Assembly (NCBI RefSeq): GCF_003946645.1
Contig: NZ_RHOU01000002.1
Span: forward strand, 26,488-90,487
Source: Lapidilactobacillus wuchangensis
GTDB lineage: Bacteria > Bacillota > Bacilli > Lactobacillales > Lactobacillaceae
Reading direction: 5' to 3'
Length of the DNA stretch: 64,000 nt
This document shows, piece by piece, positions 1 to 64,000 of this stretch (its first letter is position 1; each line of letters opens with the position of its first letter). The position numbers and the translations under genes are program-made. The notes under the pieces are model-generated. The model did not search any database and was not told the DNA's origin. It was given only the letters and a program-made list of their open reading frames with translations.

Positions 1-963
1 GGCGGGTAGTCCGAGATAGGCGTAATTCTCACCGGTCTTGTACCCGTCCATTTGTTTCATTTTGTCGTTGCGCGCCATCATGTCCTGATAGAAGGTTTCA
101 AGCGCACCAAGCATGGCCTCCTTCTTCGAGTAGACCCCTGGCATCACGTCTGCCAGATCGGCGAGGTCAGCATTTTTCGGGTCAAGAATGGTGAGCTGGG
201 CACCGTCTTTCAGCAGTGCTTCAATCAACGTCAAAATAAAGTAGGTCTTCCCGCCACCAGTACCACCAGCGATCAGCATGTGGGGCAGCGCGTCATAGTG
301 CCAAGCCACCGTTTCCATGAGCTGCATGGAGCCGTGTTCACACGTCACGTCAGCGATGGTGATGCGCTTGCCGATCGTGTCGTAAAGCAAGGTGTATTCG
401 ACGTAAGAATCGTGCAGGATCTTGTCGACCAGCTCACAGTAAAGACCAGCCTCTAGCTTCTTTTCCAAGTGCAGCAGTTGGTCTTGATAGGAAGACATGA
501 CGATTTCAACGGAAACGTGAATCAGCCCATCCTTGAGCCGGTAATAGATTTTGGGAAAATGCGAGATTTTCTCTTTGGTGCGCGTTGAGCCTAAGTCCTT
601 GAAGAAACTCTCACTGTTGGACTGGTCAGTTTGGTACCACTTGTTCTCCATGATCATGCGGGCGAGTTTTTGGCGGTGTTCCATCTGCTTGTAGGAATCC
701 GCAAACCAAGTTTGATATGCCCACAAGCCAGCACCAAAGAGTAGTGCTGTGCATAAACTGTTAAGAATTAGCGGCAACCATGACCAAGGCAGTGCCACCA
801 CATCCGGCCAACTAAAGAATTTCCAGTTGATTTGTCTTAACAGCGGCCAATAGGCAATGGCAGCACCAGTTATCCATAAGCAAACCACAACGGTTATGGC
901 CGTGTTGTAGAGCAGGTTGCGTTGACGCGGATAGACCCGTGTACCGCGATAAACCAGTTTCAT
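1..963 (-). CDS. FtsK/SpoIIIE-family ATPase, conjugative coupling protein (Tn916 Orf21 / ICEBs1 ConQ-like). N-terminal ~320 aa present, 3' end outside window
   Basis: Minus-strand reading frame opens with MKLVYRGTRVYP at 963 and is still open at position 1. It has two N-terminal hydrophobic segments followed by a Walker A motif (LMIAGGTGGGKTYF, from revcomp of ggtcttcccgccaccagtaccaccagc near 240-270). Its ATG overlaps the upstream stop as ATGA. The provided plus-strand ORF 52..456 is antisense to it. Confidence 0.75.
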   Translation of the reverse strand, partial: MKLVYRGTRVYPRQRNLLYNTAITVVVCLWITGAAIAYWPLLRQINWKFFSWPDVVALPWSWLPLILNSLCTALLFGAGLWAYQTWFADSYKQMEHRQKLARMIMENKWYQTDQSNSESFFKDLGSTRTKEKISHFPKIYYRLKDGLIHVSVEIVMSSYQDQLLHLEKKLEAGLYCELVDKILHDSYVEYTLLYDTIGKRITIADVTCEHGSMQLMETVAWHYDALPHMLIAGGTGGGKTYFILTLIEALLKDGAQLTILDPKNADLADLADVMPGVYSKKEAMLGALETFYQDMMARNDKMKQMDGYKTGENYAYLGLPA

Positions 964-1247
964 TCGTCATCGACCATTCTTTCAAAGCCAATCACTAAAC
1001 CGAGGGCACTACTTTCAATGCCGAACTGAAAGCGTAGACCAGCCTTGCAAAGTTCCGGGTCGTCGCATTGTTCACTTGGCAGAATTAAATCACAGGCGTT
1101 CATGCCTTGATCCGCTGCTTGCTTTGCCGAGTTGATCAGCCCGTGAATCACATCAGCAGGCGTTGGCGCACCGGCCTCAAAGTTGGCAGTGTGGTCGTAA
1201 AAGTCGAGAAAGTCGGTCAAGCCGATCAGGGTTACTTGGTCATTCAT
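960..1247 (-). CDS. small acidic protein, member of a 4-copy tandem paralog family (95 aa)
   Basis: ORF with an AAGGAGA RBS. It shares the F(L/I)(E/D)(D/F)Y ... P(S/T)(A/P)AD ... AxQAxDxG motifs with the three ORFs upstream. Its stop overlaps the ConQ-like start (ATGA). Confidence 0.55.
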   Translation of the reverse strand: MNDQVTLIGLTDFLDFYDHTANFEAGAPTPADVIHGLINSAKQAADQGMNACDLILPSEQCDDPELCKAGLRFQFGIESSALGLVIGFERMVDDE

Positions 1248-1265
1248 AGTGTTCTCCTTCGGGCG

Positions 1266-1514
1266 TTACTTGACGCCAATGTATTTGATAGATGGTTGTC
1301 GGTCTTCGGTGTCGATGTTGAAGCTGAACTCTTTGGATTCATGATCGCGGGTACATTCGCCGTCTACCCAAATGGAAAACGGTTCGCCAGCAGTTGCCTG
1401 TTCGGCAGCCATCAACACCATGTCAATCAAAGCGTCCGGGCTAGGATCATGGAAATCAGGATCAACTAGCGCGGGGTAATCTTCCAAAAATCCGTCGATA
1501 TTCATTGCGGACAT
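1266..1514 (-). CDS. small acidic protein, paralog family (82 aa from MSAMNID start)
   Basis: AAAGGAG RBS 7 nt before ATG at 1514. Conserved GFLEDY ... IWVD ... EFSFNIDTED ... YIGV motifs shared with neighbours. Confidence 0.55.
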   Translation of the reverse strand: MSAMNIDGFLEDYPALVDPDFHDPSPDALIDMVLMAAEQATAGEPFSIWVDGECTRDHESKEFSFNIDTEDRQPSIKYIGVK

Positions 1515-1548
1515 TTTCAAGCTCCTTTCATTTGTAGCAATACGAAAT

Positions 1549-1806
1549 TCAATCAACACCCATATAAATCACGGTGTCTTCAAGCAAGTTGAAAATGAAT
1601 TCCTTTGGTTCGTCATCAATCGTGTTGTCATCAACCCAGATAATGAATTGACCGTCCATTGCCTGTGCTGCGGCATCAGCGACCAATTCCTGTAAAAAAT
1701 CAGCGCTTGGAGGAACGCCATCCGTTCTGACAAGTCTGGTGTAGTCTTCGATGAATTCGGTGATCTCAAAATTTTGTGGTTGAATCGATCTCACATCCTT
1801 ATTCAT
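1549..1806 (-). CDS. small acidic protein, paralog family (85 aa from MNKDV start; alternative starts up to 1851)
   Basis: EFIEDY ... IWVDD ... EFIFNLLED ... YMGV motifs. Its start overlaps the upstream stop as GATGAATAA. Start codon is ambiguous. Confidence 0.5.
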   Translation of the reverse strand: MNKDVRSIQPQNFEITEFIEDYTRLVRTDGVPPSADFLQELVADAAAQAMDGQFIIWVDDNTIDDEPKEFIFNLLEDTVIYMGVD

Positions 1807-2062
1807 CGCTGACGCCCAAATACGAGAGCCGCAAGCCATCTTCACCCTCATATGAAGTGAACGAGAACAGCTTATTCATGCCGTCGTTGGTCTGCTCGCT
1901 GTCGATATGCAGGTGTTGGTAGGATTCAGGGCTTTCTTCCATGAGTTCCACCATGTCTTGCAGGATCTCGTCTGGGTCAAGGCGGTAGTCGTTGTCGATT
2001 TCTTCGTTATAGTCGTCGATGAACACTTCACGACCAACTACGGTCAATGTGGAAGTCATCAT
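1799..2062 (-). CDS. small acidic protein, paralog family (87 aa)
   Basis: AAAGGAG RBS then ATGATG. VFIDDY ... LFSFTSYEGED ... YLGV motifs. Very acidic. Confidence 0.55.
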   Translation of the reverse strand: MMTSTLTVVGREVFIDDYNEEIDNDYRLDPDEILQDMVELMEESPESYQHLHIDSEQTNDGMNKLFSFTSYEGEDGLRLSYLGVSDE

Positions 2063-2136
2063 CTGTAATCAGCTCCTTTCATTAGTGGTAAGCAACCGCC
2101 GCAGCGGGCGGCGCGCGTGAGGAGTGGGGCAATGAG

Positions 2137-2508
2137 CTATTTCTTGTCATTGTTGTTTGGCTTCTCCTGTGGCTTGACCGGTGCGGTGGCAATCACGAGA
2201 TCCTTGGCTTTCATGTACCACGAGGTCTCAACACGGTTGAAGTTTGCGTTCGCCACAGTGTCGATCACTGGGTCAACCAAGGTAACGAGCTGGTTGTACT
2301 TGAAATCCTTAACCCCGGCCTCTGCTGGAATTGAAACTTGGATCATCATTCCTTGTTTCATTGACTTCAAGTCATAGGTGCGTTCCTTCACGTCGTCGGT
2401 ACGATTGCCGTCTTCGTCTTGCACGAAGCGTTCGCGGCGTTGACCGGAGAATTTCAAGACGCCAAAGGTTTCTTCTAAGTCGATAACGATGCCTTCTGCT
2501 AATCGCAT
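2137..2508 (-). CDS. HelP-like / DUF961-type protein (Tn916 Orf22-like), 123 aa
   Basis: Paralogous to the next ORF (ETFGVLKFSG ... RTYDL ... IPAEAG vs KTFGHLYFGS ... RTYEL ... IPAKKG). A pair of ~105/~125-aa paralogs directly upstream of an FtsK-like coupling protein matches the Tn916 orf23-orf22-orf21 / ICEBs1 helP-conQ arrangement. The family assignment is by architecture, not by a verified motif. Confidence 0.5.
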   Translation of the reverse strand: MRLAEGIVIDLEETFGVLKFSGQRRERFVQDEDGNRTDDVKERTYDLKSMKQGMMIQVSIPAEAGVKDFKYNQLVTLVDPVIDTVANANFNRVETSWYMKAKDLVIATAPVKPQEKPNNNDKK

Positions 2509-2525
2509 GTGGGTTCCTCTTTTCT

Positions 2526-2849
2526 TTATTTGACTGGGACAATATCGTCGGCATTGCAGATGTAGCGCACAAAGGCTTGCTCACCGATTCGGTAGCCAAC
2601 GGTCGCAATGCGCGGTTTGATGATGGTGACCGGCGCATCTACTTCAATGCTTTCGGCCTTGTCACCTTTCTTCGCCGGAATGGTGATCTCGATGTTGTCG
2701 GTACGCTGCAGGTCAGAGAACAACTCGTAAGTGCGGGAGACAACCTTGCGATTGTCGCGATCACCTTCTGACAGTTCGCGCTTGAGCGAACCGAAGTACA
2801 GGTGGCCGAACGTCTTTTCAATGTTTGGTGCAACAAATTTGAGTTCCAT
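2526..2849 (-). CDS. HelP-like / DUF961-type protein (Tn916 Orf23-like), 107 aa
   Basis: Paralog of 2137..2508; same operon. Size and position fit Tn916 Orf23. Confidence 0.5.
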   Translation of the reverse strand: MELKFVAPNIEKTFGHLYFGSLKRELSEGDRDNRKVVSRTYELFSDLQRTDNIEITIPAKKGDKAESIEVDAPVTIIKPRIATVGYRIGEQAFVRYICNADDIVPVK

Positions 2850-2891
2850 GTTGTAGCCTTCCTTTCGTATTCAAAAAGCCGGGTAGGTGGG

Positions 2892-3134
2892 CTACTCGGC
2901 TGTGGCTTGGTGATAGTATTCGGTTAATTGTTGAAGTAGATAATCGTAAAACGACTTGGAGATTGGGTGAACGGTGCGGCCATCAGCGTATCGTGGAAAC
3001 TGGATATACCAGCGATACTGACCTTCGATGAGCTTCACGTTTTTCAAGATAAGCACATGATCCAGTACGATGTCGCCTTGGAGCAGTGCGTCGCCACCGG
3101 GATCAGGGTACATATTGATAGAAGAAATGCGCAT
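2892..3134 (-). CDS. hypothetical small protein (orf24-position), ~80 aa
   Basis: ORF immediately downstream of the LPXTG gene. The ATG at 3134 directly follows the TAA of the surface-protein gene (taATATGcgc). A longer start at 3164 would overlap that gene by 28 nt. Confidence 0.4.
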   Translation of the reverse strand: MRISSINMYPDPGGDALLQGDIVLDHVLILKNVKLIEGQYRWYIQFPRYADGRTVHPISKSFYDYLLQQLTEYYHQATAE

Positions 3135-3135
3135 A

Positions 3136-6100
3136 TTACTTGCCGTCTTTCTTCTTGGCACCACCGATCACAACCATTGCAGCAAGGACGCCGAGCAGCA
3201 GTACTACACCGATGACGATGAGCCAGCCGGACGTCGCGTTACCGGTTTGTGGGAGACCTGGCTTAGGCGTCTGCTTGTCGGTCATGACGGCCTTCACGAT
3301 TTCACCATCCTTAGTGATTTCGAATGGCACGAGGGCTTCGCTAATTTCGTAGCCCTTTGGTGCATCGTATTCTTGGAAGCTGTACTTGCCAGCAGGCAGG
3401 TTGCCAAAGGAGAAGACACCGTTCTTGTCGGTGCGACCAGATACAACCGTCTTGCCATTTTCGTCCAGAATACGGATACCGGTGTTTGGCAGGCGCTTCC
3501 CAGTAGAAACATCGGTCTTGGTCAGTTCGCCCGTGCCCTTGATCAAGTGGTTGGTCAGTTCAAAGGCGATGGTTGGTTTCTTGGCGTCAGCCTTGGTCTC
3601 ACCAATCTGCTTGTCCTTGCTATCGAAAACCGTCACGCCGTCCTTAGTAGACACGAGCTTGAGGGTTTCCTTCGATAAGACAAGGTTGGTGGCAGAAGGC
3701 TTGGTTTCGCGCAAGTAGAACGTGCCCACGGGCAGATGCTTGATGGAGCCAGTGGAATCTTTGCCGACGGTGATAGTCTGAATCACCTTTTTGTCAGCGT
3801 CGAGCAGTTCAAAAACCGCGCCAGCAGCGTTACCGCTCATCGTGTAGGAGTAGCCTTTACCCGAAACCAGCGTGGCAACTTCATTGATCTTCTTGAATGA
3901 CAGTTCGTTTTCGTGGAGCTTGTTGTCGATCACCTTGCCGTCATTAAGGTCAATATGCTTGATCTTCTCGTTGTCGGTGGTGTGGAAATGGAAGCCGTAC
4001 ATCGTGGTATTTAAGTCGTGCTTCTCACCGGCATCAAGTTCTTTGACGTAGTAGTAGCCTTCTGGCAACTGGATTGTGCCAAATTCAGCCTTACCATCTT
4101 TGACCGTCGTGGTGGCAACGAGTGATTCAGAAGGAATCACAGTGTCGCCAATCGTGGTTTCGCCTTGCGTGAACAAGCCGAAGACCTGACCGTTGGCAGC
4201 GACGTTCTTGATAACTGGAAGGTTGTCCTTCCAGCCGGTGATGCTTTCTTCTTGCTTGTTGAGTGTAATGTCGAGTTGCTGGAAGTCGTTCTTAGCTTCA
4301 AGTGAGGTGGAGGTCACCGTCACTTCTTGCCCGGCATACTTGAGTTCAAAAGCAATCGGATCGGTGTTCATGATGAACCCGTTTGGTGCAGATACTTCGG
4401 TTGCGGTGTACTTACCGAGGTAGAGTTCTGGAGTTTGAATCTGGCCTTGAGCGTCGGTGGTACCAGTGGCCACCACGTCACCCTTGTGGGCACGAACGGT
4501 GCCGTCAGCAGTCGTGATGTCTTCGGCTGCCTTGAACTCAAATTTCGCACCAGTCAGAGCGGTGTAGTCGTACTTGAACTTGTACTGATCGCCGTATTCA
4601 GTTTCAACCTTTTCGACGGCGACTGGGGTAGCCCCGGTCTTGGTCAAGGTGGCGACACCCTTTTGGGAGAGGTCAGCGAACTTAATGACCACGATGCCGT
4701 CTTTATGGCTGCCGTCGATGGTGAACTTAGCTGATTCCTTAGCCAGTACATAGCCTACTGGAGCTTGAACTTCTTCGAGTTGATACTTACCGTACCCGAG
4801 GGCTTCGGCGGTGATCAACTCACCGGAGTTGTCGGTAGCGAACTTATCAGTCGTACCGGACTTGTCGGCAGTTGGCTGAACTTCGTACTTGTTGGTTTGC
4901 AGGTTCTTGATGCGGAAGATTGCGCCAGCGCGCAGCACGGTCTTCCCGGTTTCGGTATCAACCTTGACTACCCGCAGCTTTTCTTCGATAACCTTGTTTT
5001 CGATGCTGTAATGTTGGGACTTCTGGGTGCCGTCAACAACGACTGTGAACGGCTTGATGCCGTTGTAGCCCGTTGGGGTCTTGGTTTCAGCTACGGTGTA
5101 GGTGTCGTAAGGCAGATCCGCAAACTTCACGTACCCTTGGGCATCGGTGAGGCCAGTGCGAACAACCTTGCCAGTGGTCTTGCTGGTGACAGTGAACTGG
5201 GTGTCCTTGAGCATGACCGGCTTAGTGCCTTTGCCTTGGGTTGTCCAGTCGTAGTTCCCGTACTTGAGTAAGTCGAGGTCGCCAGTGATGACTTGTTCCT
5301 TAACCGTCGTGGTAGCAGTTGCGGTGGTGACGTTCTGACCAGCGTAAGCCAGCTTAAAGGTGTACTTTTGTGGATCAAGCACGTAGCCGGTCGGCGCCTT
5401 TACTTCTTGCCAATAGTAATCGTCCAGTTCCAAGCCGGAAACAGACGCGGTATTGTTGGTAATCGTCACCGACTTTACGAGCTTGTCGTCGGCTGCACGG
5501 TGGAGTTCGTAGACAGCGCCGTTAAGGCTGGCAGCACCTTGTGGCTGCTTGCCGGTAACAGCATCTTCCTTGATGATGGTGGCAGTGCCGCGTTGTTCTT
5601 GATCAGTTGCATCGACGTGAGCAGTCGTGACCGCGACAGTTTGACCAGCATACTTCAATTCAAACGGCAGCTTGGTCGTGTTTAGAACGTAACCAGCAGG
5701 GGCTTTTTCTTCCAGCGCGTAGTAGCTACCGAGCTTGAGATTCTGCAAGGTACCTTTACCGTTGCCGTCAGTGGTGATTGCGCCAACCCGTGTTCCGGTG
5801 CTGGTGTAGATTCCGTAGACAGCGCCGTTAAGCGAGTAGTAGGCATTGAACATGTCGCTACCAAACTCTTTACCAATCTTGGCGAGAGTTACGTTACCGA
5901 GCTGTTCCTTGTTGCCGAGAACGACTTCAACGGTCTTGCCGGGTTCAATGGTGACTTCCTTGAGTTCGCCCTTATTGACGTAGCCGTTCGGGGCAGTGAC
6001 TTCGCTGATCTTGATCTTGGTACCGGCTTTGATCCCGTTCAGGACAGCGTAGCCGTCAGTGCCAGTCGTGATTTCTTTGGTGGTACCGTTGTACTCGAAC

Positions 6101-6945
6101 TTGAGCTTGGCACCCGGCAGCGCCTTGTTGGTATCGGCGTCAACTTTTTTGGCTTTCACGTTACCGTTGAGATTAACTTTAATAGGTAGAGAGAACTCGC
6201 CGTTGTTGGACAGCTTGAAGTTGACGAGCTTTTGTTGTGAGCCTTTCGTGTAGACGAAAGAGGTACCAACGTCAGCAGCCTTGGCAATCGCATAAGCCAC
6301 CTTACCGGATTCCTTCGACTGGGCAGTGGCCGTCAGCGTCAGCTTATTGCCAGACTTCGTAATCTTGAGGTTCGCGGTGTTCGCCGTTTGCTGGGCGAAA
6401 GCTGCGAGCCGTCCGTTGGTATCAGTTAAGGTGATTGAATCACCAACTGCAAGCGTGATCTGCTTACCGTTGAAAGATGGCTTGCGATCATGCGCGGCGA
6501 CCTTATCAAGGATTGCTTTCTTTTCAGACTGATAGCTCTTGTTCGGTGTGGTGAGCAACGAATCGCCGAGCGTTTCCCAAATAATCATCTGGGTCACGGC
6601 GTAGTTGCGGTTGGTGGGGTTCTGGTAGTAACCATAGTAAGCAATCTTGGCTAGTTGATCCTTCTTACTGTCGGAGTAAGTGCTGGGGTTGTAGCCGGAG
6701 CCGCTCATATCGAGATCGACCCCGTGCTCCACACAGAAGGCAACTTTGCCGTCCACCTTTTTCATCCACATACCTGCGTCCGTCCAATGTAAGCCATTGA
6801 ACAAATGCAAGTGCCATGTGTTGCGCCAGTCGGCGACCTTGGTGTTGGTCATGCTGGCAGCAATCGCCATTGAGGCGGGGATAAAGAGTTGGACGAAAAT
6901 TGCGATTAAAGCGGCGAATACGGAGGTCCGCCGAACTGCTTTCAT
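3136..6945 (-). CDS. LPXTG-anchored surface adhesin with tandem Cna-B/SpaA-type (isopeptide) domains, ~1270 aa
   Basis: Signal peptide MKAVRRTSVFAALIAIFVQLFIPASMAIA after a GGAGG RBS. Repeated domain signature (E/Y)xxxExKAPxGYV(L) occurs at least six times (YYWQEVKAPTGYVLD, YYALEEKAPAGYVLN, KYQLEEVQAPVGYVL, KYTATEVSAPNGF, TVAETKTPTGY, KISEVTAPNGYV). The C-terminus has LPQTGN, a hydrophobic stretch and KKKDGK. Antisense ORFs from the track (3070..3678, 4327..4734, 4765..5271 etc.) are spurious. Confidence 0.9.
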   Translation of the reverse strand: MKAVRRTSVFAALIAIFVQLFIPASMAIAASMTNTKVADWRNTWHLHLFNGLHWTDAGMWMKKVDGKVAFCVEHGVDLDMSGSGYNPSTYSDSKKDQLAKIAYYGYYQNPTNRNYAVTQMIIWETLGDSLLTTPNKSYQSEKKAILDKVAAHDRKPSFNGKQITLAVGDSITLTDTNGRLAAFAQQTANTANLKITKSGNKLTLTATAQSKESGKVAYAIAKAADVGTSFVYTKGSQQKLVNFKLSNNGEFSLPIKVNLNGNVKAKKVDADTNKALPGAKLKFEYNGTTKEITTGTDGYAVLNGIKAGTKIKISEVTAPNGYVNKGELKEVTIEPGKTVEVVLGNKEQLGNVTLAKIGKEFGSDMFNAYYSLNGAVYGIYTSTGTRVGAITTDGNGKGTLQNLKLGSYYALEEKAPAGYVLNTTKLPFELKYAGQTVAVTTAHVDATDQEQRGTATIIKEDAVTGKQPQGAASLNGAVYELHRAADDKLVKSVTITNNTASVSGLELDDYYWQEVKAPTGYVLDPQKYTFKLAYAGQNVTTATATTTVKEQVITGDLDLLKYGNYDWTTQGKGTKPVMLKDTQFTVTSKTTGKVVRTGLTDAQGYVKFADLPYDTYTVAETKTPTGYNGIKPFTVVVDGTQKSQHYSIENKVIEEKLRVVKVDTETGKTVLRAGAIFRIKNLQTNKYEVQPTADKSGTTDKFATDNSGELITAEALGYGKYQLEEVQAPVGYVLAKESAKFTIDGSHKDGIVVIKFADLSQKGVATLTKTGATPVAVEKVETEYGDQYKFKYDYTALTGAKFEFKAAEDITTADGTVRAHKGDVVATGTTDAQGQIQTPELYLGKYTATEVSAPNGFIMNTDPIAFELKYAGQEVTVTSTSLEAKNDFQQLDITLNKQEESITGWKDNLPVIKNVAANGQVFGLFTQGETTIGDTVIPSESLVATTTVKDGKAEFGTIQLPEGYYYVKELDAGEKHDLNTTMYGFHFHTTDNEKIKHIDLNDGKVIDNKLHENELSFKKINEVATLVSGKGYSYTMSGNAAGAVFELLDADKKVIQTITVGKDSTGSIKHLPVGTFYLRETKPSATNLVLSKETLKLVSTKDGVTVFDSKDKQIGETKADAKKPTIAFELTNHLIKGTGELTKTDVSTGKRLPNTGIRILDENGKTVVSGRTDKNGVFSFGNLPAGKYSFQEYDAPKGYEISEALVPFEITKDGEIVKAVMTDKQTPKPGLPQTGNATSGWLIVIGVVLLLGVLAAMVVIGGAKKKDGK

Positions 6946-7863
6946 CAATGTAATTCCTCCATTCTTATTTTTCAGTAGCAGCGTGTGAACTAAGTGCAAC
7001 AAAATTGAAGTTGAATCACGGTTCAGCAACGTAAGCCTGTTATTTTATTGGGAAAGTTAACGGGCGGCTATTCATCGGTGGATAAGTCATCGGCAAATAA
7101 ATAACGGGAAATAAAAATAGACCGCTCGGACATTGAGGGTCTACGCTTGCTGTTGATATGAAGTTTTCTCCAATTTGCACCGTGCAACTTTTATGCTGCT
7201 TCCAAAGCTGTTTTTTGTGATATAATTGAGCTTATCGAAATTCAAAAGCCTTTAACGGCGCTCATTTGCGCTCATTCGGCTTTTCGGGGCAACAGAATGG
7301 GAGTAATTGATATATACAAATTGATGTTACAACGTCGGTTTAACAGCATTTCGCTTATTGTATAATTGCGTAAAAGACGGTTAGTGATTATGATTGTCAC
7401 CAAAAAGCTCATCTATCATTGGATAGATGGGCTTTTTTGGATAGACAAGTAGCATTATTTAAAAGTAAAAATTATTGTCAGCGAGTCGCGCATTAAACAA
7501 TTAAGAGAGAAACCTATTTCAATAAACTATTTAGATAAACATTGGATCAAAGCAAATCAGATGTATAAAATTGGTCGAAAACCAATTCTAAATAAGTTAA
7601 TGGTCGTCAATAAAGTTGATTCATGAAAAATATTAAAATTAAAAGTTACTATGATACTTTTTTATCTTTTTCCATTGTATCTTTTGAAGTGAATGATGTG
7701 ATCAACGTTATTTTAGGTGAAGAAAGAGAATGTCTTTTCCCCAGATCTATTATAGTATTATCTTATAAATATTAGCTGTATGATATATTAGTAAAGTGTA
7801 TTATCCAACGTACTTTTTTGTGATGTATAGGTCTATTTAAATGTTTGAAGGAAAGTAGATGAA

Positions 7864-10233
7864 GTGTTGACATTAAAAAAATATGAGTTAGAAAAAGAAG
7901 AAATTATTGCGGCAGTAAATAATTTAGAAAAAAAAGAAATTAAGGTAGCTCCATTTGCTAAAAATTACCATTACTTAGATTCACTAGATGAAATGCAGAA
8001 AGTTGCGGCAACTAGACTTGAAGGGAATTATCTTGTAATAGCGGGTCCGGGTGCTGGAAAGACACATACCTTGGTATATCGTGTTTTTCACATGATCAAG
8101 ATGGGGATTCCCGCTAAAGAAATCTGTTTAATTACGTTCACAAGGAAAGCGGCAAATCAACTAAAAAGGCGTCTGGAAGAACTATTACCCAAGGTTGAGA
8201 TTGGGTATATTGGCACCATTCATGGTCTTGCTTTTTTGCTGATTAGGAGATCTTTAAGTCCGGGAGTGAGGTTGCTTGATCCTGAGGATGACAGAATGAT
8301 CATGCGATTAGCTATGGAGGAACATTCCCTTAAGTTACCGGAACGTACAAGATTAACGACTGTCCAAAAAATTATTGATTACTCCAGTGTCACGTTGAAG
8401 TCAATAGATGAAGCACTTATAGATTTGAATAAAGAAGATATTAATTCTGATGATATAAAGAGAATCATGAAGGTGTATGAAAAGTATAAGAAGCAGTATG
8501 GGTATATTAATTTTAACGATGCTATTCTGTTGGCATCAGGCGCAGATCGTGGTTCATTAAATTATTTAATGGTTGATGAGTATCAAGATACCGATCCTTT
8601 ACAAATTCAAATGATTAAAGGTTTGGCTTTTCCGAACGTAATGGCAGTTGGAGACGATTTCCAATCAATATACTCATTCAGAGGCGCAGATAATAAAATT
8701 ATTCTTAATTTTGATAATGATTTTGAAAATGCAAAGGTAATTAAATTAAATATTAATTATCGCTCAACACGTGAAATTGTGGATCTCGAAAATCAGATCA
8801 CTGGAGCAACGGAATATGGATATAGAAAAGCACTAAAAGCTAATCGCAAAACTGGTTCTTGTCCTGTGACTTTTCCAGAAAGCTCAGACACGGGAGTTTC
8901 AGAAGTCATGACGCGTGTTAGAAAACTAATTGAAGAAGAAAGTGATGATAAGCTAGCGGTAATTTATCGGTACAATCGGCGAAAAGTAGATTTTGAATCT
9001 AATCTTATTAAAAATAAGATTGATTATGTTGTTTATGGAGGAATAAAATTATTAGAACGAAAACACATTAAAGATATATGCGCAATATTGCTGACAAATC
9101 AGAATAAGAATGATTTTATAGCATATATGAGGGCTTTAATGCTTTTAGAGGGAATTGGAGAAGTTTCAGCAAAACAGCTAATTCAGGGGCTTAAGAAATC
9201 TTCGCGAACCGACTTTCTGGAACTAAAACAAATCATCAATACGCAATATCCAAGTACTTTAGATTTGTTGAAAGATACTGAAAAATTCTATTTAGATTTG
9301 GAATCCGTGCTAAGTAAGTCAAACTATACAGTTGAAGAAATACAGGCAGATTTTGAAATACTTAATGAATTATCAAAAGACTATCAAAGCATCAATAATT
9401 TTATAAGCGACATCATACTCGATTCATCACAGGATAAATGGTCATCAAAAAAAAGTAACGTTAATGTTGTATTAACGACCATACATTCAGCAAAGGGTCT
9501 TGAGTTTGATGATGTGTTTTTTATTTATGATCCAGAAATTGTTTATTCTGTTGATAAGGCTGAAGAGAATAGAAGGCTTTTTTACACTGCAATTTCGCGT
9601 GCTAAGACCAGATTAACAATAATTGATGGTGGACATCGCAAAGATATTTCTCAGATACTCTCTGATTTTGAGGTTCAAGATATGTATCTTGATCCAGAAC
9701 TACTGGAAGATGAGGCGGAAATTACTGATACTAATTACTTAAATGTAGACGATGTAGAAAACAGTTTTGCTAAAAATGATGTTCGGCAGACAGAAATGAT
9801 CCAAAAGAATTGGACTGAAATAATAAATAGTGTAGCAAATTCAGAGCATCGTATGTTGTTGACAAAGTTGCAGGTAGCTGCTTCTTCTGAAGATACATTA
9901 TTGTTGGTATACGATTTAGATGACGAAAAAATAATTACATCTAATTCGAAACAACTTACTGATGAATTACAATCGGCTATGACGGCCTTGACTGATCATC
10001 TTATGTCAATAATTTTAATTGAACAGAATTCTTTTCAAAATATTGAGAGATCACGTAATGAAAGCACAAAAAAATATGAAGTTCCTAAGAGTGATAACAT
10101 TGATATCAAAGTTTTAGATCGTACAGAGGAAGATAACCATCAAAGTGAATCCAATTCTCCCCTTGAATCGCATACCTCCTTTATTAAAGTTGCTTTAGGT
10201 CACTTGTTTGGAAAACATAAGAAGGAAAATTAG
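7864..10233 (+). CDS. UvrD/REP (superfamily 1) DNA helicase with ~150-aa acidic C-terminal extension
   Basis: Walker A VIAGPGAGKTHTLVYR, motif Ia LITFTRKAANQLKRR, motif II MVDEYQDTDPLQ, motif III VGDDFQSIYSFRGA, motif IV NYRSTREIV, motif VI TIHSAKGLEFDDVFFI. Probable GTG start at 7864 with an AGGAAAG RBS. Low-GC codon usage. Confidence 0.85.
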   Translation: MLTLKKYELEKEEIIAAVNNLEKKEIKVAPFAKNYHYLDSLDEMQKVAATRLEGNYLVIAGPGAGKTHTLVYRVFHMIKMGIPAKEICLITFTRKAANQLKRRLEELLPKVEIGYIGTIHGLAFLLIRRSLSPGVRLLDPEDDRMIMRLAMEEHSLKLPERTRLTTVQKIIDYSSVTLKSIDEALIDLNKEDINSDDIKRIMKVYEKYKKQYGYINFNDAILLASGADRGSLNYLMVDEYQDTDPLQIQMIKGLAFPNVMAVGDDFQSIYSFRGADNKIILNFDNDFENAKVIKLNINYRSTREIVDLENQITGATEYGYRKALKANRKTGSCPVTFPESSDTGVSEVMTRVRKLIEEESDDKLAVIYRYNRRKVDFESNLIKNKIDYVVYGGIKLLERKHIKDICAILLTNQNKNDFIAYMRALMLLEGIGEVSAKQLIQGLKKSSRTDFLELKQIINTQYPSTLDLLKDTEKFYLDLESVLSKSNYTVEEIQADFEILNELSKDYQSINNFISDIILDSSQDKWSSKKSNVNVVLTTIHSAKGLEFDDVFFIYDPEIVYSVDKAEENRRLFYTAISRAKTRLTIIDGGHRKDISQILSDFEVQDMYLDPELLEDEAEITDTNYLNVDDVENSFAKNDVRQTEMIQKNWTEIINSVANSEHRMLLTKLQVAASSEDTLLLVYDLDDEKIITSNSKQLTDELQSAMTALTDHLMSIILIEQNSFQNIERSRNESTKKYEVPKSDNIDIKVLDRTEEDNHQSESNSPLESHTSFIKVALGHLFGKHKKEN

Positions 10234-10405
10234 ATACTGATAATACACCTTTTCCATGAGTGCGTTTAATTATTTAGGTTTATTTTCAAATAATTCCGGG
10301 AATAGTTCTTGTTTATATTAACAACCTTTAAAAATTAGTTTCTAAGAATTATTTAAGTCACATTAAAAAAGTAGGACAATCATGCTTACGTGTAAAACGT
10401 GTAAT

Positions 10406-10424
10406 TTACTCTAGAACTATAAGC
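10406..10424. repeat. direct repeat copy 1 (tttActctagaactataAg) flanking Type III R-M cassette
   Basis: 17/19 identical to 16006-16024 (tttGctctagaactataGg). The two copies bracket the mod-res module plus the tnpA fossil. Confidence 0.6.
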
Positions 10425-10438
10425 CTCACGTACTAGCC

Positions 10439-10468
10439 AGTGTTTCAGTCACTGGTTTTGTGTGTCAA
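10439..10468 (+). terminator. hairpin + U-run (ccagtgtttcagtcactgg ttttgtgtg); may also be an IS200-type subterminal hairpin
   Basis: Perfect 6-bp stem followed by TTTTGTGTG, downstream of the helicase gene and adjacent to the tnpA fossil. A second perfect hairpin gacccttgaaagggtc lies at 10508-10523. Confidence 0.35.
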
Positions 10469-10522
10469 AGCCAAACCACTTAAGCGATGTTTGTACTATT
10501 CATCCTGACCCTTGAAAGGGTC

Positions 10523-10990
10523 CTAATACCCGCACATACTCAATTTATCCATCACTTGATTATGTTTTTTCCCTAATCTAGAATATATATTCTTATATTT
10601 CTTTATAGTTGCTTCATTTTTTTCGATTGTGCTCATATAATATCCCTCTGACCAGAAATGTCGATTTTTAAATTTGTATGTTGATTGAACATCATTAACA
10701 CTGATTTCCCGTTTAAATACTTTATAAAGCTTGATATACTTATTTTTGGTTGTAACTCACCAACCAATGTACATGGCTCGGTATCATATGACCTTTAATA
10801 ATTTTCATGTCTTTATACTGGCTGACACAACAATCTAACATCATCCTGTAGATCTCGTCGATATTGTTTATAGATTACTTTTTTCTCATACTTTGGAGTG
10901 AATACGATATGGAGCCATTTGGTATGTGCAGGACTATTGAGGTTATTTGCCGTTTATGACGTCCTCTTTCGATTTTGATGACCTACATTT
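10523..10990 (-). pseudogene. tnpA: IS200/IS605-family tnpA (Y1/HuH transposase) fossil, multiply frameshifted with in-frame stops
   Basis: Minus-strand conceptual translation contains ...MRKK*SINNIDEIYRMMLDCCVSQYKDMKIIKGHMIPSHVHWLVSY. The SHVHWL stretch is the HuH motif of IS200 TnpA (HVHLL consensus). A second frame carries ...KFKNRHFWSEGYYMSTIEKNEATIKKYKNIYSRLGKKHNQ, matching the conserved C-terminal (F/L)WSxGY(F/Y)xST(V/I)G ... I.KYI.NQ block. Several stops and frame changes interrupt it, and no ORF >=60 aa is called here. Confidence 0.6.
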
Positions 10991-11316
10991 TAAATCTTAT
11001 AGGTGCATCTTTGGTATAGTCCTGCATAGTGAGTGGCTTTTTGTTTCACACTCATTCGTACATTCAACTTGGCCTAAGGCCATAACAAAACGTTTTGCTA
11101 CGGAAAAATGATTTTAGTAACATTGATGAATTTAAAGAGGAATACTGAGAATAAATTTTTGGTGAGATGTGGAAGATAATATCTATGACTTTTCAATTAA
11201 TGAAGATGTAAAGATTGAAGAAGTAAGTAGTCTTTATGTTATTAATACTTTTATCATTACAATATATTGGTGGAATGAAAAATTCAATGTTTTTAAAAAG
11301 ATGAAGGAGCAAAATT

Positions 11317-13275
11317 ATGTCTAAAATCGAGCCTAAATTATTCGACGAATTAAAAAAAGCACTTATCTCATTTGGGGACAAGTACTTCATTGGCGATGAA
11401 TTAAATCGTTCAAAAGTTTCTGATGATTTACGTGCTTATGATGAAGCTTTACTAGCAAAATTATTTGAAATTGATTTTATCAAAAAGAATTACATTAAAG
11501 AGGTTGCGGGACAAAAACTATTTCAAATTGATCAACTTGAAGAAGCGATTCTTTACGATGATTATTGGGACACAAGTTATACGAAATATGAAAACCGTGT
11601 TGGCTTAACTAGTAATGGCAAGTTTATTGAAGATAACCAGGATGTTGTTTTAGATTTTCCCTTTAAAGATGGTGTCCTAACGGCAAGCATGACCAAAGAA
11701 GATAATGAAAACGGCTATGACGATGCATTCTTAAATGAAGTTATCGAGAAAGATGAAATTGACCGCTTATTTGATAAGAAGATATTAAATAATGTGAAAA
11801 GATATGATGTTGACGGGGAAAAAGATACTGATTATTTTGATACAGAAAAAGACAATTTAATTATTAAAGGAAATAATCTGTTAGCGTTACATTCACTCAA
11901 TGAAATGTATTCGGGTAAGGTTAGATTTATTTATCTTGACCCACCTTATTATTTTGACAAGAGTAAGCCTAGCGATGCTTTTTCATATAATTCAAATTTT
12001 AAATTATCGTCTTGGCTAGTATTTATGAAGAATCGTTTAGAAGTTGCACGTGATTTACTTGATAGTGATGGTGTTATTTTTGTTTCTATTAGTGAAGATG
12101 GGCAAGCCTATTTAAAAATATTGATGGATGATGTATTCGGGAAAAATAATTTTGTCGAAACGTTTATTTGGCGAAATACTGATAATGCTGATTCTCTGGG
12201 GAATAAGAGCCGTTCCGGTTTGGAGTATATCCATGCATATGAAAAAGTTAAGAATTCAAATAGAAAATGGATTGGAAAAGATACAGAGAATGGTGATGCA
12301 CCCTTATTAAACTCTAGTAATGGTGTTAGTCAACTGGAATTTGAACCGGGAATTATACGGTTTAATATACCAGATGGAATTTATAAGGCAGGTAGTTATC
12401 CTAAAATTGAGCTTCTTGATGATTTGATTGTTGAAGATGGTAAAAATAAAAATATTATCAAACTCAAAGGAAAGTTCAAATGGAGTCAATCCTACCTAGA
12501 TGAAGAAGTACGAAAAGGTGGAGATTTTATAATTAAATCGAAGCAGTTCTCTATTCGTTATCAGAAATCTGAAAGCAATTCTATGGCACCTGAGAAAATG
12601 GTTGATACCACCTATCTTTCTAAAATGTTTGGTGTTGGTAGCTATGAAGATTCAAATTCACATTTAGAAAATTTACAAGTAAATTTCACGTACTCCAAAC
12701 CAGAATCTTTAATTGCTTTTCTTATGAGAGCAACTACTGAAGAAGATGATCTCGTCCTAGATTTCTTCATGGGATCTGCCACAACACAAGCTGTTGCAAT
12801 GAAGATGCACCGTCGATTTATTGGTATTGAACAAATGGATTATATTAATACTGTTTCAGTTCCTCGTTTACAAAAAGTCATTGCTGGCGAACAAGGGGGT
12901 ATATCTAAAGATGTTAATTGGCAAGGTGGTGGCTCATTCGTCTATGCTGAATTGATGCAAAAGAATATGGGGTATTTACAAGATATTATCGCCTCTACAA
13001 CAATTGATGAATTACATGAAATCTATAACCGTATGTTATCCGGTGTAGATGGCTCACAAGAATCAGCGGATATTTCTTTTAAAGCAGATTTAGATAAAAT
13101 TGAATGGGATGCAACTAAGGTTAAATTTGATGATCAAAAACGTCTGTTGATTAAGTTACTTGATAAAAATGGGTTGTACTATAATTACTCTGAAATTGAT
13201 GATCAGAATGTTCGAGAATTTTTGTCAGATAGTGATTATCAGTTCAATAAAGATTTCTATGGGACTGGTGAGTAA
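11317..13275 (+). CDS. mod: Type III restriction-modification Mod subunit (beta-class N6-adenine DNA methyltransferase)
   Basis: Motif IV IYLDPPYYFD precedes motif I DFFMGSATTQAVAMKMHRRFIGIE (beta-class order). 652 aa. Translationally coupled to the downstream res gene (stop 13275, ATG 13278). Confidence 0.85.
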   Translation: MSKIEPKLFDELKKALISFGDKYFIGDELNRSKVSDDLRAYDEALLAKLFEIDFIKKNYIKEVAGQKLFQIDQLEEAILYDDYWDTSYTKYENRVGLTSNGKFIEDNQDVVLDFPFKDGVLTASMTKEDNENGYDDAFLNEVIEKDEIDRLFDKKILNNVKRYDVDGEKDTDYFDTEKDNLIIKGNNLLALHSLNEMYSGKVRFIYLDPPYYFDKSKPSDAFSYNSNFKLSSWLVFMKNRLEVARDLLDSDGVIFVSISEDGQAYLKILMDDVFGKNNFVETFIWRNTDNADSLGNKSRSGLEYIHAYEKVKNSNRKWIGKDTENGDAPLLNSSNGVSQLEFEPGIIRFNIPDGIYKAGSYPKIELLDDLIVEDGKNKNIIKLKGKFKWSQSYLDEEVRKGGDFIIKSKQFSIRYQKSESNSMAPEKMVDTTYLSKMFGVGSYEDSNSHLENLQVNFTYSKPESLIAFLMRATTEEDDLVLDFFMGSATTQAVAMKMHRRFIGIEQMDYINTVSVPRLQKVIAGEQGGISKDVNWQGGGSFVYAELMQKNMGYLQDIIASTTIDELHEIYNRMLSGVDGSQESADISFKADLDKIEWDATKVKFDDQKRLLIKLLDKNGLYYNYSEIDDQNVREFLSDSDYQFNKDFYGTGE

Positions 13276-13277
13276 TT

Positions 13278-15986
13278 ATGGCGAAGTCTAAGAATAAAGA
13301 TGTTCAATCATTGAAATTTCCTTTAGTGGAACAGGCTGAACATGCAGAGAAAGATTTATTTCAAGAGAATTGGGCCATTCCTGATTATATTACAAATAAC
13401 TTAGCTCATACTTTTCGACCATATCAAGATAAAGCGCTAAGTAATTATCGTTATACACAAACACAAATCAAGCCTAACCCACAACATGTCTTGTTCAATA
13501 TGGCAACAGGATCTGGGAAAACGGATTTAATGGCAGCTTTAATTTTATATTTGTATCACGATCAAGGTTACACAAATTTCTTATTTACCGTGAATACGAA
13601 CTCGGTTCTGATGAAGACAAAAGATAATCTGATTAATACTGACAGCGATAAGTATCTCTTTCAAGATAAAATTGAGATTGCTGGACAATATATTACGATT
13701 CAAGAGGTCAATCGCTATCCAAGAATCAAACAGGCCAATACAGTTTATCTTAAACTTGCAACTGTTCAAACAGTTTCGAATGATTTATTTACGGTCAAAG
13801 AAAATACGATGGGTTTAACTGATTATGAACAAGATCCAGTCGCAATCTTGGCTGATGAAGCCCATCACTATTCAGCAAGTACGAAGTCGGAAAAAGAAGC
13901 AGAACATACCTGGGAATCAGCGATTAACAAGATTTTGAATGCTAGAAATACTGAAGACCAAAAAAATTTGTTGCTCGAGTTTACAGCAACAGTCGATTTT
14001 GAGAAGACTGCTATCAATGATAAATACCGTGATAAGGTTGTTTATCGTTATCCTTTAAGTCGTTTTATGTATGATGGGTACTCGAAACAAGTTAAGCGGA
14101 TTGAAACGTCAGCTAGTGATGATGAAAAAATGTTAAATGTCGTACTGCTCTCTCAGTTTAGAAAATATCGTGCTCAAATTGAAAATGTCACCAGTACCTT
14201 CAAACCAATTATCATGTTTAAGTCTGCTAAAGTTGCTGTTTCTAAAAAGGCGAATGCTAAATTTAACGAGATTATTGCCAAGCTAACCGCTAAAGATTTA
14301 TTAGCCTTTATTGAACGTCAGCAACTGATGGATAGCAATGATAATGCAGCACTTGAGATTGCTTATAATTATTATTTAAAGAATAAAGATAACTTAGGTA
14401 AAATTGTCCGCGAAATCAAACATGATTTTGACCCTAAAAATGTTTTAAATGCGAATGACGCTAGTGGCAATATGCTTGAAAAAGGTCAGTATGAGGCATT
14501 AAATTCTTTAGAAAGTTCTAATAATTTTTATCGTGTTGTTTTTGCGGTTGCCAAACTCACTGAAGGCTGGGATGTCTTGAACTTATATGATATTGTTCGT
14601 ATCAATGAAGAGGCTGCAACTAATAAAAATGCCACGATGGTAGAGGCTCAATTGATCGGTCGCGGCGCACGCTACTATCCATTTGAGATTAATGGTAAGA
14701 AGAGTTATCAACGCCGGTTTGATCAAGATCCATCTAATAAGCAACTCCTACTAGAGACACTTCATTATCACACAATGAATGAACCACAATACTTAAAACA
14801 GCTAGTTGGATCATTAAAGCAAATGGATTTGCCAACTAGCAAAGATAGTAAAAATCCTCCCATTGAAATTAAAGTTAAATCTGAGTTCAAAAGAACTGAG
14901 GCTTACCGACACGGAAAGATTTACTATAATGAATCAGTTGACGTTCCTAGTAGTTACTTTGACAGCATTCAAAAGTATGGTATTGAGCATAAACCTGATC
15001 TTCAGCGTAATTTAAATTATGGTTCACGGGAAGTTAATTATTCGGCGTATGCAGCAAACGTCGAGACTAAGACAATCAGTGTTTCAAAATTTGATGATCG
15101 TTACATCAAAAAAGCTATTCAAAAGTTAGATTTTTATCAGTTTTCAAATTTGAAAAAATATATTCCTAATATTCAGTCCATGAATGATTTTATTTATGGA
15201 AGTAACTGGTTGAATGCTAATAATCTAAAATTATTTTTAACGGTACCTGTTGAATATCGTGAAGCTAATTTGACCGCAGAAGAAATCTTAAAAGTTATCA
15301 TTGATCTTCTAAAAGAATACCAAGTTAAAATCCAATCAGGTTATGTTAAGCAGCGCGGAACTAATAACTTTATCGGCTATCCAATTAAGGAATATCTCAG
15401 TGATTATAATAAACGTGTCCCTGAGTATGATACACAAACACAATTTGATAAAACGCAAGATATTAAAGTTTATCAAATGAAAGATGATCCATTTTATGTT
15501 TATGATAATGCTATTGTTAATCGACTTGAGTATCAATTAATTGAACGAATTAAGGCATATGTTGAGGATTTAAAAGTTAAGTATGGTAAAGCAGTATACC
15601 TTTTTCGCATGGATGAAACGATGCATCGAGAATCAGCTAAGAGCGAAAAACTGAAGTTACATCAATATCAGGAAAAACCTAAATATGGCATTCATCTGAC
15701 AGGATTTCAACCAGACTTCATTTTATTTCTTGAAGATACAAATGATTATTATTTCCAAATTTTTATTGAGCCTAAGGGCATGAGTGGCGAACGCTTTGAG
15801 AAAGAATTATGGAAAGAAGAGCTTCTGTTATATATGACGGATCATCATGCTGATATGGAATTTATGGACAATGAAAGCGATATTCAGATTAGTGGTTTAA
15901 AATTTTATACTAATGGTGATGGACGTGGCACAATGGAACAATTAAAAGAAATCACAAACATTGCGAATTATACAGACAAACCATGA
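13278..15986 (+). CDS. res: Type III restriction enzyme Res subunit (SF2 helicase + C-terminal PD-(D/E)xK nuclease)
   Basis: Walker A FNMATGSGKTDLMAALILY, DEAH box ILADEAHH, C-terminal nuclease motif GFQPDFILFL ... IFIEPKG. 902 aa. Confidence 0.85.
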   Translation: MAKSKNKDVQSLKFPLVEQAEHAEKDLFQENWAIPDYITNNLAHTFRPYQDKALSNYRYTQTQIKPNPQHVLFNMATGSGKTDLMAALILYLYHDQGYTNFLFTVNTNSVLMKTKDNLINTDSDKYLFQDKIEIAGQYITIQEVNRYPRIKQANTVYLKLATVQTVSNDLFTVKENTMGLTDYEQDPVAILADEAHHYSASTKSEKEAEHTWESAINKILNARNTEDQKNLLLEFTATVDFEKTAINDKYRDKVVYRYPLSRFMYDGYSKQVKRIETSASDDEKMLNVVLLSQFRKYRAQIENVTSTFKPIIMFKSAKVAVSKKANAKFNEIIAKLTAKDLLAFIERQQLMDSNDNAALEIAYNYYLKNKDNLGKIVREIKHDFDPKNVLNANDASGNMLEKGQYEALNSLESSNNFYRVVFAVAKLTEGWDVLNLYDIVRINEEAATNKNATMVEAQLIGRGARYYPFEINGKKSYQRRFDQDPSNKQLLLETLHYHTMNEPQYLKQLVGSLKQMDLPTSKDSKNPPIEIKVKSEFKRTEAYRHGKIYYNESVDVPSSYFDSIQKYGIEHKPDLQRNLNYGSREVNYSAYAANVETKTISVSKFDDRYIKKAIQKLDFYQFSNLKKYIPNIQSMNDFIYGSNWLNANNLKLFLTVPVEYREANLTAEEILKVIIDLLKEYQVKIQSGYVKQRGTNNFIGYPIKEYLSDYNKRVPEYDTQTQFDKTQDIKVYQMKDDPFYVYDNAIVNRLEYQLIERIKAYVEDLKVKYGKAVYLFRMDETMHRESAKSEKLKLHQYQEKPKYGIHLTGFQPDFILFLEDTNDYYFQIFIEPKGMSGERFEKELWKEELLLYMTDHHADMEFMDNESDIQISGLKFYTNGDGRGTMEQLKEITNIANYTDKP

Positions 15987-16005
15987 CTACCCGTAAAATG
16001 AGTAG

Positions 16006-16024
16006 TTTGCTCTAGAACTATAGG
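16006..16024. repeat. direct repeat copy 2 (tttGctctagaactataGg)
   Basis: See 10406-10424. Lies 20 nt after the res stop codon. Confidence 0.6.
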
Positions 16025-16417
16025 ACCTATGTACAAGTCAGCGTCTATAATCACCTCCAAGCTCTTGGTAGAATTATCCTATCATCAGTTTGGAGGTTTT
16101 ACATATGAGAGAAATTATTAAATTGAACCTTGATAATCTTAGAAAATCAACTCGTTTAGATAACACAGTCTGCTTCCTGCGAACAGAACATTGAACGATT
16201 AAAATTTTTAATGGGATTAAGCCACACCTATTTGAATCACTACTGAAGGTGGTTTCGGGTCATGGCGAGTAAATTGCTCGATGTTGAAGCGGTTTATTTG
16301 ATTTGTGGTCGACAACTAGGCAAGTAATGTTTTATTCCTAGTAGCTAGTTATGATGAACGCGGTAGCTTTTATAATATGAGGCGTGATGCTTGAATTAAT
16401 TCAAAGAGCGAACGTAG

Positions 16418-16446
16418 GTTCTCTTTTGGTCTATATATGGTATAAT
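16418..16446 (+). promoter_or_regulatory. candidate sigma-A promoter with extended -10 (TGgTATAAT) for the cyclase operon
   Basis: tggtataat at 16438-16446, ~38 nt upstream of the ATG at 16484. The -35 element is weak (ttctct). Confidence 0.35.
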
Positions 16447-16483
16447 GGCTTTATTAAAATACTATATATAGGCAGGCGTGTGT

Positions 16484-17584
16484 ATGAAAGATACATCTTA
16501 TGTTTTACAGAAAATCTGTAGCCAAATTTCACTATCTGATACGGCGAAAGCTAATGTTGTTCGGGAATATACCTCACTTGGAAAGTTAATTTCCAACAGT
16601 GATTTAATCGGCTGTAGAACTGAAATAAAACCTCAAGGATCATATAATCTTGGAACAGCTATAATGCCCTTAAATGGTTCCGATGATGATTTTGATATTG
16701 ACTTGGTAGCTATTTTGGATGAGATGCCAACTGCTCAGAAAACTAAAATTGTTATCGGTGATGTATTAAAAGCAAGTGATTTGTATTCATCCAAACTATT
16801 GCCTGAGAAAAAACGTGCTTGGACAATTGACTATGCCAAGTCACACGTGGATGTTGTTCCGGCAGTTAAAAATGATGTGGCAGATATCTCGGTGACAAAT
16901 AAAAATAGCAAAGATAATTATGATTATCATCCAAGTAGTCCATTTAAATTCAAGGAATGGTTTATTGAAAAGGGACAAGATATTTATCAAGGGTCTACTA
17001 CTGTCAAAAACCATATTCGTAATGAAGTGGAACAGCCTGAGGAATATGATCAATCTACAATTTTACAACAGGTTGTGCAGTTGTTGAAATTTCATCGAAA
17101 TAAGATGTTTGAGAATCGACCTGATAAGGAAAAGCCAATCTCAATGGTAATTACCATTTTAGCAGCTCAGTCCTATAACGGTCAGAACGATCTTTCAACT
17201 GCTTTGGTAGAAGTAACTAATAGATTACGCGATCAAATTGAATATGATGTACAAGGAGTTCCACACATCCTCAATCCGACAAATCCGAAAGAAGATTTTA
17301 CTGATAAATGGAAAGAGCATCCCGAACGGAAGACAGCTTTTTTTGAATGGCTTCAAGTTGTTGAACGAGAATTGGGAACCACAAACAAGACAAATATTAT
17401 TTCATGGCAAGAGACACTTTCAAAAGTCTATGGTGAGAAACGCACACGAAACGCGTTTAATGATTTAGGCAAATGGCGATCAGATATTCAAAGACGCGGA
17501 GAAATACCTGTTAATGATGCTGGAATATTTGAAGATGAACATAGTGACAATTATGTGACACCAAATACCTTTTGGGGGGATTAA
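16484..17584 (+). CDS. SMODS-type / cGAS-DncV-like nucleotidyltransferase (CD-NTase), CBASS-type cyclase
   Basis: N-terminal pol-beta NTase signature QGSYNLGTAI ... GSDDDFDIDLV (G[SG]x9-13DxD) plus a third acidic block SHVDVVPAV. ~367 aa, typical CD-NTase length. The ATG at 16484 is preferred over the tracked GTG at 16478. Confidence 0.75.
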   Translation: MKDTSYVLQKICSQISLSDTAKANVVREYTSLGKLISNSDLIGCRTEIKPQGSYNLGTAIMPLNGSDDDFDIDLVAILDEMPTAQKTKIVIGDVLKASDLYSSKLLPEKKRAWTIDYAKSHVDVVPAVKNDVADISVTNKNSKDNYDYHPSSPFKFKEWFIEKGQDIYQGSTTVKNHIRNEVEQPEEYDQSTILQQVVQLLKFHRNKMFENRPDKEKPISMVITILAAQSYNGQNDLSTALVEVTNRLRDQIEYDVQGVPHILNPTNPKEDFTDKWKEHPERKTAFFEWLQVVERELGTTNKTNIISWQETLSKVYGEKRTRNAFNDLGKWRSDIQRRGEIPVNDAGIFEDEHSDNYVTPNTFWGD

Positions 17585-17585
17585 A

Positions 17586-18005
17586 TTGTCTAATGTTTGT
17601 AGACTTAAGTATTATTATCAATTAAATTTGTTATTTCCTAATCCCCATAATTCAATAACTGCAAATGGCTATTTTCATGTTTATGGAAATATACAGGCTA
17701 ATTCACTCGGAAAAAAGTACAAGATTGAATTTCGATCTTGTAAAAAAAATATTCAGGTTATCATTCACAACTTTTTTATTCCGGGGTCGTTATATGATAT
17801 ACCGCATATCTTTGTAAATCAATCTAGTAAAGAAAAAAAAGAAATTTTCTTGTGTTTATATAGAAACAAGCATAATCGAAAAGAATTTATCTTCGGTGAT
17901 AATTTAAAAGAGACATTAATTCCTTGGACAAAAGAATGGTTGTATTTTTATGAATTATTTTTAGTTACTGGAAAATGGTATGGGAACGGTGAACATCCTG
18001 AGTAA
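17586..18005 (+). CDS. hypothetical 139-aa basic/aromatic-rich protein, middle gene of cyclase operon (TTG start, no internal Met)
   Basis: Starts 2 nt after the cyclase stop with a GGGGGGA SD 6 nt upstream of TTG. A 139-codon open frame in ~30% GC DNA is unlikely by chance. Overlaps the next gene by 26 nt. No TM segment and no recognisable motif. Confidence 0.45.
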   Translation: MSNVCRLKYYYQLNLLFPNPHNSITANGYFHVYGNIQANSLGKKYKIEFRSCKKNIQVIIHNFFIPGSLYDIPHIFVNQSSKEKKEIFLCLYRNKHNRKEFIFGDNLKETLIPWTKEWLYFYELFLVTGKWYGNGEHPE

Positions 18006-18867
18006 AAAAATAAGAGTGGTTCATGAAAAAAGGTTTATATGTAAAAATATTCTTCTACCTATAATTTTACCTCTTGTCCTATGTGAGGTTATTACAAATT
18101 ATTTTCCAAGAAAAAAGGTTTTATCTGTCATGCAAGCGATATTTAACATTAGTGAAAGCAGAAGATTGCTGCTCGAGAGTTTCATGTTTGTGTACCCTAT
18201 TTTTATTTTTTGCATTTTTTTCTTCTTATATCGCAAATTTATTTCAAAAATTTTCTGGAAGCGAAATCTTTTACCTGAGAATCAATATTTTTTGGTGTCA
18301 GTGTGGTCATTAAAGATTGCGACTTTTATTAGTGGGTTAGATCAGGGAAGTGCCACTAGTCTTCCAATATGGCAATATATTGATTACCTGTATAATAAAG
18401 AATCATTTGGTTGGAGATACTTAACACTAAAGACTCCTGATGTAACACAATCTCCCAAAGGGACAGAAATTAAACAAGTTTTCTACCAAAAAAATGATGA
18501 TAAAAATATGAGTCCAGTTCGATCAATAATAGTGGCAGACACATACCCAATTGACATGGACTTGCTACCTGAATTTGTTACTAATCATGACTACGTTCTT
18601 TTTCAACGCCTGGTTAATAATCAAACGGATAGAGTGCGTGGTTACAATCAAGATTTGGTGTTGGATATTATTAGACAAATTAGAAAAGCTGAAACAGATG
18701 GCGTTCAGGATATTTATTTACTTTTAAATACTAGTCCTACTCACGTGACGGAAATTATGCGAGAATCTTTTCAGGATGCTGGACGGAACTCCATAAAGCA
18801 TCTGTATGTGTATGAGTCGCAATCAGAATCTCCATTTAGATTTGTCAAACCACATCGTATTTATTAA
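17980..18867 (+). CDS. 2-TM membrane protein with soluble C-terminal domain, putative CBASS membrane effector (SLATT / S-2TM-like)
   Basis: Two N-terminal hydrophobic helices (ILLPIILPLVLCEVITNYF; FMFVYPIFIFCIFFFLY) then a ~180-aa alpha/beta-looking domain (SIIVADTYPIDMDLL ... DIYLLLNTS). Overlapping gene arrangement with the cyclase operon. Confidence 0.55.
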   Translation: MGTVNILSKKIRVVHEKRFICKNILLPIILPLVLCEVITNYFPRKKVLSVMQAIFNISESRRLLLESFMFVYPIFIFCIFFFLYRKFISKIFWKRNLLPENQYFLVSVWSLKIATFISGLDQGSATSLPIWQYIDYLYNKESFGWRYLTLKTPDVTQSPKGTEIKQVFYQKNDDKNMSPVRSIIVADTYPIDMDLLPEFVTNHDYVLFQRLVNNQTDRVRGYNQDLVLDIIRQIRKAETDGVQDIYLLLNTSPTHVTEIMRESFQDAGRNSIKHLYVYESQSESPFRFVKPHRIY

Positions 18868-19563
18868 GATGATTTTCAATTATAAAATATATGTAATTAA
18901 GATATCGTGATCGTTGTAATAGTGTTGGTTACCGTTATTTTGTAACTTAACAAAATAACGTTCGCATTTCAGTGATAACGCAGTAGTACGCTACTATAAC
19001 TGGAAATTAATCAAAGTTATTGAACTTCAAGTAATTATAATGTTATCGAAAATGTATTCTGACTTGTGATCTTATACGCTTTTTCGGAATAAATATGTTA
19101 TAATAAACTTACTTAGTATGAGAGTTGAACAGCACAACTCGTTTATGATATCAAAGTTACCATAAGAAATACTAAACGAGGCTATAACACATCCTTTCTA
19201 AGATGTCTACCTCTAATTGCTTAATCACCTTGACCACAATAGTAATTATGATCTCAGTGATATTAGCGCTGAAGGAAAAGTCACTCGATTGCACCACTAG
19301 GATTATCACAATCACTAGTATGTAACGAATACGCTTATCCATTCTATTATAACTTTACGTAAAGTATGCGATTATACTTTACCGGTCAGCAGAGTATTTT
19401 ATCGGGCTATGGTAATTTACAAGAATTTCCGGAGCGCCAGCTGTAATTTGGTAGCATTTAGACGTCACTTTGTATGATTCTGACCGTCAGTTTGAATAAG
19501 TGAACGATTTCCGGAGGGTCTGCGGGTTACCGCAGGCCCTTTTAGTATCTTTAGGAGGATTTT
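18868..19563 (+). ncRNA. ORF-free structured leader upstream of RT, candidate RT-associated ncRNA/template
   Basis: 696 bp with no ORF >=60 aa in any frame. Perfect 11-bp hairpin ccgttattttgt-aactta-acaaaataacg (18935-18962). 10-nt direct repeats atttccggag at 19425-19434 and 19507-19516. GC-rich hairpin gggtctgcgg-gtta-ccgcaggccc (19517-19540) followed by cttttag and the RBS AGGAGG. Confidence 0.3.
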
Positions 19564-21117
19564 ATGAACGGCGAAGTTGATCGATTACTTGAAAAATCTA
19601 ATAAAGTACTTGGTAAAACATACAAACATTTTGATGTTAATCCAAGTAAGTCTTCTGCTAAGAAGTTTATTGCCAATACAGTACTTAAACCTAACGTTAT
19701 TGCACGTTATCGATTCTACCCGTTTATTATCTATTCACAGGTGACAATAAAATATCATCGGACTAAGGGACATCTCAGAGCACATGTACGTGATAAAGTA
19801 CGCCCTTTATCTTTAGTTGCCCATCATGACGCATTGATTTATGTAAAATATGCGGATGAATTAAATTCGTCATATGAAGAATATCTGGTTGAGCATAATT
19901 TTTCCAATGTACCAACGGCGTATAGAAAATCCAGGCATACTTCTAATATTAATGCAGCGAAAGAAGTATTTGATTTTATTGTTGCCCAGAATGATTGCTG
20001 GATCATAAAGGGTGATTTTAAAGGCTTCTTTGATAATCTAAGACACCGAATTTTAAAAGAAAATCTACGCCGAGTTATGTCTGTAGCCCACTTAACGCCA
20101 GATTGGTTGGCTGTTTTTAAGTCAGTGACAAGGTATAACTGGGTTATGAGCGCAGAACTAAATAAGTCATTGAAAAAAGCAAATCTGGTTGATAGAAAAT
20201 GGCCTGCCTATCTAAAAGAGCGCAAAGACTTCGCCAAATTGATAGCGGATGGTAATTTAAATGTTAACGGATTTAATCAAATAGGCATTCCACAAGGAAC
20301 ACCTATTAGCGCTGCACTTGCAAATGTTTATATGATTGAATTTGATGAGAAACTTAATAAAATTGCTCTTGAAAAGGGAGGATTGTACCGTCGATATTCA
20401 GATGATTTTGTTATTGTTATTCCGAAGAAAAATTTAGATGAGGAAGACCTGAATATATTTTTGAAGGGAGTTATAGATCTTAGCCAGCTTTTTACTTCTT
20501 TAGAGATTGAGCGGCATAAAACTAAAATATTTAGTTTTGGTAACTCTGATGGTACTAATGTAATTTTACAAGAAGATAAAAGCAAGAACTTTATTCCTGC
20601 TTGGTTAGATTATTTAGGCTTTATCTTTAATGGTTCTGAAGTTAAAATGCGAGAACGCGGCGTATATAAGTTCCATTATAAAAGCAAAAAGGCAATTAAT
20701 AAGTTTTTAAGAATTAGGAATGATAGAAATCAAATTCTATCAAGGAAGGTTCCAACGCCAGATAGAAAACAACGTCTGGTATGGCAAAACGGAAAGCAAA
20801 AACGAATCGAACTAAACCAATATGATAAACGGCTTGCTTATAAAAAAAGGATTGAAAGGGAAGAGAAAAGAATTAAAGCTAATGCGCCTAATTCAAAGAT
20901 GGTTGCAAAGATGTACACTGTTGGCAAAAGATATGGCGAACGATACTCGATGATTGGATATGCCAAAAGAGCGCAGACAATATTTTCCAACAATAAAGGA
21001 CGATACAAAGTTAGTGTTCTGAATCAAATTAATGATCAGATTAAGAATAATCAGTTTCAAATTAATAGAATTAGAGACAAAGGTGCATATGCCGCACATA
21101 AAAGAGTTAATGAATAG
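19564..21117 (+). CDS. reverse transcriptase, Abi/UG (defence-associated) or retron-like; 517 aa with ~140-aa N-terminal and ~170-aa basic C-terminal extensions
   Basis: RT motifs IKGDFKGFFDNLRHRIL (motifs 1/2), GIPQGTPISAALANVYM (motif 4), YRRYSDDFVIV (motif 5, YxDD), LEIERHKTKIF (motif 6), LGFIFNG (motif 7). No maturase (X) domain recognised. Confidence 0.8.
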   Translation: MNGEVDRLLEKSNKVLGKTYKHFDVNPSKSSAKKFIANTVLKPNVIARYRFYPFIIYSQVTIKYHRTKGHLRAHVRDKVRPLSLVAHHDALIYVKYADELNSSYEEYLVEHNFSNVPTAYRKSRHTSNINAAKEVFDFIVAQNDCWIIKGDFKGFFDNLRHRILKENLRRVMSVAHLTPDWLAVFKSVTRYNWVMSAELNKSLKKANLVDRKWPAYLKERKDFAKLIADGNLNVNGFNQIGIPQGTPISAALANVYMIEFDEKLNKIALEKGGLYRRYSDDFVIVIPKKNLDEEDLNIFLKGVIDLSQLFTSLEIERHKTKIFSFGNSDGTNVILQEDKSKNFIPAWLDYLGFIFNGSEVKMRERGVYKFHYKSKKAINKFLRIRNDRNQILSRKVPTPDRKQRLVWQNGKQKRIELNQYDKRLAYKKRIEREEKRIKANAPNSKMVAKMYTVGKRYGERYSMIGYAKRAQTIFSNNKGRYKVSVLNQINDQIKNNQFQINRIRDKGAYAAHKRVNE

Positions 21118-21164
21118 CTTCATATAATTAACTTTCACATATATCTGAATTAAAGCACTTTACT

Positions 21165-21212
21165 TTATGACAAAGGCCATACAATCTTTAAAGATTGTAT
21201 GGCCTTTGTTTG
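21165..21212. terminator. bidirectional rho-independent terminator
   Basis: Perfect inverted repeat aaaggccatacaatcttt/aaagattgtatggccttt, followed by gtttgagcatttttt. Confidence 0.75.
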
Positions 21213-21283
21213 AGCATTTTTTGATACGAGAATTAATTTATCTGACTTATATTTAGTCTTTAATTAATCTGAACGTATTCAAT

Positions 21284-21763
21284 CTACTTCCCCCGTTTGA
21301 TTTCTAAATACTTACTCCGTGCAGTCTGAAAATCTTGTTTCATTGTTGGATAAGCTTTTTTAATATCGTGGGCGCTGATGAAGAAGAAAATAATGGCGAT
21401 AATTTCCAGTGGCAAGAAGAATAATCCGACGTAGCTAAAGTAGGTGTCGCCACTGCCACCTGCAGACAAATCTTTAAACAGAATTGGTATCAGGATGATT
21501 GAAATAATATTGGCAATGTAAATTAAAATTGGTGCGACATACTTTCTTTTCGAAATTTTGGTTAACTTGCTGGCACCGACGTGGGCCACGACTGTGAAAA
21601 TGAAAAGCAAGAGGCCGAGACTGCTATTCGTATTTAGTCCCAGCATTGCGAGGCCCATCAGCACGATTGTCGCGATCGGTACTCCTAAGTAATAACTGTA
21701 TGTTTGATATGGTCGACCATTATCCTTAAATTCTTGTTTAGCTGTTTTTAAATCTTCGTTCAT
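21284..21763 (-). CDS. hypothetical integral membrane protein (~4 TM), 159 aa from MNEDL start
   Basis: AGGGGGA RBS before the ATG at 21763. Hydrophobic segments throughout. Confidence 0.6.
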   Translation of the reverse strand: MNEDLKTAKQEFKDNGRPYQTYSYYLGVPIATIVLMGLAMLGLNTNSSLGLLLFIFTVVAHVGASKLTKISKRKYVAPILIYIANIISIILIPILFKDLSAGGSGDTYFSYVGLFFLPLEIIAIIFFFISAHDIKKAYPTMKQDFQTARSKYLEIKRGK

Positions 21764-22309
21764 GATACTTCCCCCTAAATATTGGTTTGTCCCCCAAGTT
21801 TTGCTATCATGTGTCATCAGTGTAATTGCTTTTGATCTCCCTAAGATAAAAAGCTACTAAAAACACATTTTTCAACACTATTAGAACTTATATTAATATA
21901 ACACTATCTGCTCCTTAAAATTGCTTGTTTTCTTAAATATGGCAGCATTTTGCGAAAAATTCATAAGCAGGATGCCAAATTAGTCGGGCTTTTATGATCA
22001 ATCACCAGCCAGATATTAACTTGATTATTTAAGCACATTGTTTCAATCGGATTGTCTGTTCCATGTTTAATGTTGAAAATTTTCAGCACTCACAGTCCAA
22101 CCTGAATCCTGTCTAGACACCCGCCACCAAAGGCTTTCGCGATGGCAGATTGTTTGAACTTTCAAATTTCTTATGTTAGTGTTTAGCCATTAATGGGATT
22201 AATTTAGGGTTTGGAAGTTGCCGGCAGAATGATTGAGTGATCAATGATTTGCTGGGCTTTCAAAGATAAGTCGGTGGTTTTTAAGCGCCGACTTTCGGGA
22301 GTGAAAATA

Positions 22310-25105
22310 ATGACAGATTCAAAGATGACGACGGATCAGTTTGCCAAGTTGCCTCTTGATCAGTTTTATCAGACGCTGACGACCAGCGAGACTGGTTTGA
22401 CTGATGACGTGGCGGCGCAGCGGCTGAAAGTGGTCGGTGCCAATACGATTCAGCAGGCTCACAAGCAGTCGCAATTCAAAGTGTTCATTAAGAACTTCAT
22501 TAGTTTGATGGCGATTTTGTTGTGGGTCAGTGGCGTGATTGCGATGATCGCCGGGATGCCGGAATTGGGGATCGCGATTTGGGCGGTCAACGTGATCAAC
22601 GGTTGCTTCAGTTATTGGCAAGAACATGCTGCTCAGAAAGCCACCGACTCACTGAAAAAAATGCTGCCAAACTATACCCAAGTTTTGCGTAATGGTACGG
22701 CCAAGCAAATTGATTCGACTGAACTTGTTCCAGGCGATGTGTTCCTAATTCAGGCCGGCAATAGTATTTCGGCTGATGCGCGGATTGTCACCGGCAATGC
22801 GTTACAGGTCGACGAGTCAGCACTAACCGGTGAGTCAGTCGTGGTTGATAAGTTACCTAATTATGATAAAGGAGACGGCCAATTTTCTGAACAAAATGTG
22901 GTTTACGCCGGCACGATGGCAGTCAATGGTACCGCGACCGCCGTGGCGATTAACACCGGAATGCAGTCGGAGTTTGGCCAGATTGCCGCTTTGACTGAAC
23001 ATCAGAAAACGAACGTGACGCCGTTGACCGCCGAATTAAATCGGTTGACCCGACAAATTTCTCTGATTGCAATCATCATCGGTTTACTGTTCTTCTTTGC
23101 GGCCATTTTCTTCGTTCATTACCCAGTGGCCAAGTCTTTTGTTTTCGGCCTGGGCTTAATTGTCGCCTTCATTCCTGAAGGCTTGCTACCGACGGTGACC
23201 TTGTCGTTGGCTCAAGGCGTGACACGGATGTCCAAGAAGCATGCGCTGGTCAAGGAGTTGAGCAGTGTCGAGACGTTGGGCGAAACCACTGTAATTTGCT
23301 CCGATAAAACTGGGACGTTAACTCAAAATCAAATGACCATCAATCACGTTTGGCTGCCAGGACAGGAGTATACCGTCAGTGGCGAAGGTTACGTCAACAA
23401 TGGTCAGATCCAGAAAAATAATCAGCCGGTGGTTTTAGCGAACGTGCCGGATTTGTCGTTGCTAATTCGTGTTGCCGCGCTGAATAATGATACTGATATT
23501 CAGAGTGAAGATTCACCAAGACCGAAAATTGTCGGCACGCCAACTGAGGCGGCCCATTTAGTTTTGGCGCAGAAATCAGGCTTGGATTTAAAGCAGTTGC
23601 AGCAAGACTATCCGCGAATCCAAGAATTGCCTTTTGATTCTAGTCGGAAACGGATGACCACGATTCACACGCAGCCTAATCAGGCCGAGCCAGTAATTTA
23701 TGTGAAGGGCGCCTTAGTTGGTATTTTGGCTCAGAGCGACCGTCTGCTGGAGAATGGTCAAGTCCGGCCCATTACTGACGCCGATAAAAAGACGATTTTG
23801 GCGGCTAACGAAGGTTATGCTACCCAAGGTTTGCGCTCAATGGCGATTGCTTATCGTGACTTGGATGGGCAAAATGGCCTGCCAAGTAAAGCTGCTGATT
23901 GCACGATTGATAATACTGAGCAACATTTGATTTTTGTTGGCTTGACGATTATGGCAGATCCACCGCGGCCAGAGATTTATGATGCCATCGATAAATGTCA
24001 TCGCGCCAATATTCGCGTGATTATGGTGACTGGTGATAGTCCACTGACTGCTAAAAGTGTCGCCGTGAAAATCGGGATTGATAGTGAAAATGTTCGGGTG
24101 ATCACCGGCGATGAATTGAGTCAAATGAGTGACCACGAGTTACAAAAAGCCGTGCGTGGTGAAGTGATTTTTGCGCGGGTGGCGCCAGATCAGAAGTATC
24201 GCATTGTGAAGGCCAATCAGCACAACGGCGAAATTGTTGCTTCAACGGGTGATGGTGTTAATGACGCGCCAGCCTTGAAGCAAGCCGATATTGGTATTGC
24301 CATGGGCTTGACCGGGACGGACGTAGCCAAAGATGCGGCCGACATTATTTTGACCGACGATAATTTTGCCTCGATTGTGGCGGCAATTGAAGAAGGACGA
24401 ACGGTTTACAGTAACATTCAGAAATTCCTGCTCTATATTTTGAATAGTAATGTACCTGAGGCGATTCCGTCGATTCTGTTTCTTTTCTCCCGGGGGCTGA
24501 TTCCTTTGCCGTTAACTGTGATGCAGATTTTGACGATTGATTTAGGCACCGATATGTTGCCAGCCCTAGGGTTAGGCGCTGAGAAAAGTGAGCCGGGCAT
24601 CATGGACCAGCCACCTCGTGATCGGGATGCGCATTTACTGAATAAGTCGGTGGTCTGGAAGGCGTTTGCTTGGTATGGCCTGCTGGAGTCGATTGTTTCT
24701 GTGGCGGCCTATTTCTTCATCAATAGTCGTTATGGTTGGCCGCAGACGGCGCTGGCTGCCAGTGGCAATGTTTATATGTTGGCGACGACGATGACGCTGG
24801 CCTCGATTGTCTTTTGCCAGATTGCCATGGCCAATAATTGTCGGACGCAAGTGACTTCAGTCTTTAAAATTGGCCTGTTCAGCAATCATCGAATTTGGTT
24901 CGGGATCGCTGCAGAAATCCTAATTGTGGCCTTGCTGATGTATGTGCCGTTCTTACAAAGCGTGTTCAACACCACTGGTCTAGCGCTCTCTGACTGGGCT
25001 TTACTCTTCTGTATTCCAATTCCATTGTTCCTGCTTGAAGAAGGGCGCAAAGCGATTGTGCGCTGGCGGATGAAGCGTCAGCAACAACCAGTCAGTTTAA
25101 AATAA
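22310..25105 (+). CDS. P-type cation-transporting ATPase (Ca2+/Mg2+-type, P2/P3 subfamily)
   Basis: ICSDKTGTLTQNQM phosphorylation motif, MVTGDSPLTA, GDGVNDAPALKQADIGIAMG, 8-10 TM segments. GGGAG RBS before ATG at 22310 (MTDSK); the tracked start at 22244 is too far upstream. Confidence 0.9.
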   Translation: MTDSKMTTDQFAKLPLDQFYQTLTTSETGLTDDVAAQRLKVVGANTIQQAHKQSQFKVFIKNFISLMAILLWVSGVIAMIAGMPELGIAIWAVNVINGCFSYWQEHAAQKATDSLKKMLPNYTQVLRNGTAKQIDSTELVPGDVFLIQAGNSISADARIVTGNALQVDESALTGESVVVDKLPNYDKGDGQFSEQNVVYAGTMAVNGTATAVAINTGMQSEFGQIAALTEHQKTNVTPLTAELNRLTRQISLIAIIIGLLFFFAAIFFVHYPVAKSFVFGLGLIVAFIPEGLLPTVTLSLAQGVTRMSKKHALVKELSSVETLGETTVICSDKTGTLTQNQMTINHVWLPGQEYTVSGEGYVNNGQIQKNNQPVVLANVPDLSLLIRVAALNNDTDIQSEDSPRPKIVGTPTEAAHLVLAQKSGLDLKQLQQDYPRIQELPFDSSRKRMTTIHTQPNQAEPVIYVKGALVGILAQSDRLLENGQVRPITDADKKTILAANEGYATQGLRSMAIAYRDLDGQNGLPSKAADCTIDNTEQHLIFVGLTIMADPPRPEIYDAIDKCHRANIRVIMVTGDSPLTAKSVAVKIGIDSENVRVITGDELSQMSDHELQKAVRGEVIFARVAPDQKYRIVKANQHNGEIVASTGDGVNDAPALKQADIGIAMGLTGTDVAKDAADIILTDDNFASIVAAIEEGRTVYSNIQKFLLYILNSNVPEAIPSILFLFSRGLIPLPLTVMQILTIDLGTDMLPALGLGAEKSEPGIMDQPPRDRDAHLLNKSVVWKAFAWYGLLESIVSVAAYFFINSRYGWPQTALAASGNVYMLATTMTLASIVFCQIAMANNCRTQVTSVFKIGLFSNHRIWFGIAAEILIVALLMYVPFLQSVFNTTGLALSDWALLFCIPIPLFLLEEGRKAIVRWRMKRQQQPVSLK

Positions 25106-25158
25106 TGGCAAAACTGTTATGACAGATAAATTGATAGAGCTGATTGCCAGCTAAATTC

Positions 25159-25215
25159 TCGTAAATACAAATAGCGTGTTGACAACTTTTTAAAAAGTGT
25201 CAACACGCTATTTTT
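25159..25215. terminator. bidirectional terminator (long hairpin aatagcgtgttgacaac ... gtgtcaacacgctatt + T-run)
   Basis: Near-perfect 16-bp inverted repeat between convergent genes, flanked by A- and T-runs. Confidence 0.7.
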
Positions 25216-25232
25216 GAGTGGTAATGCTTTAA

Positions 25233-25595
25233 TTAGTTAGGCAGTTCTGCTAATCGCCAGCAATTTGTCATAAAATCACCAGTTAATTTGCGTTGTTGCT
25301 GCTGTTGCTGAGAGCCGAAGCCTGATCGCGGCAGCGTTAATTGTGGGCGGTTCGTTGTTGCGTTTTGGTTAGTTGCAGGTGTTGTTTGTGTCCGAGTCTG
25401 ATAACGCAGTCGCTTTCGTTGGCCGGTGCCTTGACATTGCTGCTGGTCCTGACCATTTCTACCGGCACCGCGGCCATCACATTGGCCACTTTGGTAGTTC
25501 GGACAATTATCTGGTGCGGCACTGACAGTCGTCGCGCGCAGGCCACCAAAGACGAGCAAGCCAACCAAAGTCAAACCATAAAAGAATTTTCTCAT
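25233..25595 (-). CDS. secreted Gln/Thr/Asn-rich, 4-Cys small protein (120 aa)
   Basis: Strong RBS AAGGGGGGA. Signal peptide MRKFFYGLTLVGLLVFGGLRATTVSA. Mature part has CPNYQSGQCDG ... C ... C and a Q6 run. Confidence 0.55.
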   Translation of the reverse strand: MRKFFYGLTLVGLLVFGGLRATTVSAAPDNCPNYQSGQCDGRGAGRNGQDQQQCQGTGQRKRLRYQTRTQTTPATNQNATTNRPQLTLPRSGFGSQQQQQQRKLTGDFMTNCWRLAELPN

Positions 25596-25916
25596 CAGAA
25601 ATCCCCCCTTAAAAGTTGTCGTGTCTTTCCCTAACTTAAGTATATCTGGTTAGCAAATTTAAAGCATTTTATTTGTTTAGCGCTTACAATTGAGCGACTT
25701 ATTAAGCGAGTAGTTCAAATTAGGATTCGTGCTTTTTTTAAGCATAACCATTTCCTATACCACATCATCATAAATAAGCATTTAACATTCCTAATCAAAC
25801 TCCTTATAATGAAATTATTCAAGCAATTGGTAAGTTAGAACAATCGTGTTAGGTGTGGCATTTGGCGCTGTAAATTAGTTGCTACGCCTACACGTCAAGA
25901 ATAAAGGAGTGTTTTT

Positions 25917-26783
25917 ATGTCAGTTTTTAATGAAACTTTTACGATGAATAATGGGTTACAAATTCCTAAGTTGGCTTTGGGAGTTTGGGAAATTCCTGAT
26001 GATCGGGTGGCGACGGCGGTTCAAGACGCGGTCAGAATTGGTTATCGTCATATTGATACCGCTCAAGCTTATGGCAACGAGCGTGGCGTGGGTGAGGGTG
26101 TCCGTAATGCAGGCATTCCACGGGACCAACTTTTTGTTAATTCTAAAGTTGCTGCTGAAATTAAGAACTATGATGAAGCTAAAAAGTCGATCGACGACAC
26201 GTTAAGTAAAATGGGCCTGGATTATTTGGACATGATGATTATTCATAATCCGCAACCATGGAACGAAGTCAATCAAGGCAATGATCGCCACTTTGCAGGC
26301 AATCTGGAAACTTGGCGGGCGATGGAAGACGCTGTTAAGGCCGGTAAGTTAAAGACGATTGGTGTTTCTAGTTTTGAAAAAGCCGATTTGGATAACTTGA
26401 TTCAAAATAGTGACACCAAGCCAGCAGTCAACCAAATTCAAATTCATATTGGCGAGACGCCTCTAGATTTAATCAAGTATTCTCAGGATAACGGAATTGT
26501 TGTCGAAGCCTTCTCACCAATCGCCCATGGTGCAGCCATGAATGATCCAATCATTAAAAAGATGGCGGCGAAATACAACGTCAGCGTGCCACAACTGTGC
26601 ATTCGTTTTGACTGGCAATTAAATGTCGTTGTTTTACCAAAGACGGCTAATCCTGACCATATGAAAGCTAATGCCGAAATTGACTTTGAGATTTCCGACG
26701 AAGATATGGCAATTTTAGCGAAAATTGACCAAATGAATTACGGTGCGGCCAGTGTCTTCCCAGTCTTTGGTGGTAAATTATAA
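25917..26783 (+). CDS. aldo/keto reductase family oxidoreductase
   Basis: IGYRHIDTAQAYGNE signature. 288 aa. Confidence 0.85.
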   Translation: MSVFNETFTMNNGLQIPKLALGVWEIPDDRVATAVQDAVRIGYRHIDTAQAYGNERGVGEGVRNAGIPRDQLFVNSKVAAEIKNYDEAKKSIDDTLSKMGLDYLDMMIIHNPQPWNEVNQGNDRHFAGNLETWRAMEDAVKAGKLKTIGVSSFEKADLDNLIQNSDTKPAVNQIQIHIGETPLDLIKYSQDNGIVVEAFSPIAHGAAMNDPIIKKMAAKYNVSVPQLCIRFDWQLNVVVLPKTANPDHMKANAEIDFEISDEDMAILAKIDQMNYGAASVFPVFGGKL

Positions 26784-26787
26784 AATA

Positions 26788-26830
26788 AAAAATCAGCTTT
26801 CCCAATTTTTTAAGGGAAGCTGATTTTTTG
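26788..26830. terminator. bidirectional terminator (aatcagctttccc ... gggaagctgattttttgg)
   Basis: Inverted repeat + T-run between convergent genes. Confidence 0.65.
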
Positions 26831-26837
26831 GTGTTAG

Positions 26838-27963
26838 CTAATGGGTCAAACAAGCACGTAACATCTGCTCATAAGCGGCTCGTTTGTCGTCAGGGACTAA
26901 TTTAAGTACCTCTGGTAAACGGGCTGTTTGGGCGTCAGTTAATGGTTCCGAATAATGGGTGGTGAGATTAAAACTTTCAAATAATTTGGTTACCGCGCTA
27001 ATACCGACTTCGATCAAATCGCCAGTTGATTGCTGATCGGTGAGGATAATGTCGTTGAGATATTTTGCAACGGCGGCGCGATAGTCTTGGGCAATCAGGC
27101 GCAACCAATTAGGGAAGACCATAATCATCGCTTCACGGTAAGGGATGCCCAACCATTTCTGCAGTAAATCTTCAAGAAGTCCAGTCGTTGTCTATCCCGG
27201 CGTTCATGATTGCTTGGGGCGTCAAGGTTGCCGCCCACATCAGGTTGCTGCGAGTTTCGGTAGTGGCGTTGCCATTTTGAACGGCGCGGGCATTTTTCAA
27301 TAGACTAGTCAGAATTACTTTGGCAAAGCCATTGGCAATTTCACTACCGTTGCCTAAGTAGTTCAAACTTTCTTGGATGAAAGTGACCATGGCGCCACGA
27401 ACGGCTTGCTCGATGGTCAATGAAGCACTAAATGATGGGTCCAAAATCGCATACTTAGGAAAAGTACCCAGTAGCGTGCGATGTTCACCAGTCTCCAAAT
27501 CATAAATTTCGGCGGCTAAATCAGCCTCGGAACCACCAGAAGGATAAGTGGGAATCTCGACGATTGGTAAATAAGTGGCGTTGACCATTGATTTCTCACC
27601 ACGTAAGTAATCCCAAATGTCAGCATGAACGGCGCCAAAAGCAATTGCCTTGGCATTATCCATACAAATACTGCCACCTAAACCAAGTACCGCTTGGACA
27701 GCATGATCATTGGCCAACTGAATGCCGCGTTTGATTTCGGTCCAAGAAGCTTGCCGGTTATCGCCGGCTTGCACAGTAGCAATGCCATTTTTCTCCAGCA
27801 AGTCAGTGACTTTTGCTAAATGACCGAATTTAATGGCCGAATGCCCGCCAAAAACAATCAGGACTTTTGTGATCCGGTTTTGCTTTAGGCGCGTGACTAA
27901 CTCAGTTAAAGCATTTTGCCCGTAAATAACTTCAGTGGGACTTTGAACTGTAAAATTATACAT
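26838..27963 (-). pseudogene. iron-containing alcohol dehydrogenase, frameshifted (two ORFs 27172..27963 and 26838..27152)
   Basis: N-terminal part carries the GGGSxxD motif (LGLGGSICMDNAKAIAF). The frame breaks near 27155-27180 (...MNAGIDNDWTS* vs TTGLLEDLLQKWLGIPYRE...). The combined ~375 aa is typical of Fe-ADH. RBS TGGAGGT before MYNF at 27963. Confidence 0.6.
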
Positions 27964-27981
27964 GCTAGATACCTCCAAAAA

Positions 27982-28365
27982 TTAAACTTTACTCGTGGTG
28001 ACTGGTGCGCAAACTTCGACAGCGTCATCATAATTGTCGTAACGTTCTTTAATGACGTTGTAAGTAGTTTGCAAGTCAGCCAATTTTTGTTGAATAATGG
28101 TGAGCTGTTCTGCTAATAATTGTTTACGGTCGGCGATAGTTCGGTCGCTTTGCTGGTATAATTTGACGAATTCGATTAGATAATCGACACTGAGTCCAGC
28201 ATGGCGCATATATTTAGCAAAACAGATCCAATCTAGGTCGTTCTGATCGTAGTCACGATAACCAGCCTGGTCGCGGTGAACGGGCGGGATTGCCCCGACT
28301 CGTTCCCAGTAACGTAGTGTGTTAGCTGGTAAATCATATTTAAGACTAGCAGTTTTAATTTTCAT
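27982..28365 (-). CDS. MerR-family transcriptional regulator
   Basis: N-terminal HTH (LRYWERVGAIPPVHRDQAGYRDYD) and C-terminal coiled-coil. Confidence 0.8.
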   Translation of the reverse strand: MKIKTASLKYDLPANTLRYWERVGAIPPVHRDQAGYRDYDQNDLDWICFAKYMRHAGLSVDYLIEFVKLYQQSDRTIADRKQLLAEQLTIIQQKLADLQTTYNVIKERYDNYDDAVEVCAPVTTSKV

Positions 28366-28531
28366 TTAATTAACCTCACTCAATAGTTATTACTCAACTT
28401 CATCATACTAAACCTTAGCCCTAACGCAAAGGCAAGGGTGAAATTAAAAATCTTTTTAAGTAAAAAAGATTTGCTTTAACCTTAAGGCAAAGGTTTATAC
28501 TAGACAACTAATTAAAAAAGGAGACTTTTAA

Positions 28532-29368
28532 ATGACAACAATTACTGATCAATATACGCTAACTAATGATGTCAAAATTCCCAAAGTTGGTTTCGGGACC
28601 TATCAAATTCCTGCTGCGGCAACCAAACAAATTGTTTTAGACGCCTTACAGGCTGGCTATCGGCACTTAGACACCGCCAAGAATTATGGCAACGAAGCCG
28701 AAGTTGGGGCAGCCGTGCGTGAGTCTGGCTTGGCTCGAACTGATATTTTCGTTACCACGAAATTACCAGCAGAAACAAAAACTTATCAAGGCGCGCTGGC
28801 TGATTTTAACGAGTCGCTAACAGCATTGGGCTTGGATTATGTTGATCTTTATTTAATTCATGCACCAGAACCATGGGATGAAGCTGGTGCCGACTATGAT
28901 CAAGCTAACCGTGAAGTCTGGCGAGCAATGGAAGAGATTTATCAAAGTGGTCGGGCCAAAGCGATTGGGGTTTCTAATTTTGACGTGCATGATTTAAAGA
29001 ATATTTTGACCACTGCCAAAATTGTGCCAATGGTTGATCAGATCCAATATTATATTGGTTATCGTCAAGCAGAAATCACGGATTTTGCTCAAGCTAATCA
29101 TATTTTAGTCGAGGCCTTCACGCCACTGGCTCGTGGGGCGCTAGCAACTGAACCGCAAATTCAGAAGTTGGCGGCTAAATACCAAATTGAATTTGCTCAG
29201 TTAGCAATTCAATATTGTCTGCAAAATGGCACCTTACCTTTACCAAAGTCAACGACACTGGCACATATTCAACAAAATACTAAACTGAATTTCGAAATTT
29301 CACCTGCAGATATGACTATTTTGGATCAGATTCAGGATCATTCAGATATTTGGCATTTTACTGACTAG
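28532..29368 (+). CDS. aldo/keto reductase family oxidoreductase
   Basis: AGYRHLDTAKNYGNE signature. 278 aa. Confidence 0.85.
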   Translation: MTTITDQYTLTNDVKIPKVGFGTYQIPAAATKQIVLDALQAGYRHLDTAKNYGNEAEVGAAVRESGLARTDIFVTTKLPAETKTYQGALADFNESLTALGLDYVDLYLIHAPEPWDEAGADYDQANREVWRAMEEIYQSGRAKAIGVSNFDVHDLKNILTTAKIVPMVDQIQYYIGYRQAEITDFAQANHILVEAFTPLARGALATEPQIQKLAAKYQIEFAQLAIQYCLQNGTLPLPKSTTLAHIQQNTKLNFEISPADMTILDQIQDHSDIWHFTD

Positions 29369-29404
29369 AATCAATGAAAGATCAATCACTTAATCATGAT
29401 AAAA

Positions 29405-29448
29405 ATAAAGACCACGCTGACTATTTTATAAGTCAACGTGGTTTTTAT
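29405..29448. terminator. bidirectional terminator (accacgctgac ... gtcaacgtggttttta)
   Basis: Inverted repeat + T-run between convergent genes. Confidence 0.6.
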
Positions 29449-29456
29449 ATTGCTGA

Positions 29457-30266
29457 TTATTGAACCGTTGTTGTGTCAGCATTGGCGGAGGTGTCACTGC
29501 TTGTCGAATCAGTGGTTGTTGTGTTCGTCTCCGTCGTGGTTCCTTGACTGGTGTCGGCACCAGTTTCAGTATTGGTTTGCGTATTTCCAGTTGTATCTTG
29601 ATAGCCGCTATTATCAGTCGCTGGCCACCACCAAGTTTGATTGCTGGTCTGGTCAGAATTAGTTGCTGTACCCTGATCAGTTGCACTATTATCATAGCTG
29701 GCAGTGGTGTCATTGTTGGCAATCGCAGTTTGATCAGCTGTTGCTTGGTCACTAGACATACTGTTATCCTGAGTAGTGTTGGCCGCTGCACTAGAACCGA
29801 GATTGTCCAATCGTTTCTGATTAGCCACCCGATCTTTTTTGAAAAAAGGATCTAATTGTAAATCAACTAATTTTTGCGCTGCTTTGATGTCTGCCTCTGT
29901 GCGGCTCTGTTCAGCCTGAGTAACGGCAGTATCAGCTGCTTTAGCTTGAGCCAATAAATTATCAAGCGTCGTCAGTTGTGTAGTTAAATTAATGCGGTCG
30001 GTCTTGGTTAATCGTTTAATCGCCGTTTGCGCAGTGGCAATATCAGCCGCATTTCGGCTCTGGTAGGCTGCTTGAACTAATTTTTCGGCCTGCTTTTTAA
30101 GTTGTTGTTCACTTTGTTGAGCGACTTTCTTAGCCTGTTGTTGCCGAACCAGCAAAACTTGTTGCGCCTTAACTTGGTGATTGTGGCTGACGACACCAGC
30201 TGTTACCCCTGTAGCGACTAGCAAGGTCAAAATAGCAAGTAAAGTAATTTTGCCCCCAGTTTTCAT
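29457..30266 (-). CDS. secreted/anchored coiled-coil protein with Thr/Ser/Asp/Asn-rich C-terminus (269 aa)
   Basis: N-terminal signal/anchor MKTGGKITLLAILTLLVATGVTA. Q/A/K-rich helical region, then low-complexity T/S/D/N/Q tail. Confidence 0.6.
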   Translation of the reverse strand: MKTGGKITLLAILTLLVATGVTAGVVSHNHQVKAQQVLLVRQQQAKKVAQQSEQQLKKQAEKLVQAAYQSRNAADIATAQTAIKRLTKTDRINLTTQLTTLDNLLAQAKAADTAVTQAEQSRTEADIKAAQKLVDLQLDPFFKKDRVANQKRLDNLGSSAAANTTQDNSMSSDQATADQTAIANNDTTASYDNSATDQGTATNSDQTSNQTWWWPATDNSGYQDTTGNTQTNTETGADTSQGTTTETNTTTTDSTSSDTSANADTTTVQ

Positions 30267-30619
30267 AACGTCTCCTCCAAATTAAATCGTAGTATCACGA
30301 TAAATTTCAACAGTATAAATAATTTATTGCTTATTTTAAGATTATAAAATATTTAATATCTCTAATATATCACAAAGTAGCGAGAAGGCGGAATATTTGC
30401 CCTGATTTAAGATTACAGTTCAAAACCGTTAATTCCTGGGATTGCAGGGAAACAGACTGGCGTTCGACTCCATTGCGGGCTTGTTGGTTGTGGAACGCGG
30501 CCGGCATCGATTTGAACCAATTAAAGACCAAATTGTCTCAGATACAGGTCTTGTACTAGGCGGTAAACCGCCAAGAACAATTTGGCTGCTTCTCGCAAGC
30601 TCCTACGCAAATAAAACCC

Positions 30620-31025
30620 GATTGGCTGACGACAAGATCCCTCCATTCCGTCTGGAGTTGAGGTGGTTCATCAGATTTGTTAATGCTTGAGGCAATTCGA
30701 CCGGGATTGATCAACTCGATTTAAATTGTTGTTACATCTGGATAGTATTAAAAAAGTCTGTTTGACAGTTTCTGGTTTTATCCAGAATGTTTGTCAAACA
30801 GGCCTATTAGTTTACATCAATTTGTTTTTCTAAATAGTGGTGATCAGTTCTGTTAATTTATACAGGTGGTTGCTGGGCGATTGGCGTCAGCTGTGAAATT
30901 ATTCTTAGCGATTTATCGCTTAGAATAAGCCTCGAATTTGAGATTGTTGCGTTAGCAATAAGCTCAAGTCGATGGCCACAGCGTTCCACGCCACTACAAT
31001 CGCCCAGCAACCACCTTTCACAATT
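30620..31025. repeat. BOX-like mosaic intergenic repeat cluster (modules: ccattccgtctggagttga; cctgtttgaca-hairpin; gcgttccacg/atttgagattgttgc module)
   Basis: Same modules recur at 33665-33735, 38040-38565, 39690-40250, 44335-44875, 46598-46652, 47580-47995, 57185-57895 and 60555-60735. The tracked ORF 30442..30690 lies on these repeats. Confidence 0.7.
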
Positions 31026-31264
31026 GGGGAAGACTTAGCACTATCCTTATTCCATTAAATGGCCCTGATATCAGTCAAATCAGAATTGAACTGACCTCGC
31101 TTAATTACATAATTGCTCGCAAAAAAATCCCCAGACTATTGAAGACAGTCTGGGGATTCGATGCTGAATGTTTGATGAAATTACAAGTGCAGCTTAGCAT
31201 TGATACTCACATAAGACGGTGATAGATTATATTGCTTTATAAATCACAATCACAGATCAACAAA

Positions 31265-32737
31265 TTATTTGTCTGCTTTAGCTGTAGTTTCTTCAGCAGT
31301 TGCCGCTTTTTTAGATGGCTTAGTTGGTTGTACAGGGCTTTCTTGATCAATGGCGCTGACGAGATCTTGATTACCAGCACGTTGAGTCATGGCACCGTTC
31401 AATAGCGCTGGGACATCAATCGACGTCGTTTCTTTCAACATGTTGAAAGTCTTCGCTAAGTTATTAACGGTGGCGCTGGTTGGGTCGCCGTCAGTTAACA
31501 TCGTAATGTGATCGACCTTGTTGTAGGCACTAGCTTGGGCGGCGATGATTTCTGGCAATTTCTCAACAATCATTTGCAATTTACCAGTTTCGTTCATTTT
31601 AGCTAAGGCTTCAGCTTGCTTTTCAGTGGCCTTGGCATGAGCTAAACCTTCTGCCTCGATTTGTTTGGCATTGGCATCACCGGTGATTTCAGTGGCGCGG
31701 GCTTGAGCTTCACTACGAACTTTGACTTGTTCAGCTTCGGCTTCAGCAGCGCGAACTTTCGTGGCTTTGTCGGCTTCGGCTTGTTGGCGTGCGGCGTATA
31801 ATTTGGCATCGGCTTCTTTATAAGTCGTCGCCTTTAATTTACGGTCGGCTAATTCGGCGTCTTGTTCGGCCAAAGCAATGTCTTTTTCCATTTGTAATTG
31901 CTTGTTGGCCATTTGGGCGTTGATGATTTCTTGTTGGGCTTGAGCTTCGGCTGTTTTCTGATCTTGGTCATATTTAGCCATGGCAATAGCTTGGGCCCGT
32001 TCAGCATCTTTGATTTGCGTTTGACGTTCGATTTCTTGTTGCTGGGCTTGTTGCTCAGATTCGGCCGTCTTGATCCGCATGTCACTGTTAGCTTTAGCCG
32101 CCGCAATTTGGGCATCGCGCTTAACTTCAGCAATTTGCGCTTGGCCTAATGCTTTCAAATAATCATTTTCGTCACTAATATCTTTAATGGTGAAACTAAT
32201 GACTTGGAGGCCCATTTTGGCTAAATCGGGAACGGCAACATTCTGAACTGACTCAGCGAAAGAATCACGGTTCTGATATAAATCTTCAACAGTTTGGGTG
32301 CCTAAGATTGCTCGCGCATGGCCTTCAACAACTTCGGTAGCTTCGGCATTAATTTCTTTGTCGTCTTTGCCAAGAAATTGTTCAGCAGCTGTGGCAATTT
32401 CTTCTTGGGTAGAACCAATCTTTAAAATAACGGTCCCGGTGATTTTAATCGGCACCCCTTTTTGCGTATAAACTTCGGGAGTCACTAAATCAATTGTCCG
32501 CGAATTGAGATTCAATAACGCCGCCCGCTGCAAAATCGGAATCACAAAGGAACCGCCGTTAGTGATCAGCTTGACTTTATTGCCGTTGCTATCAGTGTAA
32601 GCGTGCTTGCCACCTATAAAAGCGCCAGAAATAATTAGCACCTCATTGGGCAACGCTGTTTTACGATGAGTTGCGAGAAAAACAAAAATGAAAATAATAA
32701 TAAACGCTAAAATGCCAATACCGACTAAATTATCCAT
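31265..32737 (-). CDS. flotillin-like protein (SPFH/band-7 domain + coiled coil; FloT/YuaG-like)
   Basis: N-terminal TM, SPFH domain and a long Ala/Glu/Gln/Lys-rich coiled coil. 490 aa. Paired with an upstream NfeD-like gene as in B. subtilis yuaF-floT. Confidence 0.8.
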   Translation of the reverse strand: MDNLVGIGILAFIIIFIFVFLATHRKTALPNEVLIISGAFIGGKHAYTDSNGNKVKLITNGGSFVIPILQRAALLNLNSRTIDLVTPEVYTQKGVPIKITGTVILKIGSTQEEIATAAEQFLGKDDKEINAEATEVVEGHARAILGTQTVEDLYQNRDSFAESVQNVAVPDLAKMGLQVISFTIKDISDENDYLKALGQAQIAEVKRDAQIAAAKANSDMRIKTAESEQQAQQQEIERQTQIKDAERAQAIAMAKYDQDQKTAEAQAQQEIINAQMANKQLQMEKDIALAEQDAELADRKLKATTYKEADAKLYAARQQAEADKATKVRAAEAEAEQVKVRSEAQARATEITGDANAKQIEAEGLAHAKATEKQAEALAKMNETGKLQMIVEKLPEIIAAQASAYNKVDHITMLTDGDPTSATVNNLAKTFNMLKETTSIDVPALLNGAMTQRAGNQDLVSAIDQESPVQPTKPSKKAATAEETTAKADK

Positions 32738-32785
32738 AGAACTGGGACCACCTTTGTTGATTTTTAATATCCACTGAAGTTGGCG

Positions 32786-33250
32786 TTACGCGTGATGCAA
32801 TTCAGTGGTTGGTTCTTGAAAAGGAATAACGTAAGCGATGCCCTTGATCACGCTGACGACCACGACCCGTGCGCCTTTAGGGAGGGCGGATAATTCTGCA
32901 TCTTGATCGGGTTGGTAGAGGCGCGCCGCATACGTTTGCCGTGCCCGGCCACCGCCGCTGATCATCACTTCACCGGTGACTAAATCGGAGACACCTAATG
33001 TGAGGGTGCCCATTAATAAATCATTTTGGGGCATCACTGTCGAATTATCGGCGTGGGCCAGCAAATGGTTTAAGAGATTAAAGATGGGGATGAAGACTAG
33101 CGATAATAACAGCCATAACACTAAAATTGCCGCAACAAATAGCAGACCAATAAACACCCATTTTTGCCACGTGTTGGGCGAATTAAATAGGTTACTGATT
33201 GAAGTGGTTATTTGAATACTGCTTAGAAGGGTTAGTAAGTTTCCAGTCAT
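32786..33250 (-). CDS. NfeD-like membrane protein (YuaF-like)
   Basis: AGGTGA RBS before MTGNLL. TM helices and a C-terminal beta-rich OB-like segment (GEVMISGGGRARQTYAARLY ... VVVVSVIKGIAYVIPF). Confidence 0.7.
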   Translation of the reverse strand: MTGNLLTLLSSIQITTSISNLFNSPNTWQKWVFIGLLFVAAILVLWLLLSLVFIPIFNLLNHLLAHADNSTVMPQNDLLMGTLTLGVSDLVTGEVMISGGGRARQTYAARLYQPDQDAELSALPKGARVVVVSVIKGIAYVIPFQEPTTELHHA

Positions 33251-33523
33251 AAATTCACCTGACTTAATTGTAAAATCCCAAAATAGCTTGATAATCAATT
33301 CTGCTTTTTGAAAGCGATTGCGCAGAATTGGATAGGCACATTATAGCATAATTAGTTCATACAAATACATAGTGTTCGGGCCAATCATTCGCATTGTTTG
33401 GCCAATTACCGTAAAATTTAGTTAATTATGAACGTAATCGCGTGGAAAATTTAACTGAATAATAGCGAGCAAGAGCTTATTTTGGCAATAATTATTGATA
33501 TAGCTCTGAGAAAGGTTAAGCTG

Positions 33524-33667
33524 ATGAAAGATGACAGTTTATTTTCAATGATATTTTCGATGATCATCTCGTTGTTGGTGATTGGCGTGATACTGTGGTT
33601 TTTTATTGAAATGTGGCCGCTTATTTTACTGGCCCTTACTTTGCTGAAAGCATTACTCTTTTCTTAA
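33524..33667 (+). CDS. possible small hydrophobic peptide (47 aa)
   Basis: AAAGG RBS. Single TM-like stretch. Weak support. Confidence 0.25.
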   Translation: MKDDSLFSMIFSMIISLLVIGVILWFFIEMWPLILLALTLLKALLFS

Positions 33668-33735
33668 ATGGTCAACGCCGCCGCGTTCCGCGCCAAGCAG
33701 CCCGCAATGCAGTCAGACACAATTCTGTTTTAGAC
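33665..33735. repeat. BOX-like repeat module (gcgttccgcgccaagcagcccgcaatgcagtcagacacaattctgtttt)
   Basis: Matches the right-hand module seen at 38520-38565, 57835-57895 and 60600-60650. Confidence 0.6.
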
Positions 33736-33754
33736 TCACGTTAATGTTTCCCAG

Positions 33755-34243
33755 TTAACTGCCTTTTGTCACGCCCTGGATGACTTTTTCCATCGTGATG
33801 AAGGGATAAACTTGACCTTGCTCGTCAAATTGATCATAAGTTCGGGTAGCGATGAAGCCGGCACGCTGATAAACAGTTTGGGCGCGCTGGTTGAACTTCG
33901 CCACGTCCATGATTAATTTGCTGGGTTGATATTGCGCCACGATAAAAGCCACTAAAGCATTAACGAAACTTAGGCCTTGTCCTTGACCAGTGAAAGCTGG
34001 TGCCATACCTAAGCCAACTTCGAGGACACCTGGAGTTGAGGTCGTTTCAATGGCAAAGTAGCCTAGCAAATCATCGGCTGAATTCAATACCTGATAAAAC
34101 CGATTACCACGTTGTTGCGCAGATTTCACTTCCTGGTAATCTTCTTGATCAGCATCAGTATTGTAGAAAGCATATTGGTCCGGATAATGCCAAGCCGCAA
34201 CTTTTTCGGCATTAATTTGGGTGAGCGAAGAAATTCTCATCGT
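33755..34243 (-). CDS. GNAT-family N-acetyltransferase
   Basis: Acetyl-CoA-binding region ... QGQGLSF ... fold pattern. 163 aa from MTMRISS. Confidence 0.7.
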   Translation of the reverse strand, partial: TMRISSLTQINAEKVAAWHYPDQYAFYNTDADQEDYQEVKSAQQRGNRFYQVLNSADDLLGYFAIETTSTPGVLEVGLGMAPAFTGQGQGLSFVNALVAFIVAQYQPSKLIMDVAKFNQRAQTVYQRAGFIATRTYDQFDEQGQVYPFITMEKVIQGVTKGS

Positions 34244-34463
34244 CATGCTCCTTTCACAGAGACTAGGCAAAGTACCAAAAGGTCAGCGCTCCGCCAGACT
34301 CGCTAGTGATTAGTTTTAATTGATTATACTAGTTATCAGATTAATTGGTATAGACTAGTTAAATATTTTGGATAAAACGTTGCGACACTAGTCTTTATAA
34401 GTGAATTGAATTTGCGCTATACTAAAAATAAAATGTTTACAGTGATTAAATGAGGTGGCAAAA

Positions 34464-35426
34464 ATGAAAGCAGTTATTGTACGGCAACCAGGCGGCCCAG
34501 AAGTTCTTGAATATACAGAGGTGCCCACGCCCAAGGTGGAACCTGGTTGGACTTTGGTGAAAGTTCATGGTTTTGGCATCAATCATTCAGAAATTTTTAC
34601 GCGAGAGGGTGAGTCGCCGTCAGTGAAATTTCCACGAATTTTAGGGATTGAAGCTGTGGGAACGGTTGCGGAAACTTCAGCGCCAGAACAATTTCAAGTC
34701 GGCCAAAAAGTAGTCTCACTCATGGGTGAAATGGGCCGGGCTTTCGATGGCGGTTACGCTGAATATGTGCTGCTGCCTAACCAACAGGTTTACCCAGTGA
34801 CCACTAATTTGAATTGGGATGATTTGGCGGCGGTGCCTGAAACTTATTACACCGCGTTCGGAATCGTCCGTAGTTTGCAAATTAGAAATAATGACCGTAT
34901 TTTAATTCGTGCGGCCACGAGTGGTGTTGGCTTGGCCGCTTTGAAATTGATCAAGGCCATGAATCGTCACAATCAATTGGTCGGAACAACTCGTTCGGCT
35001 AAAAAAGTGGCTTTGTTGCAGTCGCTAGGTTTTGATCAGGTGATTGTGACGCCAGATCCGATTAATTTACCGGCGGATACTGGTACTTTTGATAAAATCA
35101 TTGATTTGATTGGCGGTCTGGCCATTCGTGATTCATTGTTGCGACTCAATGAATTTGGTATTTCTAGTTCCACTGGTGAGTTAGGCGGGCAATGGACTAT
35201 TGATCAGTTCGATCCCATTATGGATATTCCTAATGATCGTTATTTGACCGGGTTTAGTTCGGCTGAGGTTAGTGGTCAGGCGATTCAACAGCTGTTTGAT
35301 TTTATTGAAAAATATCAGGTGGATGTGGCGCCAACTAAAATTTTCGATTTGGCTCATACCCGTGAAGCGCATGAATATCTAGAAAGTGGCCATAGTTTGG
35401 GCAAGGTGATTGTGCGGGTTGAGTAA
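34464..35426 (+). CDS. zinc-binding/quinone oxidoreductase, MDR superfamily
   Basis: MKAVIVRQPGGPEVL ... N-terminal GroES-like domain and Rossmann domain AATSGVGLAALKL. RBS GAGGTGG. Confidence 0.8.
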   Translation: MKAVIVRQPGGPEVLEYTEVPTPKVEPGWTLVKVHGFGINHSEIFTREGESPSVKFPRILGIEAVGTVAETSAPEQFQVGQKVVSLMGEMGRAFDGGYAEYVLLPNQQVYPVTTNLNWDDLAAVPETYYTAFGIVRSLQIRNNDRILIRAATSGVGLAALKLIKAMNRHNQLVGTTRSAKKVALLQSLGFDQVIVTPDPINLPADTGTFDKIIDLIGGLAIRDSLLRLNEFGISSSTGELGGQWTIDQFDPIMDIPNDRYLTGFSSAEVSGQAIQQLFDFIEKYQVDVAPTKIFDLAHTREAHEYLESGHSLGKVIVRVE

Positions 35427-35517
35427 ATTTTCTTTCTAAAATTGGAAAATTTTTAGGATTATATGATCTTGAAGTAGGAGAATCCAGTAAATAAGTAATG
35501 TAGTCAATCGTTCAAAT

Positions 35518-36333
35518 TTATTTTCGCCACCTTTGTTCAGATGGAATTAGTTGATAGTTTGGAATATTACGCAATATCTCTTTCAATTTTTGAGACGCTT
35601 CGATGCTAATGACCGGACTTGTAGTAATTTCGATATTATCTAATGACTTAATATCGAACGGAATATCAAAAAAATTAGATTCTATTTCGCCGGATTTCAA
35701 AGTTTGTAAGATTTTGGCTTGATCCTGCATGATTTGTGGGTTTTGTATAATGCTAAATAAGCTAAATGGAAAAGTGAAAAGTTTGTAGCGCCACTCAGAT
35801 TGATATTTCCAATCAAGACGCTTGAACTTACCTATTAAGTTGGTTTCTAATTGTGAGTTGTTATCGTCTTCGTGGAAAACCGTATAATGTAAGAGCTCAG
35901 GATCTTTGGTGTAAGTTACAGGAAATAGATTTACTATTCTTGGCATAAAGATAACTTTATTTTCTCTTTCAATTTCTGCTAATCCATTTGTGTAGGGCCA
36001 ACCATGAAAATTATTGAGATCCATTTGGGAAGCACCTAGTTGGAGAAACTGTTCATTTGATATACCGCAATCTAATAATGTTTTGAAAATGTTTTTGGGA
36101 AGTTTTAGTCGGATACCCTCAGTTGGAGTTGTATACTCTTTCCATAATGGAATTGATTCTTCGTGTTTATCTGTCCAGCAACTTACGTAACAAAAACGAC
36201 CTAAATTACCAAAATTATTTGTTTCCATTTCTTCCTCATCGTCAACGTTTGCCAGTGAGTTAAAACGAAATTTTGAGCTTTCTACAATTAATTTGAAAGT
36301 TTCAACATTAGTGTAATGATATAAATATTCCAA
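35518..36333 (-). CDS. DUF2971-like hypothetical protein (N-terminal YHYT motif) in AT-rich islet
   Basis: Starts MEYLYHYTNVETFKLI, characteristic of the DUF2971 family. The gene and its flanks (35450-36450) are markedly AT-rich relative to neighbours. Confidence 0.5.
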   Translation of the reverse strand: MEYLYHYTNVETFKLIVESSKFRFNSLANVDDEEEMETNNFGNLGRFCYVSCWTDKHEESIPLWKEYTTPTEGIRLKLPKNIFKTLLDCGISNEQFLQLGASQMDLNNFHGWPYTNGLAEIERENKVIFMPRIVNLFPVTYTKDPELLHYTVFHEDDNNSQLETNLIGKFKRLDWKYQSEWRYKLFTFPFSLFSIIQNPQIMQDQAKILQTLKSGEIESNFFDIPFDIKSLDNIEITTSPVISIEASQKLKEILRNIPNYQLIPSEQRWRK

Positions 36334-36544
36334 AAAATTTACCCCGTTTTTTTGTTAATTACTGCGTTTAGTATCATAGCATATTATAAGAATATATGTT
36401 CGTTGATATTATTTGTGGTCGGCTGTGCTATACTAAAAACAACGTATCACCTAAGTACCTTTCATAGAAAGTTGATCAGGTTTCACTGCTCAACACATTC
36501 ATCGGAGGGTTCTGTAACTTAATTAATTACAAGCTGGATAAGAT

Positions 36545-36585
36545 GCCGGGACAATGCCGGAAATCTTGTCCGGCTTTTTTATTTG
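36545..36585 (+). promoter_or_regulatory. terminator-like hairpin inside the 5' leader of the MFS transporter gene (possible attenuator)
   Basis: gccgggacaatgccggaaatcttgtccggcttttttatttgg lies 20 nt upstream of the GGAGG RBS of the MFS gene. Short upstream ATG-initiated frames overlap the hairpin. Confidence 0.3.
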
Positions 36586-36607
36586 GTTTAATTTTGGAGG
36601 CATTCAG

Positions 36608-38008
36608 ATGGCAACAACACGACGACGGCAGCAAATTATTATGATGGCCGTTTTATTAATGGGTAGTTTCATTACCACTTTGGCAGAAACATTGATGAAT
36701 ACCGCCTTGCCCACGATCATGCGAGAGCTAAACGTCACCCAAATGACCGCACAATGGCTCAGCACCGGTTATATGTTAGTGGCAGGCATCATGATGCCGA
36801 CAGCGGCCTATTTCACTAATCGAGTCAAACTGCGACCGCTATTCATCACAATCATGACCACTTTTTTAGCGGGGCTAATTATTTCCGCCAGTGCTAATAC
36901 GTTTACGGTATTATTGATTGGTCGCTTGATTCAGGCTTTGGCAGTGGGTATCAGTATGCCGCTGGTGCAGAATGTGATCACGATTATTTCACCGATTAGT
37001 AAACGCGGTCTGATGCTTGGTGTGACTGGCGTGGTGATCAACTTAGGACCAGCTGTGGGACCAACTTTATCAGGCTATTTAGTCGATCATTATTCTTGGC
37101 GAATGTTATTTATCTTCCTGATTCCATTAGCAGCGGTGGCGTTGCTGTTGGGAATTTTTCTCATTAAAAATATTACGCCGACGCGCCATGATCGGCTTGA
37201 TGTGCCATCACTAATTTTATCCACTGTTGGTTTTGGCGCCTTGCTGTATGGTTTTTCAAATATTGGCGTGACCGGACGATTGGATGGTCAGTCATTACTT
37301 TGTATTATCATTGGCACCATCATTATTGCCGTGTTTATTTATCGGCAACTGCATTTAACCCAACCATTATTGGAACTACGGGTTTTTCGCTCGCCTTCTT
37401 TTCGAAAGGTAGCCGTTTTGGCGTTGCTGTCCGCGATTGCCTTAATGGGACCAGAGTTGATCATTCCTTTATTTAATCAAAATGTTCGTGGCCTGACCGC
37501 TTTTATTTCGGGATTGACCTTGTTGCCAGGCGCCTTGTTAATGGCAATTTTATCTTTAGTTTCCGGGCGAATTTACGATCAAATCGGCATTAAAAAATTA
37601 GCCTATCTTGGTTTTGGCTTAGCCGTTTTGACGACGTTGCCATTTATTTACTTCGGGGCGGGGACTTCGCCTTGGGCAATTTGCTTAACTTATGCCCTAC
37701 GAATTTCTGGCTTGACCTTAGTTTACATGCCAATTATTGTGTACGGCTTAAACGCGTTGCCCGCAGCCTATGTGGTTCACGGCAGCACTTTAATTGTGAC
37801 GATTCGCCAATTGGCCAGTTCATTAGGCACCGCTTTGATGGTGGCGACGATTACTTTAGGGCGGAATGCTGGTTTACAGCAAGGTTTGTCGAGTAAACTA
37901 GCTAGCGCCCAAGGTTATCGCTGGACCTTTGTTTTAACCTTAGTGATTACTGGTCTCTGTTTATTATGGTCACTGTTGCTTAAAAATAAAACGACTGTTG
38001 AACTCTGA
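36608..38008 (+). CDS. MFS transporter, drug:H+ antiporter (14-TMS EmrB/QacA-like)
   Basis: GGAGG RBS before MATTRRRQQ. Hydrophobic helices throughout. 466 aa. Confidence 0.85.
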   Translation: MATTRRRQQIIMMAVLLMGSFITTLAETLMNTALPTIMRELNVTQMTAQWLSTGYMLVAGIMMPTAAYFTNRVKLRPLFITIMTTFLAGLIISASANTFTVLLIGRLIQALAVGISMPLVQNVITIISPISKRGLMLGVTGVVINLGPAVGPTLSGYLVDHYSWRMLFIFLIPLAAVALLLGIFLIKNITPTRHDRLDVPSLILSTVGFGALLYGFSNIGVTGRLDGQSLLCIIIGTIIIAVFIYRQLHLTQPLLELRVFRSPSFRKVAVLALLSAIALMGPELIIPLFNQNVRGLTAFISGLTLLPGALLMAILSLVSGRIYDQIGIKKLAYLGFGLAVLTTLPFIYFGAGTSPWAICLTYALRISGLTLVYMPIIVYGLNALPAAYVVHGSTLIVTIRQLASSLGTALMVATITLGRNAGLQQGLSSKLASAQGYRWTFVLTLVITGLCLLWSLLLKNKTTVEL

Positions 38009-38039
38009 GTTTAGATTAAATACGCAGTTTTGGTTTAAG

Positions 38040-38565
38040 CCGCTCCCTAGTTTGGTAGCGGCAGGGGCCGTGCGATTTAGAGGGCGTGGAACGCTGTGGC
38101 CATCGATTTGAGCTTATTGCTAGCGCAACAATCTCAAATACGTGGCTTATTCTAAGCAGTAAATTGCTAAGAATAATTTCACAGCTGACGTCAATCGCTC
38201 GGCCCCTGCCCGAATAGACTAACAGAATTCAGCGCCACTGCGTAGAAAAGCAGATTGTGGAAACTAACTAAGCCTGTTTGACAGTTTTTCTGGATGAAAC
38301 CAGAGACTGTCAAGCGGGTTTATTCACTATACGATTCAGTTGATTTGTCTCGCAATAATTGTCTTAACCACTAACAATGATGAAGTGCTCTATCTTAACT
38401 CCAGACGGAATGGAGGGATCTTGGCGTCAGCCGCCAAATTGTTCTTAGTGGCTGGGCCACTTAGAACAAGGCTTGTATTTGAGATTGTTGCAAAGCAATA
38501 AGCTCAAATCAACGTCGGCCGCGTTCCACGACAAGCAGCCTGCAATGTAGTCAGAACCAGTTCTG
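38040..38565. repeat. composite BOX-like repeat cluster (module order: gcgttccacg/ttgagcttattgc module - tagaaaagcagattg + cctgtttgaca hairpin - ccagacggaatggagg ... gcgttccacg ... cagcctgcaatgtagtcagaac)
   Basis: Same order as clusters at 39690-40250 and 57185-57895. Confidence 0.7.
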
Positions 38566-38668
38566 TTTACTAGGCCATTTTTTTTGAACTTTACTACTTC
38601 CCCCGCATTGCTAGCTTAATCAACTTCTGCGTGCTACTATCAAATTGTAAAAGAAAGTGGGGATTACG

Positions 38669-39652
38669 ATGAAATATCGACGTTTTGGTAAGACTAATTT
38701 TAACGTCAGTGAAGTTTCGCTAGGTACTTGGCAGCTTGGTTCAAAATGGGGCGACCCTTTCAATGAACAAGATGCGCAAAACACTTTGGCAGCTGCTTAT
38801 GATGCTGGGGTTAACTTTTTCGACACCGCTGATGTTTATCAGGATGGTGCCAGCCAGCGTGCTTTGGCGAAGTTTATCAAAGATAAAGGCGACAAAGTTT
38901 TCGTTTCAACGAAAGTTGGTCGTCGTTTAGATCCACATGTGGCCAGCGGTTATAATGCCAAAAACATTACTAAATTTGTCGAGGATTGTTTAACAAACTT
39001 GCAAGTGGATGCGTTGGATAATGTGTTGCTTCATTGCCCACCAACGGCCGTTTATTACGAACCAGAGGCTTTCTTCACTCTTGACCAACTGAAAAAAGAC
39101 GGTAAGATCAAGAATTACGGCGTCAGCGTGGAAAAAGTTGAAGAAGCGATGAAAGCTTTGGATTACGACATCTCTTCGGTCGAAATTATTTATAATATGT
39201 TCCGGCTTCGTCCCGCCGACAGTTTCTTCAAAATGGCCCAAGCCAAAGATGTGGGGATTATTGCTCGGGTGCCATTAGCCAGTGGTTTGTTAAGCGGCAA
39301 GTACACACAACAAACAACTTTTGGTAAAAATGATCAACGAACGACTAATCGTCACGGCGAACAATTTGACCAAGGCGAAACTTTCTCTGGTGTTGATTTT
39401 GCAATCGGTGTCAAGGCTGCTGATGAATTAAAGGCGCGTTTAGGCGCTGGTGATCAATTGGCCCAAATGGCACTACGGTATATTCTCATGGCCGATGCCG
39501 TTAGCACCGTAATTCCTGGGGCGTCGAAGCCAGAACAAATCACGCGCAACGTGGCAGCTGCTGATTTACCAGCTTTTACTGCTGAACAAATGGCAATTGT
39601 GCGCGATGTTTACGATAAGTATATTAAGAATCCTGTGCAATATAAGTGGTAG
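38669..39652 (+). CDS. aldo/keto reductase (Tas/YhdN-like)
   Basis: GTWQLGSKWGD ... FDTADVYQDG signature. 327 aa. Confidence 0.85.
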   Translation: MKYRRFGKTNFNVSEVSLGTWQLGSKWGDPFNEQDAQNTLAAAYDAGVNFFDTADVYQDGASQRALAKFIKDKGDKVFVSTKVGRRLDPHVASGYNAKNITKFVEDCLTNLQVDALDNVLLHCPPTAVYYEPEAFFTLDQLKKDGKIKNYGVSVEKVEEAMKALDYDISSVEIIYNMFRLRPADSFFKMAQAKDVGIIARVPLASGLLSGKYTQQTTFGKNDQRTTNRHGEQFDQGETFSGVDFAIGVKAADELKARLGAGDQLAQMALRYILMADAVSTVIPGASKPEQITRNVAAADLPAFTAEQMAIVRDVYDKYIKNPVQYKW

Positions 39653-39689
39653 GATTGCCCAACGTTGCGGCCGTCTATTAAGATCTGAA

Positions 39690-40250
39690 CTAGTTTTGGG
39701 CAAAATAGTGGACAACTCCGTTGCGGCCGGCGGGTTGTGGAACGTTGCCGACATCGATTTAAGCTTTTGCAATGCAAAATCTTAAATACGAGTCTTCTTC
39801 TAACCGCTAAAAGCGGCAAGAAGAATTTGGCGACTGACAACCCGGCGGCCTCCACTACGTTTAAAACTAATTTAGTTCACTCTAGATTTTGACGATAGCA
39901 AGTCAAAACTAGTAAGGCTAGACGCCAATCGCTCAGCAACCACCTGATGAAACTAACTGAATTGATTACTACTATTTAGAAAAACAGATTGCAATAAACT
40001 AATATGCCTGTTTGACAACCTTTCTGGATGAAACCAGAGAAATGTCAAACGGGCTTTTTGAATACTGTTATTTAGTTGTGACAGCAATTTAAATCGAGTT
40101 GATCAATCCCAGTCGAATTGTCTCAACACTATCATCAGGTTTTGACGGTTTTGAATTTTTAGTCTTTGAGTGGTTCAAATCAACGCCGGCAGCGTTCCAC
40201 AACCAGCAAGCCCGGAATGTAGTCAGACTCAATTCTGTTTGTACACTTTT
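39690..40250. repeat. composite BOX-like repeat cluster
   Basis: Contains the aactccgttgcggccggcgggttgtggaacgttgccgac module, the ttagaaaaacagattg + gcctgtttgacaacc ... tgtcaaacgggc hairpin, and the gcgttccacaaccagcaagcccggaatgtagtcagactc module. Confidence 0.7.
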
Positions 40251-40439
40251 ACCGGTTTAGTCCTTGAACTTTTGCTCATAATTAACATCAACCCAACCCC
40301 AACTAGACAACTTCTTGCTGCGAAACCCTCATTTTCAAGACCACGAAATTGCTTTTAAGTCGCTCAGTCAATCATACTGAAAGTGATTTATAAACAATTG
40401 ATCAGACTTCAAGATTGTGACGTAAGGGGAGTTGTCATG

Positions 40440-41294
40440 AATGTTATTTATTTACTATTACCAGCACTTGCTTGGGGCGTGCTGCCATTAGTGATTTCAT
40501 TGGCGGGCGGTCGACCAGTGAACCAGATTTTTGGAACCGCGGTGGGGACGGTGATTGCTAGTGTTGTGGTGGTGATTGCGTTAAGGCCAACAATCAACTG
40601 GACCACAGCACTTCTGGCGGCCTTAGCGGGAGCCTTTTGGATTATTGGCCAGCTGGGACAGTACACTGGTTACCAAAGAATCGGCGTGTCGAAAACGATG
40701 CCGATTTCGACTGGCTTACAATTAATCGGCACGTCTTTAATTGGGGTGGTGATGTTTGGCGAATGGCCAACGACTTTAAATCGGGTCATTGGTGTTCTAG
40801 GTGTGCTGTTGCTGATTTTAGGGGTGATTTTAACCTCAATCAAAACGCCAACTGGTCAAACAGTGACTCACAAACATTACGGCACCCTGATCATGCTGAT
40901 TTTCACCACGTTTGGATATTTAATTTATAACACGATTCCGCGAGCCTTGGGTTCATCAGGGCTGGCAATCTTTTTACCAGAATCAATTGGGATGTTGGTT
41001 GCCGTCTTGATTTATTTGTTAAGCACCAAACAGTTGACCGTATTTAAGGAACGAAGCAGTTGGCTGAACGTTTTTGGAGGCTTGATTTTTTCGGTGGCGG
41101 CGGTCAGCTATATTGTTTCGGTGCATAATTATGGTGTCAATACGGCCTTTATTGTGTCGCAATTATCAGTGATGATTTCGACTATTGGCGGAATTATTTT
41201 CCTCCATGAACGAAAACATGGTCGCGAGTTGCTTTTGACAATTGCTGGATTAGGACTGATCATTGCTGGGGCTTTGGTCACGACGTTAGCGTAA
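40440..41294 (+). CDS. glcU: glucose uptake protein GlcU (sugar transporter, 10 TMS)
   Basis: AAGGGGA RBS before MNVIYLLLPALAWG. Membrane protein directly upstream of gdh as in the B. subtilis glcU-gdh operon. Confidence 0.75.
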   Translation, partial: NVIYLLLPALAWGVLPLVISLAGGRPVNQIFGTAVGTVIASVVVVIALRPTINWTTALLAALAGAFWIIGQLGQYTGYQRIGVSKTMPISTGLQLIGTSLIGVVMFGEWPTTLNRVIGVLGVLLLILGVILTSIKTPTGQTVTHKHYGTLIMLIFTTFGYLIYNTIPRALGSSGLAIFLPESIGMLVAVLIYLLSTKQLTVFKERSSWLNVFGGLIFSVAAVSYIVSVHNYGVNTAFIVSQLSVMISTIGGIIFLHERKHGRELLLTIAGLGLIIAGALVTTLA

Positions 41295-41309
41295 GGAGTG
41301 AATACGAAA

Positions 41310-42095
41310 ATGTATGCAGATTTAACAGGTAAAGTTGCCGTAGTGACGGGCAGTTCGAAGGGGATTGGCCAAGCTGTCGCTGCTCGTTTCGGTCAAGAAA
41401 AAATGAAAGTTGTCATTAATTACCACAGCGATCCCGCCGGTGCCGAAAAAACCGCGGCGGCCGTGGTGGCAAATGGTGGCCAGGCCGTGACCGTGCAAGC
41501 AGATATTGCCACTGAAGCTGGCGCCGAACTTTTATTAGCAACGGCGTTGACCAACTTTAACGATTTGGACGTTTGGGTCAACAATGCCGGCATGGAAATC
41601 AAGTCACCAACCCACGAGCTGTCGCAAGCCGACTGGCATAAAATGATCACGATCGATTTAGACGGCGTTTTCTACGGTTCCCAAGTTGCCTTGGCTTATT
41701 TTGAAAAACAGCATAAACCTGGGAACATTATTAACATGTCGTCAGTTCACGAGGAAATTCCTTGGCCAACTTTTGCGGGCTATGCAGCAGCTAAAGGTGG
41801 CGTTAAAATGTTCACCAAAACCATTGCCATGGAATATGCGAAAGACAATATTCGTGTTAATGGCATTGGACCTGGGGCGATTAATACGCCGATCAATGCG
41901 AAGAAATTTGCTGACAAAGCGCAGTATGACCGAACGGTGAGCATGGTGCCAATGAATCGGATCGGCACACCTGAGGAAGTTGCCGCCGGTGCCGCTTGGT
42001 TAGCCTCCCAAGAATCTAGTTATGTCACTGGCATCACGCTATTTATTGATGGCGGGATGACCTTGTATCCAGCGTTTAAGGATGGCCAGGGTTAG
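41310..42095 (+). CDS. gdh: glucose 1-dehydrogenase (SDR family)
   Basis: TGSSKGIGQA cofactor motif and YAAAKGG catalytic region. 261 aa. AAGGAGTG RBS. Confidence 0.8.
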   Translation: MYADLTGKVAVVTGSSKGIGQAVAARFGQEKMKVVINYHSDPAGAEKTAAAVVANGGQAVTVQADIATEAGAELLLATALTNFNDLDVWVNNAGMEIKSPTHELSQADWHKMITIDLDGVFYGSQVALAYFEKQHKPGNIINMSSVHEEIPWPTFAGYAAAKGGVKMFTKTIAMEYAKDNIRVNGIGPGAINTPINAKKFADKAQYDRTVSMVPMNRIGTPEEVAAGAAWLASQESSYVTGITLFIDGGMTLYPAFKDGQG

Positions 42096-42390
42096 TCATA
42101 ACGATTGCAAATTGCCAAGGTCAAGCGAGTTTTGAAATAAACTTAATAGAGAAGACATTGCTGGGAACTAGCAATGTCTTTTTAAATACTCAAAAATGAT
42201 ATTTTTGATTGTTCATAATGAAGCCAATTGTTCAGATAATCAACTCATAAGTTTTACTTATCAATTAGATTTGAAATCGAAATTGGTTTAATCATTGCTA
42301 GCCATTATGATAATCAAGTAAGTTATTTGAACTACTATGAAAATTATTGTGATTATTTGATTGCTTGATTGAATAATGGAGGTAAATAAA

Positions 42391-43242
42391 ATGCAAAATG
42401 AAGTTGTCGTATTATTCGGTGCTGGTGCCATTGGTGAAGCCATTATTCGCCGAGTCGGTGCTGGTCGTCAGGTATTATTGGCTGACTATAGTGATGCTAG
42501 TCTAGAAAAAAGTGCCGCGCGATTAACTGAGGCCGGTTTTACCGTCACCACGATTAAAACCGATATTTCGCAACGGTCATCAATTCAGGCTGTTGTTGTC
42601 CAAGCCAAGAAGTTAGGCAAAATTATGGGTTTAGTTGTGGCGGCGGGTGTTTCGCCATCACAGGAATCTCGAGAACGAGTCTTGCAAGTTGACTTATATG
42701 GTACCTCAGTTATTCTAGAAGAATTTGGTCAAGTAATGGCCGCTGGTGGTGCTGGTATTGTTATTTCCTCGCAATCTGGTCATCGTTTGCCAGCTTTGAC
42801 CACTGCTGAAAATCAGGCTTTGGCAATGACACCAACTGAAGATTTGTTGGCTTTGCCAGTGTTGCAGGCTGATCGAGTTCAAGATTCGTTGGCTGCCTAT
42901 CAATATGCCAAGCGAGAAAATGTCCTGAGAGTTGCTGGTGAGTCGGTTAAGTGGCAAGCGCGTGGTGCCCGCATTAATGCCATCAGTCCTGGCATTGTCA
43001 TGTCACCTTTAGCGCTTGACGAACTGAATGGCCCCCGCGGTGCCGGTTATCATAAAATGTTCGAATCAATGGTCACGAAACGGCCAGCAACACCAGACGA
43101 AATTGCTGGTTTGGCTGAGTTCTTAATGGATCGCCGCAGTGCTTTCATTACTGGTAGTGATTTTCTAATGGATGGCGGGATCACTGCTCAATATTGGTAT
43201 GGTGATGTGGCCGAGGTTCGTGACAGTGGTGCGGCTAAATAA
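42391..43242 (+). CDS. SDR-family oxidoreductase
   Basis: LFGAGAIGEAI Rossmann motif. 283 aa. Confidence 0.75.
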   Translation: MQNEVVVLFGAGAIGEAIIRRVGAGRQVLLADYSDASLEKSAARLTEAGFTVTTIKTDISQRSSIQAVVVQAKKLGKIMGLVVAAGVSPSQESRERVLQVDLYGTSVILEEFGQVMAAGGAGIVISSQSGHRLPALTTAENQALAMTPTEDLLALPVLQADRVQDSLAAYQYAKRENVLRVAGESVKWQARGARINAISPGIVMSPLALDELNGPRGAGYHKMFESMVTKRPATPDEIAGLAEFLMDRRSAFITGSDFLMDGGITAQYWYGDVAEVRDSGAAK

Positions 43243-43311
43243 GTGATAAGATATAAGCAAATAGTGGTATGAATTTTTAATTAACAATCAATTAATAAAG
43301 GAGTTTTTAAA

Positions 43312-44334
43312 ATGAAAGCAGCAATGTTTATTGAACCAGGAAAAGTTGTCACAGCTGAGGTTGATAAACCAGTGATTGAAAAACCAACTGATGCAATTAT
43401 TCGAATCGTGCGTGCCAGTGTGTGTGGCTCAGATCTCTGGTGGTATCGTGGTATTTCTAAACGAGCCGCTAATTCGTTAGTTGGTCATGAAGCTATCGGG
43501 ATTGTTGATGCTGTTGGCGAAGCCGTGACTGATGTTAAGGTTGGCGATTTCGTGATTGCCCCATTTACTCACGGTTGTGGTCATTGTGCCGCTTGTTTGG
43601 CTGGCTTCGATGGCGATTGCATGAACCAAGAGACTGGTGGCAATGGCGGTTATCAGGGTGAATATTTACGTTTTACTAACGCTAATTGGGCCTTGGTTAA
43701 GATTCCCGGTCAACCAGCTGATTATTCAGAAGACATGTTAAAATCATTAGTCACCTTAGCTGATGTGATGGCAACTGGTTACCATGCTGCAACGAGTGCT
43801 GAAGTTAAACCGGGCGATACCGTCGTTGTTTTTGGTGATGGTGCCGTTGGTTTGTGCGGGGTGATTTCAGCTAAGTTGTTAGGTGCTAAGCGAATTATTG
43901 CCATGAGTCGTCATGAAGACCGCCAGAAGTTGGCTCGTGAATTTGGCGCCACTGATATTATTCCGGAACGTGGGGATGAGGCTGTTGCCAAAGTCATGGC
44001 ATTGACGAATGGTAATGGTGCGGATGCGGTTCTGGAATGTGTTGGGACTGAACAGTCAGTTGACACTGCCGTTAAAGTTGGTCGTCCTGGCGTACCGCAA
44101 AAACCAGAAATGAATACCAATAATTTATTCTGGAAGAATATTGGTTTACGCGGTGGGATTGCTTCCGTCACTTCTGATGATAAAAAAGTATTGTTGGATG
44201 CCGTGCTCAGTGGCAAGATCAATCCAGGTAAAGTCTTCACGAAGAGCTTTACTTTGGACCAAATCGAAGATGCCTATCAAGCAATGGATCAACGGACAGC
44301 AATTAAATCATTGCTTAAAGTTAGTGAAGGCTAG
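43312..44334 (+). CDS. zinc-dependent alcohol dehydrogenase (MDR family)
   Basis: CGSDLW ... GHEAIGIV ... CGHCAACLAG zinc ligands; GDGAVGL Rossmann motif. Confidence 0.85.
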   Translation: MKAAMFIEPGKVVTAEVDKPVIEKPTDAIIRIVRASVCGSDLWWYRGISKRAANSLVGHEAIGIVDAVGEAVTDVKVGDFVIAPFTHGCGHCAACLAGFDGDCMNQETGGNGGYQGEYLRFTNANWALVKIPGQPADYSEDMLKSLVTLADVMATGYHAATSAEVKPGDTVVVFGDGAVGLCGVISAKLLGAKRIIAMSRHEDRQKLAREFGATDIIPERGDEAVAKVMALTNGNGADAVLECVGTEQSVDTAVKVGRPGVPQKPEMNTNNLFWKNIGLRGGIASVTSDDKKVLLDAVLSGKINPGKVFTKSFTLDQIEDAYQAMDQRTAIKSLLKVSEG

Positions 44335-44875
44335 GCTTAAAGAAAGTTTTAAAGCAGAATTGAGTCTGACTGCATTGCGGGCTGCTTGGCGTGGAACGCG
44401 GCTGACGCTGATTGAAGCCTTTTTTCAAAAGTCTTCAATACAGGTCTTATCGTAAGTACTAAAGCACTAACGATAATTTGGCGGTTGACGCCAAGATCCC
44501 TCCATTCCGTCTGGAGTTGAGTTGGTTCACTTCATCTTTATTAGTGCTTAAGGCTGTGATAGCAGGATTCAGTGACTCAATTTAATCAGTAATAGTAGTT
44601 GAACAGCAAAAAATCGGTGTGACGATTCCTATTTTTCAATAGAGATTGTCACACCGATTTTGTACTACCACAATCTGGTTCAGCCAAATAGTGGTGCTTA
44701 ATTCTGCAAGTTTAACCTAGGCAGGGACCCAGTGATTGGCGTCAATGGTGAAATTATTCTTGCCGCTTCAGCGGTTAGAATAAGGCTTGTATTTGAGATT
44801 GTTGCGCCAGCAATAAGCTCAAATCAACGCCCACCATGTTCCACGCCCTCCTAATCGCTGGGCTCCTGCCGTTCT
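44335..44875. repeat. BOX-like repeat cluster (two elements incl. ccattccgtctggagttga and ggcgtcaatggtgaaattattcttgccgcttcagcggttagaataagg palindromic module)
   Basis: Shared modules with 47820-47995 (near-identical ~170 bp) and other loci. Confidence 0.7.
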
Positions 44876-45067
44876 TAACTAAGGAACGGCTTAATCAATC
44901 TACGCGCATTATCGGCAAGAATTGAATTGATTGTGGCAGTACCTGATAAAAGCGGCAAAGAACGTTCACCCCCAATTAGAATCAATTTTGTCCGAACGAA
45001 AAGTTGATTTTGACACGACAAGAATAGTATTATTTTTGGTAAGTCAATCTTACAGGTGAAGAATAAT

Positions 45068-45628
45068 ATGAAAACATATCTGGCCTTATTGCGTGGTGTT
45101 AATGTTGGCGGCAAAAATCGGGTGGTGATGGCGACTTTGAAGGCTGCTTTTGAACAGCATGGCTTCACGAACGTCAGGACTTATTTGAACAGTGGCAATG
45201 TTGTTTTTACGACTGAGGAAACACCGTTAACCGAATTAACGAATGCTTGCACCGAAATTATTGCGGCAGTATTTGATTTAATGATTACGGTGACTGTGAT
45301 TTCGGGTGCTGATTTATTGGCGGCCCTGATGAAAAGGCCGGCGTGGTGGCAGGTAGATTCGGCGGCAAAACACAATGCGATTTTCGTGATTGCGCCGACA
45401 ACAACTGCCGAAGTGATTGAATCTGTTGGTGCCGCTAAACCGGAATACGAGCAAGTTGCCGCCGTTGATCAACTGATTTTCTGGTCAGCACCGCTTAAAA
45501 CTTTCTCACGAACACGTTGGTCGAAAGTTGTCGGGTCGAAATATTATGATCGGATTACGATTCGTAATGCGAACACAGTACTGAAATTGGCTGCCTTGAT
45601 TGCGCAAACCAATGATTTACTTTGCTGA
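45068..45628 (+). CDS. DUF1697-family protein
   Basis: MKTYLALLRGVNVGGKNRVVMATLKAAFE N-terminus is typical of DUF1697. Confidence 0.6.
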   Translation: MKTYLALLRGVNVGGKNRVVMATLKAAFEQHGFTNVRTYLNSGNVVFTTEETPLTELTNACTEIIAAVFDLMITVTVISGADLLAALMKRPAWWQVDSAAKHNAIFVIAPTTTAEVIESVGAAKPEYEQVAAVDQLIFWSAPLKTFSRTRWSKVVGSKYYDRITIRNANTVLKLAALIAQTNDLLC

Positions 45629-45686
45629 AATCGCTATGATTTGACGTTGATTTTTTTAGTAGTTGTTAATTAAATGAGGTGACTAA

Positions 45687-46571
45687 ATGTTTCAACAGAT
45701 GCAATATTTTATCGCCGTGGTGCAGCAGCACAGTTTTACTAAGGCTGCCGAGGTTTGCAATATTTCGCAGTCGGCGATTTCTCAGCAAATTAAAGAGTTA
45801 GAAAATTATTTAGACGTGACGTTATTAGAACGCAGTGGTCGAAGTTTTACCGTGACGCCAGCTGGTCAGTATTTCTATCGTCATAGTCAAGAAATTCTTG
45901 CTAACGTTGAGCAACTGGTGGCGAACACAAAACAAATGAAGCAAACAGCGAAGCCAATGTTGCACTTAGCTTATTTGCGGAGTTTTGGGACCGCAGAATT
46001 TCTCGAAGCTGTTGCAGCATTCTCAAAAACTTATCCTCAAGTTGAAATTAAAATTAGTAGTGGCAATCATGAACAACTATTTAATTTATTACGCGACGAA
46101 AAAGTCGATTTGATTTTTTCTGATCAACGACGGGCATTATCCAATGCGTATGTCAATGAAGCCTTAACAAGCAGTCCCTTTATGGTGGCAGTCAGTCGCG
46201 CGGCTTTTAATGGCATGACTCAGCAAATCCAGGCGGCCGATTTGGTCGACTTGCCTTGTCTGCTATTAGCCGATAATGGTCAACAAGCGACTGAAGAAGA
46301 TTATTATCGTGACGTTTTAGGTGTGCGTAGTAAGTTTCAGCTGGTGAATAGTTATGACGAAGCCCAAATGTTGATTGCTGCCAATCAGGGCTTTTTAATC
46401 ATTAATCAGCGCACCCAATCGTTGCTGAATTCAGCAGTGGTGCGCTTGTATCAATTAGTTAATAGCCAACAACAATTAAGCCAAAATTATTATGCGTTCT
46501 GGAAGCAGGACAATTCGGGTTTTTATATCGAAACTTTTGCCGAATTATTACAACAGAAGTTTCAGGAATAA
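45687..46571 (+). CDS. LysR-family transcriptional regulator
   Basis: N-terminal HTH MQYFIAVVQQHSFTKAAEVCNISQSAISQQIKELE. Confidence 0.85.
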   Translation: MFQQMQYFIAVVQQHSFTKAAEVCNISQSAISQQIKELENYLDVTLLERSGRSFTVTPAGQYFYRHSQEILANVEQLVANTKQMKQTAKPMLHLAYLRSFGTAEFLEAVAAFSKTYPQVEIKISSGNHEQLFNLLRDEKVDLIFSDQRRALSNAYVNEALTSSPFMVAVSRAAFNGMTQQIQAADLVDLPCLLLADNGQQATEEDYYRDVLGVRSKFQLVNSYDEAQMLIAANQGFLIINQRTQSLLNSAVVRLYQLVNSQQQLSQNYYAFWKQDNSGFYIETFAELLQQKFQE

Positions 46572-46597
46572 TATTTATTTATGTACATGTCAGCTTA

Positions 46598-46652
46598 AAA
46601 ATAGCCTGTTTGAGAATTTCTGGTACGTCAGAAAAATATCAAACAGGCTATT
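46598..46652. repeat. cctgtttga-hairpin repeat module acting as bidirectional terminator
   Basis: atagcctgtttgagaatttctgg ... aaaatatcaaacaggctattt between convergent lysR-type and nitroreductase genes. Confidence 0.6.
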
Positions 46653-46676
46653 TATTTGTATTACCTTTGAAATTAG

Positions 46677-47429
46677 TTAATCCAAAAAGAAACCCTGTTG
46701 GCGTAAAGCTTGATTTAGATCACGACGCTGAGCAGGCAATTCATGGGCGGAGCGAGTCAACAAACTGGTAAAGGTTTCTTCACGAGTATTGCGGCTGCGG
46801 TGGGCATAATAGTTTTTAATCGTCGCATCATATTCGGCCACTAAATCTTTAGTGTTGTCTGGCAACTGGTAGGTGTTTTCAAAATGAACCAGCGCTTGAG
46901 GCAATCTTGGTTTCGGTTGGGTTGCTTGATCAGGTCGACCCACGATTAAGCCTAACATTGGAAAAGTTAATGGTGGTAATTTCAATAAATCAATTAAACG
47001 TAGCGGATCATTGAGAATACTCCCCAGAATGACTGTGCCAAGGCCTAAATTTTCAGCAGCGTTGACGACATTTTGTACGGCCAAGGCGGTATCAGAAGTG
47101 GCTTGGAAGAATTTATCAGTCGATCCCAGAAAACTATTTTGTTGATTAAGCCCGGTAATTGTGGCAGCTCGGTTTAAATCAATCACGAAAATAAACAAGT
47201 GGCCATTGCCATCAACATATTTTTGGCGACTAATGGCAGCAATTTGGCGGCGAATTTCGGGTTCAGTAATACTCAGCACACTGAACGATTGCAGAAAATG
47301 GGAGGTGGCAGTATGTTGGGCCACGGTAATCAATTCTTGAATAGTAGCTGCTGGAATTGGTTCCGCCGTGAATTGGCGGACCGTACGATGTTGCAGTTGC
47401 GTTTTTAAAACCTCGTCATTTTTTAGCAT
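46677..47429 (-). CDS. oxygen-insensitive NADPH nitroreductase (NfsA/NfrA-like)
   Basis: HRTVRQF N-terminal motif. 250 aa. Confidence 0.8.
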   Translation of the reverse strand: MLKNDEVLKTQLQHRTVRQFTAEPIPAATIQELITVAQHTATSHFLQSFSVLSITEPEIRRQIAAISRQKYVDGNGHLFIFVIDLNRAATITGLNQQNSFLGSTDKFFQATSDTALAVQNVVNAAENLGLGTVILGSILNDPLRLIDLLKLPPLTFPMLGLIVGRPDQATQPKPRLPQALVHFENTYQLPDNTKDLVAEYDATIKNYYAHRSRNTREETFTSLLTRSAHELPAQRRDLNQALRQQGFFLD

Positions 47430-47579
47430 CGAATAGCTCCCTTGAATTCATAAGATAAATTAATTGTAGCACTAATGGAATCGGTTATAAATTGCGTTTC
47501 AAAGATAATAGTTATTGGCTTTTTGCAGTCCGTACATCAGTAAGCTCATAAATATTCGTGAAGGTGTTTAAACAGAACA

Positions 47580-47995
47580 GCGCCTGACTCCATTCCGTCT
47601 GGAGTTAAGTTAGTTCGTTTCACTATTGCTAGTGCTTGAAACTAGTGTAGTGAGGTAGCTCAACTCGACTTAGATTGAAAATAATGATACTTGAAAAGCA
47701 AAATTCAAATTGCTGATTAAAAGTTTTTAACCTGATCACAATTCCTTAAATCCAAAAAGTTTGTCGATCAGACTAGTAATTTATACTAGTCTGATTTTCT
47801 GTGAGTGGTGTTGAATCAAAATATTTAATTAGGCAGGGGCCCAGCGATTGGCGTCAATGGTGAGATTATTCTTGCCGCTTCAGCGGTTAGAATAAGACTC
47901 GTATCTGAGATTGTTGCTGAAAGCAATAAGCTCAGATCGATGTCCACCATGTTCCACGCCCTCTAAATCGCTGGGCCCCTGCCTTTTCTCAACTA
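47580..47995. repeat. BOX-like repeat cluster
   Basis: tccattccgtctggagttaag at 47590. 47820-47995 is nearly identical to 44700-44875. Confidence 0.7.
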
Positions 47996-48165
47996 GGGAG
48001 AGCCTCGAATTAAAATAGTACGCATTTTTTGCAAGCACCCAACTATTTTGATTTAATAACTCTAAGAAGAAACTGTGAAAATAGCAAGCAAAGTTCTAAT
48101 AAACTCACAATTTTTAATTTGAAAGTCGTATAATAAACTTATTCTAATTACTTGAGGAGGAGCTC

Positions 48166-50721
48166 ATGGCTGAATTTACACATTTTTACGAAACTTTTCA
48201 ACCAGAACATTACAATGTTTACATCGATGTTAATCGGGAAACTAAATTAATTTCTGGTCAGACCACAATTAAAGGTGACGCGAAAAAGGCAACAATTTCG
48301 ATTCACCAAAAAGATTTGGATGTCGCTTCTGTTTTAGCAGATGACAAAGATGTGCCATTTACCCTTGAAAAAGCCACCGATGAAATTCGGATCGATCTTG
48401 GCAAGACTGGTGACACGACTTTAACCATCACTTATACCGCACCATTAACTGACTCAATGATGGGGATTTATCCTTCTTATTACGAAGTTGACGGCGTAAA
48501 GAAGCAGATTATTGGCACACAATTTGAAACCAATTTTGCTCGGCAAGCTTTCCCATGTGTGGATGAGCCTGAAGCCAAAGCTACTTTTGATTTGGCCATT
48601 AAATACGATGAAAAAGCTGGCGAAACAACTTTAAGCAACATGCCAGAAATCAAAGTTGAAAATGGTGTCCATTATTTTGATACTACTGTGCGGATGTCTA
48701 CTTATTTGATTGCCTTCGCTTTTGGCGATTTGCAAAGTAAAATGACTGAAACGAAGAGTGGCGTTAAAATTGGCGTTTTTGCTACGAAAGCTCATCAAGC
48801 TAAAGAACTTGATTTTGCCTTAGATATTGCGAAACGGTCAATTGAATTCTATGAAGATTTCTACCAAACACCATACCCATTGCCACACTCATGGCAATTA
48901 GCTTTACCAGACTTCTCAGCTGGCGCCATGGAAAACTGGGGCTTAGTAACTTATCGGGAAGCTTATTTAGTCCTTGATCCTGACAACACTTCACTAGAAA
49001 TGAAACAATTAGTAGCCACGGTCATTGCCCACGAATTGGCTCATCAATGGTTCGGCGATTTAGTCACCATGAAGTGGTGGGATGATCTTTGGTTGAATGA
49101 AAGTTTCGCCAACATGATGGAATATGTGGCCATTGATGCCTTACAACCTGATTGGCATATTTGGGAAATGTTCCAAACTTCCGAAGCTGCTGCTGCCTTA
49201 CAACGTGACGCCACTGATGGTGTCCAATCAGTTCACGTTAACGTGGAAAACCCAGCCGAAATTGACGCCTTGTTTGACGGTGCCATCGTTTATGCTAAGG
49301 GTGCCCGTCTGTTAGTTATGGTTCGGGCCTTGTTAGGTGACGATGCTTTACGGGAAGGCTTAAAGAATTACTTTGCTGCTCATCATTACGGCAATGCCAC
49401 TGGTGCTGATTTGTGGTCAGCTTTAGGCGCCGCTTCACACTTAGATGTGGGTGCCATTATGAATTCTTGGTTGGAACAACCAGGTTATCCAGTAGTTTCT
49501 GCTAGCGTGGTTAATGGTCAATTGACCTTGAAACAACAGCAGTTCTTTGTTGGTGAAGGTGAAGAAGTCGGTCGTCAATGGCAAATTCCATTGAATGGTA
49601 ATTACGACGCCGTACCAGCCTTGATGACTGACAAAGAAATTCAATTAGGCGATTATGCTGAATTGCGCGCTGCTAGTGGCAAACCATTCCGCTTAAATGT
49701 TGGCAACAACTCGCACTTCATCGTTAAATATGATCAAACTTTATTAGATGATATTTTGGCACACGTAGCTGACTTAGATCCAATCGACCAATTACAATTG
49801 TTGCAAGACCTCCGTCTATTAGCTGAAGGTCGCCAAATTTCCTTCTCCGCAATCGTGCCATTACTTGAAAAATTTGCAGACAGTGAATCAAATGTTGTGA
49901 CCACATTGTTGTATCGGGTCACTAATGACTTGAAGAAATTTGTGACTCCAGATTCTGCTGCTGAAATGAATTTACAAGCATTCACTGATCGGTTAAGTGT
50001 TAGCCAAATCGCCCGCTTAGGTTTGAAACCAACTGCTGGCGAATCAAATGATGATCAATTAACTCGACCAGTTGTTTTAGGGGCCTCATTGTACGCTAAG
50101 AACCCTGAAACAATTGCGGCTGTTCACGAATTATTCGTAGCTAACCATGACAATTTAGTTAATTTATCAGCCGACATTCGCGTTTATGTCTTGCTGAATG
50201 AAGTCAAAAATTATGGCACACCAGAATTAATTGACGAATTATTAAACGAATATCGACAATCATCTGATGCTAGTTACAAGCAAAGTATTTGTGCCGCAGT
50301 GACTGCTACGCCAGATCCAAAATTGATTGCGAAGATCATTGGCGAATTTGAAAATGCTGAAACTGTTAAGCCTCAAGATTTGCGAGCTTGGTTCCGTGGC
50401 GTTTTGAACAATAATCATGGTCAACAAGCCGCTTGGGATTGGATTCGTAATGACTGGCAATGGCTTGAAGATACTGTCGGCGGTGACATGGAATTCACCA
50501 CCTTCATTACCGTGATTGCTGGCATCTTCCGGACCCCAGAACGTTTAGCTGAATTCAAGGCCTTCTTCGAACCAAAACTTAACACCCCAGGTTTAACTCG
50601 GGAAATTAAGATGGATACTAAAGTCATCGAAACTCGGGTCAACTTGATTGAAGCTGAAAAGACGGCTGTTAATGGCGCCATTGCTTTGGCAGTTGAAAAG
50701 GGAATTATTGATTTTAAATAA
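48166..50721 (+). CDS. pepN: aminopeptidase N (M1 family)
   Basis: GAMENWG exopeptidase motif, HELAHQWFG ... E zinc-binding HEXXH-18-E. 851 aa. Confidence 0.9.
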   Translation: MAEFTHFYETFQPEHYNVYIDVNRETKLISGQTTIKGDAKKATISIHQKDLDVASVLADDKDVPFTLEKATDEIRIDLGKTGDTTLTITYTAPLTDSMMGIYPSYYEVDGVKKQIIGTQFETNFARQAFPCVDEPEAKATFDLAIKYDEKAGETTLSNMPEIKVENGVHYFDTTVRMSTYLIAFAFGDLQSKMTETKSGVKIGVFATKAHQAKELDFALDIAKRSIEFYEDFYQTPYPLPHSWQLALPDFSAGAMENWGLVTYREAYLVLDPDNTSLEMKQLVATVIAHELAHQWFGDLVTMKWWDDLWLNESFANMMEYVAIDALQPDWHIWEMFQTSEAAAALQRDATDGVQSVHVNVENPAEIDALFDGAIVYAKGARLLVMVRALLGDDALREGLKNYFAAHHYGNATGADLWSALGAASHLDVGAIMNSWLEQPGYPVVSASVVNGQLTLKQQQFFVGEGEEVGRQWQIPLNGNYDAVPALMTDKEIQLGDYAELRAASGKPFRLNVGNNSHFIVKYDQTLLDDILAHVADLDPIDQLQLLQDLRLLAEGRQISFSAIVPLLEKFADSESNVVTTLLYRVTNDLKKFVTPDSAAEMNLQAFTDRLSVSQIARLGLKPTAGESNDDQLTRPVVLGASLYAKNPETIAAVHELFVANHDNLVNLSADIRVYVLLNEVKNYGTPELIDELLNEYRQSSDASYKQSICAAVTATPDPKLIAKIIGEFENAETVKPQDLRAWFRGVLNNNHGQQAAWDWIRNDWQWLEDTVGGDMEFTTFITVIAGIFRTPERLAEFKAFFEPKLNTPGLTREIKMDTKVIETRVNLIEAEKTAVNGAIALAVEKGIIDFK

Positions 50722-51102
50722 TCTTCTGATGCCCACTTGGATTGCATATAGTCTTCTTGATAGGCGTCAAATGAGTTAATAGAATCGCAAAAGATTATTT
50801 AGAAAAATAGGGAATCAAGAAACGCAAGTTCACAGATCAACCAAGATTGCAGTGATGAGTATTGCTGCAATAAGTTGTCGTTAACCTGTGTTTTTTTGTG
50901 TCGTTAAATAATAAAATTTATTAATACTGAATTGAGCAATAATAGTCGTAAAATGATACTTAATCATTTGCTATAATCAATAATTACTATTTTTTAAATG
51001 AATGGATTAAAAGCTTCGGAACAGACTATAGGTACCGATACTAAACAGGTATACTAGAAATAGCTTATTTGATTAGCGATATTTTATGGGGAGGCCATTA
51101 GC

Positions 51103-51684
51103 GTGAAGTTAGCAATTTTCGTTATTTTAAAGCAATTCTCTGATTGGGAGGGGGCCTATTTAGCCAGTCAACTTAATCAAAGCTCGCAGTGGCAAGTAAA
51201 GTATGCTTCTAACCAAACTTCAGTTACTTCAATTGGGGGATTAACAGTCTTGCCTGACTATCAGCTTGATCAATTACCACAAGAAATCGATTTGTTAGTC
51301 TTGATTGGTGGTAATGCCTGGCAATTGACTGATCAGCAGTTTGTGACCAAATTACAACAACGTTTGCAGAATAAGCTGCCAGTGGCGGCAATTTGTGGCG
51401 CCGTTGATTTCTTAGCAAAGAATGGGTTGTTGAATCAATATCAGCATACTGGGAATAGTCAATCATTGTGGGCTGACTATCCAGATTATCAGAATCAGAC
51501 CGGTTATCAATTACACCAAGCAGTGCGTGATCGTAATTTGGTAACGGCTAATGGAACGGCGGCACTAGACTTTACTGAACAAGTACTAATGATGATTGAT
51601 TTCTCTGCGCAGATTCGCCAACAAGTAGATTTCTATCGTTTAGGCTTTTATCAATATTGTAAAAAGTATGGCAATCCGTTTTGA
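51103..51684 (+). CDS. DJ-1/PfpI-family (class I glutamine amidotransferase-like) protein
   Basis: Fold-level resemblance (LLVLIGGNAW ... AAICGAVDFL). Confidence 0.6.
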   Translation: MKLAIFVILKQFSDWEGAYLASQLNQSSQWQVKYASNQTSVTSIGGLTVLPDYQLDQLPQEIDLLVLIGGNAWQLTDQQFVTKLQQRLQNKLPVAAICGAVDFLAKNGLLNQYQHTGNSQSLWADYPDYQNQTGYQLHQAVRDRNLVTANGTAALDFTEQVLMMIDFSAQIRQQVDFYRLGFYQYCKKYGNPF

Positions 51685-51718
51685 TAATATCGGCAAATAT
51701 TCCTAACGAGGTGAGTGA

Positions 51719-52432
51719 ATGACGACTAAAGCTGATCGGGGCTACTTAGCGCCCGAGGCCCAGCTGCCTACAGTAATTACTAAGGCCGATTTGCTGACAA
51801 TGATTCAAAGTCCAAACGCCGTTGAACGGACGACGGCAGCTCGGCTAGTTTTACAAAAGCAATTATTGGATGTCACTGTTGCTAAGGCGTTGCTGGGCCA
51901 ACTAAAAGTTGAGACTAAGCTGTATGCCAAAATCGAAATTTGCCAGACGCTGCAACATGGTGATAGCGCCGTTATTAAGTTAATGTTGCCATTATTGGGT
52001 CAAATTGGCTCGAATCAGCTGCATAGCTGGTCGCAGTGTGTTCCTTCAAAGAAAAAGTCTTATCCCTTGCCGCGAGATATTATTGCTCGCACCTTAGCTC
52101 GAACCGAGCCAGTAATGTTGTCGGTAATGGTCGATTTTCTTGATCAGCAAGCGACTGTTTTACAAGCAAGGGAATTAATTGATGCCATTGGCTTTAAATG
52201 CTTTTACACACCGGCGTTGGCAAATGACGCTCAGCTAACGGCGATTTATCAATCCTTAATGCTTCAGTTAGGCAACAATATTTTAACTTGGAAGTTTACG
52301 ACGCTGTTATCAGCTTTTAAAACTGACTTGGCATTGGCAAAATTAGCCAAGCTGAAGCAAATTGATAATGCGACTATTCAAGCAGAAATTAACCGCTCCG
52401 AGATATTAATTAGGCAAGGAAGGTCAAAATGA
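51719..52432 (+). CDS. hypothetical protein (helical-repeat like)
   Basis: ORF with GAGGTGAG RBS. Overlaps the downstream gene by ATGA. Confidence 0.5.
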   Translation: MTTKADRGYLAPEAQLPTVITKADLLTMIQSPNAVERTTAARLVLQKQLLDVTVAKALLGQLKVETKLYAKIEICQTLQHGDSAVIKLMLPLLGQIGSNQLHSWSQCVPSKKKSYPLPRDIIARTLARTEPVMLSVMVDFLDQQATVLQARELIDAIGFKCFYTPALANDAQLTAIYQSLMLQLGNNILTWKFTTLLSAFKTDLALAKLAKLKQIDNATIQAEINRSEILIRQGRSK

Positions 52433-52995
52433 CTTTTAAACGGACGATGACAGTCAGCCAGTTTCAAAATCAATATTATTATCGCACTGAATTACAACAA
52501 ATTTGTCGTGAGTTAAGTTTGCCAGTAGCTGGCACTAAGGCCGAATTGAATCAGCGCATTATTAATTTCCTGTCCGGTAAAGTGCAGCCAAAGTCAGCTC
52601 GGGTTGTTTCTAATCAGCTACAAGCGCCATTAACACTAACGACTAAAGTTTTGTCAGGTGTTAAATTAAATCAATCGTTGCGCCAATTCATGGCCGCTTA
52701 CTATGGCCGGTCGCAAATTAAATTTAATAAGGCAATGGCGGTGGCAATTCGCCAAGTTAAAGCCGAACAGGATGAAAGTTTCACTGTGGCAGACTTGTTA
52801 GCAATTTATGAAGGGCGGCGTCAGGTTGATACCAGTCAGGATGATCCTAGCTATCAGTGGAACCAATTCCTGAAGGATTATTGCGCTGATCCACATAATC
52901 AACAAGTCGCTAACAAACTTGCTGCAGCTGCTAAGCTCTGGCAACAAATTAAGACGCAACCTGGCCCTAAAATTTATCAAACGCCTTCGCTATAA
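52429..52995 (+). CDS. hypothetical protein with N-terminal SAP-like motif
   Basis: ELQQICRELSLPVAGTKAELNQRI resembles the SAP DNA-binding motif. Confidence 0.5.
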   Translation: MTFKRTMTVSQFQNQYYYRTELQQICRELSLPVAGTKAELNQRIINFLSGKVQPKSARVVSNQLQAPLTLTTKVLSGVKLNQSLRQFMAAYYGRSQIKFNKAMAVAIRQVKAEQDESFTVADLLAIYEGRRQVDTSQDDPSYQWNQFLKDYCADPHNQQVANKLAAAAKLWQQIKTQPGPKIYQTPSL

Positions 52996-53127
52996 TCGCT
53001 GCATTTTGTGCCAGCAATTTATGAGGCCCATTTTTTAAAATCAAAATGACAAAACTGTTCGTCATCGCCATGGCTAGATGCTGTTGCGGTCAGTTAAACT
53101 AAGCATCATGAGTTTAACTGGAATGGA

Positions 53128-53460
53128 GTGGATTTAATGCCGTTGTTAGCAATTTTGCTGGATATTTTGACCTTAGGTGCTTATTGGTTGCAGGTCGATG
53201 TATTTGATAGTGGGCTGACACTGATCGGCTTTGTTTTTCAGATTGCTATGGTGCTGATTTTATTTTTAGTGACGATTGATTACCAAGGCCCGCGGGTCAC
53301 GCGCTATCGACCGGCCGGTTATGGCTATTTGACCATTCGTTATGGTCTGATTATCATGTCCTTCGTTATCAATGCCATCGTGCTATTCCTTTATGGCTTG
53401 GCTTATTTCAAAATCAATGACGTTTTATTTCATCAGGTAGCGCTGTTAATTCTAAAATAA
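53128..53460 (+). CDS. small membrane protein (3 TM)
   Basis: Hydrophobic ORF followed by a terminator hairpin at 53490-53535. Confidence 0.5.
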   Translation: MDLMPLLAILLDILTLGAYWLQVDVFDSGLTLIGFVFQIAMVLILFLVTIDYQGPRVTRYRPAGYGYLTIRYGLIIMSFVINAIVLFLYGLAYFKINDVLFHQVALLILK

Positions 53461-53725
53461 CGACTTTAAATCAGTCGTGGTATTTTGCAAAAAAAATTGT
53501 CTCATTGCTTTAATGGATGAGACAATTTTTTTGTTATTTTAGCGTAACCGAGATTTTCGTTAAGGGCCAATTGTGCGCTGGCTAGACAAGTATTTTTGCT
53601 AGGGAAGGCACTGTTTTCAATTGATTTAAAGTTAGCCTAAACAGATTACATGCGAAATTGTGATAATCCGCTTATATTAACAGTACTTACAATACTGTTT
53701 TTAAAATATAGGAGGTAGCACGACC

Positions 53726-54337
53726 ATGACACTAACAAGGTTTAGAACTTCAGGCGGCCGGTTATTTATGGCTGCAGTTCTGATGATAATTGGTTATTGT
53801 AGTTTAATGCTATTTGAGTGGGCCTGGTGGGGTATTTTAGTCAGTGGTATTTTCGCGTGGCTAATTGCTTTTAATCCCAGTGGTAAAGCAGCGTTTAGTC
53901 GACCGGAGCACGTTTGGCTAATTCCTTTAGGAGTGATCTTATATTTTGGGGTGAGTATGATCGTTGGTGCTTGGGCCAATGCTGTCGGTTTGAAATGGGC
54001 GGGTAGTCCGGCTGCGGCACAGCCATTATTTCCTATGCTGGCTCAATTGCCGTTCATGTTAATGGGGGAAGAATTATTGGGCATTGGGGTCCTTGAGGGT
54101 GCGCGGGCCAGGGGCTGGTCTTGGTTGCCTAGTACTTTATTAAGCGGCCTGATCTTCGGAATGTTACATTTTCTGGATTATTGGGATGGCTCAGTGGCTT
54201 CTACGATGCTGCACGTTTTAATGCTGCAAGGGGTGGCGCGTCTGATTCTAAATCGGATTTATTTGCATAGTGGTCAGAGCATTTGGAGTTCGTGGCTGGC
54301 CCATGTGTTAATCGATTTGCTGGCCTTTGCCATTTAA
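53726..54337 (+). CDS. CPBP-family intramembrane metalloprotease (CAAX protease/Abi)
   Basis: AGGAGG RBS. Motifs GEELLGIGV ... FGMLHF ... LAHVLID. Confidence 0.7.
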   Translation: MTLTRFRTSGGRLFMAAVLMIIGYCSLMLFEWAWWGILVSGIFAWLIAFNPSGKAAFSRPEHVWLIPLGVILYFGVSMIVGAWANAVGLKWAGSPAAAQPLFPMLAQLPFMLMGEELLGIGVLEGARARGWSWLPSTLLSGLIFGMLHFLDYWDGSVASTMLHVLMLQGVARLILNRIYLHSGQSIWSSWLAHVLIDLLAFAI

Positions 54338-54609
54338 TTGTTCATTTTATTTAATGATATTTTTTGAAAAAAAGTGATTCAAATTTTAGTGCTGAGAATG
54401 ATTTTTATTTTTGGAAAAAGTTGAATTACTTTCGTTTGTCAGCTTAAAGATTAGGTAGGGCTAATTATTGGGAATACGAGTTGCTTTAGTTGCTGGTGAT
54501 TCGGTTTGAACAAAAAGTTAACCCAGCCTAATCTTTTTGTTGTGCTAAAGGAAAAGCTATGATAGTCTTTGGATAGAGCAAGTGCTTTATGAAGATTGGA
54601 GGGCTCTTT

Positions 54610-55350
54610 ATGTTAACTATTAAGAACCTCACTGTGGCATATGATGACACACCAGTATTTACCGATGTTGCCGTTAATTTCAACGCAGGTAAAATTACTG
54701 GGATCATCGGGCCGAACGGTGCAGGTAAATCGACCATGATCAAAGCAATTCTCGGTCTGATCAAATCACAAACAGGGGTGGTCAAGTATAACGACCAATC
54801 AATTAAGTCGGTTCAGAAACAAATTGCTTATGTGGAGCAACGCAAGGACTTAGACTTAAGTTTTCCAATTAACGTTTTCGACTTGGTATTGACTGGAACC
54901 TACGGCAAATTAGGTTTGTTCAAAAGTCCTGGTAAAGCAGAACGGGCTGCTAGTCAAGCCGCGTTGGCTAAAGTGTCGCTAACAGAATTCAGTAAGCGGC
55001 AAATTGGTAATTTATCTGGTGGACAATTACAGCGTGTCTTCGTTGCGCGGGCAATTGTGCAAGAGGCAGAAATTATCATCTTGGATGAACCGTTCGTGGG
55101 CATCGATTTGCAAAGCGAAACGGCGATTATGAAGATTCTTAAGCAGTGGCGGGATGCTGGCAAAACAATCATTGTCGTTCACCACGATTTAAATAAAGTC
55201 TCACGTTACTTTGATGACTTAGTGGTAATGAATCATGGCATTATCGACTTTGGCCCAGTTGCCGACGTTTATAATGCTCACAATATTGAACAAGCCTTTA
55301 GTGCAGACCTATCTTCTGTCTTGTTTACAGCAAAGGAAGGTGCGCAGTGA
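54610..55350 (+). CDS. metal (Mn/Zn) ABC transporter ATP-binding protein
   Basis: GPNGAGKST Walker A, LSGGQLQRV signature, ILDEP Walker B. Confidence 0.85.
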   Translation: MLTIKNLTVAYDDTPVFTDVAVNFNAGKITGIIGPNGAGKSTMIKAILGLIKSQTGVVKYNDQSIKSVQKQIAYVEQRKDLDLSFPINVFDLVLTGTYGKLGLFKSPGKAERAASQAALAKVSLTEFSKRQIGNLSGGQLQRVFVARAIVQEAEIIILDEPFVGIDLQSETAIMKILKQWRDAGKTIIVVHHDLNKVSRYFDDLVVMNHGIIDFGPVADVYNAHNIEQAFSADLSSVLFTAKEGAQ

Positions 55351-56213
55351 TGGCCTCATTATCAGAATTCTTTAGTGCGTTAGGACGTTATGATTTCTTA
55401 CAAAGTGCCTTGATCACCGCAATTATGGTGGGGATGATGTCAGGCATTATCGGGAGTTTTATTATTTTACGCGGCATGTCGTTAATGGGCGACGCCATCT
55501 CTCATGCGGTTTTACCAGGGGTGGCGGTCGCTTACATGTTCGGCTTCAATATCTTAATTGGCGCTTCGCTGTTCGGTATTTTAGCGGCGCTACTGATCGG
55601 TTTCGTGGCCGCACATAGTAAAATCAAAACGGATACATCAATTGGGGTGGTTTTCAGTGCTTTCTATGCCCTAGGTTTTATTTTGATCTCAATGGCGGAA
55701 AGTTCGACTAACTTGCATCACATTTTGTTTGGGAATATTTTAGCCGTGAATGATTCCGATATTATGACCACCGCCGTTGTGTTAGGCATTGTCATTTTAT
55801 TCGTGACCTTCTTCTACAAAGAGTTATTGGTGACCTCGTTTGACGAAACCTATGCCAAAACTTACGGCCTTAAAGTTCAGCTCTTACATTATGCCTTGAT
55901 GCTGGTCTTAACTTTGGTAACCGTATCGGCGTTACAAACGGTGGGTATTATCTTGGTGGTGGCAATGTTGATTACGCCAGCAGCGACAGCCTTTCTCTGG
56001 ACTGACAAACTATCGACGATGCTGATTTTAGCTGCTACCTTTGGCGTGGTTTCTTCAATTACGGGCCTCTACTTTAGTTATACCTTCAACTGGGCTTCCG
56101 GTCCGGCAATCGTGATTGTCGCGGCGTTATTGTTTGCCATCTCCTTTATTTTCTCACCAAAACAAGCTGTCTTTCATTTCCACAATAAGCCAACCAAACA
56201 GGAGGTTGACTAA
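55347..56213 (+). CDS. metal ABC transporter permease
   Basis: 8-TM permease. Start overlaps upstream stop (GTGATG). Confidence 0.85.
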   Translation: MMASLSEFFSALGRYDFLQSALITAIMVGMMSGIIGSFIILRGMSLMGDAISHAVLPGVAVAYMFGFNILIGASLFGILAALLIGFVAAHSKIKTDTSIGVVFSAFYALGFILISMAESSTNLHHILFGNILAVNDSDIMTTAVVLGIVILFVTFFYKELLVTSFDETYAKTYGLKVQLLHYALMLVLTLVTVSALQTVGIILVVAMLITPAATAFLWTDKLSTMLILAATFGVVSSITGLYFSYTFNWASGPAIVIVAALLFAISFIFSPKQAVFHFHNKPTKQEVD

Positions 56214-57157
56214 TGAAGAAGAATATTATTGCAGTTGTGGCCGTCGTTTTAATGGTCACTGGGGTTTATTGGTTCCTAAATCATCGTAATCCTCAAGAAA
56301 CTAGTCAAATTAGCGCCACTCAGAAATTACGAGTCGTTACGACTAACTCGATTCTCGAAGATATGGTTCATAATGTTGGGCAAGATCGCATTGAATTGTA
56401 CAGTATTGTTAAGCGCGGGACTGACCCTCATGAATACGAGCCGAAACCGGCCGATGTTTCAGCAACTGCTGACGCCGATATTATTTTCCATAACGGTTTG
56501 AATTTGGAAACCGGCGGCAATGGTTGGTTCACGAAACTGGTTCAAACTTCGCATAAGCAATTTGATGTTGATGCGTTCGCTGTCAGTACCGATGTGGTGC
56601 CGCAGCATTTAACGACTAATGTGAACGAAGAGGATCCGCATGCGTGGTTGGATTTAGCCAACGGCATCAAATACGTGAAACGAATGACGGCGATCATGAA
56701 AGAGAAGGATCGTAAGAATGCCGACTTTTATCAAAAAAATTCAGATGCCTACGTGGCAAAATTATTGAATTTACACAAGACGGCTCAATCCAAGTTTATT
56801 AATATTCCTGAAAGCCAACGACTTTTGGTGACATCAGAGGGGGCATTTAAGTATTTCGCCCAAGCTTATCATGTGAAGGCCGCTTATATTTGGGAAATCA
56901 ACACTGAGGCTCAAGGTACGCCAGAACAAATGCAACAAGTTTTGGCAAAAATTCGCCAATCAGAGGTGAAGAGCTTGTTCGTTGAGTCATCGGTTTCTCC
57001 AAAGTCGATGGAGAAAGTGGCTAAAGAAAGTGGACTATTGATTTACGCCAAAATTTTCACTGACTCACTGGCTAGCAAGGGTAAGCCAGGGGATACGTAT
57101 TATTCAATGATGAAGTGGAATCTCGATAAAATTCATGACGGATTGGCGAAAGAGTAA
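56213..57157 (+). CDS. metal ABC transporter substrate-binding protein (cluster A-I, PsaA/MntC-like; no Cys lipobox, signal-anchor)
   Basis: N-terminal TM anchor. Conserved metal-SBP His/Glu/Asp-containing segments (DPHEYEP, DPHAWLD). Confidence 0.8.
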   Translation: MKKNIIAVVAVVLMVTGVYWFLNHRNPQETSQISATQKLRVVTTNSILEDMVHNVGQDRIELYSIVKRGTDPHEYEPKPADVSATADADIIFHNGLNLETGGNGWFTKLVQTSHKQFDVDAFAVSTDVVPQHLTTNVNEEDPHAWLDLANGIKYVKRMTAIMKEKDRKNADFYQKNSDAYVAKLLNLHKTAQSKFINIPESQRLLVTSEGAFKYFAQAYHVKAAYIWEINTEAQGTPEQMQQVLAKIRQSEVKSLFVESSVSPKSMEKVAKESGLLIYAKIFTDSLASKGKPGDTYYSMMKWNLDKIHDGLAKE

Positions 57158-57184
57158 CTGAATTGTGCCAAGCTGCTTCCTAAT

Positions 57185-57895
57185 TGAAGTGGTTGCTGAG
57201 CGATTTTACGAGCGTGGAACGCCGTGGTTGTCGATTTGAAACTGACCTAGTTTTGGGCGAAAGAGAGCACAACTCCGTTGCGGCCGGCGGAGTGTGGAAC
57301 GTTGCCGACGCTGATTTGAGCTTATTGCTGCGCAACAATCTCAAATACAGGTCTTCTTCTAACCGCTAAAGCGGCAAGAAAAATTTGGCGACTGACACTC
57401 CGGCGGCCTCCACTGCGTTTTGAGCTAGTGTGGTCCACTTTAGATTTGATTGATATCAAGGCAATACATGTGAGGCTAGATAATTTCCCAGCCACCACCT
57501 GATGAAACTAGCAGAATTGATCTCCACTATTTAGAAAAACAGATTGATATAAACTAATAAGTCTGTTTGACAAGTTTTCTGGAATTTAACCAGAGAACTG
57601 TTAAACAGACTTTTTGAGTACTACTGTTCAGTTGAGACAACAGTCTAAATCAAGTTGATTAATCCCACTGCAATTGTCTTAAGCACTAACAAAAATGTAG
57701 TGAACTAACTCAACTCCAGACGGAATGGAGGGATCTTGTCGTCAGCCGCCAAATTATTGTTGGTGCTTTAGCACTTACAATAAGACTTGTATCTGAGACT
57801 TTGTGTAACAAAGGCTCAGATCAATGTCGGCCGCGTTCCACGACAAGCAGCCCGGAATGCAGTCAGAACTTATTCTGTTTCAACACTTTCATTAG
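57185..57895. repeat. composite BOX-like repeat cluster (same module order as 38040-38565 and 39690-40250)
   Basis: Contains the gcgtggaacgccgtgg / aactccgttgcggccggcggagtgtggaacgttgccgac modules, the tagaaaaacagattg + gtctgtttgacaag ... ctgttaaacagac hairpin, and the ccagacggaatggagg ... gcgttccacgacaagcagcccggaatgcagtcagaac element. Confidence 0.7.
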
Positions 57896-58007
57896 ATTTT
57901 AATGGTTTTGAATTTTGATTAAAGTATCGTAATTTGAAGGCAACTTGACGGAACTCCTGAGTTTCGCTATCATTTTGTAATGAGATGACTAACGCGGAGG
58001 TGGATTC

Positions 58008-58168
58008 ATGTCATTAATTCTCGGTGTAGTCACATTATTTACGCTTATTATTTTATTTATCGCAATTCGGCAACGACGGAAATTTTTAGTTTTTAGTTCC
58101 AGCATCATGCTGCTGTTTGAAGCAGCGTTACTCTGTTTTTTGTTCGTGATGTTTTCAGCCCCGATTTA
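58008..58168 (+). CDS. possible small membrane peptide (53 aa)
   Basis: GCGGAGGTG RBS. Two hydrophobic stretches. The stop abuts the GNAT start. Confidence 0.3.
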
Positions 58169-58169
58169 A

Positions 58170-58727
58170 ATGGTCGGGATTTCAGAGGAGCGTATCCAGT
58201 TGGCAGTCACAATTAAACCCTTAACAGCCAGTGATATTCTGCCATTATGGCAATTGGCTTACGGTAAAGGAAATTCAGAATGGCAAAATTGGAATGGCCC
58301 TTATTTTCATGACCCAGTTTTAACGTTAGCTGAGTTTCAGCAAAAATTTAAGTCTCATAATTGGATGCGCCAAGGTATTTGGGTCGATCAAACCTTAGTG
58401 GGCGAAGTTTCGGCCTATTACGAAGATGGCCCATTGCAACGTTGGCTCGATGTCGGCATTGTGATTTATCAGCAGCAGTCTTGGCAACATGGCATTGGCA
58501 CGCAAGCGCTAAAGCTGTGGCTTGATCTGGTTTTCGCTCAAACAGATTTGCCCCATGTTGGGTTAACAACTTGGTCTGGCAATGTCCGCATGATGCGAGT
58601 CGCTGAAAAATTGGGCTTGAATTTAGAGGCCCGCGTGCCACAAGTACGTTTTTGGCAGGGGAAATATTGGGATTCGGTGAAGTATGGTGTGCTCAGAACT
58701 GACTGGCAACACCTTAACAATTGCTAA
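58170..58727 (+). CDS. GNAT-family N-acetyltransferase
   Basis: QHGIGTQALKLWLDLVF acetyl-CoA-binding region. Confidence 0.7.
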   Translation: MVGISEERIQLAVTIKPLTASDILPLWQLAYGKGNSEWQNWNGPYFHDPVLTLAEFQQKFKSHNWMRQGIWVDQTLVGEVSAYYEDGPLQRWLDVGIVIYQQQSWQHGIGTQALKLWLDLVFAQTDLPHVGLTTWSGNVRMMRVAEKLGLNLEARVPQVRFWQGKYWDSVKYGVLRTDWQHLNNC

Positions 58728-58903
58728 AATAGATCCGAGGTCCATGACTGTCGCAGTTATTCTTAGGTAAGTGGTGGAAGCGTCGAAATCAAAGCGCCAT
58801 AAAAAAATCACGTTGACAACAGACACAGGTTGCTTTTCCTGTGGCGAAGTCAGCGTGATTTTTTTGATTGTTGCAGTTAAAAAAATTTTACTTGAGTGAC
58901 TGT

Positions 58904-59857
58904 TTATGGCAAATCGTTGCCAGCTGCAAAGTAGACATCGTACCATTCTTGCTTCGTTAAGGTGATATCGGCGCCTGCAGCGCTATCTTTAATGTGTGCC
59001 GGATTCATGGTGCCCAGCATAACTTGGACGCTGGCAGGATGCCGTAACAGCCAAGCAACAGCAATGGCGTTTTTGCTAGCATGATACTTGTCGGCTAATT
59101 CAGCTAGCTTATCATTTAGTTCCTTAAATTCTGGATCATTAATGAAAGTACCAGCAAATAGGCCGTGTTGGAATGGCGACCAAGCTTGAATAGTGGTGTT
59201 GGTCCGCCGAGAATATTCCATTAAGCCGCCATCATGGTTGATTGAGCGTGGGTCAGTCATATTAGTGTGCAGGCCGTAATCAATCATGCCAGTGTGAGCG
59301 ATGCTGAATTGCAATTGATTAATGAGCAACCGTTGTGAAACGGCGCCCTGAACCATAGCAACTTGCTCCGGATTAAAGTTAGAAACGCCGAAATGGCGAA
59401 CTTTACCGCTAGCTTGTAGTTCATCGAAGGCTGCGGCAACTTGGTCCAATTCCATTAATGGATCAGGCCGATGTAGTAAAAATGAATCTAAATAATCAAT
59501 TTGCATTCTTTGTAAAATACCGTCAACAGCAGCAATTAAATGCTGTTTCGAGAAGTCATAACGCTTGCCAAAAACTAAACTGCCATGTGAACGAGCGGGA
59601 TCAAAAACAATGCCGCCTTTTGATTGAATAAATAATTGGTCACGATTTAATGAAGATTGCTTAAGCGCGGCCCCGAAAACTTCTTCGGATTTACCCATGC
59701 CATAAATATCTGCTGAGTCGATAAAGTTGATACCAGTATCTACGGCGGTTTCCAAAGTTTTGGCAGCATCAGCTGTTGATAAAACGTTCATCCGCATAAT
59801 GCCTAGAGCTACTGCCGAAGCTTCCCAGTTAGTCTGACCGATTTTGATGTTTTTCAT
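58904..59857 (-). CDS. aldo/keto reductase family oxidoreductase
   Basis: GINFIDSADIYGMGKSEE signature. 317 aa. Confidence 0.85.
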   Translation of the reverse strand: MKNIKIGQTNWEASAVALGIMRMNVLSTADAAKTLETAVDTGINFIDSADIYGMGKSEEVFGAALKQSSLNRDQLFIQSKGGIVFDPARSHGSLVFGKRYDFSKQHLIAAVDGILQRMQIDYLDSFLLHRPDPLMELDQVAAAFDELQASGKVRHFGVSNFNPEQVAMVQGAVSQRLLINQLQFSIAHTGMIDYGLHTNMTDPRSINHDGGLMEYSRRTNTTIQAWSPFQHGLFAGTFINDPEFKELNDKLAELADKYHASKNAIAVAWLLRHPASVQVMLGTMNPAHIKDSAAGADITLTKQEWYDVYFAAGNDLP

Positions 59858-60095
59858 AGTTGTCCTCCTTTAGACAATATCTGTGGCTATCACCACGTTT
59901 AAAAGATGTGTGAAAAATGATATACTCTTGTGTTAGTTCAGTTAAGTCGCGTTTGAAAGAGGGGTCATAGCAGTAATGATTACCACGTCGTCTCATTCAA
60001 TCACGATTACCATAACGAATATTCACAACAATTGCTACTTTAAAACCTCGACCATAGTTTAGGTCAAGGACTTTTTTTAAAAAAGGAGAAAAAAG

Positions 60096-60479
60096 ATGGG
60101 ATTAACAATTTCAGACGCTGCCAATGATACCGGCATTCCGATTACGACGATTCGTTACTACGATAAAATGGGTCTTTTGCCATTCTTGGCGCGCGATGAT
60201 AATAGCCATCGTCATTTCTCGCGCGACGATATTGGGATGCTTGAATTGATCAACTGTTTAAAATGTACCGGCATGCCCTTGGCTAAAATTCGCCAATTTA
60301 TTGAAATGTATGAAGCTGGTGATAGCACTTTGCCGGCACGTCTCGCTTTGGTCAAGCAGCAGAAAAAAGATATTGAAGCACGAATTGCCCAAGATCAAGC
60401 TTATTTAGCCAAAGTTGATTGCAAGATTGAAATTTATCAAAAAGCTGTTGATGAAGCAGAATTAACCAGCAAGAAGTGA
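60096..60479 (+). CDS. MerR-family transcriptional regulator
   Basis: HTH IRYYDKMGLLPFLARDDNSHRHF. Divergent from the AKR gene. Confidence 0.8.
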   Translation: MGLTISDAANDTGIPITTIRYYDKMGLLPFLARDDNSHRHFSRDDIGMLELINCLKCTGMPLAKIRQFIEMYEAGDSTLPARLALVKQQKKDIEARIAQDQAYLAKVDCKIEIYQKAVDEAELTSKK

Positions 60480-60554
60480 CTGATAAATAAAAGGGTCCGA
60501 ATTGTGCCAAGACTTCCCCGATTTTGGCGGTGGTCGCTGGGCAATTTGAATTTT

Positions 60555-60735
60555 AACTAGTTTTGAACAGAATGGCGAACAACTCCGTTGCGGCCGGCCG
60601 CGTTCCACGCCAAGCAGCCCGGAATGGAGTCAGACTCAATTCTGTTTGATCGTATTCACCTGGTTTAATGCTTTTGAACTTTGGATTTCGATTGACTGAA
60701 TCAACATCGGCCACGTTCCGCAACCAGCAAGTCTT
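60555..60735. repeat. BOX-like repeat elements
   Basis: aactccgttgcggccggccgcgttccacgccaagcagcccggaatggagtcagactcaattctgttt and a second gccacgttccgcaaccagcaag copy. Confidence 0.65.
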
Positions 60736-60808
60736 TTTGTTATTCAATGGTCAGGCGGCTCCGATATAATGAGACTAATGGGGCAAACTAATTATTGGAG
60801 GAACAGCA

Positions 60809-62158
60809 ATGAAATCATTCTTTAACTTTTTAGAGCAACGGTTATTACCACCGCTAAATAAAGTTGCCAATACGAAAGTCATTCGGGGGATTATGAATGC
60901 TAGTTTGGCGGCGGTACCGTTTACCATCGTGGCGTCAATATTTTTAATTCTAAATAATTTACCGCAAATTTTGCCAGCTGGCGCAAAATTCTTTCAACAG
61001 ACGATTTTGCGCTTCAGTGGTTTTTATTCTTTAGGAAATACGATGGCACTAGGTTCAATTGCGATTTATTATTCGTTGGCTGTGGGCTATTACTATATTG
61101 AAGAGTACCGCAATGCCGGCGAAACACAGTTGAATGCTTTTACTGGGGCGATTCTGTCGTTGTTCGCATTCCTAATGTCGATTCCGACGATTACTTGGCG
61201 AGATGGCACGGCAACAGGAATGACGACCGCAATTAAGGCTAACACGGGCTCGGTGAGTGGTGTGTCGTTGACCAATGGTTGGTTGACTCGCTTTGGTGGG
61301 ATCGGGATTTTTATTGCGATTATTTTAGGCATTTTGGCGGTGCAACTTTATCGGCTTTGTGTGATTTATCATTGGACGATTAAAATGCCGGCCGGTGTTC
61401 CAGAAGGGGTCAGTCGTTCTTTTGCTTCACTGATTCCGGCCATTTTAATTGCCTTCGTGATGATCGCCATTATTACAATTCTCGGGTTATTAGGCACTGA
61501 TTTGCACGCACTGCTGCTAATTCCTTTTGGTTTTGTCCAAAATCTGACTGGCTCTTGGCTCGGCATGGTTGTGATCCTCTTGTTGATTCATTTATTATGG
61601 ATTGTTGGTGTTCACGGTACCGCGATTATTAAAAACAGTTTTGTGAACCCGATTTTGTTGGTTTTACTGACCGAAAATATTAACGGGGCGCACCATGTTT
61701 TTGCTGGCGACTTTATTAATATGTGGGTTTTCATTGGCGGTGCTGGTGGCACTTTGGGGCTAGTCTTGTTGATGTTATTTAATGCCAAGTCAAAGCAGTT
61801 ACAAGTTTTAGGACGGGCCGCCATTGTGCCGGGAATTTTCAATATTAATGAACCGGTGATCTTTGGGGCGCCAATTGTTTACAATCCTTATTTGATTATT
61901 CCGTTCCTCGTGAATCCAATTGTGTTAGCGTCGACGGCCTATTTCGCCATAAAAGTTGGTTGGGTGTCGGTGGTTAATTCGGCGATGGCTTGGATATTAC
62001 CAGTGGGGATCGGCGCCTGGATCGGGACCAGTGGCAATTTAGGTGCCGTTGTTTTAGCATTCGTTAATTTAATTTTGTCGATCATCATTTACTATCCATT
62101 TTTCAAACTCTATGATCGCAAGTTATTTACTGAAGAAATAAATGGTGCTCAGGATTAA
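60809..62158 (+). CDS. PTS system lactose/cellobiose-family EIIC component (orphan)
   Basis: 10-TM EIIC. N-terminal FNFLEQRLLPPLNKVANTKVIRGI is typical of this family. Confidence 0.8.
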   Translation: MKSFFNFLEQRLLPPLNKVANTKVIRGIMNASLAAVPFTIVASIFLILNNLPQILPAGAKFFQQTILRFSGFYSLGNTMALGSIAIYYSLAVGYYYIEEYRNAGETQLNAFTGAILSLFAFLMSIPTITWRDGTATGMTTAIKANTGSVSGVSLTNGWLTRFGGIGIFIAIILGILAVQLYRLCVIYHWTIKMPAGVPEGVSRSFASLIPAILIAFVMIAIITILGLLGTDLHALLLIPFGFVQNLTGSWLGMVVILLLIHLLWIVGVHGTAIIKNSFVNPILLVLLTENINGAHHVFAGDFINMWVFIGGAGGTLGLVLLMLFNAKSKQLQVLGRAAIVPGIFNINEPVIFGAPIVYNPYLIIPFLVNPIVLASTAYFAIKVGWVSVVNSAMAWILPVGIGAWIGTSGNLGAVVLAFVNLILSIIIYYPFFKLYDRKLFTEEINGAQD

Positions 62159-62307
62159 CTTGCCGATTGTTTTGAAGCGCCAAGTGGCCGTTAATAATGA
62201 TGATTAATTTTTAAATGATTTCGGTAATTAAAGGCACAATAATTGTTTTAATAGTCGTAAAAAGGTTTAATATAAAGGAGTGAGTATAATTTCGGGAGAA
62301 TAATCTT

Positions 62308-62826
62308 ATGACTAAGCAAACAAATACTAATGACAATCAATTCGTGAAAATTTTAGACGGGGTTTCTGAAGGTATCAATGACGCTGAACCAGTATTTTCA
62401 GCACAAGCTGATCCAGTAGCGACTGAAAGCAATGCGAAGCAAGCGTTTCGTTATTTGCTTTGGGGCGTTGTTTCAGTAATCGTCAATTTTGGCACGTTTT
62501 TCATTCTTTACAATGCCTTACATTTAAATTATCAATTTGCGAATATTGTGGCTTGGTTTTTAGGTGTTCAAACCGGATTTTGGGTTGATCGCGTGATTGT
62601 TTTTCGCCACCAATCGAAAACAGTTGGTCGCGAAATGTTGGCGTTCTACGGCACGCGGCTGTTAACGTTCCTAATTGAATCCGCGACTTTATGGGTCGGC
62701 ATTACGCTGTTAAGTGGTAATGGCACGGCTTCGAAAGTTGTCGGTCAAGTCTTGGCCATTATTGGCAACTACATTTTATCCAAGTTCTTTATTTTTAAAA
62801 ATCATCCTGAGCAGGAAGCAAAATAA
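62308..62826 (+). CDS. GtrA-family membrane protein
   Basis: 4-TM protein. LLWGVVSVIVNFGTFFILY start is typical of GtrA. Confidence 0.7.
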   Translation: MTKQTNTNDNQFVKILDGVSEGINDAEPVFSAQADPVATESNAKQAFRYLLWGVVSVIVNFGTFFILYNALHLNYQFANIVAWFLGVQTGFWVDRVIVFRHQSKTVGREMLAFYGTRLLTFLIESATLWVGITLLSGNGTASKVVGQVLAIIGNYILSKFFIFKNHPEQEAK

Positions 62827-62847
62827 TCCATTTACGGGTATCAATCA

Positions 62848-62893
62848 TTAAAAAAGGCCTTAACAATTTTGAAAAATAATTGTTAAGGTCTTT
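62848..62893. terminator. bidirectional terminator (ggccttaacaatt ... aattgttaaggtcttttttt)
   Basis: Perfect 13-bp inverted repeat flanked by A- and T-runs. Confidence 0.7.
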
Positions 62894-62908
62894 TTTTATT
62901 TGCTAGTG

Positions 62909-63478
62909 TTATTGTGGCAGGACAATTTGTAGTTGTGGCCATTGCTGCTGCCAAGTTTTTTTAGCAACTCGTTGTTTGAAAACAGCGATTTTCTCGGGAT
63001 CATTGGCGAAATAGGGCGTTGGCGCAATTACAAACCGAGTTATATCAGCCAAACCATAGGGCAGAAATAATTCTAATTGTTGCGTGCGCGGATTCAAACG
63101 AGCGCCAATGGCAGTACAACGCTCTGGGAAATGACGAATTGCATCACGACTTGAATGATAGGGTGCGGTGTGAGGATTATGGTGATGCATAAAGGCCTGA
63201 TTCTTTAATTCCCAGTTATATTTCGGTTGTGCTTGGCGCAATTGCCGGTTTAACTGGACTGTTTTCTCGTAGGAAATTGTTCGATCAAAGAAAATAATGT
63301 CCACATCACTTTGTTGATCAAATGGTGGTCGACCAGCCAATTTATTCCAAATAAAATTGCGTAAGCTACCAGCGCACAGCCAACTGTCGGCTAAATTCAA
63401 TGTGGCCGTTATTTGCAGAATTTCAAATAATTCTGGTTGCTGAATAATCAAACGCTTTAATGCTGCTTCGTTAAGCAT
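62909..63478 (-). CDS. nucleotidyltransferase-family protein (pol-beta-like minimal NTase; PF06042-like)
   Basis: CAGSLRNFIWNKLAGRPPFDQQSDVDIIFFD fits the GS ... DxD NTase core. AGAGGGGA RBS before MLNEAAL at 63478. Confidence 0.6.
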   Translation of the reverse strand: MLNEAALKRLIIQQPELFEILQITATLNLADSWLCAGSLRNFIWNKLAGRPPFDQQSDVDIIFFDRTISYEKTVQLNRQLRQAQPKYNWELKNQAFMHHHNPHTAPYHSSRDAIRHFPERCTAIGARLNPRTQQLELFLPYGLADITRFVIAPTPYFANDPEKIAVFKQRVAKKTWQQQWPQLQIVLPQ

Positions 63479-63675
63479 GCTAGGTGTCCCCTCTGAAAGA
63501 TTAACTATCGGCTCCATCATACCACGTCCATAGTTGTTGCGACGTTCCACATCTTAGTCCAGTTTTAATGGTGACCGGCCTAGACAAGAAAGTGATTGTA
63601 GTGGAGCTTAATTAATTGAGCCAGCTTCTATGGGCGCGGTAGACTGTCTTTAAAAAGGGAAGGATGTTGAACGAA

Positions 63676-64000
63676 ATGGTGCAAGTTGCGAACTTTAGGG
63701 AGTTGGTTCAGGCCATTACAGCTGAAGCCACAGAAATCACCATCACGCGCAATATTATTGCTTTACATTCGCTTAAATTACCGGCTGGTGTGGTGCTGAA
63801 TGGTGCAGTCCAGGAAAACTTGGCCGTGCCAATGTTGCTATTTACTGCCAGTGATGGAATTGGCGTGACTAGCAACAACCAAATTCGTAATCTTAATATT
63901 CAAACCGCCGTTGATCAGCGGGCGATTTATAATGCCGGTCAAACGGAAGATTTAGGCTCGTTTGTCTTTGAAGATTTAACGATCGTCGGTCAATTTTCTT
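63676..64000 (+). CDS. hypothetical protein, 5' portion only (continues beyond window)
   Basis: AAGGGAAGG RBS. Open frame from the ATG at 63676 (MVQVANFRELVQAITAEATEITITRNI ...) to the window end. Confidence 0.45.
   Translation, partial: MVQVANFRELVQAITAEATEITITRNIIALHSLKLPAGVVLNGAVQENLAVPMLLFTASDGIGVTSNNQIRNLNIQTAVDQRAIYNAGQTEDLGSFVFEDLTIVGQFS

What the first reader, a model, noticed from the sequence alone, without database searches (positions are those of the whole stretch)
7030..21280. AT-rich ~14-kb immunity island with four unrelated defence modules wedged between an ICE-like conjugation module and core chromosome
GC content drops from ~46-48% to ~30% exactly between the LPXTG-operon promoter region (~7030) and a perfect bidirectional terminator at 21165-21212. 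Inside lie a stand-alone UvrD-type helicase, a Type III R-M pair, a CD-NTase operon and an Abi/UG-type RT with a long structured leader. An IS200-family fossil and a flanking direct repeat are also present. This is the signature of a defence island or integration hotspot built by serial insertions.
Basis: partly seen in the sequence, partly recalled or inferred. Interest (0 to 1): 0.7.

Follow-up and report, generated by a model that had tools for sequence, protein, structure and literature searches.

The report
Defence-gene island beside a conjugative element
A 14-kb AT-rich stretch of a Lapidilactobacillus chromosome is a horizontally acquired cluster of three intact, already known anti-phage systems (a Type III restriction-modification pair, a short CBASS operon and a DRT2 reverse transcriptase whose leader RNA looks built to make a repeat "Neo" gene) plus an orphan helicase and insertion-sequence relics; it is an ordinary defence island with one instructive member.

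Summary
GC is 50.8% in 1-7029, 33.3% in 7030-21280 and 42.2% beyond 25.1 kb. GC3 is 0.24-0.29 in all seven island genes, against 0.63 on the left and 0.34-0.54 on the right.

The island holds:
- an orphan UvrD/GajB-like helicase with no GajA;
- an IS200 fossil;
- an intact Type III Mod/Res pair;
- a solo IS200 end;
- a CBASS type II-short operon (cyclase, E2, 2TM effector);
- a DRT2 reverse transcriptase with a roughly 435-nt structured leader.

The leader carries a 165-nt template bounded by two TATAAC motifs. Once concatenated, the template's antisense strand is stop-free (a 55-aa unit) and gains a TAGACA-17-TATAAT promoter across the junction. Five relatives (RT 47-57% identical) show the same logic, with units of 162-168 nt that are all multiples of three.

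The left flank is a Tn916-family module. The right flank is chromosomal, but its nearest genes are patchy accessory genes.

Not confirmed: an island-flanking direct repeat, bidirectional terminator function, and any empty site (no close genome was available).

Verdict: an ordinary mosaic defence island, a new member of known kinds. "Four defence modules" and "hotspot built by serial insertions" are only partly supported.

The parts
1..7029 (-). Tn916-family conjugative-element module (left flank, GC 50.8%). It holds an FtsK/SpoIIIE-like fragment running off the window (about 17-800), tandem small acidic paralogues (960-2062), two YdcP/DUF961 genes (2137-2508, 2526-2849) and an LPXTG (LPQTG) thioester/SpaA adhesin (3136-6945, or 7029 by ORF).
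   Evidence: Pfam DUF961, TED and SpaA x9. blastn gives 67% identity to FtsK plus YdcP x2 of Tn916-like elements on enterococcal plasmids. ORFs. GC and GC3.
7403..7439 (.). A-tract, hairpin, T-tract (bidirectional-terminator shape) marking the point where GC falls to island level.
   Evidence: Fold energy -23.7 kcal/mol, z = -6.3. Fine GC profile. Terminator scan hit on the minus strand at 7429-7410.
7864..10233 (+). Orphan UvrD/PcrA-type SF1 helicase, 789 aa (the identical NCBI cluster representative is 788 aa), with a non-catalytic C-terminal tail. No partner gene.
   Evidence: Pfam UvrD-helicase, UvrD_C and UvrD_C_2. PADLOC RTasHel 4e-54 and GajB 1e-53. Far below all NCBIfam equivalog cut-offs. 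Relatives are sporadic. Neighbours of the closest relative have no counterpart here.
10376..11097 (-). IS200/IS605-family fossil. The tnpA remnant, with frameshifts and stops, lies at about 10565-10945. The terminal 66 nt (10378-10443) is direct-repeat copy 1.
   Evidence: Three-frame translation. About 67.5% nt identity over 10375-11097 to intact IS200 elements on Lactiplantibacillus plasmids. End alignment.
11317..13275 (+). Type III R-M methyltransferase (Mod), with DPPY and FMGS motifs present.
   Evidence: PADLOC MTase_III 9e-167. Pfam N6_N4_Mtase and TypeIII_RM_meth. The mod-res pair alone is 69-70% nt identical to pairs on plasmids of Exiguobacterium, Lactococcus and Carnobacterium.
13278..15986 (+). 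Type III R-M restriction subunit (Res), with Walker A, DEAH and a C-terminal PD...ExK motif present. Its last codons and its stop lie inside the solo IS200 end.
   Evidence: PADLOC REase_III 2e-181 covering residues 32-894. Pfam ResIII. Motifs read from the translation.
15979..16047 (+). Solo IS200 terminal fragment (direct-repeat copy 2), in the same orientation as the fossil's end.
   Evidence: the repeat finder D1, 74% over 66 nt. nhmmer finds only these two copies. Aligns to the terminus of an intact L. plantarum IS200.
16478..17584 (+). CBASS CD-NTase (cyclic-oligonucleotide synthase). GS...DxD motif present. The likely true start is the ATG at 16484.
   Evidence: PADLOC Cyclase PDLC00780 2e-94. 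Pfam SMODS and DncV-like NTFase.
17586..18005 (+). E2-only Cap2-like protein (the CBASS type II-short accessory).
   Evidence: PADLOC E2 models, 5e-27 to 2e-10.
17980..18867 (+). CBASS 2TM membrane effector.
   Evidence: PADLOC Effector 2TM 2e-88. Pfam SUa-2TM 2e-22.
19096..19546 (+). DRT2 non-coding RNA locus. Conserved TGnTATAAT promoter element at 19096-19104. The inferred RNA runs about 19111-19546. 5' hairpin at 19122-19140. 3' scaffold at 19354-19546, ending in hairpin 19513-19542.
   Evidence: Alignments of three and six leaders. 46-pair consensus structure: 91.9% of cells paired against 31-51% in slid controls, 25 compensatory pairs against 4-6, 0 of 500 shuffles as high. Single-sequence fold z = -3.7. 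No Rfam family.
19183..19353 (+). Template region. Jump-site motif TATAAC at 19183-19188 and again at 19348-19353. The inferred repeat unit is 19189-19353, 165 nt.
   Evidence: The motif pair sits at the two invariant alignment sites. It covaries: ATAAC/ATAAC here, GTAAC/GTAAC in two relatives. The distance is 165 nt.
19175..19354 (-). Neo-like proto-ORF, antisense to the ncRNA. The 55-aa unit is YNRMDKRIRYILVIVIILVVQSSDFSFSANITEIIITIVVKVIKQLEVDILERMC. The genomic stop (19172-19174) lies 15 nt outside the template. The -35 TAGACA (19209-19204) and -10 TATAAT (19351-19346) become adjacent, with a 17-nt spacer and a TG extension, only across a repeat junction.
   Evidence: Longest open stretch in the leader. 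Stop-free concatemer in exactly one antisense frame. Only 2.7% of shuffles have any open frame. Junction promoter scores 11 of 12. Same VD/-35 and YN/-10 coding layout as KpnDRT2-type Neo in Tang et al., Supplementary Table.
19564..21117 (+). Drt2-class (UG2) reverse transcriptase, 517 aa, YSDD active site, conserved C-terminal extension.
   Evidence: PADLOC Drt2 PDLC03757 1e-115. NCBIfam Drt2 4e-93, but 312.8 bits is below the 390 cut-off. Invariant Y278-S279-D280-D281 in a 20-sequence alignment.
21170..21209 (.). Perfect 20+20 nt palindrome (terminator-like hairpin) at the right edge of the island.
   Evidence: the repeat finder I8. Fold energy -30.2 kcal/mol, z = -8.5. The T-run lies only on the + side.
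21284..21763 (-). First right-flank gene: a 159-aa membrane protein of no known family, GC 39.8%, patchily distributed.
   Evidence: No PADLOC, Pfam or NCBIfam hit. Only 28 homologues, in scattered genera. Different neighbours in the closest relative.

Best explanation
The segment of about 7440-21283 is a horizontally acquired, mosaic anti-phage defence island in Lapidilactobacillus wuchangensis. It sits at the junction between a Tn916-family conjugative element and the chromosome. It carries three apparently intact, independent and already known systems, all on the + strand, each followed by its own hairpin.

1. A Type III R-M pair. Mod methylates host DNA, and the Mod-Res complex cuts unmodified incoming DNA.

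2. A CBASS type II-short operon. On infection the CD-NTase makes a cyclic nucleotide signal, the E2-only Cap2-like protein primes or regulates the cyclase, and the signal activates a two-transmembrane effector that damages the membrane (abortive infection).

3. A DRT2 system. A roughly 435-nt structured RNA is transcribed ahead of the RT gene. The RT copies the 165-nt template (19189-19353) round and round. It jumps from the 5' TATAAC to the 3' TATAAC, making tandem-repeat cDNA. Once double-stranded, each junction reconstitutes a TAGACA-17-TATAAT promoter, and the antisense strand reads as an endless 55-aa hydrophobic repeat (Neo) that arrests the cell.

A fourth gene, a UvrD-like helicase, has no recognisable partner and no assignable role. 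An IS200 fossil and a second solo IS200 end bracket the R-M pair and record at least two past insertion events.

Shown here: composition, gene identities, motif integrity, RNA structure covariation, and the template, ORF and promoter logic in six loci.

Inferred: every biochemical activity, the order of acquisition, and whether the vehicle was the conjugative element.
For: Composition: GC 0.33 and GC3 0.24-0.29 in the island, against 0.51/0.63 on the left and 0.42/0.34-0.54 on the right.

System calls: PADLOC MTase_III 9e-167, REase_III 2e-181, Cyclase 2e-94, E2 5e-27, 2TM 2e-88, Drt2 1e-115, with Pfam agreeing. Ten further ORFs (nine right of the island, one in the left flank) give no significant PADLOC hit apart from one marginal match (8.5e-06).

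DRT2/Neo:
- The leader is conserved in five relatives whose RTs are 47-57% identical.
- 3' scaffold: 46 pairs, 25 compensatory, 0 of 500 shuffles as high.
- The distance between the two aligned jump sites is 165, 168, 165, 165, 162 and 162 nt, all multiples of 3. Each locus has exactly one stop-free antisense frame.
- Shuffled units have an open frame in only 2.7-11.5% of trials.
- The jump motif covaries.
- A junction-spanning, TG-extended promoter is found in 4 of 6 loci, including the window.
- The layout 'EVD..L..CYN' is the same as KpnDRT2 Neo 'EVDKLLETLYN', and the mechanism is as published.

Mosaicism: the RT relatives are solitary in other genera, on a plasmid or beside an integrase/Rep element. 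The R-M pair alone occurs on small Firmicute plasmids. The helicase's closest relative lies in a different defence island.

IS200 ends. Tn916-like flank.
Against: - No empty site or strain comparison was possible, so acquisition by insertion is inferred from composition and patchy distribution only.
- No att-like repeat flanks the island.
- All modules have nearly the same GC3, so composition does not separate successive insertions.
- The RT scores below NCBIfam's Drt2 equivalog cut-off (312.8 against 390).
- The jump motif differs from the published ACA motif, and no Rfam family matches.
- No well-spaced Shine-Dalgarno and start codon is evident for the Neo frame.
- In 2 of 6 relatives the junction promoter is weak.
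- An alternative 3' site (GTAAC at 19322) would give a 138-nt unit that is also open.
- The helicase may have nothing to do with defence.
Confidence: 0.8

Rival explanations
1. The island is not a chromosomal hotspot. It is accessory cargo at the extremity of the Tn916-family conjugative element, so it arrived and moves together with that element. The true element-chromosome junction would then be at about 21.2 kb, not 7.1-7.4 kb.
For: The island directly abuts the element's adhesin/YdcP/FtsK module. No att-like repeat or integrase separates them. A DRT2 relative lies next to an integrase/Rep_trans/DUF960 element, and another lies on a plasmid among IS elements. A strong palindrome marks the 21.2-kb edge.
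Against: GC3 jumps from 0.63 to 0.27 at the boundary, so the two parts have different histories. A bidirectional-terminator-shaped hairpin insulates them at 7403-7439. From general knowledge of Tn916, the element ends shortly upstream of the orf24/orf23 side. The element's other end and its integrase lie outside the window, so this could not be tested.
Confidence: 0.3
2. The helicase is a fourth, stand-alone defence gene, a Gabija-like or novel helicase system. In that case the reader's 'four modules' is right.
For: PADLOC GajB and RT-associated-helicase models hit at about 1e-54. The family is sporadic and rare. Some relatives are fused to a Uma2 nuclease domain. The closest relative also sits among defence genes such as GmrSD and an Eco57I-like methylase. 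Here it sits in a defence island.
Against: No GajA or OLD-family partner, and no nuclease domain in this copy. The neighbours of the closest relative have no counterpart here, even as pseudogenes. The hits may reflect generic UvrD similarity: PcrA, UvrD and Rep models hit at 1e-63 to 1e-74. Only one relative's context could be read.
Confidence: 0.3
3. The low-GC block is old native DNA, for example a slowly evolving AT-rich region, and was not acquired.
For: All seven genes share one orientation and nearly one composition. No flanking repeats or integrase were found.
Against: GC3 is 0.24-0.29 against 0.34-0.54 for the chromosomal genes. The RT and helicase clusters each stand for a single contig in a 5.8-billion-protein collection, and the next relatives are no more than 57-63% identical and in other genera. 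IS200 relics lie inside. The modules occur separately on plasmids elsewhere.
Confidence: 0.03

Closest known systems
DRT2 (UG2) of Klebsiella pneumoniae and its Neo gene (Tang et al. 2024, PMC11100668; Wilkinson et al. 2024, PMC12039810)
   Same: Single RT gene preceded on the same strand by a structured ncRNA ending in a long hairpin. The template is bounded by a short repeated motif. The unit length is a multiple of three. The ORF is stop-free and antisense to the ncRNA. The -35 and -10 boxes are brought together only across the repeat junction, and they are read in frame as V-D and Y-N. The repeat is hydrophobic.
   Different: The RT is 517 aa with a C-terminal extension and scores below NCBIfam's Drt2 cut-off. 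The ncRNA is about 435 nt against 281 nt. The unit is 165 nt (55 aa) against 120 nt (40 aa). The jump motif is (A/G)TAAC rather than ACA. No added nucleotide is needed to keep the frame. The junction lies immediately before the -10 box rather than just after the -35 box. Nothing has been tested experimentally. Tang et al.'s table already lists a Lactobacillus intestinalis DRT2 with a 52-aa Neo, so the host family is not new.
CBASS type II-short with 2TM effector (classification recalled from Millman et al. 2020; PADLOC cbass models)
   Same: Three-gene order CD-NTase, E2-only protein, 2TM effector. All three match the dedicated PADLOC models.
   Different: None seen at sequence level. The nucleotide signal and the cyclase clade were not determined.
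Type III restriction-modification systems (EcoP15I type)
   Same: Mod with the N6-adenine DPPY motif and the Type III-specific N-terminal domain, followed by Res with a ResIII helicase core and a C-terminal PD-ExK motif. The two genes abut.
   Different: The 3' end of res runs into a solo IS200 end. About 12 C-terminal model positions are unmatched. The recognition sequence is unknown.
Gabija (GajA + GajB)
   Same: The helicase matches many GajB profiles (best 1e-53).
   Different: No GajA (OLD-family ATPase/TOPRIM nuclease) in the island, so this is not a Gabija system.
Defence islands associated with integrative conjugative elements and other mobile elements (general concept, own knowledge)
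   Same: Several unrelated defence systems packed into a few kb, atypical composition, IS debris, adjacency to a conjugative element.
   Different: No integrase, att repeat or empty-site variant could be shown here.

Membership tests
DRT2 / Neo-producing reverse transcriptase system | RT belongs to the UG2/Drt2 family and has an intact YxDD active site | tested here: met
   PADLOC Drt2 1e-115. NCBIfam Drt2 is the best family at 4e-93, but 312.8 bits is below the 390 equivalog cut-off. YSDD is invariant in a 20-sequence alignment.
DRT2 / Neo-producing reverse transcriptase system | Conserved structured ncRNA immediately upstream on the same strand | tested here: met
   Six-locus alignment. 46 pairs, 91.9% paired, 25 compensatory, 0 of 500 shuffles as high, slid controls 31-51%. 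No Rfam model exists or matches.
DRT2 / Neo-producing reverse transcriptase system | Template bounded by a short repeated motif that allows template jumping (ACA-1/ACA-2 in KpnDRT2) | tested here: inconclusive
   A repeated motif exists at both aligned edges and covaries between loci (TATAAC, GTAAC, ATAC, AACAC). It is not the published ACA motif, and jumping itself cannot be shown in silico.
DRT2 / Neo-producing reverse transcriptase system | Unit length a multiple of three, with a stop-free ORF antisense to the ncRNA across junctions | tested here: met
   165, 168, 165, 165, 162 and 162 nt, with one open antisense frame in each of six loci. Shuffles give an open frame in 2.7-11.5% of trials.
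DRT2 / Neo-producing reverse transcriptase system | Promoter reconstituted across the repeat junction | tested here: met
   Window: TAGACA-17-TATAAT with a TG extension, 11 of 12. Three relatives score 10-12 of 12 and two are weak. Function was not tested.
DRT2 / Neo-producing reverse transcriptase system | Tandem-repeat cDNA and a toxic Neo protein produced on phage infection | not testable with these tools
   Needs cDNA sequencing and phage assays.
CBASS type II-short | CD-NTase with catalytic GS...DxD | tested here: met
   PADLOC Cyclase 2e-94, Pfam SMODS. GSYNLG...DIDL read in the translation.
CBASS type II-short | E2-only Cap2-like accessory, with no E1 or JAB partner | tested here: met
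   The 139-aa protein hits eight PADLOC E2 models. No other ORF lies in the operon.
CBASS type II-short | Signal-activated effector encoded in the operon | tested here: met
   PADLOC 2TM effector 2e-88, Pfam SUa-2TM. Activation was not testable.
Type III restriction-modification | Mod (N6-adenine methylase with a Type III domain) plus Res (SF2 helicase with PD-ExK nuclease), adjacent | tested here: met
   PADLOC 9e-167 and 2e-181. Pfam TypeIII_RM_meth, N6_N4_Mtase and ResIII. Motifs read.
Gabija | GajA (OLD-family ATPase/TOPRIM nuclease) encoded next to the GajB helicase | tested here: not met
   No ORF of 51 aa or more in 7030-7863, and none of 55 aa or more in 10234-11316. No remnants of a relative's neighbours.
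Defence island | Several unrelated defence systems clustered, with atypical composition and mobile-element debris | tested here: met
   Three systems in 10 kb. GC3 contrast. IS200 fossil plus a solo end. Ten further ORFs (nine right of the island, one in the left flank) give no significant PADLOC hit apart from one marginal match.
Integration hotspot | The same site is occupied by different cargo, or is empty, in related genomes | not testable with these tools
   The source genome is absent from the searchable collections. The nearest homologues of the flank genes lie in other genera with no synteny.
Tn916-family conjugative element (left flank) | FtsK-like coupling protein preceded by two YdcP/DUF961 genes | tested here: met
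   DUF961; 67% nt identity to FtsK plus YdcP x2 of Tn916-like elements. The relaxase, VirB4 and integrase lie outside the window and were not seen.

The most novel reading that the evidence does not exclude
The orphan UvrD-like helicase (7864-10233) represents an uncatalogued stand-alone anti-phage gene family. The family is rare and sporadically distributed across Bacilli, Clostridia and Mycoplasmatales. It is found in defence-gene neighbourhoods in both genomes whose context could be read. In some relatives it is fused to a Uma2 restriction-type nuclease.
Probability: 0.2. Interest if true: 0.5.

Novelty: new member of a known kind. Interest (0 to 1): 0.35.

Why it matters
As an island it adds little. 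Defence islands beside mobile elements, Type III R-M and CBASS type II-short are all well described.

Its value is as a worked example. A DRT2 system from a divergent, Lactobacillaceae-wide clade can be decoded from sequence alone. The template edges, the 165-nt unit, the hidden 55-aa Neo reading frame and the split promoter all follow the published logic, but with a different jump motif, unit size and junction position.

That gives a concrete, testable prediction for a Gram-positive host: the exact junction sequence and the exact codons to mutate. It also gives a recipe for annotating Neo where the published pipelines reported difficulty. The recipe is to align the leaders, take the micro-homology at the two conserved template edges, and check unit length modulo 3 together with the antisense frame.

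For lactic acid bacteria used in fermentation, a stack of R-M, CBASS and DRT2 is also of practical interest for phage resistance.

Tried and rejected
1. Empty-site search. Exact-protein look-ups of the ATPase, the membrane protein and the RT found nothing; the source genome is not in that collection. The one genome-contig scan, with the ATPase, gave at best 81% aa identity in Lactiplantibacillus and no flanking synteny. The membrane protein's closest relative has different neighbours.

2. Island-flanking direct repeat or att site. Nothing above chance. The 17-nt family D4 spanning both edges is 76% identical; I attributed it to ribosome-binding-site regions of the minus-strand genes by eye, without a test.

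3. Gabija. Rejected for lack of GajA.

4. Functional link between the helicase and DRT2, suggested by PADLOC 'RTasHel'. Rejected as unlikely, because none of five DRT2 relatives has a helicase nearby.

5. The 66-nt repeat as an integron-like cassette site. Rejected; it is the terminus of IS200.

6. Rfam at gathering and permissive thresholds. No family for the leader.

7. Extending the leader to RT relatives of 30-38% identity from metagenomes and viral contigs. nhmmer found only the six close loci.

8. Helicase relatives in viral contigs and on plasmids. None close.

9. Near-identical DNA on plasmids. Only a 250-nt stretch of the methylase gene matched.

10. No tRNA in the window to serve as an integration target.

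Full report
**Source and context.** Three proteins of the window are 100% identical to proteins of Lapidilactobacillus wuchangensis, each recorded on one 376,455-bp contig: the RT, the helicase (the cluster representative is one residue shorter than the ORF as called) and the 159-aa membrane protein. That genome itself is not in the searchable contig collections. Exact look-ups failed, and this limits all comparative tests.

**Observation.** The composition shift is real. GC is 0.508 in 1-7029, 0.334 in 7030-21280, 0.458 in 21284-25105 and 0.422 in 25106-64000. Third-position GC separates three compartments more sharply:

| Compartment | GC3 |
|---|---|
| Left-flank genes | 0.63-0.65 |
| All seven island genes | 0.24-0.29 |
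| Right-flank genes | 0.34-0.54 |

A fine profile shows that 7030-7439 is intermediate (39% GC). Island-level values of 24-27% begin right after a hairpin at 7403-7439 that has the shape of a bidirectional terminator: A-tract, stem, T-tract, -23.7 kcal/mol, z = -6.3. On the right, the perfect 20+20 palindrome at 21170-21209 exists (-30.2 kcal/mol, z = -8.5). The first gene of chromosomal composition starts at 21284. Only the + strand has a T-run near the palindrome, so bidirectional terminator function is not evident.

**Gene content.** All island genes are on the + strand.

- *Helicase, 7864-10233.* It has the UvrD/PcrA domains. It hits PADLOC RT-associated-helicase and GajB profiles at about 1e-54. 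It lies far below every NCBIfam equivalog cut-off.
- *Type III R-M, 11317-13275 and 13278-15986.* These are Mod and Res (PADLOC 9e-167 and 2e-181; Pfam TypeIII_RM_meth, N6_N4_Mtase, ResIII). The DPPY, Walker A, DEAH and PD...ExK motifs can all be read in the translations.
- *CBASS, 16478-18867.* This encodes a CD-NTase (2e-94), an E2-only protein (5e-27) and a 2TM effector (2e-88). That is the CBASS type II-short architecture.
- *RT, 19564-21117.* This is a Drt2-class RT (PADLOC 1e-115). NCBIfam Drt2 is the best family, but 312.8 bits is below the 390 cut-off. The YSDD motif is invariant.

Ten further ORFs (nine to the right of the island, one in the left flank) gave no significant PADLOC hit apart from one marginal match at 8.5e-06. 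The rest of the right side encodes oxidoreductases, transporters, PepN, an ABC system and a PTS system. Defence genes are therefore concentrated in this block.

**Helicase.** There is no ORF of 51 aa or more in the 830 nt upstream, and none of 55 aa or more between the helicase and mod. Hence there is no GajA, and this is not a Gabija system. Relatives are rare and scattered (Macrococcus, Mycoplasmatales, Clostridia, unnamed assemblies), and some carry a Uma2 nuclease domain. The closest relative whose context could be read (54% identity, L156) also lies among defence genes (GmrSD, an Eco57I-like methylase, a T5orf172/ResIII protein). Its immediate neighbours leave no trace in the window. No close relatives occur in viral contigs or on plasmids. 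A C-terminal module of about 100 aa is shared with four relatives but resembles nothing informative. I treat the helicase as an orphan of unknown role. 'Four defence modules' is therefore three systems plus one candidate.

**IS200 relics and the direct repeat.** Translation of the minus strand at 10565-10945 gives an IS200 Y1-transposase broken by frameshifts and stops. Homology to intact IS200/IS605 elements on Lactiplantibacillus plasmids runs from 10375-10378 to 11091-11097. The only statistically meaningful direct repeat in the region is 66 nt at 74% identity, at 10378-10443 and 15979-16044. nhmmer finds just these two copies. Both align with the terminus of the intact element. The first copy is the end of the fossil. 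The second is a solo end whose first bases supply the stop codon of res. The R-M pair is thus bracketed by two IS200 ends in the same orientation. That is evidence for at least two IS events. It is also a possible substrate for recombination, although IS200 elements are not known to form composite transposons (own knowledge). No repeat above chance links the two edges of the island: the longest exact match is 10 nt and the shuffle mean is 10.4. The 'flanking direct repeat' is therefore not confirmed as such.

**DRT2 leader.** RT relatives of 47-57% identity were found in Lactiplantibacillus nangangensis, Latilactobacillus sakei, Lactiplantibacillus plantarum (on a plasmid), Lacticaseibacillus suibinensis and a Secundilactobacillus. 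All have about 510-570 nt of non-coding DNA upstream, and this DNA aligns with the window's leader. The following parts are conserved:

- a TGnTATAAT element (window 19096-19104);
- a 5' hairpin (19122-19140);
- an invariant TAACAC site (19185-19190);
- a second conserved site at the other end of a poorly conserved middle stretch (19345-19359);
- a highly conserved 3' scaffold ending in the hairpin 19513-19542, just before the RT ribosome-binding site.

The scaffold's consensus structure has 46 pairs, with 91.9% of cells paired against 31-51% when partners are slid. Twenty-five pairs show compensatory changes, against 4-6 in the slid controls, and 0 of 500 shuffles reach the observed values. 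No Rfam family matches.

**Neo logic.** In published DRT2 the RT copies a template bounded by a repeated ACA motif. It jumps back to make tandem cDNA. Once double-stranded, this cDNA gains a promoter across the junction and encodes a stop-less ORF antisense to the ncRNA (Tang et al., PMC11100668; Wilkinson et al., PMC12039810). I chose the two conserved edge sites from the alignment, not from ORFs, and then took the micro-homology between them. The results were as follows.

- The motifs were TATAAC (window), GTAAC, GTAAC, ATAC, TTGT and AACAC in the six loci. The motif changes in step at both sites.
- The distances were 165, 168, 165, 165, 162 and 162 nt, every one a multiple of three.
- Each concatenated unit has exactly one stop-free antisense frame.
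- Shuffled units have any open frame in only 2.7% (window) to 11.5% of trials.
- Codon-position differences follow a coding pattern: 440 at position 3, 394 at position 1 and 328 at position 2.

In the window the unit is 19189-19353, and the repeat reads YNRMDKRIRYILVIVIILVVQSSDFSFSANITEIIITIVVKVIKQLEVDILERMC. The genomic stop at 19172-19174 lies 15 nt beyond the template, so the jump would bypass it. This is also the longest open stretch in the leader on either strand.

In antisense orientation the -35 box TAGACA (19209-19204) lies at the end of a unit, and the -10 box TATAAT (19351-19346) lies two bases into the next. A 17-nt spacer and a TG extension therefore arise only at a junction (11 of 12 matches). 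Three relatives have TTGACA or TTGATA, a 17-nt spacer and TACAAT or TATAAT at the same place. Two are weak.

The boxes are read in frame as V-D and Y-N, giving 'EVDILERMCYN'. KpnDRT2-type Neo in Tang et al.'s supplementary table reads 'EVDKLLETLYN', with the same spacing. The units are hydrophobic (GRAVY 0.3-0.96), and Wilkinson et al. report the same for Neo.

Open points:
- there is no well-spaced Shine-Dalgarno and ATG (the in-frame ATGs are those of 'RMCYNRMDK');
- an alternative 3' site at 19322 would give a 138-nt unit that is also open;
- the exact junction cannot be placed within the 6-nt homology.

Tang et al. state that Neo annotation was harder in divergent clades. Their table nevertheless lists a Lactobacillus intestinalis system with a 52-aa Neo, so this is a new member rather than a new kind.

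**Flanks.** The left 7 kb carries two YdcP/DUF961 genes, an LPQTG-anchored thioester/SpaA adhesin and, at the window edge, an FtsK-like fragment. DNA identity to the FtsK plus YdcP x2 block of Tn916-like elements is about 67%. The relaxase, the VirB4 homologue and the integrase were not seen, because they lie beyond the window. The conjugation genes are transcribed away from the island, so the island lies on the orf24-side end of the element.

To the right, the 159-aa membrane protein has only 28 homologues, in scattered genera, and different neighbours in its closest relative. The P-type ATPase has GC 48.6% and GC3 0.54. Its best matches are in Lactiplantibacillus (81% aa), with no DNA synteny beyond the gene. 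Pediococcus keeps an aldo-keto reductase next to its ATPase gene. 'Core chromosome' is thus not established for the immediate flank.

**Mosaic origin.** Each module has its own relatives.
- The mod-res pair alone is 69-70% nt identical to pairs on plasmids of Exiguobacterium, Lactococcus formosensis and Carnobacterium. The homology starts at the mod start codon and ends about 35-75 nt before the res stop.
- The DRT2 module occurs singly among housekeeping genes, on a plasmid between IS elements, or beside an integrase/Rep_trans element.
- The CBASS operon has almost no plasmid relatives.
- The helicase family sits elsewhere again.

This supports assembly from independent pieces. The near-identical GC3 of all the modules means composition cannot order the events, and no empty site could be examined.

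**Verdict.** The interpretation as a defence island next to a conjugative element is right. 'Four modules', 'core chromosome' and 'hotspot built by serial insertions' remain partly or wholly unproven. Everything identified belongs to known kinds. The most instructive element is the DRT2 leader, whose hidden 165-nt Neo template can be read directly from the sequence.

Noticed in passing
window 7403-7439: A-tract, 11-bp stem and T-tract, the classic shape of a bidirectional intrinsic terminator (-23.7 kcal/mol). It sits exactly where GC falls to island level. The 370 nt to its left (7030-7402, 39% GC) contain TG-extended -10-like boxes on the + strand (about 7217-7225) and no ORF. A small RNA or the end of the conjugative element could lie here.
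   Followed up: partly
window 960-2062, minus strand: Tandem ORFs of 87-100 aa, acidic, lie downstream of the YdcP genes. Three of them share a C-terminal '...FSF...Y(L/M/I)GV' motif. They have no Pfam family and look like paralogous small proteins of the conjugative element.
   Followed up: no
window 16106-16320: Upstream of the CBASS cyclase there is a 29-codon ORF with a good ribosome-binding site (MREIIKLNLDNLRKSTRLDNTVCFLRTEH). Out-of-frame pieces follow, such as 'GLSHTYLNHY'. They look like a decayed XRE-type helix-turn-helix regulator. This was judged by eye only.
   Followed up: no
window 22310-25105: The P-type cation ATPase has GC 48.6% and GC3 0.54, above the local chromosomal level. 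Its best matches are in Lactiplantibacillus (81% aa), with no Lapidilactobacillus match among species representatives. It may itself be acquired.
   Followed up: partly
window 27172-27978, minus strand: The iron-containing alcohol dehydrogenase ORF is only 268 aa, and its only Pfam match spans residues 14-181. It appears truncated and is possibly a pseudogene. It lies next to a MerR regulator.
   Followed up: no
L061 5627-5800 (Lactiplantibacillus nangangensis DRT2 leader): In this relative the concatenated 168-nt unit is stop-free in one sense frame as well as in the antisense Neo frame. None of the other five loci shows this.
   Followed up: no
L152 1-4300 and L149 (whole locus): DRT2 relatives sit next to a tyrosine integrase plus Rep_trans plus DUF3173 small mobile element (L. 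suibinensis), and on a 41.6-kb L. plantarum plasmid between a resolvase and IS21/IS30-type elements. This shows that the module travels on several vehicles.
   Followed up: partly
L156 10300-17381: The closest helicase relative is followed by a 303-aa protein of no family, a 1084-aa T5orf172/ResIII protein, an Eco57I-like methylase and GmrSD. This is a separate, uncharacterised defence neighbourhood.
   Followed up: no
window 15910-15986: Homology of res to plasmid-borne relatives stops about 35-75 nt before its stop codon, and the stop lies inside the solo IS200 end. The IS insertion probably replaced the last few codons of Res.
   Followed up: partly

What the first reader, a model, noticed from the sequence alone, without database searches (positions are those of the whole stretch)
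16418..18867. Three-gene SMODS/CD-NTase operon with an uncharacterised Met-less 139-aa middle gene and a 2-TM effector (non-canonical CBASS-like architecture)
The cyclase has the canonical GSYxxGTAI ... GSDDDFDIDLV ... HVDVVP core. Instead of a single effector or the Cap2/Cap3 or HORMA/TRIP13 accessories, it is followed by a tightly coupled 139-aa basic/aromatic ORF. That ORF starts at TTG (2 nt after the cyclase stop, behind a G6A Shine-Dalgarno) and contains no methionine. Next comes a 295-aa protein with two N-terminal TM helices and a ~180-aa soluble domain of unclear fold. Neither accessory protein matches a family I can name from sequence. The middle gene may be a new sensor or regulator component.
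Basis: partly seen in the sequence, partly recalled or inferred. Interest (0 to 1): 0.8.

Follow-up and report, generated by a model that had tools for sequence, protein, structure and literature searches.

The report
Ordinary E2-type CBASS anti-phage operon
The three genes are a real anti-phage signalling operon, but it belongs to a catalogued and experimentally studied subtype (type II-short, or E2-CBASS): the unnamed 139-aa middle gene is the known E2-like regulator and the membrane protein is a known 2TM effector with a SAVED-like nucleotide sensor.

Summary
At 16484-18867 (+) three tightly coupled genes encode a CD-NTase/SMODS cyclase (366 aa), a 139-aa TTG-initiated protein with no internal Met, and a 295-aa protein with two TM helices.

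The claim of novelty does not hold.
- The middle protein matches PADLOC E2 models (4.6e-27), carries Pfam PF26395 "E2-CBASS", and matches the solved S. marcescens CBASS E2 by sequence (8HSB_B, 2e-8) and by fold (Foldseek probability 1.00). Its catalytic residues are conserved: H74, C90 and H137 correspond to SmE2 H87, C101 and H152.
- The cyclase ends in the conserved ...TFWG|D tail that such E2s process.
- All 12 related loci examined have the cyclase directly upstream of the E2. The seven Lactobacillaceae loci also have SUa-2TM downstream.
- A lactococcal plasmid system with the same three parts is published as phage-protective.

Verdict: a new member of a known kind, of low interest. Small particulars are that the E2 lacks the C-terminal lysine tail of SmE2, and that the SUa-2TM effector family has no biochemical study in the literature I could search. 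The operon lies in a low-GC defence island of Lapidilactobacillus wuchangensis, beside a type III R-M system and a DRT2-like reverse transcriptase.

The parts
16438..16446 (+). Possible extended -10 promoter element (TGgTATAAT), 37 nt upstream of the cyclase ATG
   Evidence: Read directly from the sequence. The consensus scan did not list it because no -35 hexamer is present, and promoter-like hits in the region are at chance level (15 found, 16.3 expected). This is inference only.
16484..17584 (+). CD-NTase / SMODS cyclase, 366 aa, probably clade G-like. Active-site residues are G52-S53, D71, D73 and D123.
   Evidence: Pfam SMODS 3.2e-14 and DncV-like NTFase 2.8e-7. PADLOC Cyclase PDLC00780 1.9e-94. 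PDB 9woo_A cGAMP synthase 3e-33, SmCdnG 8hsb_A 1.4e-21, 7ljn_A (BdCdnG per PMC12948482) 4.7e-10. 100% identical to an L. wuchangensis protein.
17564..17581 (+). Cyclase C-terminal tail N-T-F-W-G365|D366. The conserved glycine is predicted to be exposed and conjugated by the E2.
   Evidence: 26 of the 29 full-length-type homologues (non-AGS-C, non-truncated) among the first 51 hits end in [HN][TN]F[WYFH]G plus 1-10 residues, 22 of them with a single residue after the Gly. The equivalent SmCdnG G406|E407 is the cleavage and conjugation site.
17586..18005 (+). Stand-alone E2-like protein (E2-CBASS), 139 aa, TTG start. H74 is at nt 17805-17807, catalytic C90 at 17853-17855, H137 at 17994-17996.
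   Evidence: PADLOC E2 PDLC00863 4.6e-27. Precomputed Pfam PF26395 E2-CBASS. PDB 8hsb_B 2.2e-8. AF2 model pLDDT 82, Foldseek top hit 8hsb_B with probability 1.00. H74 and C90 are invariant, and H137 is conserved in 8 of the 9 clade and Bacilli/Clostridia homologues of alignment A3 and in SmE2 itself.
17980..18867 (+). SUa-2TM effector, 295 aa. TM helices span about residues 16-43 (nt 18025-18108) and 62-92 (nt 18163-18255). The cytosolic SAVED-like domain spans about residues 95-295 (nt 18262-18864).
18933..18960 (+). AT-rich perfect 11-bp hairpin 66 nt after the effector stop; a possible weak operon terminator
   Evidence: Inverted repeat I3. The terminator scan did not call it, because it has few G-C pairs and no T-run. 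Inference only.

Best explanation
This is a type II (short) CBASS anti-phage operon, also called E2-CBASS, in a defence island of Lapidilactobacillus wuchangensis.

Proposed mechanism, by homology to the Serratia marcescens system (inferred, not shown here):
1. The E2-like protein acts as a cysteine protease and conjugating enzyme through C90, H74 and H137.
2. It binds the C-terminal region of the cyclase, removes the terminal D366, and forms a thioester with G365.
3. It then transfers the cyclase onto lysines, including lysines of other cyclase molecules ('poly-cGASylation'). This holds the cyclase in check before infection and boosts it during infection.
4. The activated cyclase makes a cyclic (di)nucleotide. 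A cGAMP isomer such as 3',2'-cGAMP is the most likely product.
5. The nucleotide binds the cytosolic SAVED-like domain of the 2-TM effector.
6. The effector then opens or oligomerises in the membrane and kills or arrests the infected cell (abortive infection).

Shown here: family membership of all three proteins, conservation of the catalytic and tail residues, the fold of the E2 and of the effector's sensor domain, and conserved gene order. Inferred from homologues: the covalent chemistry, the identity of the nucleotide, the membrane mechanism and the phage defence itself.
For: Family hits:
- Cyclase: PADLOC 1.9e-94, Pfam SMODS.
- E2: PADLOC 4.6e-27, PF26395 E2-CBASS.
- Effector: Pfam SUa-2TM 1.8e-22, PADLOC 2.1e-88.

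Solved homologues and models:
- SmCdnG-SmE2 complex, 8hsb_A 1.4e-21 and 8hsb_B 2.2e-8.
- The E2 model's best fold match is 8hsb_B, probability 1.00.

Conserved residues:
- E2 H74, C90 and H137 correspond to SmE2 H87, C101 and H152, which are required for linkage, bond conversion and immunity.
- The cyclase tail ...TFWG|D is conserved across homologues.
- The cyclase has G-S, DxD and D active-site residues, and S151 corresponds to SmCdnG S167.

Gene order: 12 of 12 related loci have the cyclase immediately upstream of the E2. Seven have SUa-2TM downstream, and five have HNH-SAVED Cap5 instead.

No E1 or JAB gene flanks the operon. The neighbours are a type III R-M system and DRT2.

Literature:
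- E2-CBASS is cited as present in 616 genomes.
- The S. marcescens operon (cGAS, E2, an exonuclease and 2TM-SAVED) makes 3',2'-cGAMP and protects against phage T4.
- A lactococcal plasmid operon made of SUa-2TM, SMODS and an E2 is phage-protective (PMC11381338).
Against: - Nothing was tested experimentally for this locus.
- The E2 ends two residues after H137. It has no equivalent of SmE2 K151 (E136 here) or of K159, the preferred isopeptide acceptor. The 'stored' E2-isopeptide state described for S. marcescens may therefore not exist here.
- Most annotated homologues of the E2 are about 155 aa, with a start upstream that overlaps the cyclase 3' end. Here a TGA at 17556-17558 closes that frame, so the TTG is the first usable start. 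The model still has the N-terminal helix (residues 2-16), so I do not read this as a truncation.
- SmCdnG Y172 is F156 here.
- Assignment to clade G rests only on best hits, not on a phylogeny.
- The effector gives no sequence hit to Pfam SAVED or Saf-2TM. The SAVED assignment rests on a predicted fold from an 8-sequence alignment.
- I found no biochemical study of SUa-2TM.
Confidence: 0.9

Rival explanations
1. One reading: a non-canonical CBASS-like operon in which the 139-aa protein is a new kind of sensor or regulator and the 2-TM protein has an unknown fold.
For: The local Pfam-A and NCBIfam scans gave no hit for the 139-aa protein. NCBI annotates both accessory proteins as 'hypothetical protein'. 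In 2021 the equivalent third gene of CdnG-Cap5 operons was still described as a new family with no Pfam number (PMC8568899).
Against: PADLOC E2 models hit at 4.6e-27. Pfam PF26395 E2-CBASS is precomputed on this very protein and on all its homologues. There is a sequence and fold match to the solved SmE2, and the catalytic H/C/H residues are conserved. The effector is Pfam SUa-2TM with a SAVED-like fold.
Confidence: 0.03
2. The middle frame is a non-coding spacer or a chance ORF, and the operon is really a two-gene type I CBASS.
For: The ORF has a TTG start, no internal Met, and sits in AT-rich DNA where long ORFs are unusual but possible.
Against: The frame is open in all 12 related loci examined. 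31 of 139 columns are invariant across 8 clade homologues at 50-70% identity. dN between clade members is 0.32-0.39, the same as for the cyclase at 0.34-0.36, with dS saturated. The profile finds 714 cluster representatives, mostly of 130-165 aa. The AF2 model is confident (pLDDT 82).
Confidence: 0.01
3. The operon is a decaying or inactive copy. On this reading the E2 has lost its ancestral upstream start and its C-terminal lysine tail, so cyclase priming fails.
For: A TGA at 17556-17558 in the E2 frame removes the upstream start that is annotated in most homologues. The protein has no tail after H137-P-E. In S. marcescens, deleting K151-R162 abolishes immunity.
Against: The tail-less ending ...GEHP[EKQ] is the norm in this Lactobacillaceae clade, in 5 of 8 sequences. 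The S. marcescens deletion also removes H152, which is retained here as H137, and K159A alone did not affect immunity. The L. nasuensis locus also lacks an upstream ATG. The N-terminal helix is present in the model. All three ORFs are intact, with translational-coupling junctions: a 1-nt gap and a 26-nt overlap.
Confidence: 0.06

Closest known systems
Serratia marcescens E2-CBASS (SmCdnG-SmE2, PDB 8HSB/8YJY/9KKB; Yan et al., bioRxiv 10.1101/2022.05.25.493364; Xiao et al., PMC12948482)
   Same: A cyclase followed by a stand-alone E2 and a 2TM effector with a SAVED-type sensor. The cyclase C-terminal Gly is followed by one acidic residue (G406|E407 against G365|D366). The E2 H/C/H residues are conserved. 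There is no E1 and no JAB.
   Different: Sequence identity is only about 24% for the E2 (Foldseek alignment to 8hsb_B); no cyclase identity was computed (phmmer E-value 1.4e-21). The window's E2 is 139 aa against 162 aa and lacks the C-terminal loop and tail bearing K151 and K159. The window has no exonuclease gene. The cyclase is shorter (366 against 407 aa). SmCdnG Y172 is Phe here.
Lactococcal plasmid pUCCL620 type II CBASS (PMC11381338)
   Different: It is plasmid-borne rather than chromosomal. I did not compare the sequences directly, because that plasmid was not among the PLSDB hits.
CdnG-Cap5 type II (short) CBASS (Fatma et al. 2021, PMC8568899)
   Same: A homologous cyclase plus small-E2 module. 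Five related loci found here (L008-L012) have this form. The cyclase product there is 3',2'-cGAMP, which is sensed by a SAVED domain.
   Different: The effector is a soluble HNH nuclease-SAVED protein encoded upstream of the cyclase, not a membrane protein encoded downstream.
Cap14 (Saf-2TM + SAVED; the BtCap14 chloride channel gated by 2',3'-cGAMP, PMC10402079; PDB 9OM7)
   Different: It belongs to a different Pfam family (SUa-2TM PF18179, not Saf-2TM or SAVED PF18145). The sensor domain is more compact (about 200 aa). BtCap14 sits in a two-gene type I operon with CdnB.
Canonical type II CBASS (Cap2 E1-E2 fusion plus Cap3 JAB; PDB 7TO3)
   Same: A ubiquitin-like conjugation of the cyclase C-terminus regulates signalling. 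The E2 fold is distantly similar (third Foldseek hit, not significant).
   Different: There is no E1 domain and no JAB peptidase. The E2 itself is thought to do the C-terminal processing, using His residues that are not conserved in Cap2.

Membership tests
CBASS type II (short) / E2-CBASS | CD-NTase (SMODS) cyclase with G-S ... DxD ... D active site | tested here: met
   Pfam SMODS 3.2e-14 and PADLOC Cyclase 1.9e-94. G52-S53, D71, D73 and D123 align to SmCdnG G-S, D84, D86 and the HLD motif.
CBASS type II (short) / E2-CBASS | A stand-alone small E2-like protein next to the cyclase, with no E1 domain and no JAB (Cap3) gene | tested here: met
   PADLOC E2 4.6e-27, PF26395 E2-CBASS, PDB 8hsb_B by sequence and by fold. 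The flanking genes are type III Mod/Res and a DRT2-like RT, not E1 or JAB.
CBASS type II (short) / E2-CBASS | E2 catalytic Cys plus the two His residues specific to E2-CBASS (SmE2 C101, H87, H152) | tested here: met
   C90 and H74 are invariant in 8 clade homologues, and H137 is conserved in 8 of the 9 homologues of alignment A3 and in SmE2. The IPH...LCL...G-x-H-P motifs are shared with SmE2. The H-to-C spacing is 16 here against 14 in SmE2, and aligners shift the Cys by 2 unless a gap is opened, as in L011 and L008.
CBASS type II (short) / E2-CBASS | Conserved glycine at or near the cyclase C-terminus | tested here: met
   The window cyclase ends ...NTFWGD. 26 of the 29 full-length-type homologues (non-AGS-C, non-truncated) among the first 51 hits end in [HN][TN]F[WYFH]G plus 1-10 residues, 22 of them with a single residue after the Gly.
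CBASS type II (short) / E2-CBASS | E2-binding helix plus three-stranded sheet in the cyclase C-terminal region | not tested
The sequence of this region is reported to be poorly conserved, and it did not align to SmCdnG.
CBASS type II (short) / E2-CBASS | Covalent cyclase~E2 linkage, and phage defence that depends on it | not testable with these tools
   This needs biochemistry and plaque assays.
CBASS type II (short) as first defined with Pfam PF14457 (Prok-E2_A) | The E2 matches PF14457 | tested here: not met
   No Pfam-A hit at E<=0.1. The protein belongs to the second small-E2 family, PF26395, which had no Pfam number when it was noted in 2021.
CD-NTase clade G (CdnG) | Phylogenetic placement with CdnG; the lid residues Ser and Tyr (SmCdnG S167, Y172) | tested here: inconclusive
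   SmCdnG and BdCdnG are among the three significant PDB hits, and relatives pair with Cap5 as CdnG does. S151 corresponds to S167, but F156 replaces Y172. No phylogeny was built.
SUa-2TM effector (Pfam PF18179) | Full-length match to the family model; two N-terminal TM helices; found with SMODS and a ubiquitin-system gene | tested here: met
   1.8e-22, covering residues 11-294 of 295 and positions 3-278 of the 279-position model. Hydropathy and the model show two long TM helices. The context is SMODS plus an E2.
SAVED-domain sensor | SAVED fold, or a match to Pfam SAVED (PF18145) | tested here: inconclusive
   No SLATT or Cap15-type Pfam hit. The modelled soluble domain is alpha/beta and SAVED-like, not a beta-barrel.
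Canonical type II CBASS (Cap2 + Cap3) | [quoted passage not shown] | tested here: not met
   The E2 is 139 aa with no E1 domain, and no JAB gene is present in or beside the operon.

The most novel reading that the evidence does not exclude
The Lactobacillaceae branch of E2-CBASS is a minimal, tail-less version. Its E2 ends right after the second catalytic His and has no equivalent of SmE2 K151 or K159, so it could not park the cyclase on itself through an isopeptide bond. Regulation might then rely on the thioester alone, with direct cyclase-to-cyclase conjugation. In addition, the SUa-2TM effector, a compact SAVED-like sensor on two TM helices, could prove to be a nucleotide-gated membrane channel of a family that has not been studied biochemically.
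Probability: 0.3. Interest if true: 0.35.

Novelty: new member of a known kind. Interest (0 to 1): 0.15.

Why it matters
The scientific value is limited. PADLOC carries models for all three components, so I would expect it to call this operon a CBASS of the E2 type, although I did not run PADLOC's system-level classification.

Three practical points follow:
1. Public annotation still labels the E2 and the effector 'hypothetical protein'. The finding is therefore an annotation gap, not a biological novelty.
2. The locus adds a compact Lactobacillaceae example of E2-CBASS with a naturally tail-less E2. It could serve as a simple test of whether the E2-isopeptide state seen in S. marcescens is needed.
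3. I found no biochemical work on the SUa-2TM effector family, so any member is a reasonable target for electrophysiology or ligand-binding studies.

The surrounding 15-kb low-GC island (UvrD-like helicase, type III R-M, CBASS, DRT2-like RT) is a typical defence island.

Tried and rejected
1. A programmed frameshift at the T4G6 run (17570-17579) that would fuse the cyclase and the E2, by analogy with natural cyclase-E2 fusions (PADLOC PDLC00816; fused representatives). Rejected. The E2 frame is +1 relative to the cyclase, not -1. The G-run simply encodes the conserved W-G-D. It is interrupted (TGGGGTGAT) in L. nasuensis.

2. N-terminal truncation of the E2. Homologues are annotated about 16 aa longer. 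That extension overlaps the cyclase 3' end, and its apparent conservation (HIRFGV) is largely the out-of-frame shadow of the conserved cyclase tail HTFWGD. The conserved N-terminal helix begins at the window's TTG.

3. dN/dS as a test of selection. dS is saturated between all available homologues (NG86 returned -1), so only dN and residue conservation could be used.

4. The local Pfam-A and NCBIfam scans of the E2 gave nothing. PF26395 appears only in the precomputed annotations, apparently because it is newer than the local copy.

5. A PDB sequence search with the effector gave only noise. The fold search was needed.

6. Promoter and terminator consensus scans were uninformative, with hits at chance level.

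7. The 82-nt direct repeat upstream of the DRT2-like RT as a Neo-type repeat unit. The concatenated unit is not stop-free in any frame.

8. No Rfam family was found in 6500-22500, and no tRNA in the window.
Full report
**What is in the sequence**

ORF listing and direct reading confirm three same-strand, tightly packed genes.
- The cyclase ORF opens at GTG 16478, and its probable start is ATG 16484. It ends at TAA 17582-17584.
- One base after the stop, a TTG at 17586 opens a 139-aa ORF ending at 18005. It has no internal Met, 18 K+R against 11 D+E, and 25 aromatic residues.
- An ATG at 17980 lies inside the last 26 nt of that ORF and opens a 295-aa ORF ending at 18867. Hydrophobic segments lie at about residues 19-43 and 62-92.

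The finding's start coordinate (16418) is upstream non-coding DNA. An extended -10-like TGgTATAAT sits at 16438-16446, but consensus promoter and terminator scans of the region are at chance level. The G6 run before the TTG can serve as a ribosome-binding site. It is also the coding sequence of the cyclase's last residues, W-G-D.

**Source and setting**

All three proteins are 100% identical to proteins of Lapidilactobacillus wuchangensis. There the two accessory proteins are annotated 'hypothetical protein'.

The operon lies in a low-GC stretch (31-37% GC, about 7000-22000) of a window that is otherwise 37-54% GC. The island contains:
- a UvrD/GajB-like helicase (7864-10233);
- a type III methylase and restriction enzyme (11317-15986);
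- the operon itself;
- a DRT2-like reverse transcriptase (19564-21117).

This is a typical defence island.

**Identity of the three proteins**

Cyclase:
- It matches Pfam SMODS and the DncV-like NTase domain and a PADLOC CBASS cyclase model at 1.9e-94.
- Its significant solved relatives are a cGAMP synthase (9woo_A, 3e-33), SmCdnG (8hsb_A, 1.4e-21) and 7ljn_A, identified as BdCdnG in PMC12948482 (4.7e-10).
- G52-S53, D71, D73 and D123 align with the SmCdnG catalytic residues. S151 aligns with the CdnG lid residue S167, and Y172 is replaced by F156.

Middle protein:
- It gave nothing in the local Pfam-A or NCBIfam copies.
- It hits eight PADLOC 'E2' models, the best at 4.6e-27.
- It carries the precomputed Pfam family PF26395, named E2-CBASS, as do all its homologues.
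- It matches the solved E2 of the S. marcescens CdnG-E2 complex (8hsb_B, 2.2e-8).
- An AlphaFold2 model (pLDDT 82) has an N-terminal helix, a four-stranded sheet, a loop carrying the Cys, and a C-terminal helix. Its best Foldseek matches are 8hsb_B and 8yjy_B (probability 1.00). Cap2 (7to3) follows, but not significantly.

Third protein:
- It is a full-length match to Pfam SUa-2TM, 'SMODS- and Ubiquitin system-associated 2TM effector domain' (1.8e-22).
- It also matches a PADLOC 2TM effector model (2.1e-88) and a 'SAVED_TM' model (7.8e-43).
- The 'soluble domain of unclear fold' is therefore a compact SAVED-like cyclic-nucleotide sensor.

**Functional residues**

The S. marcescens work gives the reference points:
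- SmE2 C101 and H87 are needed to cleave the residue after the cyclase's C-terminal Gly406 and to form the covalent link.
- H152 is needed for bond conversion and for immunity.
- K159 is the preferred isopeptide acceptor but is dispensable for immunity.

In the window's E2 the motifs IPH74, LC90L and GEH137P correspond to IPH87, LC101L and GKH152P. H74 and C90 are invariant, and H137 nearly so, across the homologues. The H-to-C spacing is two residues longer than in SmE2. Ungapped alignments therefore shift the Cys by two. The Clostridia/Bacilli homologues have the SmE2 spacing and align with a two-residue gap.

The cyclase ends ...NTFWG365-D366. 26 of the 29 full-length-type homologues (non-AGS-C, non-truncated) among the first 51 hits end in [HN][TN]F[WYFH]G plus 1-10 residues, 22 of them with a single residue after the Gly. 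This matches SmCdnG G406-E407.

One real difference remains. The window's E2 stops two residues after H137 and has Glu where SmE2 has K151. It therefore has no counterpart of the lysine-bearing tail. This is the usual state in its clade, where five of eight sequences end GEHP[EKQ].

**Is the middle ORF a real gene, and is the architecture conserved?**

- Eight close homologues share 31 invariant columns.
- dN between clade members (0.32-0.39) equals that of the cyclase (0.34-0.36), although dS is saturated.
- A profile search of 1.84 billion cluster representatives finds 714 relatives at E<=1e-3. Most are 130-165 aa. A few are fused to the C-terminus of proteins of 500-580 aa, consistent with published cyclase-E2 fusions.
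- In 12 of 12 related loci the cyclase is immediately upstream of the E2. These loci are from Lacticaseibacillus casei/zeae, L. nasuensis, Lactiplantibacillus pingfangensis, Limosilactobacillus balticus and mucosae, plus Bacilli and Clostridia genomes and MAGs.
- The seven Lactobacillaceae loci have SUa-2TM downstream, and in the four whose junctions I checked its start lies inside the conserved E2 C-terminus. The other five instead have an HNH-SAVED Cap5 upstream.

The cyclase-E2 pair thus behaves as a module with exchangeable SAVED-type effectors, as expected for CBASS.

**The E2 start codon**

Most homologues are annotated about 16 aa longer, starting inside the cyclase 3' end. In the window that frame is closed by TGA at 17556-17558, so the TTG is the first available start.

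The apparent conservation of the extension (HIRFGV against window HQIPFGG) is largely the shifted-frame image of the conserved cyclase tail HTFWGD. The conserved N-terminal helix starts at the TTG. L. nasuensis also lacks an upstream ATG.

I therefore see no truncation.

I also considered a frameshift at T4G6 that would fuse the two proteins, and rejected it. The required shift is +1, and the G-run is not conserved at the nucleotide level.

**Comparison with what is known**

- Type II CBASS with only an E2, called 'type II (short)' or E2-CBASS, is cited as present in 616 of more than 5000 catalogued systems.
- The reference S. marcescens operon encodes cGAS/CdnG, an E2, a putative exonuclease and a 2TM-SAVED effector. 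It makes 3',2'-cGAMP and protects against phage T4. Protection depends on the cyclase, the E2 and the effector, and on G406, C101, H87 and H152.
- A lactococcal plasmid system made of a SUa-2TM effector (286 aa), a SMODS cyclase (383 aa) and an E2 (155 aa) is published as active against lactococcal phages.
[quoted passage not shown] That explains why a reader working from memory could not name it.
- The effector resembles Cap14 (Saf-2TM plus SAVED, a 2',3'-cGAMP-gated chloride channel) in design and fold, but it belongs to a different sequence family. The only paper in the searchable library that mentions SUa-2TM is the lactococcal one.

**Most likely mechanism**

Steps 1-3 are inferred from the S. 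marcescens system, and steps 4-5 from SAVED and 2TM effectors in general.
1. The E2 docks on the cyclase C-terminal region and removes D366 using C90 and H74.
2. It forms a G365~C90 thioester.
3. It passes the cyclase onto lysines, including lysines of other cyclase molecules, and this tunes cyclase activity on infection.
4. The cyclase makes a cyclic dinucleotide, probably a cGAMP isomer.
5. The SAVED-like domain of the membrane effector binds it, and the TM helices compromise the membrane, aborting the infection.

Because the E2 lacks the lysine tail, the self-isopeptide 'parked' state of SmE2 may be missing here. This is the only feature I would call a variation, and it is shared by the clade.

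**Verdict**

The claim of a non-canonical architecture with a new component is not supported.

It is a new, unannotated member of a known kind, and I score interest at 0.15.

Noticed in passing
window 18868-21117: A DRT2-like reverse transcriptase gene lies at 19564-21117 (PADLOC Drt2 1.1e-115; NCBIfam Drt2 313 bits, below the 390 cutoff). It is preceded by a 700-nt gap with no long + strand ORF and no Rfam hit. The stretch 19140-19560 folds more stably than shuffles (z = -3.0). It holds a 13-bp GC-rich hairpin at 19513-19542 just before the RT's ribosome-binding site, and a direct repeat ATTTCCGGAG at 19425 and 19507. It also holds long-range inverted repeats (19169-19183 with 19534-19548; 19154-19164 with 19408-19418) and a stop-free minus-strand stretch at 19173-19355. 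This may be the DRT2 template ncRNA. The 82-nt repeat unit is not stop-free when concatenated.
   Followed up: partly
window 7000-22000: A low-GC island (31-37% GC, against 37-54% in the flanks) lies between a SpaA/thioester-domain adhesin gene (3136-7029, minus strand) and a P-type ATPase gene (22244-25105). It carries several defence genes. No tRNA was found in the window, and I did not see an integrase.
   Followed up: partly
window 7864-10233: A 789-aa UvrD-family helicase has good matches to PADLOC GajB (1.2e-53) and 'RTasHel' (4.4e-54) models. No adjacent GajA-like ATPase/TOPRIM partner is present, so its system assignment is unclear.
   Followed up: no
window 10523-10767 (minus strand): Two short adjacent ORFs (37 and 44 aa) look, from memory of the family, like fragments of an IS200/IS605-type Y1 transposase (...KISISSFIKYLNGKSVLMMF...). 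They are probably a decayed insertion sequence inside the island. An intact IS200-like transposase also sits just downstream of the E2 in related locus L011 (Pfam Y1_Tnp 8e-41).
   Followed up: no
window 15987-16483: The 500-nt gap between the type III restriction gene and the cyclase has a higher GC content than its surroundings. It contains a 29-aa ORF (16106-16195, MREIIKLNLDNLRKSTRLDNTVCFLRTEH) that may be a remnant of an N-terminal gene fragment. No CapW- or CapH/CapP-type regulator gene is present.
   Followed up: no
loci L008-L012 (Bacilli, Clostridiales, Eubacterium infirmum, Faecalimonas): Distant relatives of the same cyclase-E2 pair sit downstream of an HNH-SAVED (Cap5-type) effector rather than upstream of a SUa-2TM effector. 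This shows effector swapping around a constant cyclase-E2 module. In L010 the cyclase frame appears split into two ORFs (1780-2211 and 2151-2939), so it may be a pseudogene or a sequencing error.
   Followed up: partly
window 21284-21817 (minus strand): A 177-aa multi-pass membrane protein at the edge of the island has no significant Pfam or PADLOC match. Its function is unknown.
   Followed up: no

What the first reader, a model, noticed from the sequence alone, without database searches (positions are those of the whole stretch)
18868..21117. Defence-type reverse transcriptase preceded by a 696-bp ORF-free structured leader (candidate RT-templating ncRNA), with no adjacent effector gene
The 517-aa protein carries RT motifs 1-7 including YSDD. 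It lacks a maturase domain and is flanked by extra N- and C-terminal regions, as in Abi/UG (DRT) RTs. Upstream is an unusually long non-coding stretch with a perfect 11-bp hairpin (18935-18962), a 10-nt direct repeat atttccggag (19425/19507) and a GC-rich hairpin abutting the RBS (19517-19540). Retrons and several DRT systems (e.g. DRT2, DRT9) use exactly such an upstream ncRNA as template and primer. The RT stands alone between the CBASS-like operon and a terminator, so either the RT itself or its cDNA product would be the effector.
Basis: partly seen in the sequence, partly recalled or inferred. Interest (0 to 1): 0.8.

Follow-up and report, generated by a model that had tools for sequence, protein, structure and literature searches.

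The report
DRT2 reverse transcriptase with neo-template RNA
This is a Lactobacillus-family copy of the known DRT2 anti-phage system: a lone reverse transcriptase and an upstream structured RNA that it probably copies round and round into repetitive DNA, creating a toxic gene that exists nowhere in the genome.

Summary
The 517-aa reverse transcriptase (RT; 19564-21117) is a DRT2 (UG2) enzyme. PADLOC Drt2 scores E 1e-115, the solved K. pneumoniae DRT2 structure 9c0i is the best sequence and fold match, and there is no other domain or partner gene. Only the last ~433 nt of the 696-nt leader (~19111-19543) is conserved and structured. It has an extended -10 promoter, a 5' three-helix handle, a template, a pseudoknotted 3' scaffold with strong covariation, and a terminator hairpin.

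I predict the template is 19183-19347. It is flanked by the direct repeat TATAAC, 165 nt apart (55 codons). Joined head to tail and read antisense, it has one stop-free frame. The junction completes a promoter, TAGACA-17-(TG)TATAAT; the single genomic copy reads TATAGC. No dinucleotide shuffle of 1000 matched this. The same logic holds in 12 of 14 close homologues (0-3 of 14 at shifted anchors) and 42 of 78 family loci (1-4 in controls).

Its 11-bp hairpin lies outside the RNA.

This is a new member of a known kind. It has clade-specific twists: a longer RT, RNA and repeat, and a junction inside the -10. Everything mechanistic is inferred, and the start codon for the predicted protein (Neo) is unclear.

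The parts
19096..19104 (+). Probable promoter of the ncRNA: extended -10, TGTTATAAT. The transcription start is inferred near 19111.
   Evidence: The TGnTAnAAT motif is conserved at the same distance from helix P1 in 8 of 10 close homologues (alignment A4). Conservation with the closest locus, L001, begins at about 19085. No transcript data exist.
19111..19543 (+). DRT2-type ncRNA of about 433 nt. Both ends are inferred: the 5' end from the promoter and the 3' end from the terminator U-tract.
   Evidence: Minimum free energy is -113.6 kcal/mol, z = -3.83, and 0 of 100 shuffles fold as well. The RNA is conserved upstream of homologous RTs. It has no Rfam family.
19113..19175 (+). 5' handle, a three-helix junction. 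P1 pairs 19113-19119 with 19169-19175. P2 pairs 19122-19127 with 19135-19140. P3 pairs 19143-19147 with 19161-19165.
   Evidence: The three helices are 86-96% paired across 10 sequences. 13 of their 18 pairs show compensatory changes. With partners slid by 1-3 columns, pairing over the whole tested 5' structure falls to 35-46%.
19183..19188 (+). [quoted passage not shown] It is the counterpart of ACA-1 in K. pneumoniae DRT2.
   Evidence: It is exactly 165 nt from copy 2. The homologous positions carry GTAAC, ATAAC, TATAA, TGTAA or TTATAA repeats in close homologues.
19183..19347 (+). Predicted template of 165 nt (55 codons). Its cDNA, joined head to tail, would be the repeat unit of the neo gene, which is read on the minus strand.
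   Evidence: It is the top candidate in a scan that did not require length divisible by 3 or an open frame. One antisense frame has 0 stops, while the other five frames have 2-10. 0 of 1000 dinucleotide shuffles reach its score. The predicted repeat peptide is RMDKRIRYILVIVIILVVQSSDFSFSANITEIIITIVVKVIKQLEVDILERMCYN.
19348..19353 (+). Jump repeat copy 2 (TATAAC), immediately 3' of the template. It is the proposed re-annealing site for the cDNA 3' end and the counterpart of ACA-2.
   Evidence: It lies 4 nt before position 1 of the 3'-scaffold covariance model in the window, and within 25 nt of it in the other hits that have a clear repeat unit.
19175..19354 (-). Longest antisense stop-free stretch of the leader (180 nt). 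The listed 56-aa ORF 19172..19342 is its single-copy form. The open frame ends 7-8 nt beyond the unit on each side.
19204..19209 (-). -35 element (TAGACA) of the junction promoter.
   Evidence: It is a perfect TTGACA at the homologous position in L001, L081, L086 and L091.
19183..19189 (-). TGTTATA: the TG of an extended -10 plus the first four bases of the -10 hexamer. In the genome it continues as ...GC, giving TATAGC, which lacks the final T of the hexamer.
   Evidence: Genomic versus junction sequence. The spacer to the -35 element is 17 nt.
19346..19347 (-). AT: the last two bases of the -10 hexamer. The template jump would place them after TGTTATA, giving TGTTATA|AT.
   Evidence: One search shows the junction string ...GGATGTGTTATA|ATAGAATGG.... 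In long-form RT loci the junction falls after base 3-5 of the -10 hexamer.
19359..19382 (+). Hairpin H1, directly 3' of the template (GTAAAGTAT paired with ATACTTTAC).
   Evidence: Helix 1: 83% of cells paired, and 3 of 6 pairs show compensatory changes.
19383..19486 (+). Pseudoknot. CGGTCAG (19383-19389) pairs with CTGACCG (19480-19486), which lies in the loop of hairpin 19475-19477/19487-19489.
   Evidence: Helix 2: 7 pairs, 100% paired in 8 sequences, 4 pairs with compensatory changes.
19429..19514 (+). Scaffold domain closed by helix CCGGA (19429-19433) with TCCGG (19510-19514). Inner helices pair 19434-19439 with 19449-19455, and 19463-19470 with 19498-19506.
   Evidence: Helices 3-5: 92-100% paired with compensatory changes. 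The closing helix covaries in L086 (UUGGA/UCCAA) and L091 (CUGGA/UCCAG).
19516..19543 (+). Terminator-type hairpin (GGGTCTGCGG, loop GTTA, CCGCAGGCCC) plus UUUU. It probably defines the ncRNA 3' end, and RT mRNA would need read-through.
   Evidence: The terminator scan finds it. Helix 8 has 10 pairs, 100% paired, 7 of them with compensatory changes. The T-run is conserved in all 10 aligned loci.
19553..19558 (+). Ribosome-binding site (AGGAGG) of the RT gene.
   Evidence: Read from the sequence.
19564..21117 (+). DRT2 (UG2) reverse transcriptase, 517 aa, with YSDD at aa 278-281. It is a long form: about 90 aa longer at the C-terminus than the solved 425-aa enzyme.
   Evidence: PADLOC Drt2 E 1.1e-115. 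NCBIfam Drt2 312.8 bits, below its cutoff of 390. PDB 9c0i E 2.6e-46 over aa 19-395. The AlphaFold2 model has pLDDT 88.6 and matches 9c0i_A with Foldseek E 2e-27 and TM 0.83; the next hit has E 1e-10.
21171..21208 (.). Perfect palindromic terminator between the RT gene and the convergent 177-aa ORF (21284-21817, minus strand).
   Evidence: Read from the sequence.

Best explanation
This is a two-part DRT2 anti-phage module: a ~433-nt structured ncRNA (about 19111-19543) followed by its RT (19564-21117).

Shown here:
- The RT belongs to the DRT2 family by sequence and predicted fold.
- The RNA has a conserved, covarying 5' handle and a pseudoknotted 3' scaffold that bracket a variable central region.
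- That central region carries, on the antisense strand, everything a permuted gene needs.

Inferred by analogy with K. pneumoniae DRT2 (PMC11100668, PMC12039810):
1. The RT binds the handle and scaffold. It primes from the ncRNA 3' end, which here would be set by the terminator hairpin and U-tract.
2. It copies the template from 19347 down to 19183.
3. The cDNA 3' end (GTTATA) then re-anneals to the second TATAAC (19348-19353), and the template is copied again. This yields head-to-tail 165-nt repeats.
4. After phage infection the concatemer becomes double-stranded.
5. Each junction then completes an extended -10 promoter: TAGACA, 17 nt, TG-n-TATA|AT. The single genomic copy reads TATAGC.
6. 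The resulting mRNA carries an endless frame encoding a 55-aa, Ile/Val/Leu-rich repeat protein (Neo). Neo arrests the infected cell.
For: RT identity:
- PADLOC Drt2 scores 385 bits, against 86 bits for the next family.
- PDB 9c0i is the best match by sequence and by fold.
- Pfam finds only RVT_1.

Stand-alone module:
- Flanking genes differ in every homologous locus. A 370-700-nt upstream gap recurs.

ncRNA structure:
- 3' scaffold: 46 pairs, 95.1% paired against 29-49% with slid partners. 26 pairs have compensatory changes against 2-6. The pseudoknot is 100% paired.
- 5' domain: 85% paired against 35-46% slid.
- The covariance model hits the window once, at 19352-19545. It also matches immediately upstream of the RT gene in 14 close loci, 6 of them not used to build it.

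Neo logic in the window:
- TATAAC occurs twice, 165 nt apart.
- One antisense frame is stop-free.
- The junction promoter scores 11 of 12 plus the TG.
- 0 of 1000 shuffles match this.

Neo logic in the family:
- When only the junction promoter is scored, repeat length is divisible by 3 in 51 of 78 loci, and the frame is endless in 42 of 78. Controls give 22-27 and 1-4.
- Proteobacterial loci recover the published ACA repeat and a 120-nt unit. This serves as a positive control.
- Anchored on the covariance-model start, 12 of 14 close loci have an endless frame, against 0-3 of 14 at shifted anchors.
- Each unit has exactly one stop-free antisense frame; the other two carry 2-11 stops each.
- Predicted Neo peptides share the promoter-encoded motif EVDIL.KMCYN and hydrophobic stretches.
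Against: - There is no experimental data for this locus or its clade: no transcript, cDNA, junction or phenotype.
- The window's expression signals are weaker than the clade consensus. The -35 is TAGACA rather than TTGACA. The conserved GGAGG-N8-TTG start context reads AGAGG-N8-TTA. The in-frame ATGs (19342, 19192) lack a well-spaced Shine-Dalgarno sequence, so the Neo start codon is unresolved.
- I found no counterpart of the Kpn SL2 stem that would bring the two repeat copies together. The GAGG/CCUC helix is only 60% paired.
- The RT scores below NCBIfam's Drt2 equivalog cutoff.
- Three close loci (L085, L089, L003) give no clear unit.
- The codon-position bias in Neo comparisons (position 3 > 1 > 2) comes from protein-guided alignments, so it is weak evidence.
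- A terminator sits between the only plausible promoter and the RT gene.
Confidence: 0.8

Rival explanations
1. The locus is a DRT2 relic. The RT and scaffold are intact, but Neo expression signals have decayed, so concatemers may form without producing a working toxin.
For: Within 16 nt the window differs from the clade consensus GGAGGTTGACATCTTG at three functional positions (AGAGGTAGACATCTTA). These affect the Shine-Dalgarno sequence, the -35 element and the TTG start. No canonical Shine-Dalgarno/start pair remains.
Against: The 165-nt frame is still fully open, while the other frames have 2-10 stops. The repeat spacing is still a multiple of 3. The -10 with TG is perfect after the jump, and such promoters depend little on the -35 element. 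A new in-frame ATG lies 3 nt after the -10. The RT has all its invariant residues.
Confidence: 0.1
2. The RT uses the ncRNA to make a different, non-coding DNA product. This could be a homopolymer as in DRT9 or short tandem repeats as in DRT10. On this view the antisense frame and promoter are incidental.
For: Tang et al. say Neo annotation was 'more challenging' in divergent DRT2 clades and raise alternative mechanisms. The RT is a long form below the NCBIfam Drt2 cutoff. It has weak similarity to Drt9 and UG17 profiles.
Against: Drt2 scores 385 bits, against 64 for Drt9 and 71 for UG17. The fold match to DRT2 has E 2e-27, against 1e-10 for DRT9. The enrichment of lengths divisible by 3, endless frames and junction promoters is strong and specific to strand and position. 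No SLATT or other partner gene is present.
Confidence: 0.06
3. The 56-aa hydrophobic antisense ORF (19172..19342) is an ordinary small toxin gene of the type I toxin-antitoxin kind, controlled by the overlapping sense RNA. The RT would be unrelated to it.
For: The ORF encodes a short, very hydrophobic peptide and is fully overlapped by an antisense structured RNA. Gene callers annotate the equivalent ORF as a 48-aa gene in L081 and L082.
Against: In genomic context its promoter is poor: TATAAT has no TG and a 2-of-6 match at -35. This model does not explain several findings. Direct repeats sit at exact multiples of 3. The frame stays open upstream of any ATG right up to the repeat. A consensus promoter appears only across the junction. 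The RNA is always linked to a DRT2 RT. Several homologues have no in-frame ATG near the 5' end of the frame, and L086 has none at all.
Confidence: 0.03
4. The RT belongs to a group II intron or a retron.
For: NCBI annotates the protein as 'reverse transcriptase/maturase family'. There are weak hits to group II and retron RT models.
Against: No maturase or intron RNA domain was found. No Rfam group II intron or retron msr hit appears within 18000-22300, even at E<=1. The group II model scores 86 bits against a cutoff of 300, and the retron models score well below theirs. DRT2 is the best hit by a wide margin.
Confidence: 0.01

Closest known systems
K. pneumoniae DRT2 (UG2), with RT-ncRNA structure PDB 9c0i; Tang et al. 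2024 (PMC11100668); Wilkinson et al. 2024 (PMC12039810)
   Same: - A single RT gene with no effector.
- An upstream ncRNA arranged as 5' handle, template, then pseudoknotted 3' scaffold.
- A template flanked by a short direct repeat.
- A repeat unit divisible by 3.
- An antisense endless ORF.
- A sigma-70 promoter formed only across the repeat junction.
- A hydrophobic repeat protein whose conserved residues are promoter-encoded (EVD..L...YN in both).
   Different: - The RT is 517 aa rather than 425, with an extra C-terminal beta-hairpin and helices.
- The ncRNA is ~433 nt rather than 281.
- The unit is 165 nt rather than 120.
- The jump repeat is TATAAC (6 nt) rather than ACA.
- The junction falls inside the -10 hexamer rather than 5-6 nt after the -35.
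- The 3' end looks like a canonical intrinsic terminator.
- The scaffold sequence is not detectable across clades.
- I found no SL2-like stem.
- None of this has been tested experimentally.
Short-form Firmicute DRT2 loci, such as Lactobacillus intestinalis in Tang et al. Table S1
   Same: Same phylum and same Neo logic. A Neo prediction has already been published for that locus.
   Different: Its RT is about 442 aa, and the junction lies in the promoter spacer. The window belongs to the 495-525-aa Lactobacillaceae clade. I could not find that clade in the stored, truncated part of the table.
DRT9 and DRT10 (class 2 UG RTs with ncRNA)
   Same: An RT plus a cis-encoded ncRNA template, with DNA synthesis used as the defence output.
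   Different: These systems are protein-primed and make poly-A or short telomere-like repeats. DRT10 also has a SLATT effector. The window RT scores far lower against them, and its template carries a gene-like antisense frame.
Telomerase and rolling-circle amplification (conceptual parallels)
   Same: Repeat addition by re-aligning the product 3' end on a short duplicated template sequence. Wilkinson et al. draw this parallel themselves.
   Different: The unit is 165 nt and codes for protein. The template is a linear RNA. There is no homology.

Membership tests
DRT2 (UG2) defence system | The RT belongs to the UG2/Drt2 sequence family. | tested here: met
   PADLOC Drt2 PDLC03757 scores E 1.1e-115 over aa 13-508. 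phmmer against PDB 9c0i gives E 2.6e-46. Caveat: the NCBIfam equivalog NF041746 scores 312.8 bits, below its cutoff of 390, although it is by far the best hit.
DRT2 (UG2) defence system | The RT fold matches the solved DRT2 RT. | tested here: met
   The AlphaFold2 model has pLDDT 88.6. Foldseek against the PDB ranks 9c0i_A first, with E 2e-27 and TM 0.83 normalised to the target. The next hit, DRT9, has E 1e-10.
DRT2 (UG2) defence system | A single-protein system: no fused effector domain and no conserved partner gene. | tested here: met
   Pfam finds RVT_1 only. Neighbouring genes differ in all homologous loci.
DRT2 (UG2) defence system | A structured ncRNA upstream on the same strand, with a 5' handle and a pseudoknotted 3' scaffold. 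| tested here: met
   Covariation counts. The covariance model hits only directly upstream of RT genes. Folding z-score is -3.8.
DRT2 (UG2) defence system | A template bounded by a short direct repeat that allows the template jump (ACA-1/ACA-2 in the K. pneumoniae system). | tested here: met
   TATAAC occurs at 19183 and 19348, with homologous repeats in close loci. The motif is not ACA, and the jump itself is not shown.
DRT2 (UG2) defence system | A repeat unit divisible by 3, with one stop-free antisense frame across the junction. | tested here: met
   The unit is 165 nt. One antisense frame has 0 stops and the other frames have 2-10. 12 of 14 close loci show this, against 0-3 of 14 at shifted anchors.
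DRT2 (UG2) defence system | A sigma-70 promoter reconstituted only at the repeat junction. | tested here: met
   The junction gives TAGACA-17-TGTTATA|AT, while the genome reads TATAGC. 0 of 1000 shuffles match. This is an in-silico result only.
DRT2 (UG2) defence system | [quoted passage not shown] | tested here: inconclusive
   The clade consensus is GGAGG-N8-TTG. The window has AGAGG-N8-TTA. Its in-frame ATGs at 19342 and 19192 lack a well-spaced Shine-Dalgarno sequence.
DRT2 (UG2) defence system | Concatemeric cDNA synthesis, phage-triggered second strand, Neo toxicity and phage defence. | not testable with these tools
   This needs expression, long-read DNA sequencing and phage assays.
Group II intron RT/maturase | A maturase (X/GIIM) domain and an intron RNA with domains I-VI around the ORF. 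| tested here: not met
   There is no GIIM hit. TIGR04416 scores 86 bits against a cutoff of 300. No Rfam intron hit appears at E<=1.
Retron | A retron-clade RT with an msr/msd RNA and an effector gene. | tested here: not met
   Retron RT profiles reach only E 1e-11 or weaker. There is no Rfam msr hit and no conserved partner gene.
DRT9 / DRT10 (UG28 / UG17) | An RT of those UG families. DRT10 also has a SLATT effector and a short-repeat template. | tested here: not met
   Drt9 scores 64.5 bits and UG17 70.9 bits, against 385.5 for Drt2. No SLATT gene is present.
Type I toxin-antitoxin | A small toxin ORF with its own promoter, ribosome-binding site and start, repressed by an antisense RNA and independent of an RT. 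| tested here: not met
   The genomic promoter and ribosome-binding site are weak. In homologues the frame is open without a consistent ATG. The RNA is strictly linked to a DRT2 RT.

The most novel reading that the evidence does not exclude
The long-form Lactobacillaceae DRT2 clade (RTs of 495-525 aa) may run a distinct version of the neo mechanism.
- The 5-6-nt sequence that aligns the cDNA for the template jump is itself the first part of the -10 hexamer (TTAYA|AT). A correct jump would therefore be the very event that creates the promoter.
- A canonical intrinsic terminator sets the ncRNA 3' end that serves as primer, and it also throttles RT expression.
- The repeat is 147-180 nt. It encodes a protein with two hydrophobic segments per unit, rich in beta-branched residues.

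This would settle the 'more challenging' Neo annotation that Tang et al. reported for divergent clades.
Probability: 0.5. Interest if true: 0.45.

Novelty: new member of a known kind. Interest (0 to 1): 0.35.

Why it matters
DRT2 is the only known system in which a gene absent from the genome is assembled by reverse transcription. All experiments so far use the K. pneumoniae system and a few relatives, all assayed in E. coli.

- This locus shows the same permuted-gene logic in a Gram-positive lactic acid bacterium. NCBI labels the RT only 'RT/maturase family', because it falls below the Drt2 equivalog cutoff.
- It gives exact, testable coordinates: the template, the jump repeat, the junction sequence and the RNA ends.
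- It shows that where the jump falls relative to the promoter differs between clades. That constrains models of how the RT chooses where to jump.
- In practice, such loci hide an unannotated toxic gene inside an 'intergenic' region of food and probiotic bacteria. They add to the phage-resistance repertoire of Lactobacillaceae.

Tried and rejected
1. I rejected it because all antisense and sense frames have stops and 82 is not divisible by 3. The copies are strands of a covarying helix.
2. The whole 696-nt leader as one RNA. I rejected it because 18868-19110 is not conserved and folds no better than shuffles.
3. Rfam, at E<=1 over 18000-22300: only a chance miRNA hit.
4. E. coli genomes: no similar DNA.
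5. The covariance model R1 of the 3' scaffold does not reach RT relatives below about 45% identity. I therefore could not align scaffolds across clades or to the K. pneumoniae RNA.
6. A stem joining the two template ends, like SL2. Single-sequence folds of 11 units show no consistent closing helix, and GAGG/CCUC is only 60% paired.
7. Codon-position analysis of Neo is suggestive, but the protein-guided alignment biases it.
8. A 2026 preprint that mentions DRT2 ncRNAs (10.64898/2026.09.22.753630) was not retrievable.
9. L085, L089 and L003 gave no convincing repeat unit.
Full report
**What is at the coordinates**

The ORF at 19564..21117 (+) encodes 517 aa. YSDD lies at aa 278-281 and is invariant across 30 homologues. 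Pfam finds only RVT_1.

The gene sits 696 nt after the stop of a CBASS 2TM effector (17980-18867). A perfect palindromic terminator (21171-21208) and a convergent 177-aa ORF with no family match follow it.

The protein is identical to an entry annotated 'reverse transcriptase/maturase family protein' from Lapidilactobacillus wuchangensis. Its nearest relatives, at 57% identity or less, are all from Lactobacillaceae.

- **The perfect 11-bp hairpin.** It exists, but at 18933-18960. It is unlikely by chance: 2 of 500 dinucleotide shuffles reach 11 bp.
- **The 10-nt direct repeat.** It is at 19425 and 19507 as stated, but it is not unusual as a repeat: 88 of 500 shuffles have one of 10 nt or more.
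- **The GC-rich hairpin.** It is real (19516-19539, followed by TTTT) and scores as an intrinsic terminator.

The leader is not strictly ORF-free. It contains a 56-aa antisense ORF at 19172..19342.

**Which RT it is**

- PADLOC's Drt2 profile matches aa 13-508 at E 1.1e-115 (385 bits). The next family, UG39, gets 86 bits, and Drt9 gets 64.
- The best solved relative by sequence is the K. pneumoniae DRT2 RT (9c0i), with E 2.6e-46 over aa 19-395.
- An AlphaFold2 model (pLDDT 88.6) matches 9c0i_A first, at E 2e-27 and TM 0.83. DRT9 and group II intron RTs follow at E 1e-10 or weaker.
- NCBIfam's Drt2 equivalog is by far the best model but scores 312.8 bits, below its 390-bit cutoff. This explains the generic public annotation.
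- Beyond the region alignable to 9c0i (aa 396 onward), the protein continues with a beta-hairpin and four helices, and it is about 90 aa longer overall.
- Group II intron and retron models fall far below their thresholds. Rfam finds no intron or msr RNA.

**What is known about DRT2**

These points come from the papers, not from this work.

- In K. pneumoniae DRT2, a 281-nt ncRNA upstream of the RT has a 5' handle, a ~120-nt template and a pseudoknotted 3' scaffold.
- The RT extends the ncRNA's own 3' end. It copies the template and jumps back using the flanking ACA-1 and ACA-2 repeats, producing concatemeric cDNA.
- After infection the DNA becomes double-stranded. A sigma-70 promoter forms across each junction.
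- The antisense mRNA encodes a stop-less repeat protein, Neo, which arrests growth (PMC11100668; PMC12039810).
- Tang et al. note that Neo annotation was 'more challenging' in divergent DRT2 clades.

**Extent and structure of the RNA**

I collected 80 homologous genome loci and 10 more for the closest proteins. Most have a gene-free gap of 370-700 nt upstream of the RT, and their flanking genes are all different.

The window's leader is conserved with the closest locus only from about 19085 onward. An extended -10 (TGTTATAAT, 19096-19104) is conserved at a fixed distance from the first helix in 8 of 10 close loci.

The stretch 19111-19546 folds much better than shuffles (z = -3.83), whereas 18868-19110 does not (z = -1.11).

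*The 5' domain.* Three helices form a junction at 19113-19175. They are 86-96% paired, and 13 of 18 pairs show compensatory changes.

*The 3' domain (19352-19545; 46 pairs in 8 sequences):*
- 95.1% of cells are paired, against 29-49% when partners are slid by 1-3 columns.
- 26 pairs have changes on both sides, against 2-6 in the slid controls.
- The pseudoknot (19383-19389 with 19480-19486) is 100% paired, with 4 covarying pairs.
- The terminator hairpin has 7 covarying pairs.

In L086 it becomes UUGGA/UCCAA, and in L091 CUGGA/UCCAG. Complementarity is kept, while the resemblance as a direct repeat is lost.

A covariance model of this domain hits the window once. It also hits 14 close loci, always directly upstream of the RT gene, and 6 of these were not used to build it. 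It does not reach more distant RT relatives.

**The hidden gene**

The longest antisense stop-free stretch in the leader is 19175-19354, at 180 nt. Within it, TATAAC occurs at 19183-19188 and again at 19348-19353, exactly 165 nt (55 codons) apart.

When 19183-19347 is joined head to tail and read antisense:
- One frame is endless, and the other five frames carry 2-10 stops.
- The junction reads ...TAGACATCTTAGAAAGGATGTGTTATA|ATAGAATGG....
- That is a -35 (TAGACA), a 17-nt spacer and TG-n-TATAAT.
- In the genome the same -35 and spacer end in TATAGC, which lacks the final T of the hexamer.
- None of 1000 dinucleotide shuffles of the RNA region gave an endless unit with as good a junction promoter.

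**Comparative tests of the hidden gene**

1. **Unbiased scan.** For 78 RT-upstream regions I scored only the junction promoter for every pair of direct repeats (3 nt or longer) 90-260 nt apart, with no frame requirement.
   - The top candidate had a length divisible by 3 in 51 of 78 loci and an endless antisense frame in 42 of 78.
   - The sense strand gave 22 and 4. Shuffles gave 27 and 1.
   - The window's top candidate was the 165-nt unit.
   - Proteobacterial loci returned ACA repeats with 99-120-nt units, as published.
2. **Anchored scan.** When the 3' repeat was required to lie at the start of the covariance-model hit, 12 of 14 close loci gave an endless unit, against 0-3 of 14 at ten shifted anchors. 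For 11 of these loci I fixed a unit of 147-180 nt by combining this scan with alignment to the window.
3. **Predicted peptides.** They share EVDIL.KMCYN(K/R), which is encoded by the -35, spacer and -10. Otherwise they are Ile/Val/Leu-rich. Published Neo sequences look the same (EVDKL...LYNV).

**A clade-specific difference**

In loci with long RTs (495-525 aa, Lactobacillaceae, including the window), the junction falls after base 3-5 of the -10 hexamer, and the jump repeat is the -10 itself (TTAYAA). In loci with short RTs (about 390-475 aa, including the ACA type), it falls in the spacer, 1-18 nt upstream of the -10.

Other differences from the K. pneumoniae system are a longer RNA (~433 against 281 nt), a longer unit (165 against 120 nt) and a canonical terminator at the RNA's 3' end.

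**Weak points**

- All mechanistic steps are inferred by homology. Nothing has been tested in this clade.
- The window departs from the clade consensus GGAGGTTGACATCTTG at three positions (AGAGGTAGACATCTTA). This weakens the Shine-Dalgarno sequence and the -35, and it removes the in-frame TTG. The in-frame ATGs at 19342 and 19192 have no well-spaced Shine-Dalgarno sequence. The Neo start is therefore unresolved, and the copy could be attenuated.
- I found no stem that brings the two repeat copies together.
- The terminator lies between the only plausible promoter and the RT gene, so RT expression would need read-through. This fits the single transcription start site reported for the K. pneumoniae system.

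**Verdict**

This is a DRT2 system whose effector is probably a Neo protein encoded by concatenated cDNA of 19183-19347.

It is a new member of a known kind, with modest clade-level variations. Interest is moderate to low for a specialist. The coordinates and predictions given here are directly testable.

Noticed in passing
window 18933-18960: A perfect 11-bp AT-rich hairpin with a 6-nt loop lies 66 nt after the CBASS effector stop. It is outside the conserved ncRNA and has no good T-tract after it. It is unlikely by chance (2 of 500 shuffles) and may be the CBASS operon terminator. Its function is unknown.
   Followed up: partly
window 7864-21117: The region forms a defence island. It contains a UvrD-like helicase (7864-10233; the best PADLOC hits are the DRT-associated helicase 'RTasHel' and GajB, E ~1e-54). 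Next come type III restriction-modification Mod and Res genes (11317-15986). Then comes a CBASS operon of cyclase, E2-like protein and SUa-2TM effector (16478-18867). Last is the DRT2 module. The island is flanked by an LPXTG/SpaA-repeat surface protein (3136-7029, minus strand) and a P-type ATPase (22244-25105).
   Followed up: partly
window 21284-21817 (-): A 177-aa ORF convergent with the RT gene has no hit in Pfam, PADLOC or NCBIfam. It is not conserved next to homologous RTs.
   Followed up: partly
L081 1097-1243 (-) and L082 305-451 (-): Public gene calls annotate the single-copy antisense neo frame of a related locus as a 48-aa hypothetical gene. Permuted neo units are therefore already entering protein databases as orphan small ORFs.
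   Followed up: no
L032 (Limosilactobacillus reuteri PB-W1) 2923-3261: The RT reading frame is cut to 112 aa, so it is probably a pseudogene. A 168-nt endless antisense unit with a TTGAAA-17-TATAAT junction is still predicted upstream.
   Followed up: no
L086 1272-1291: One close homologue, on a 41.6-kb Lactiplantibacillus plantarum record, has an extra ~20-nt hairpin (TAGACAGGATTTTCCTGTG) inserted between the second jump repeat and hairpin H1. The spacing between template end and scaffold is therefore not fixed.
   Followed up: no
window 19366-19373 (-): A second antisense TATAAT lies within hairpin H1 (the reverse complement of 19368-19373), about 20 nt upstream of the genomic TATAAT at 19346-19351. 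I found no matching -35, so it is probably chance in AT-rich sequence.
   Followed up: no
window 10234-11316 and 15987-16477: Two gaps of about 1.1 kb and 0.5 kb, inside the defence island, contain only ORFs shorter than 70 aa. No tRNA gene is present in 1-30000. I did not examine them further.
   Followed up: no
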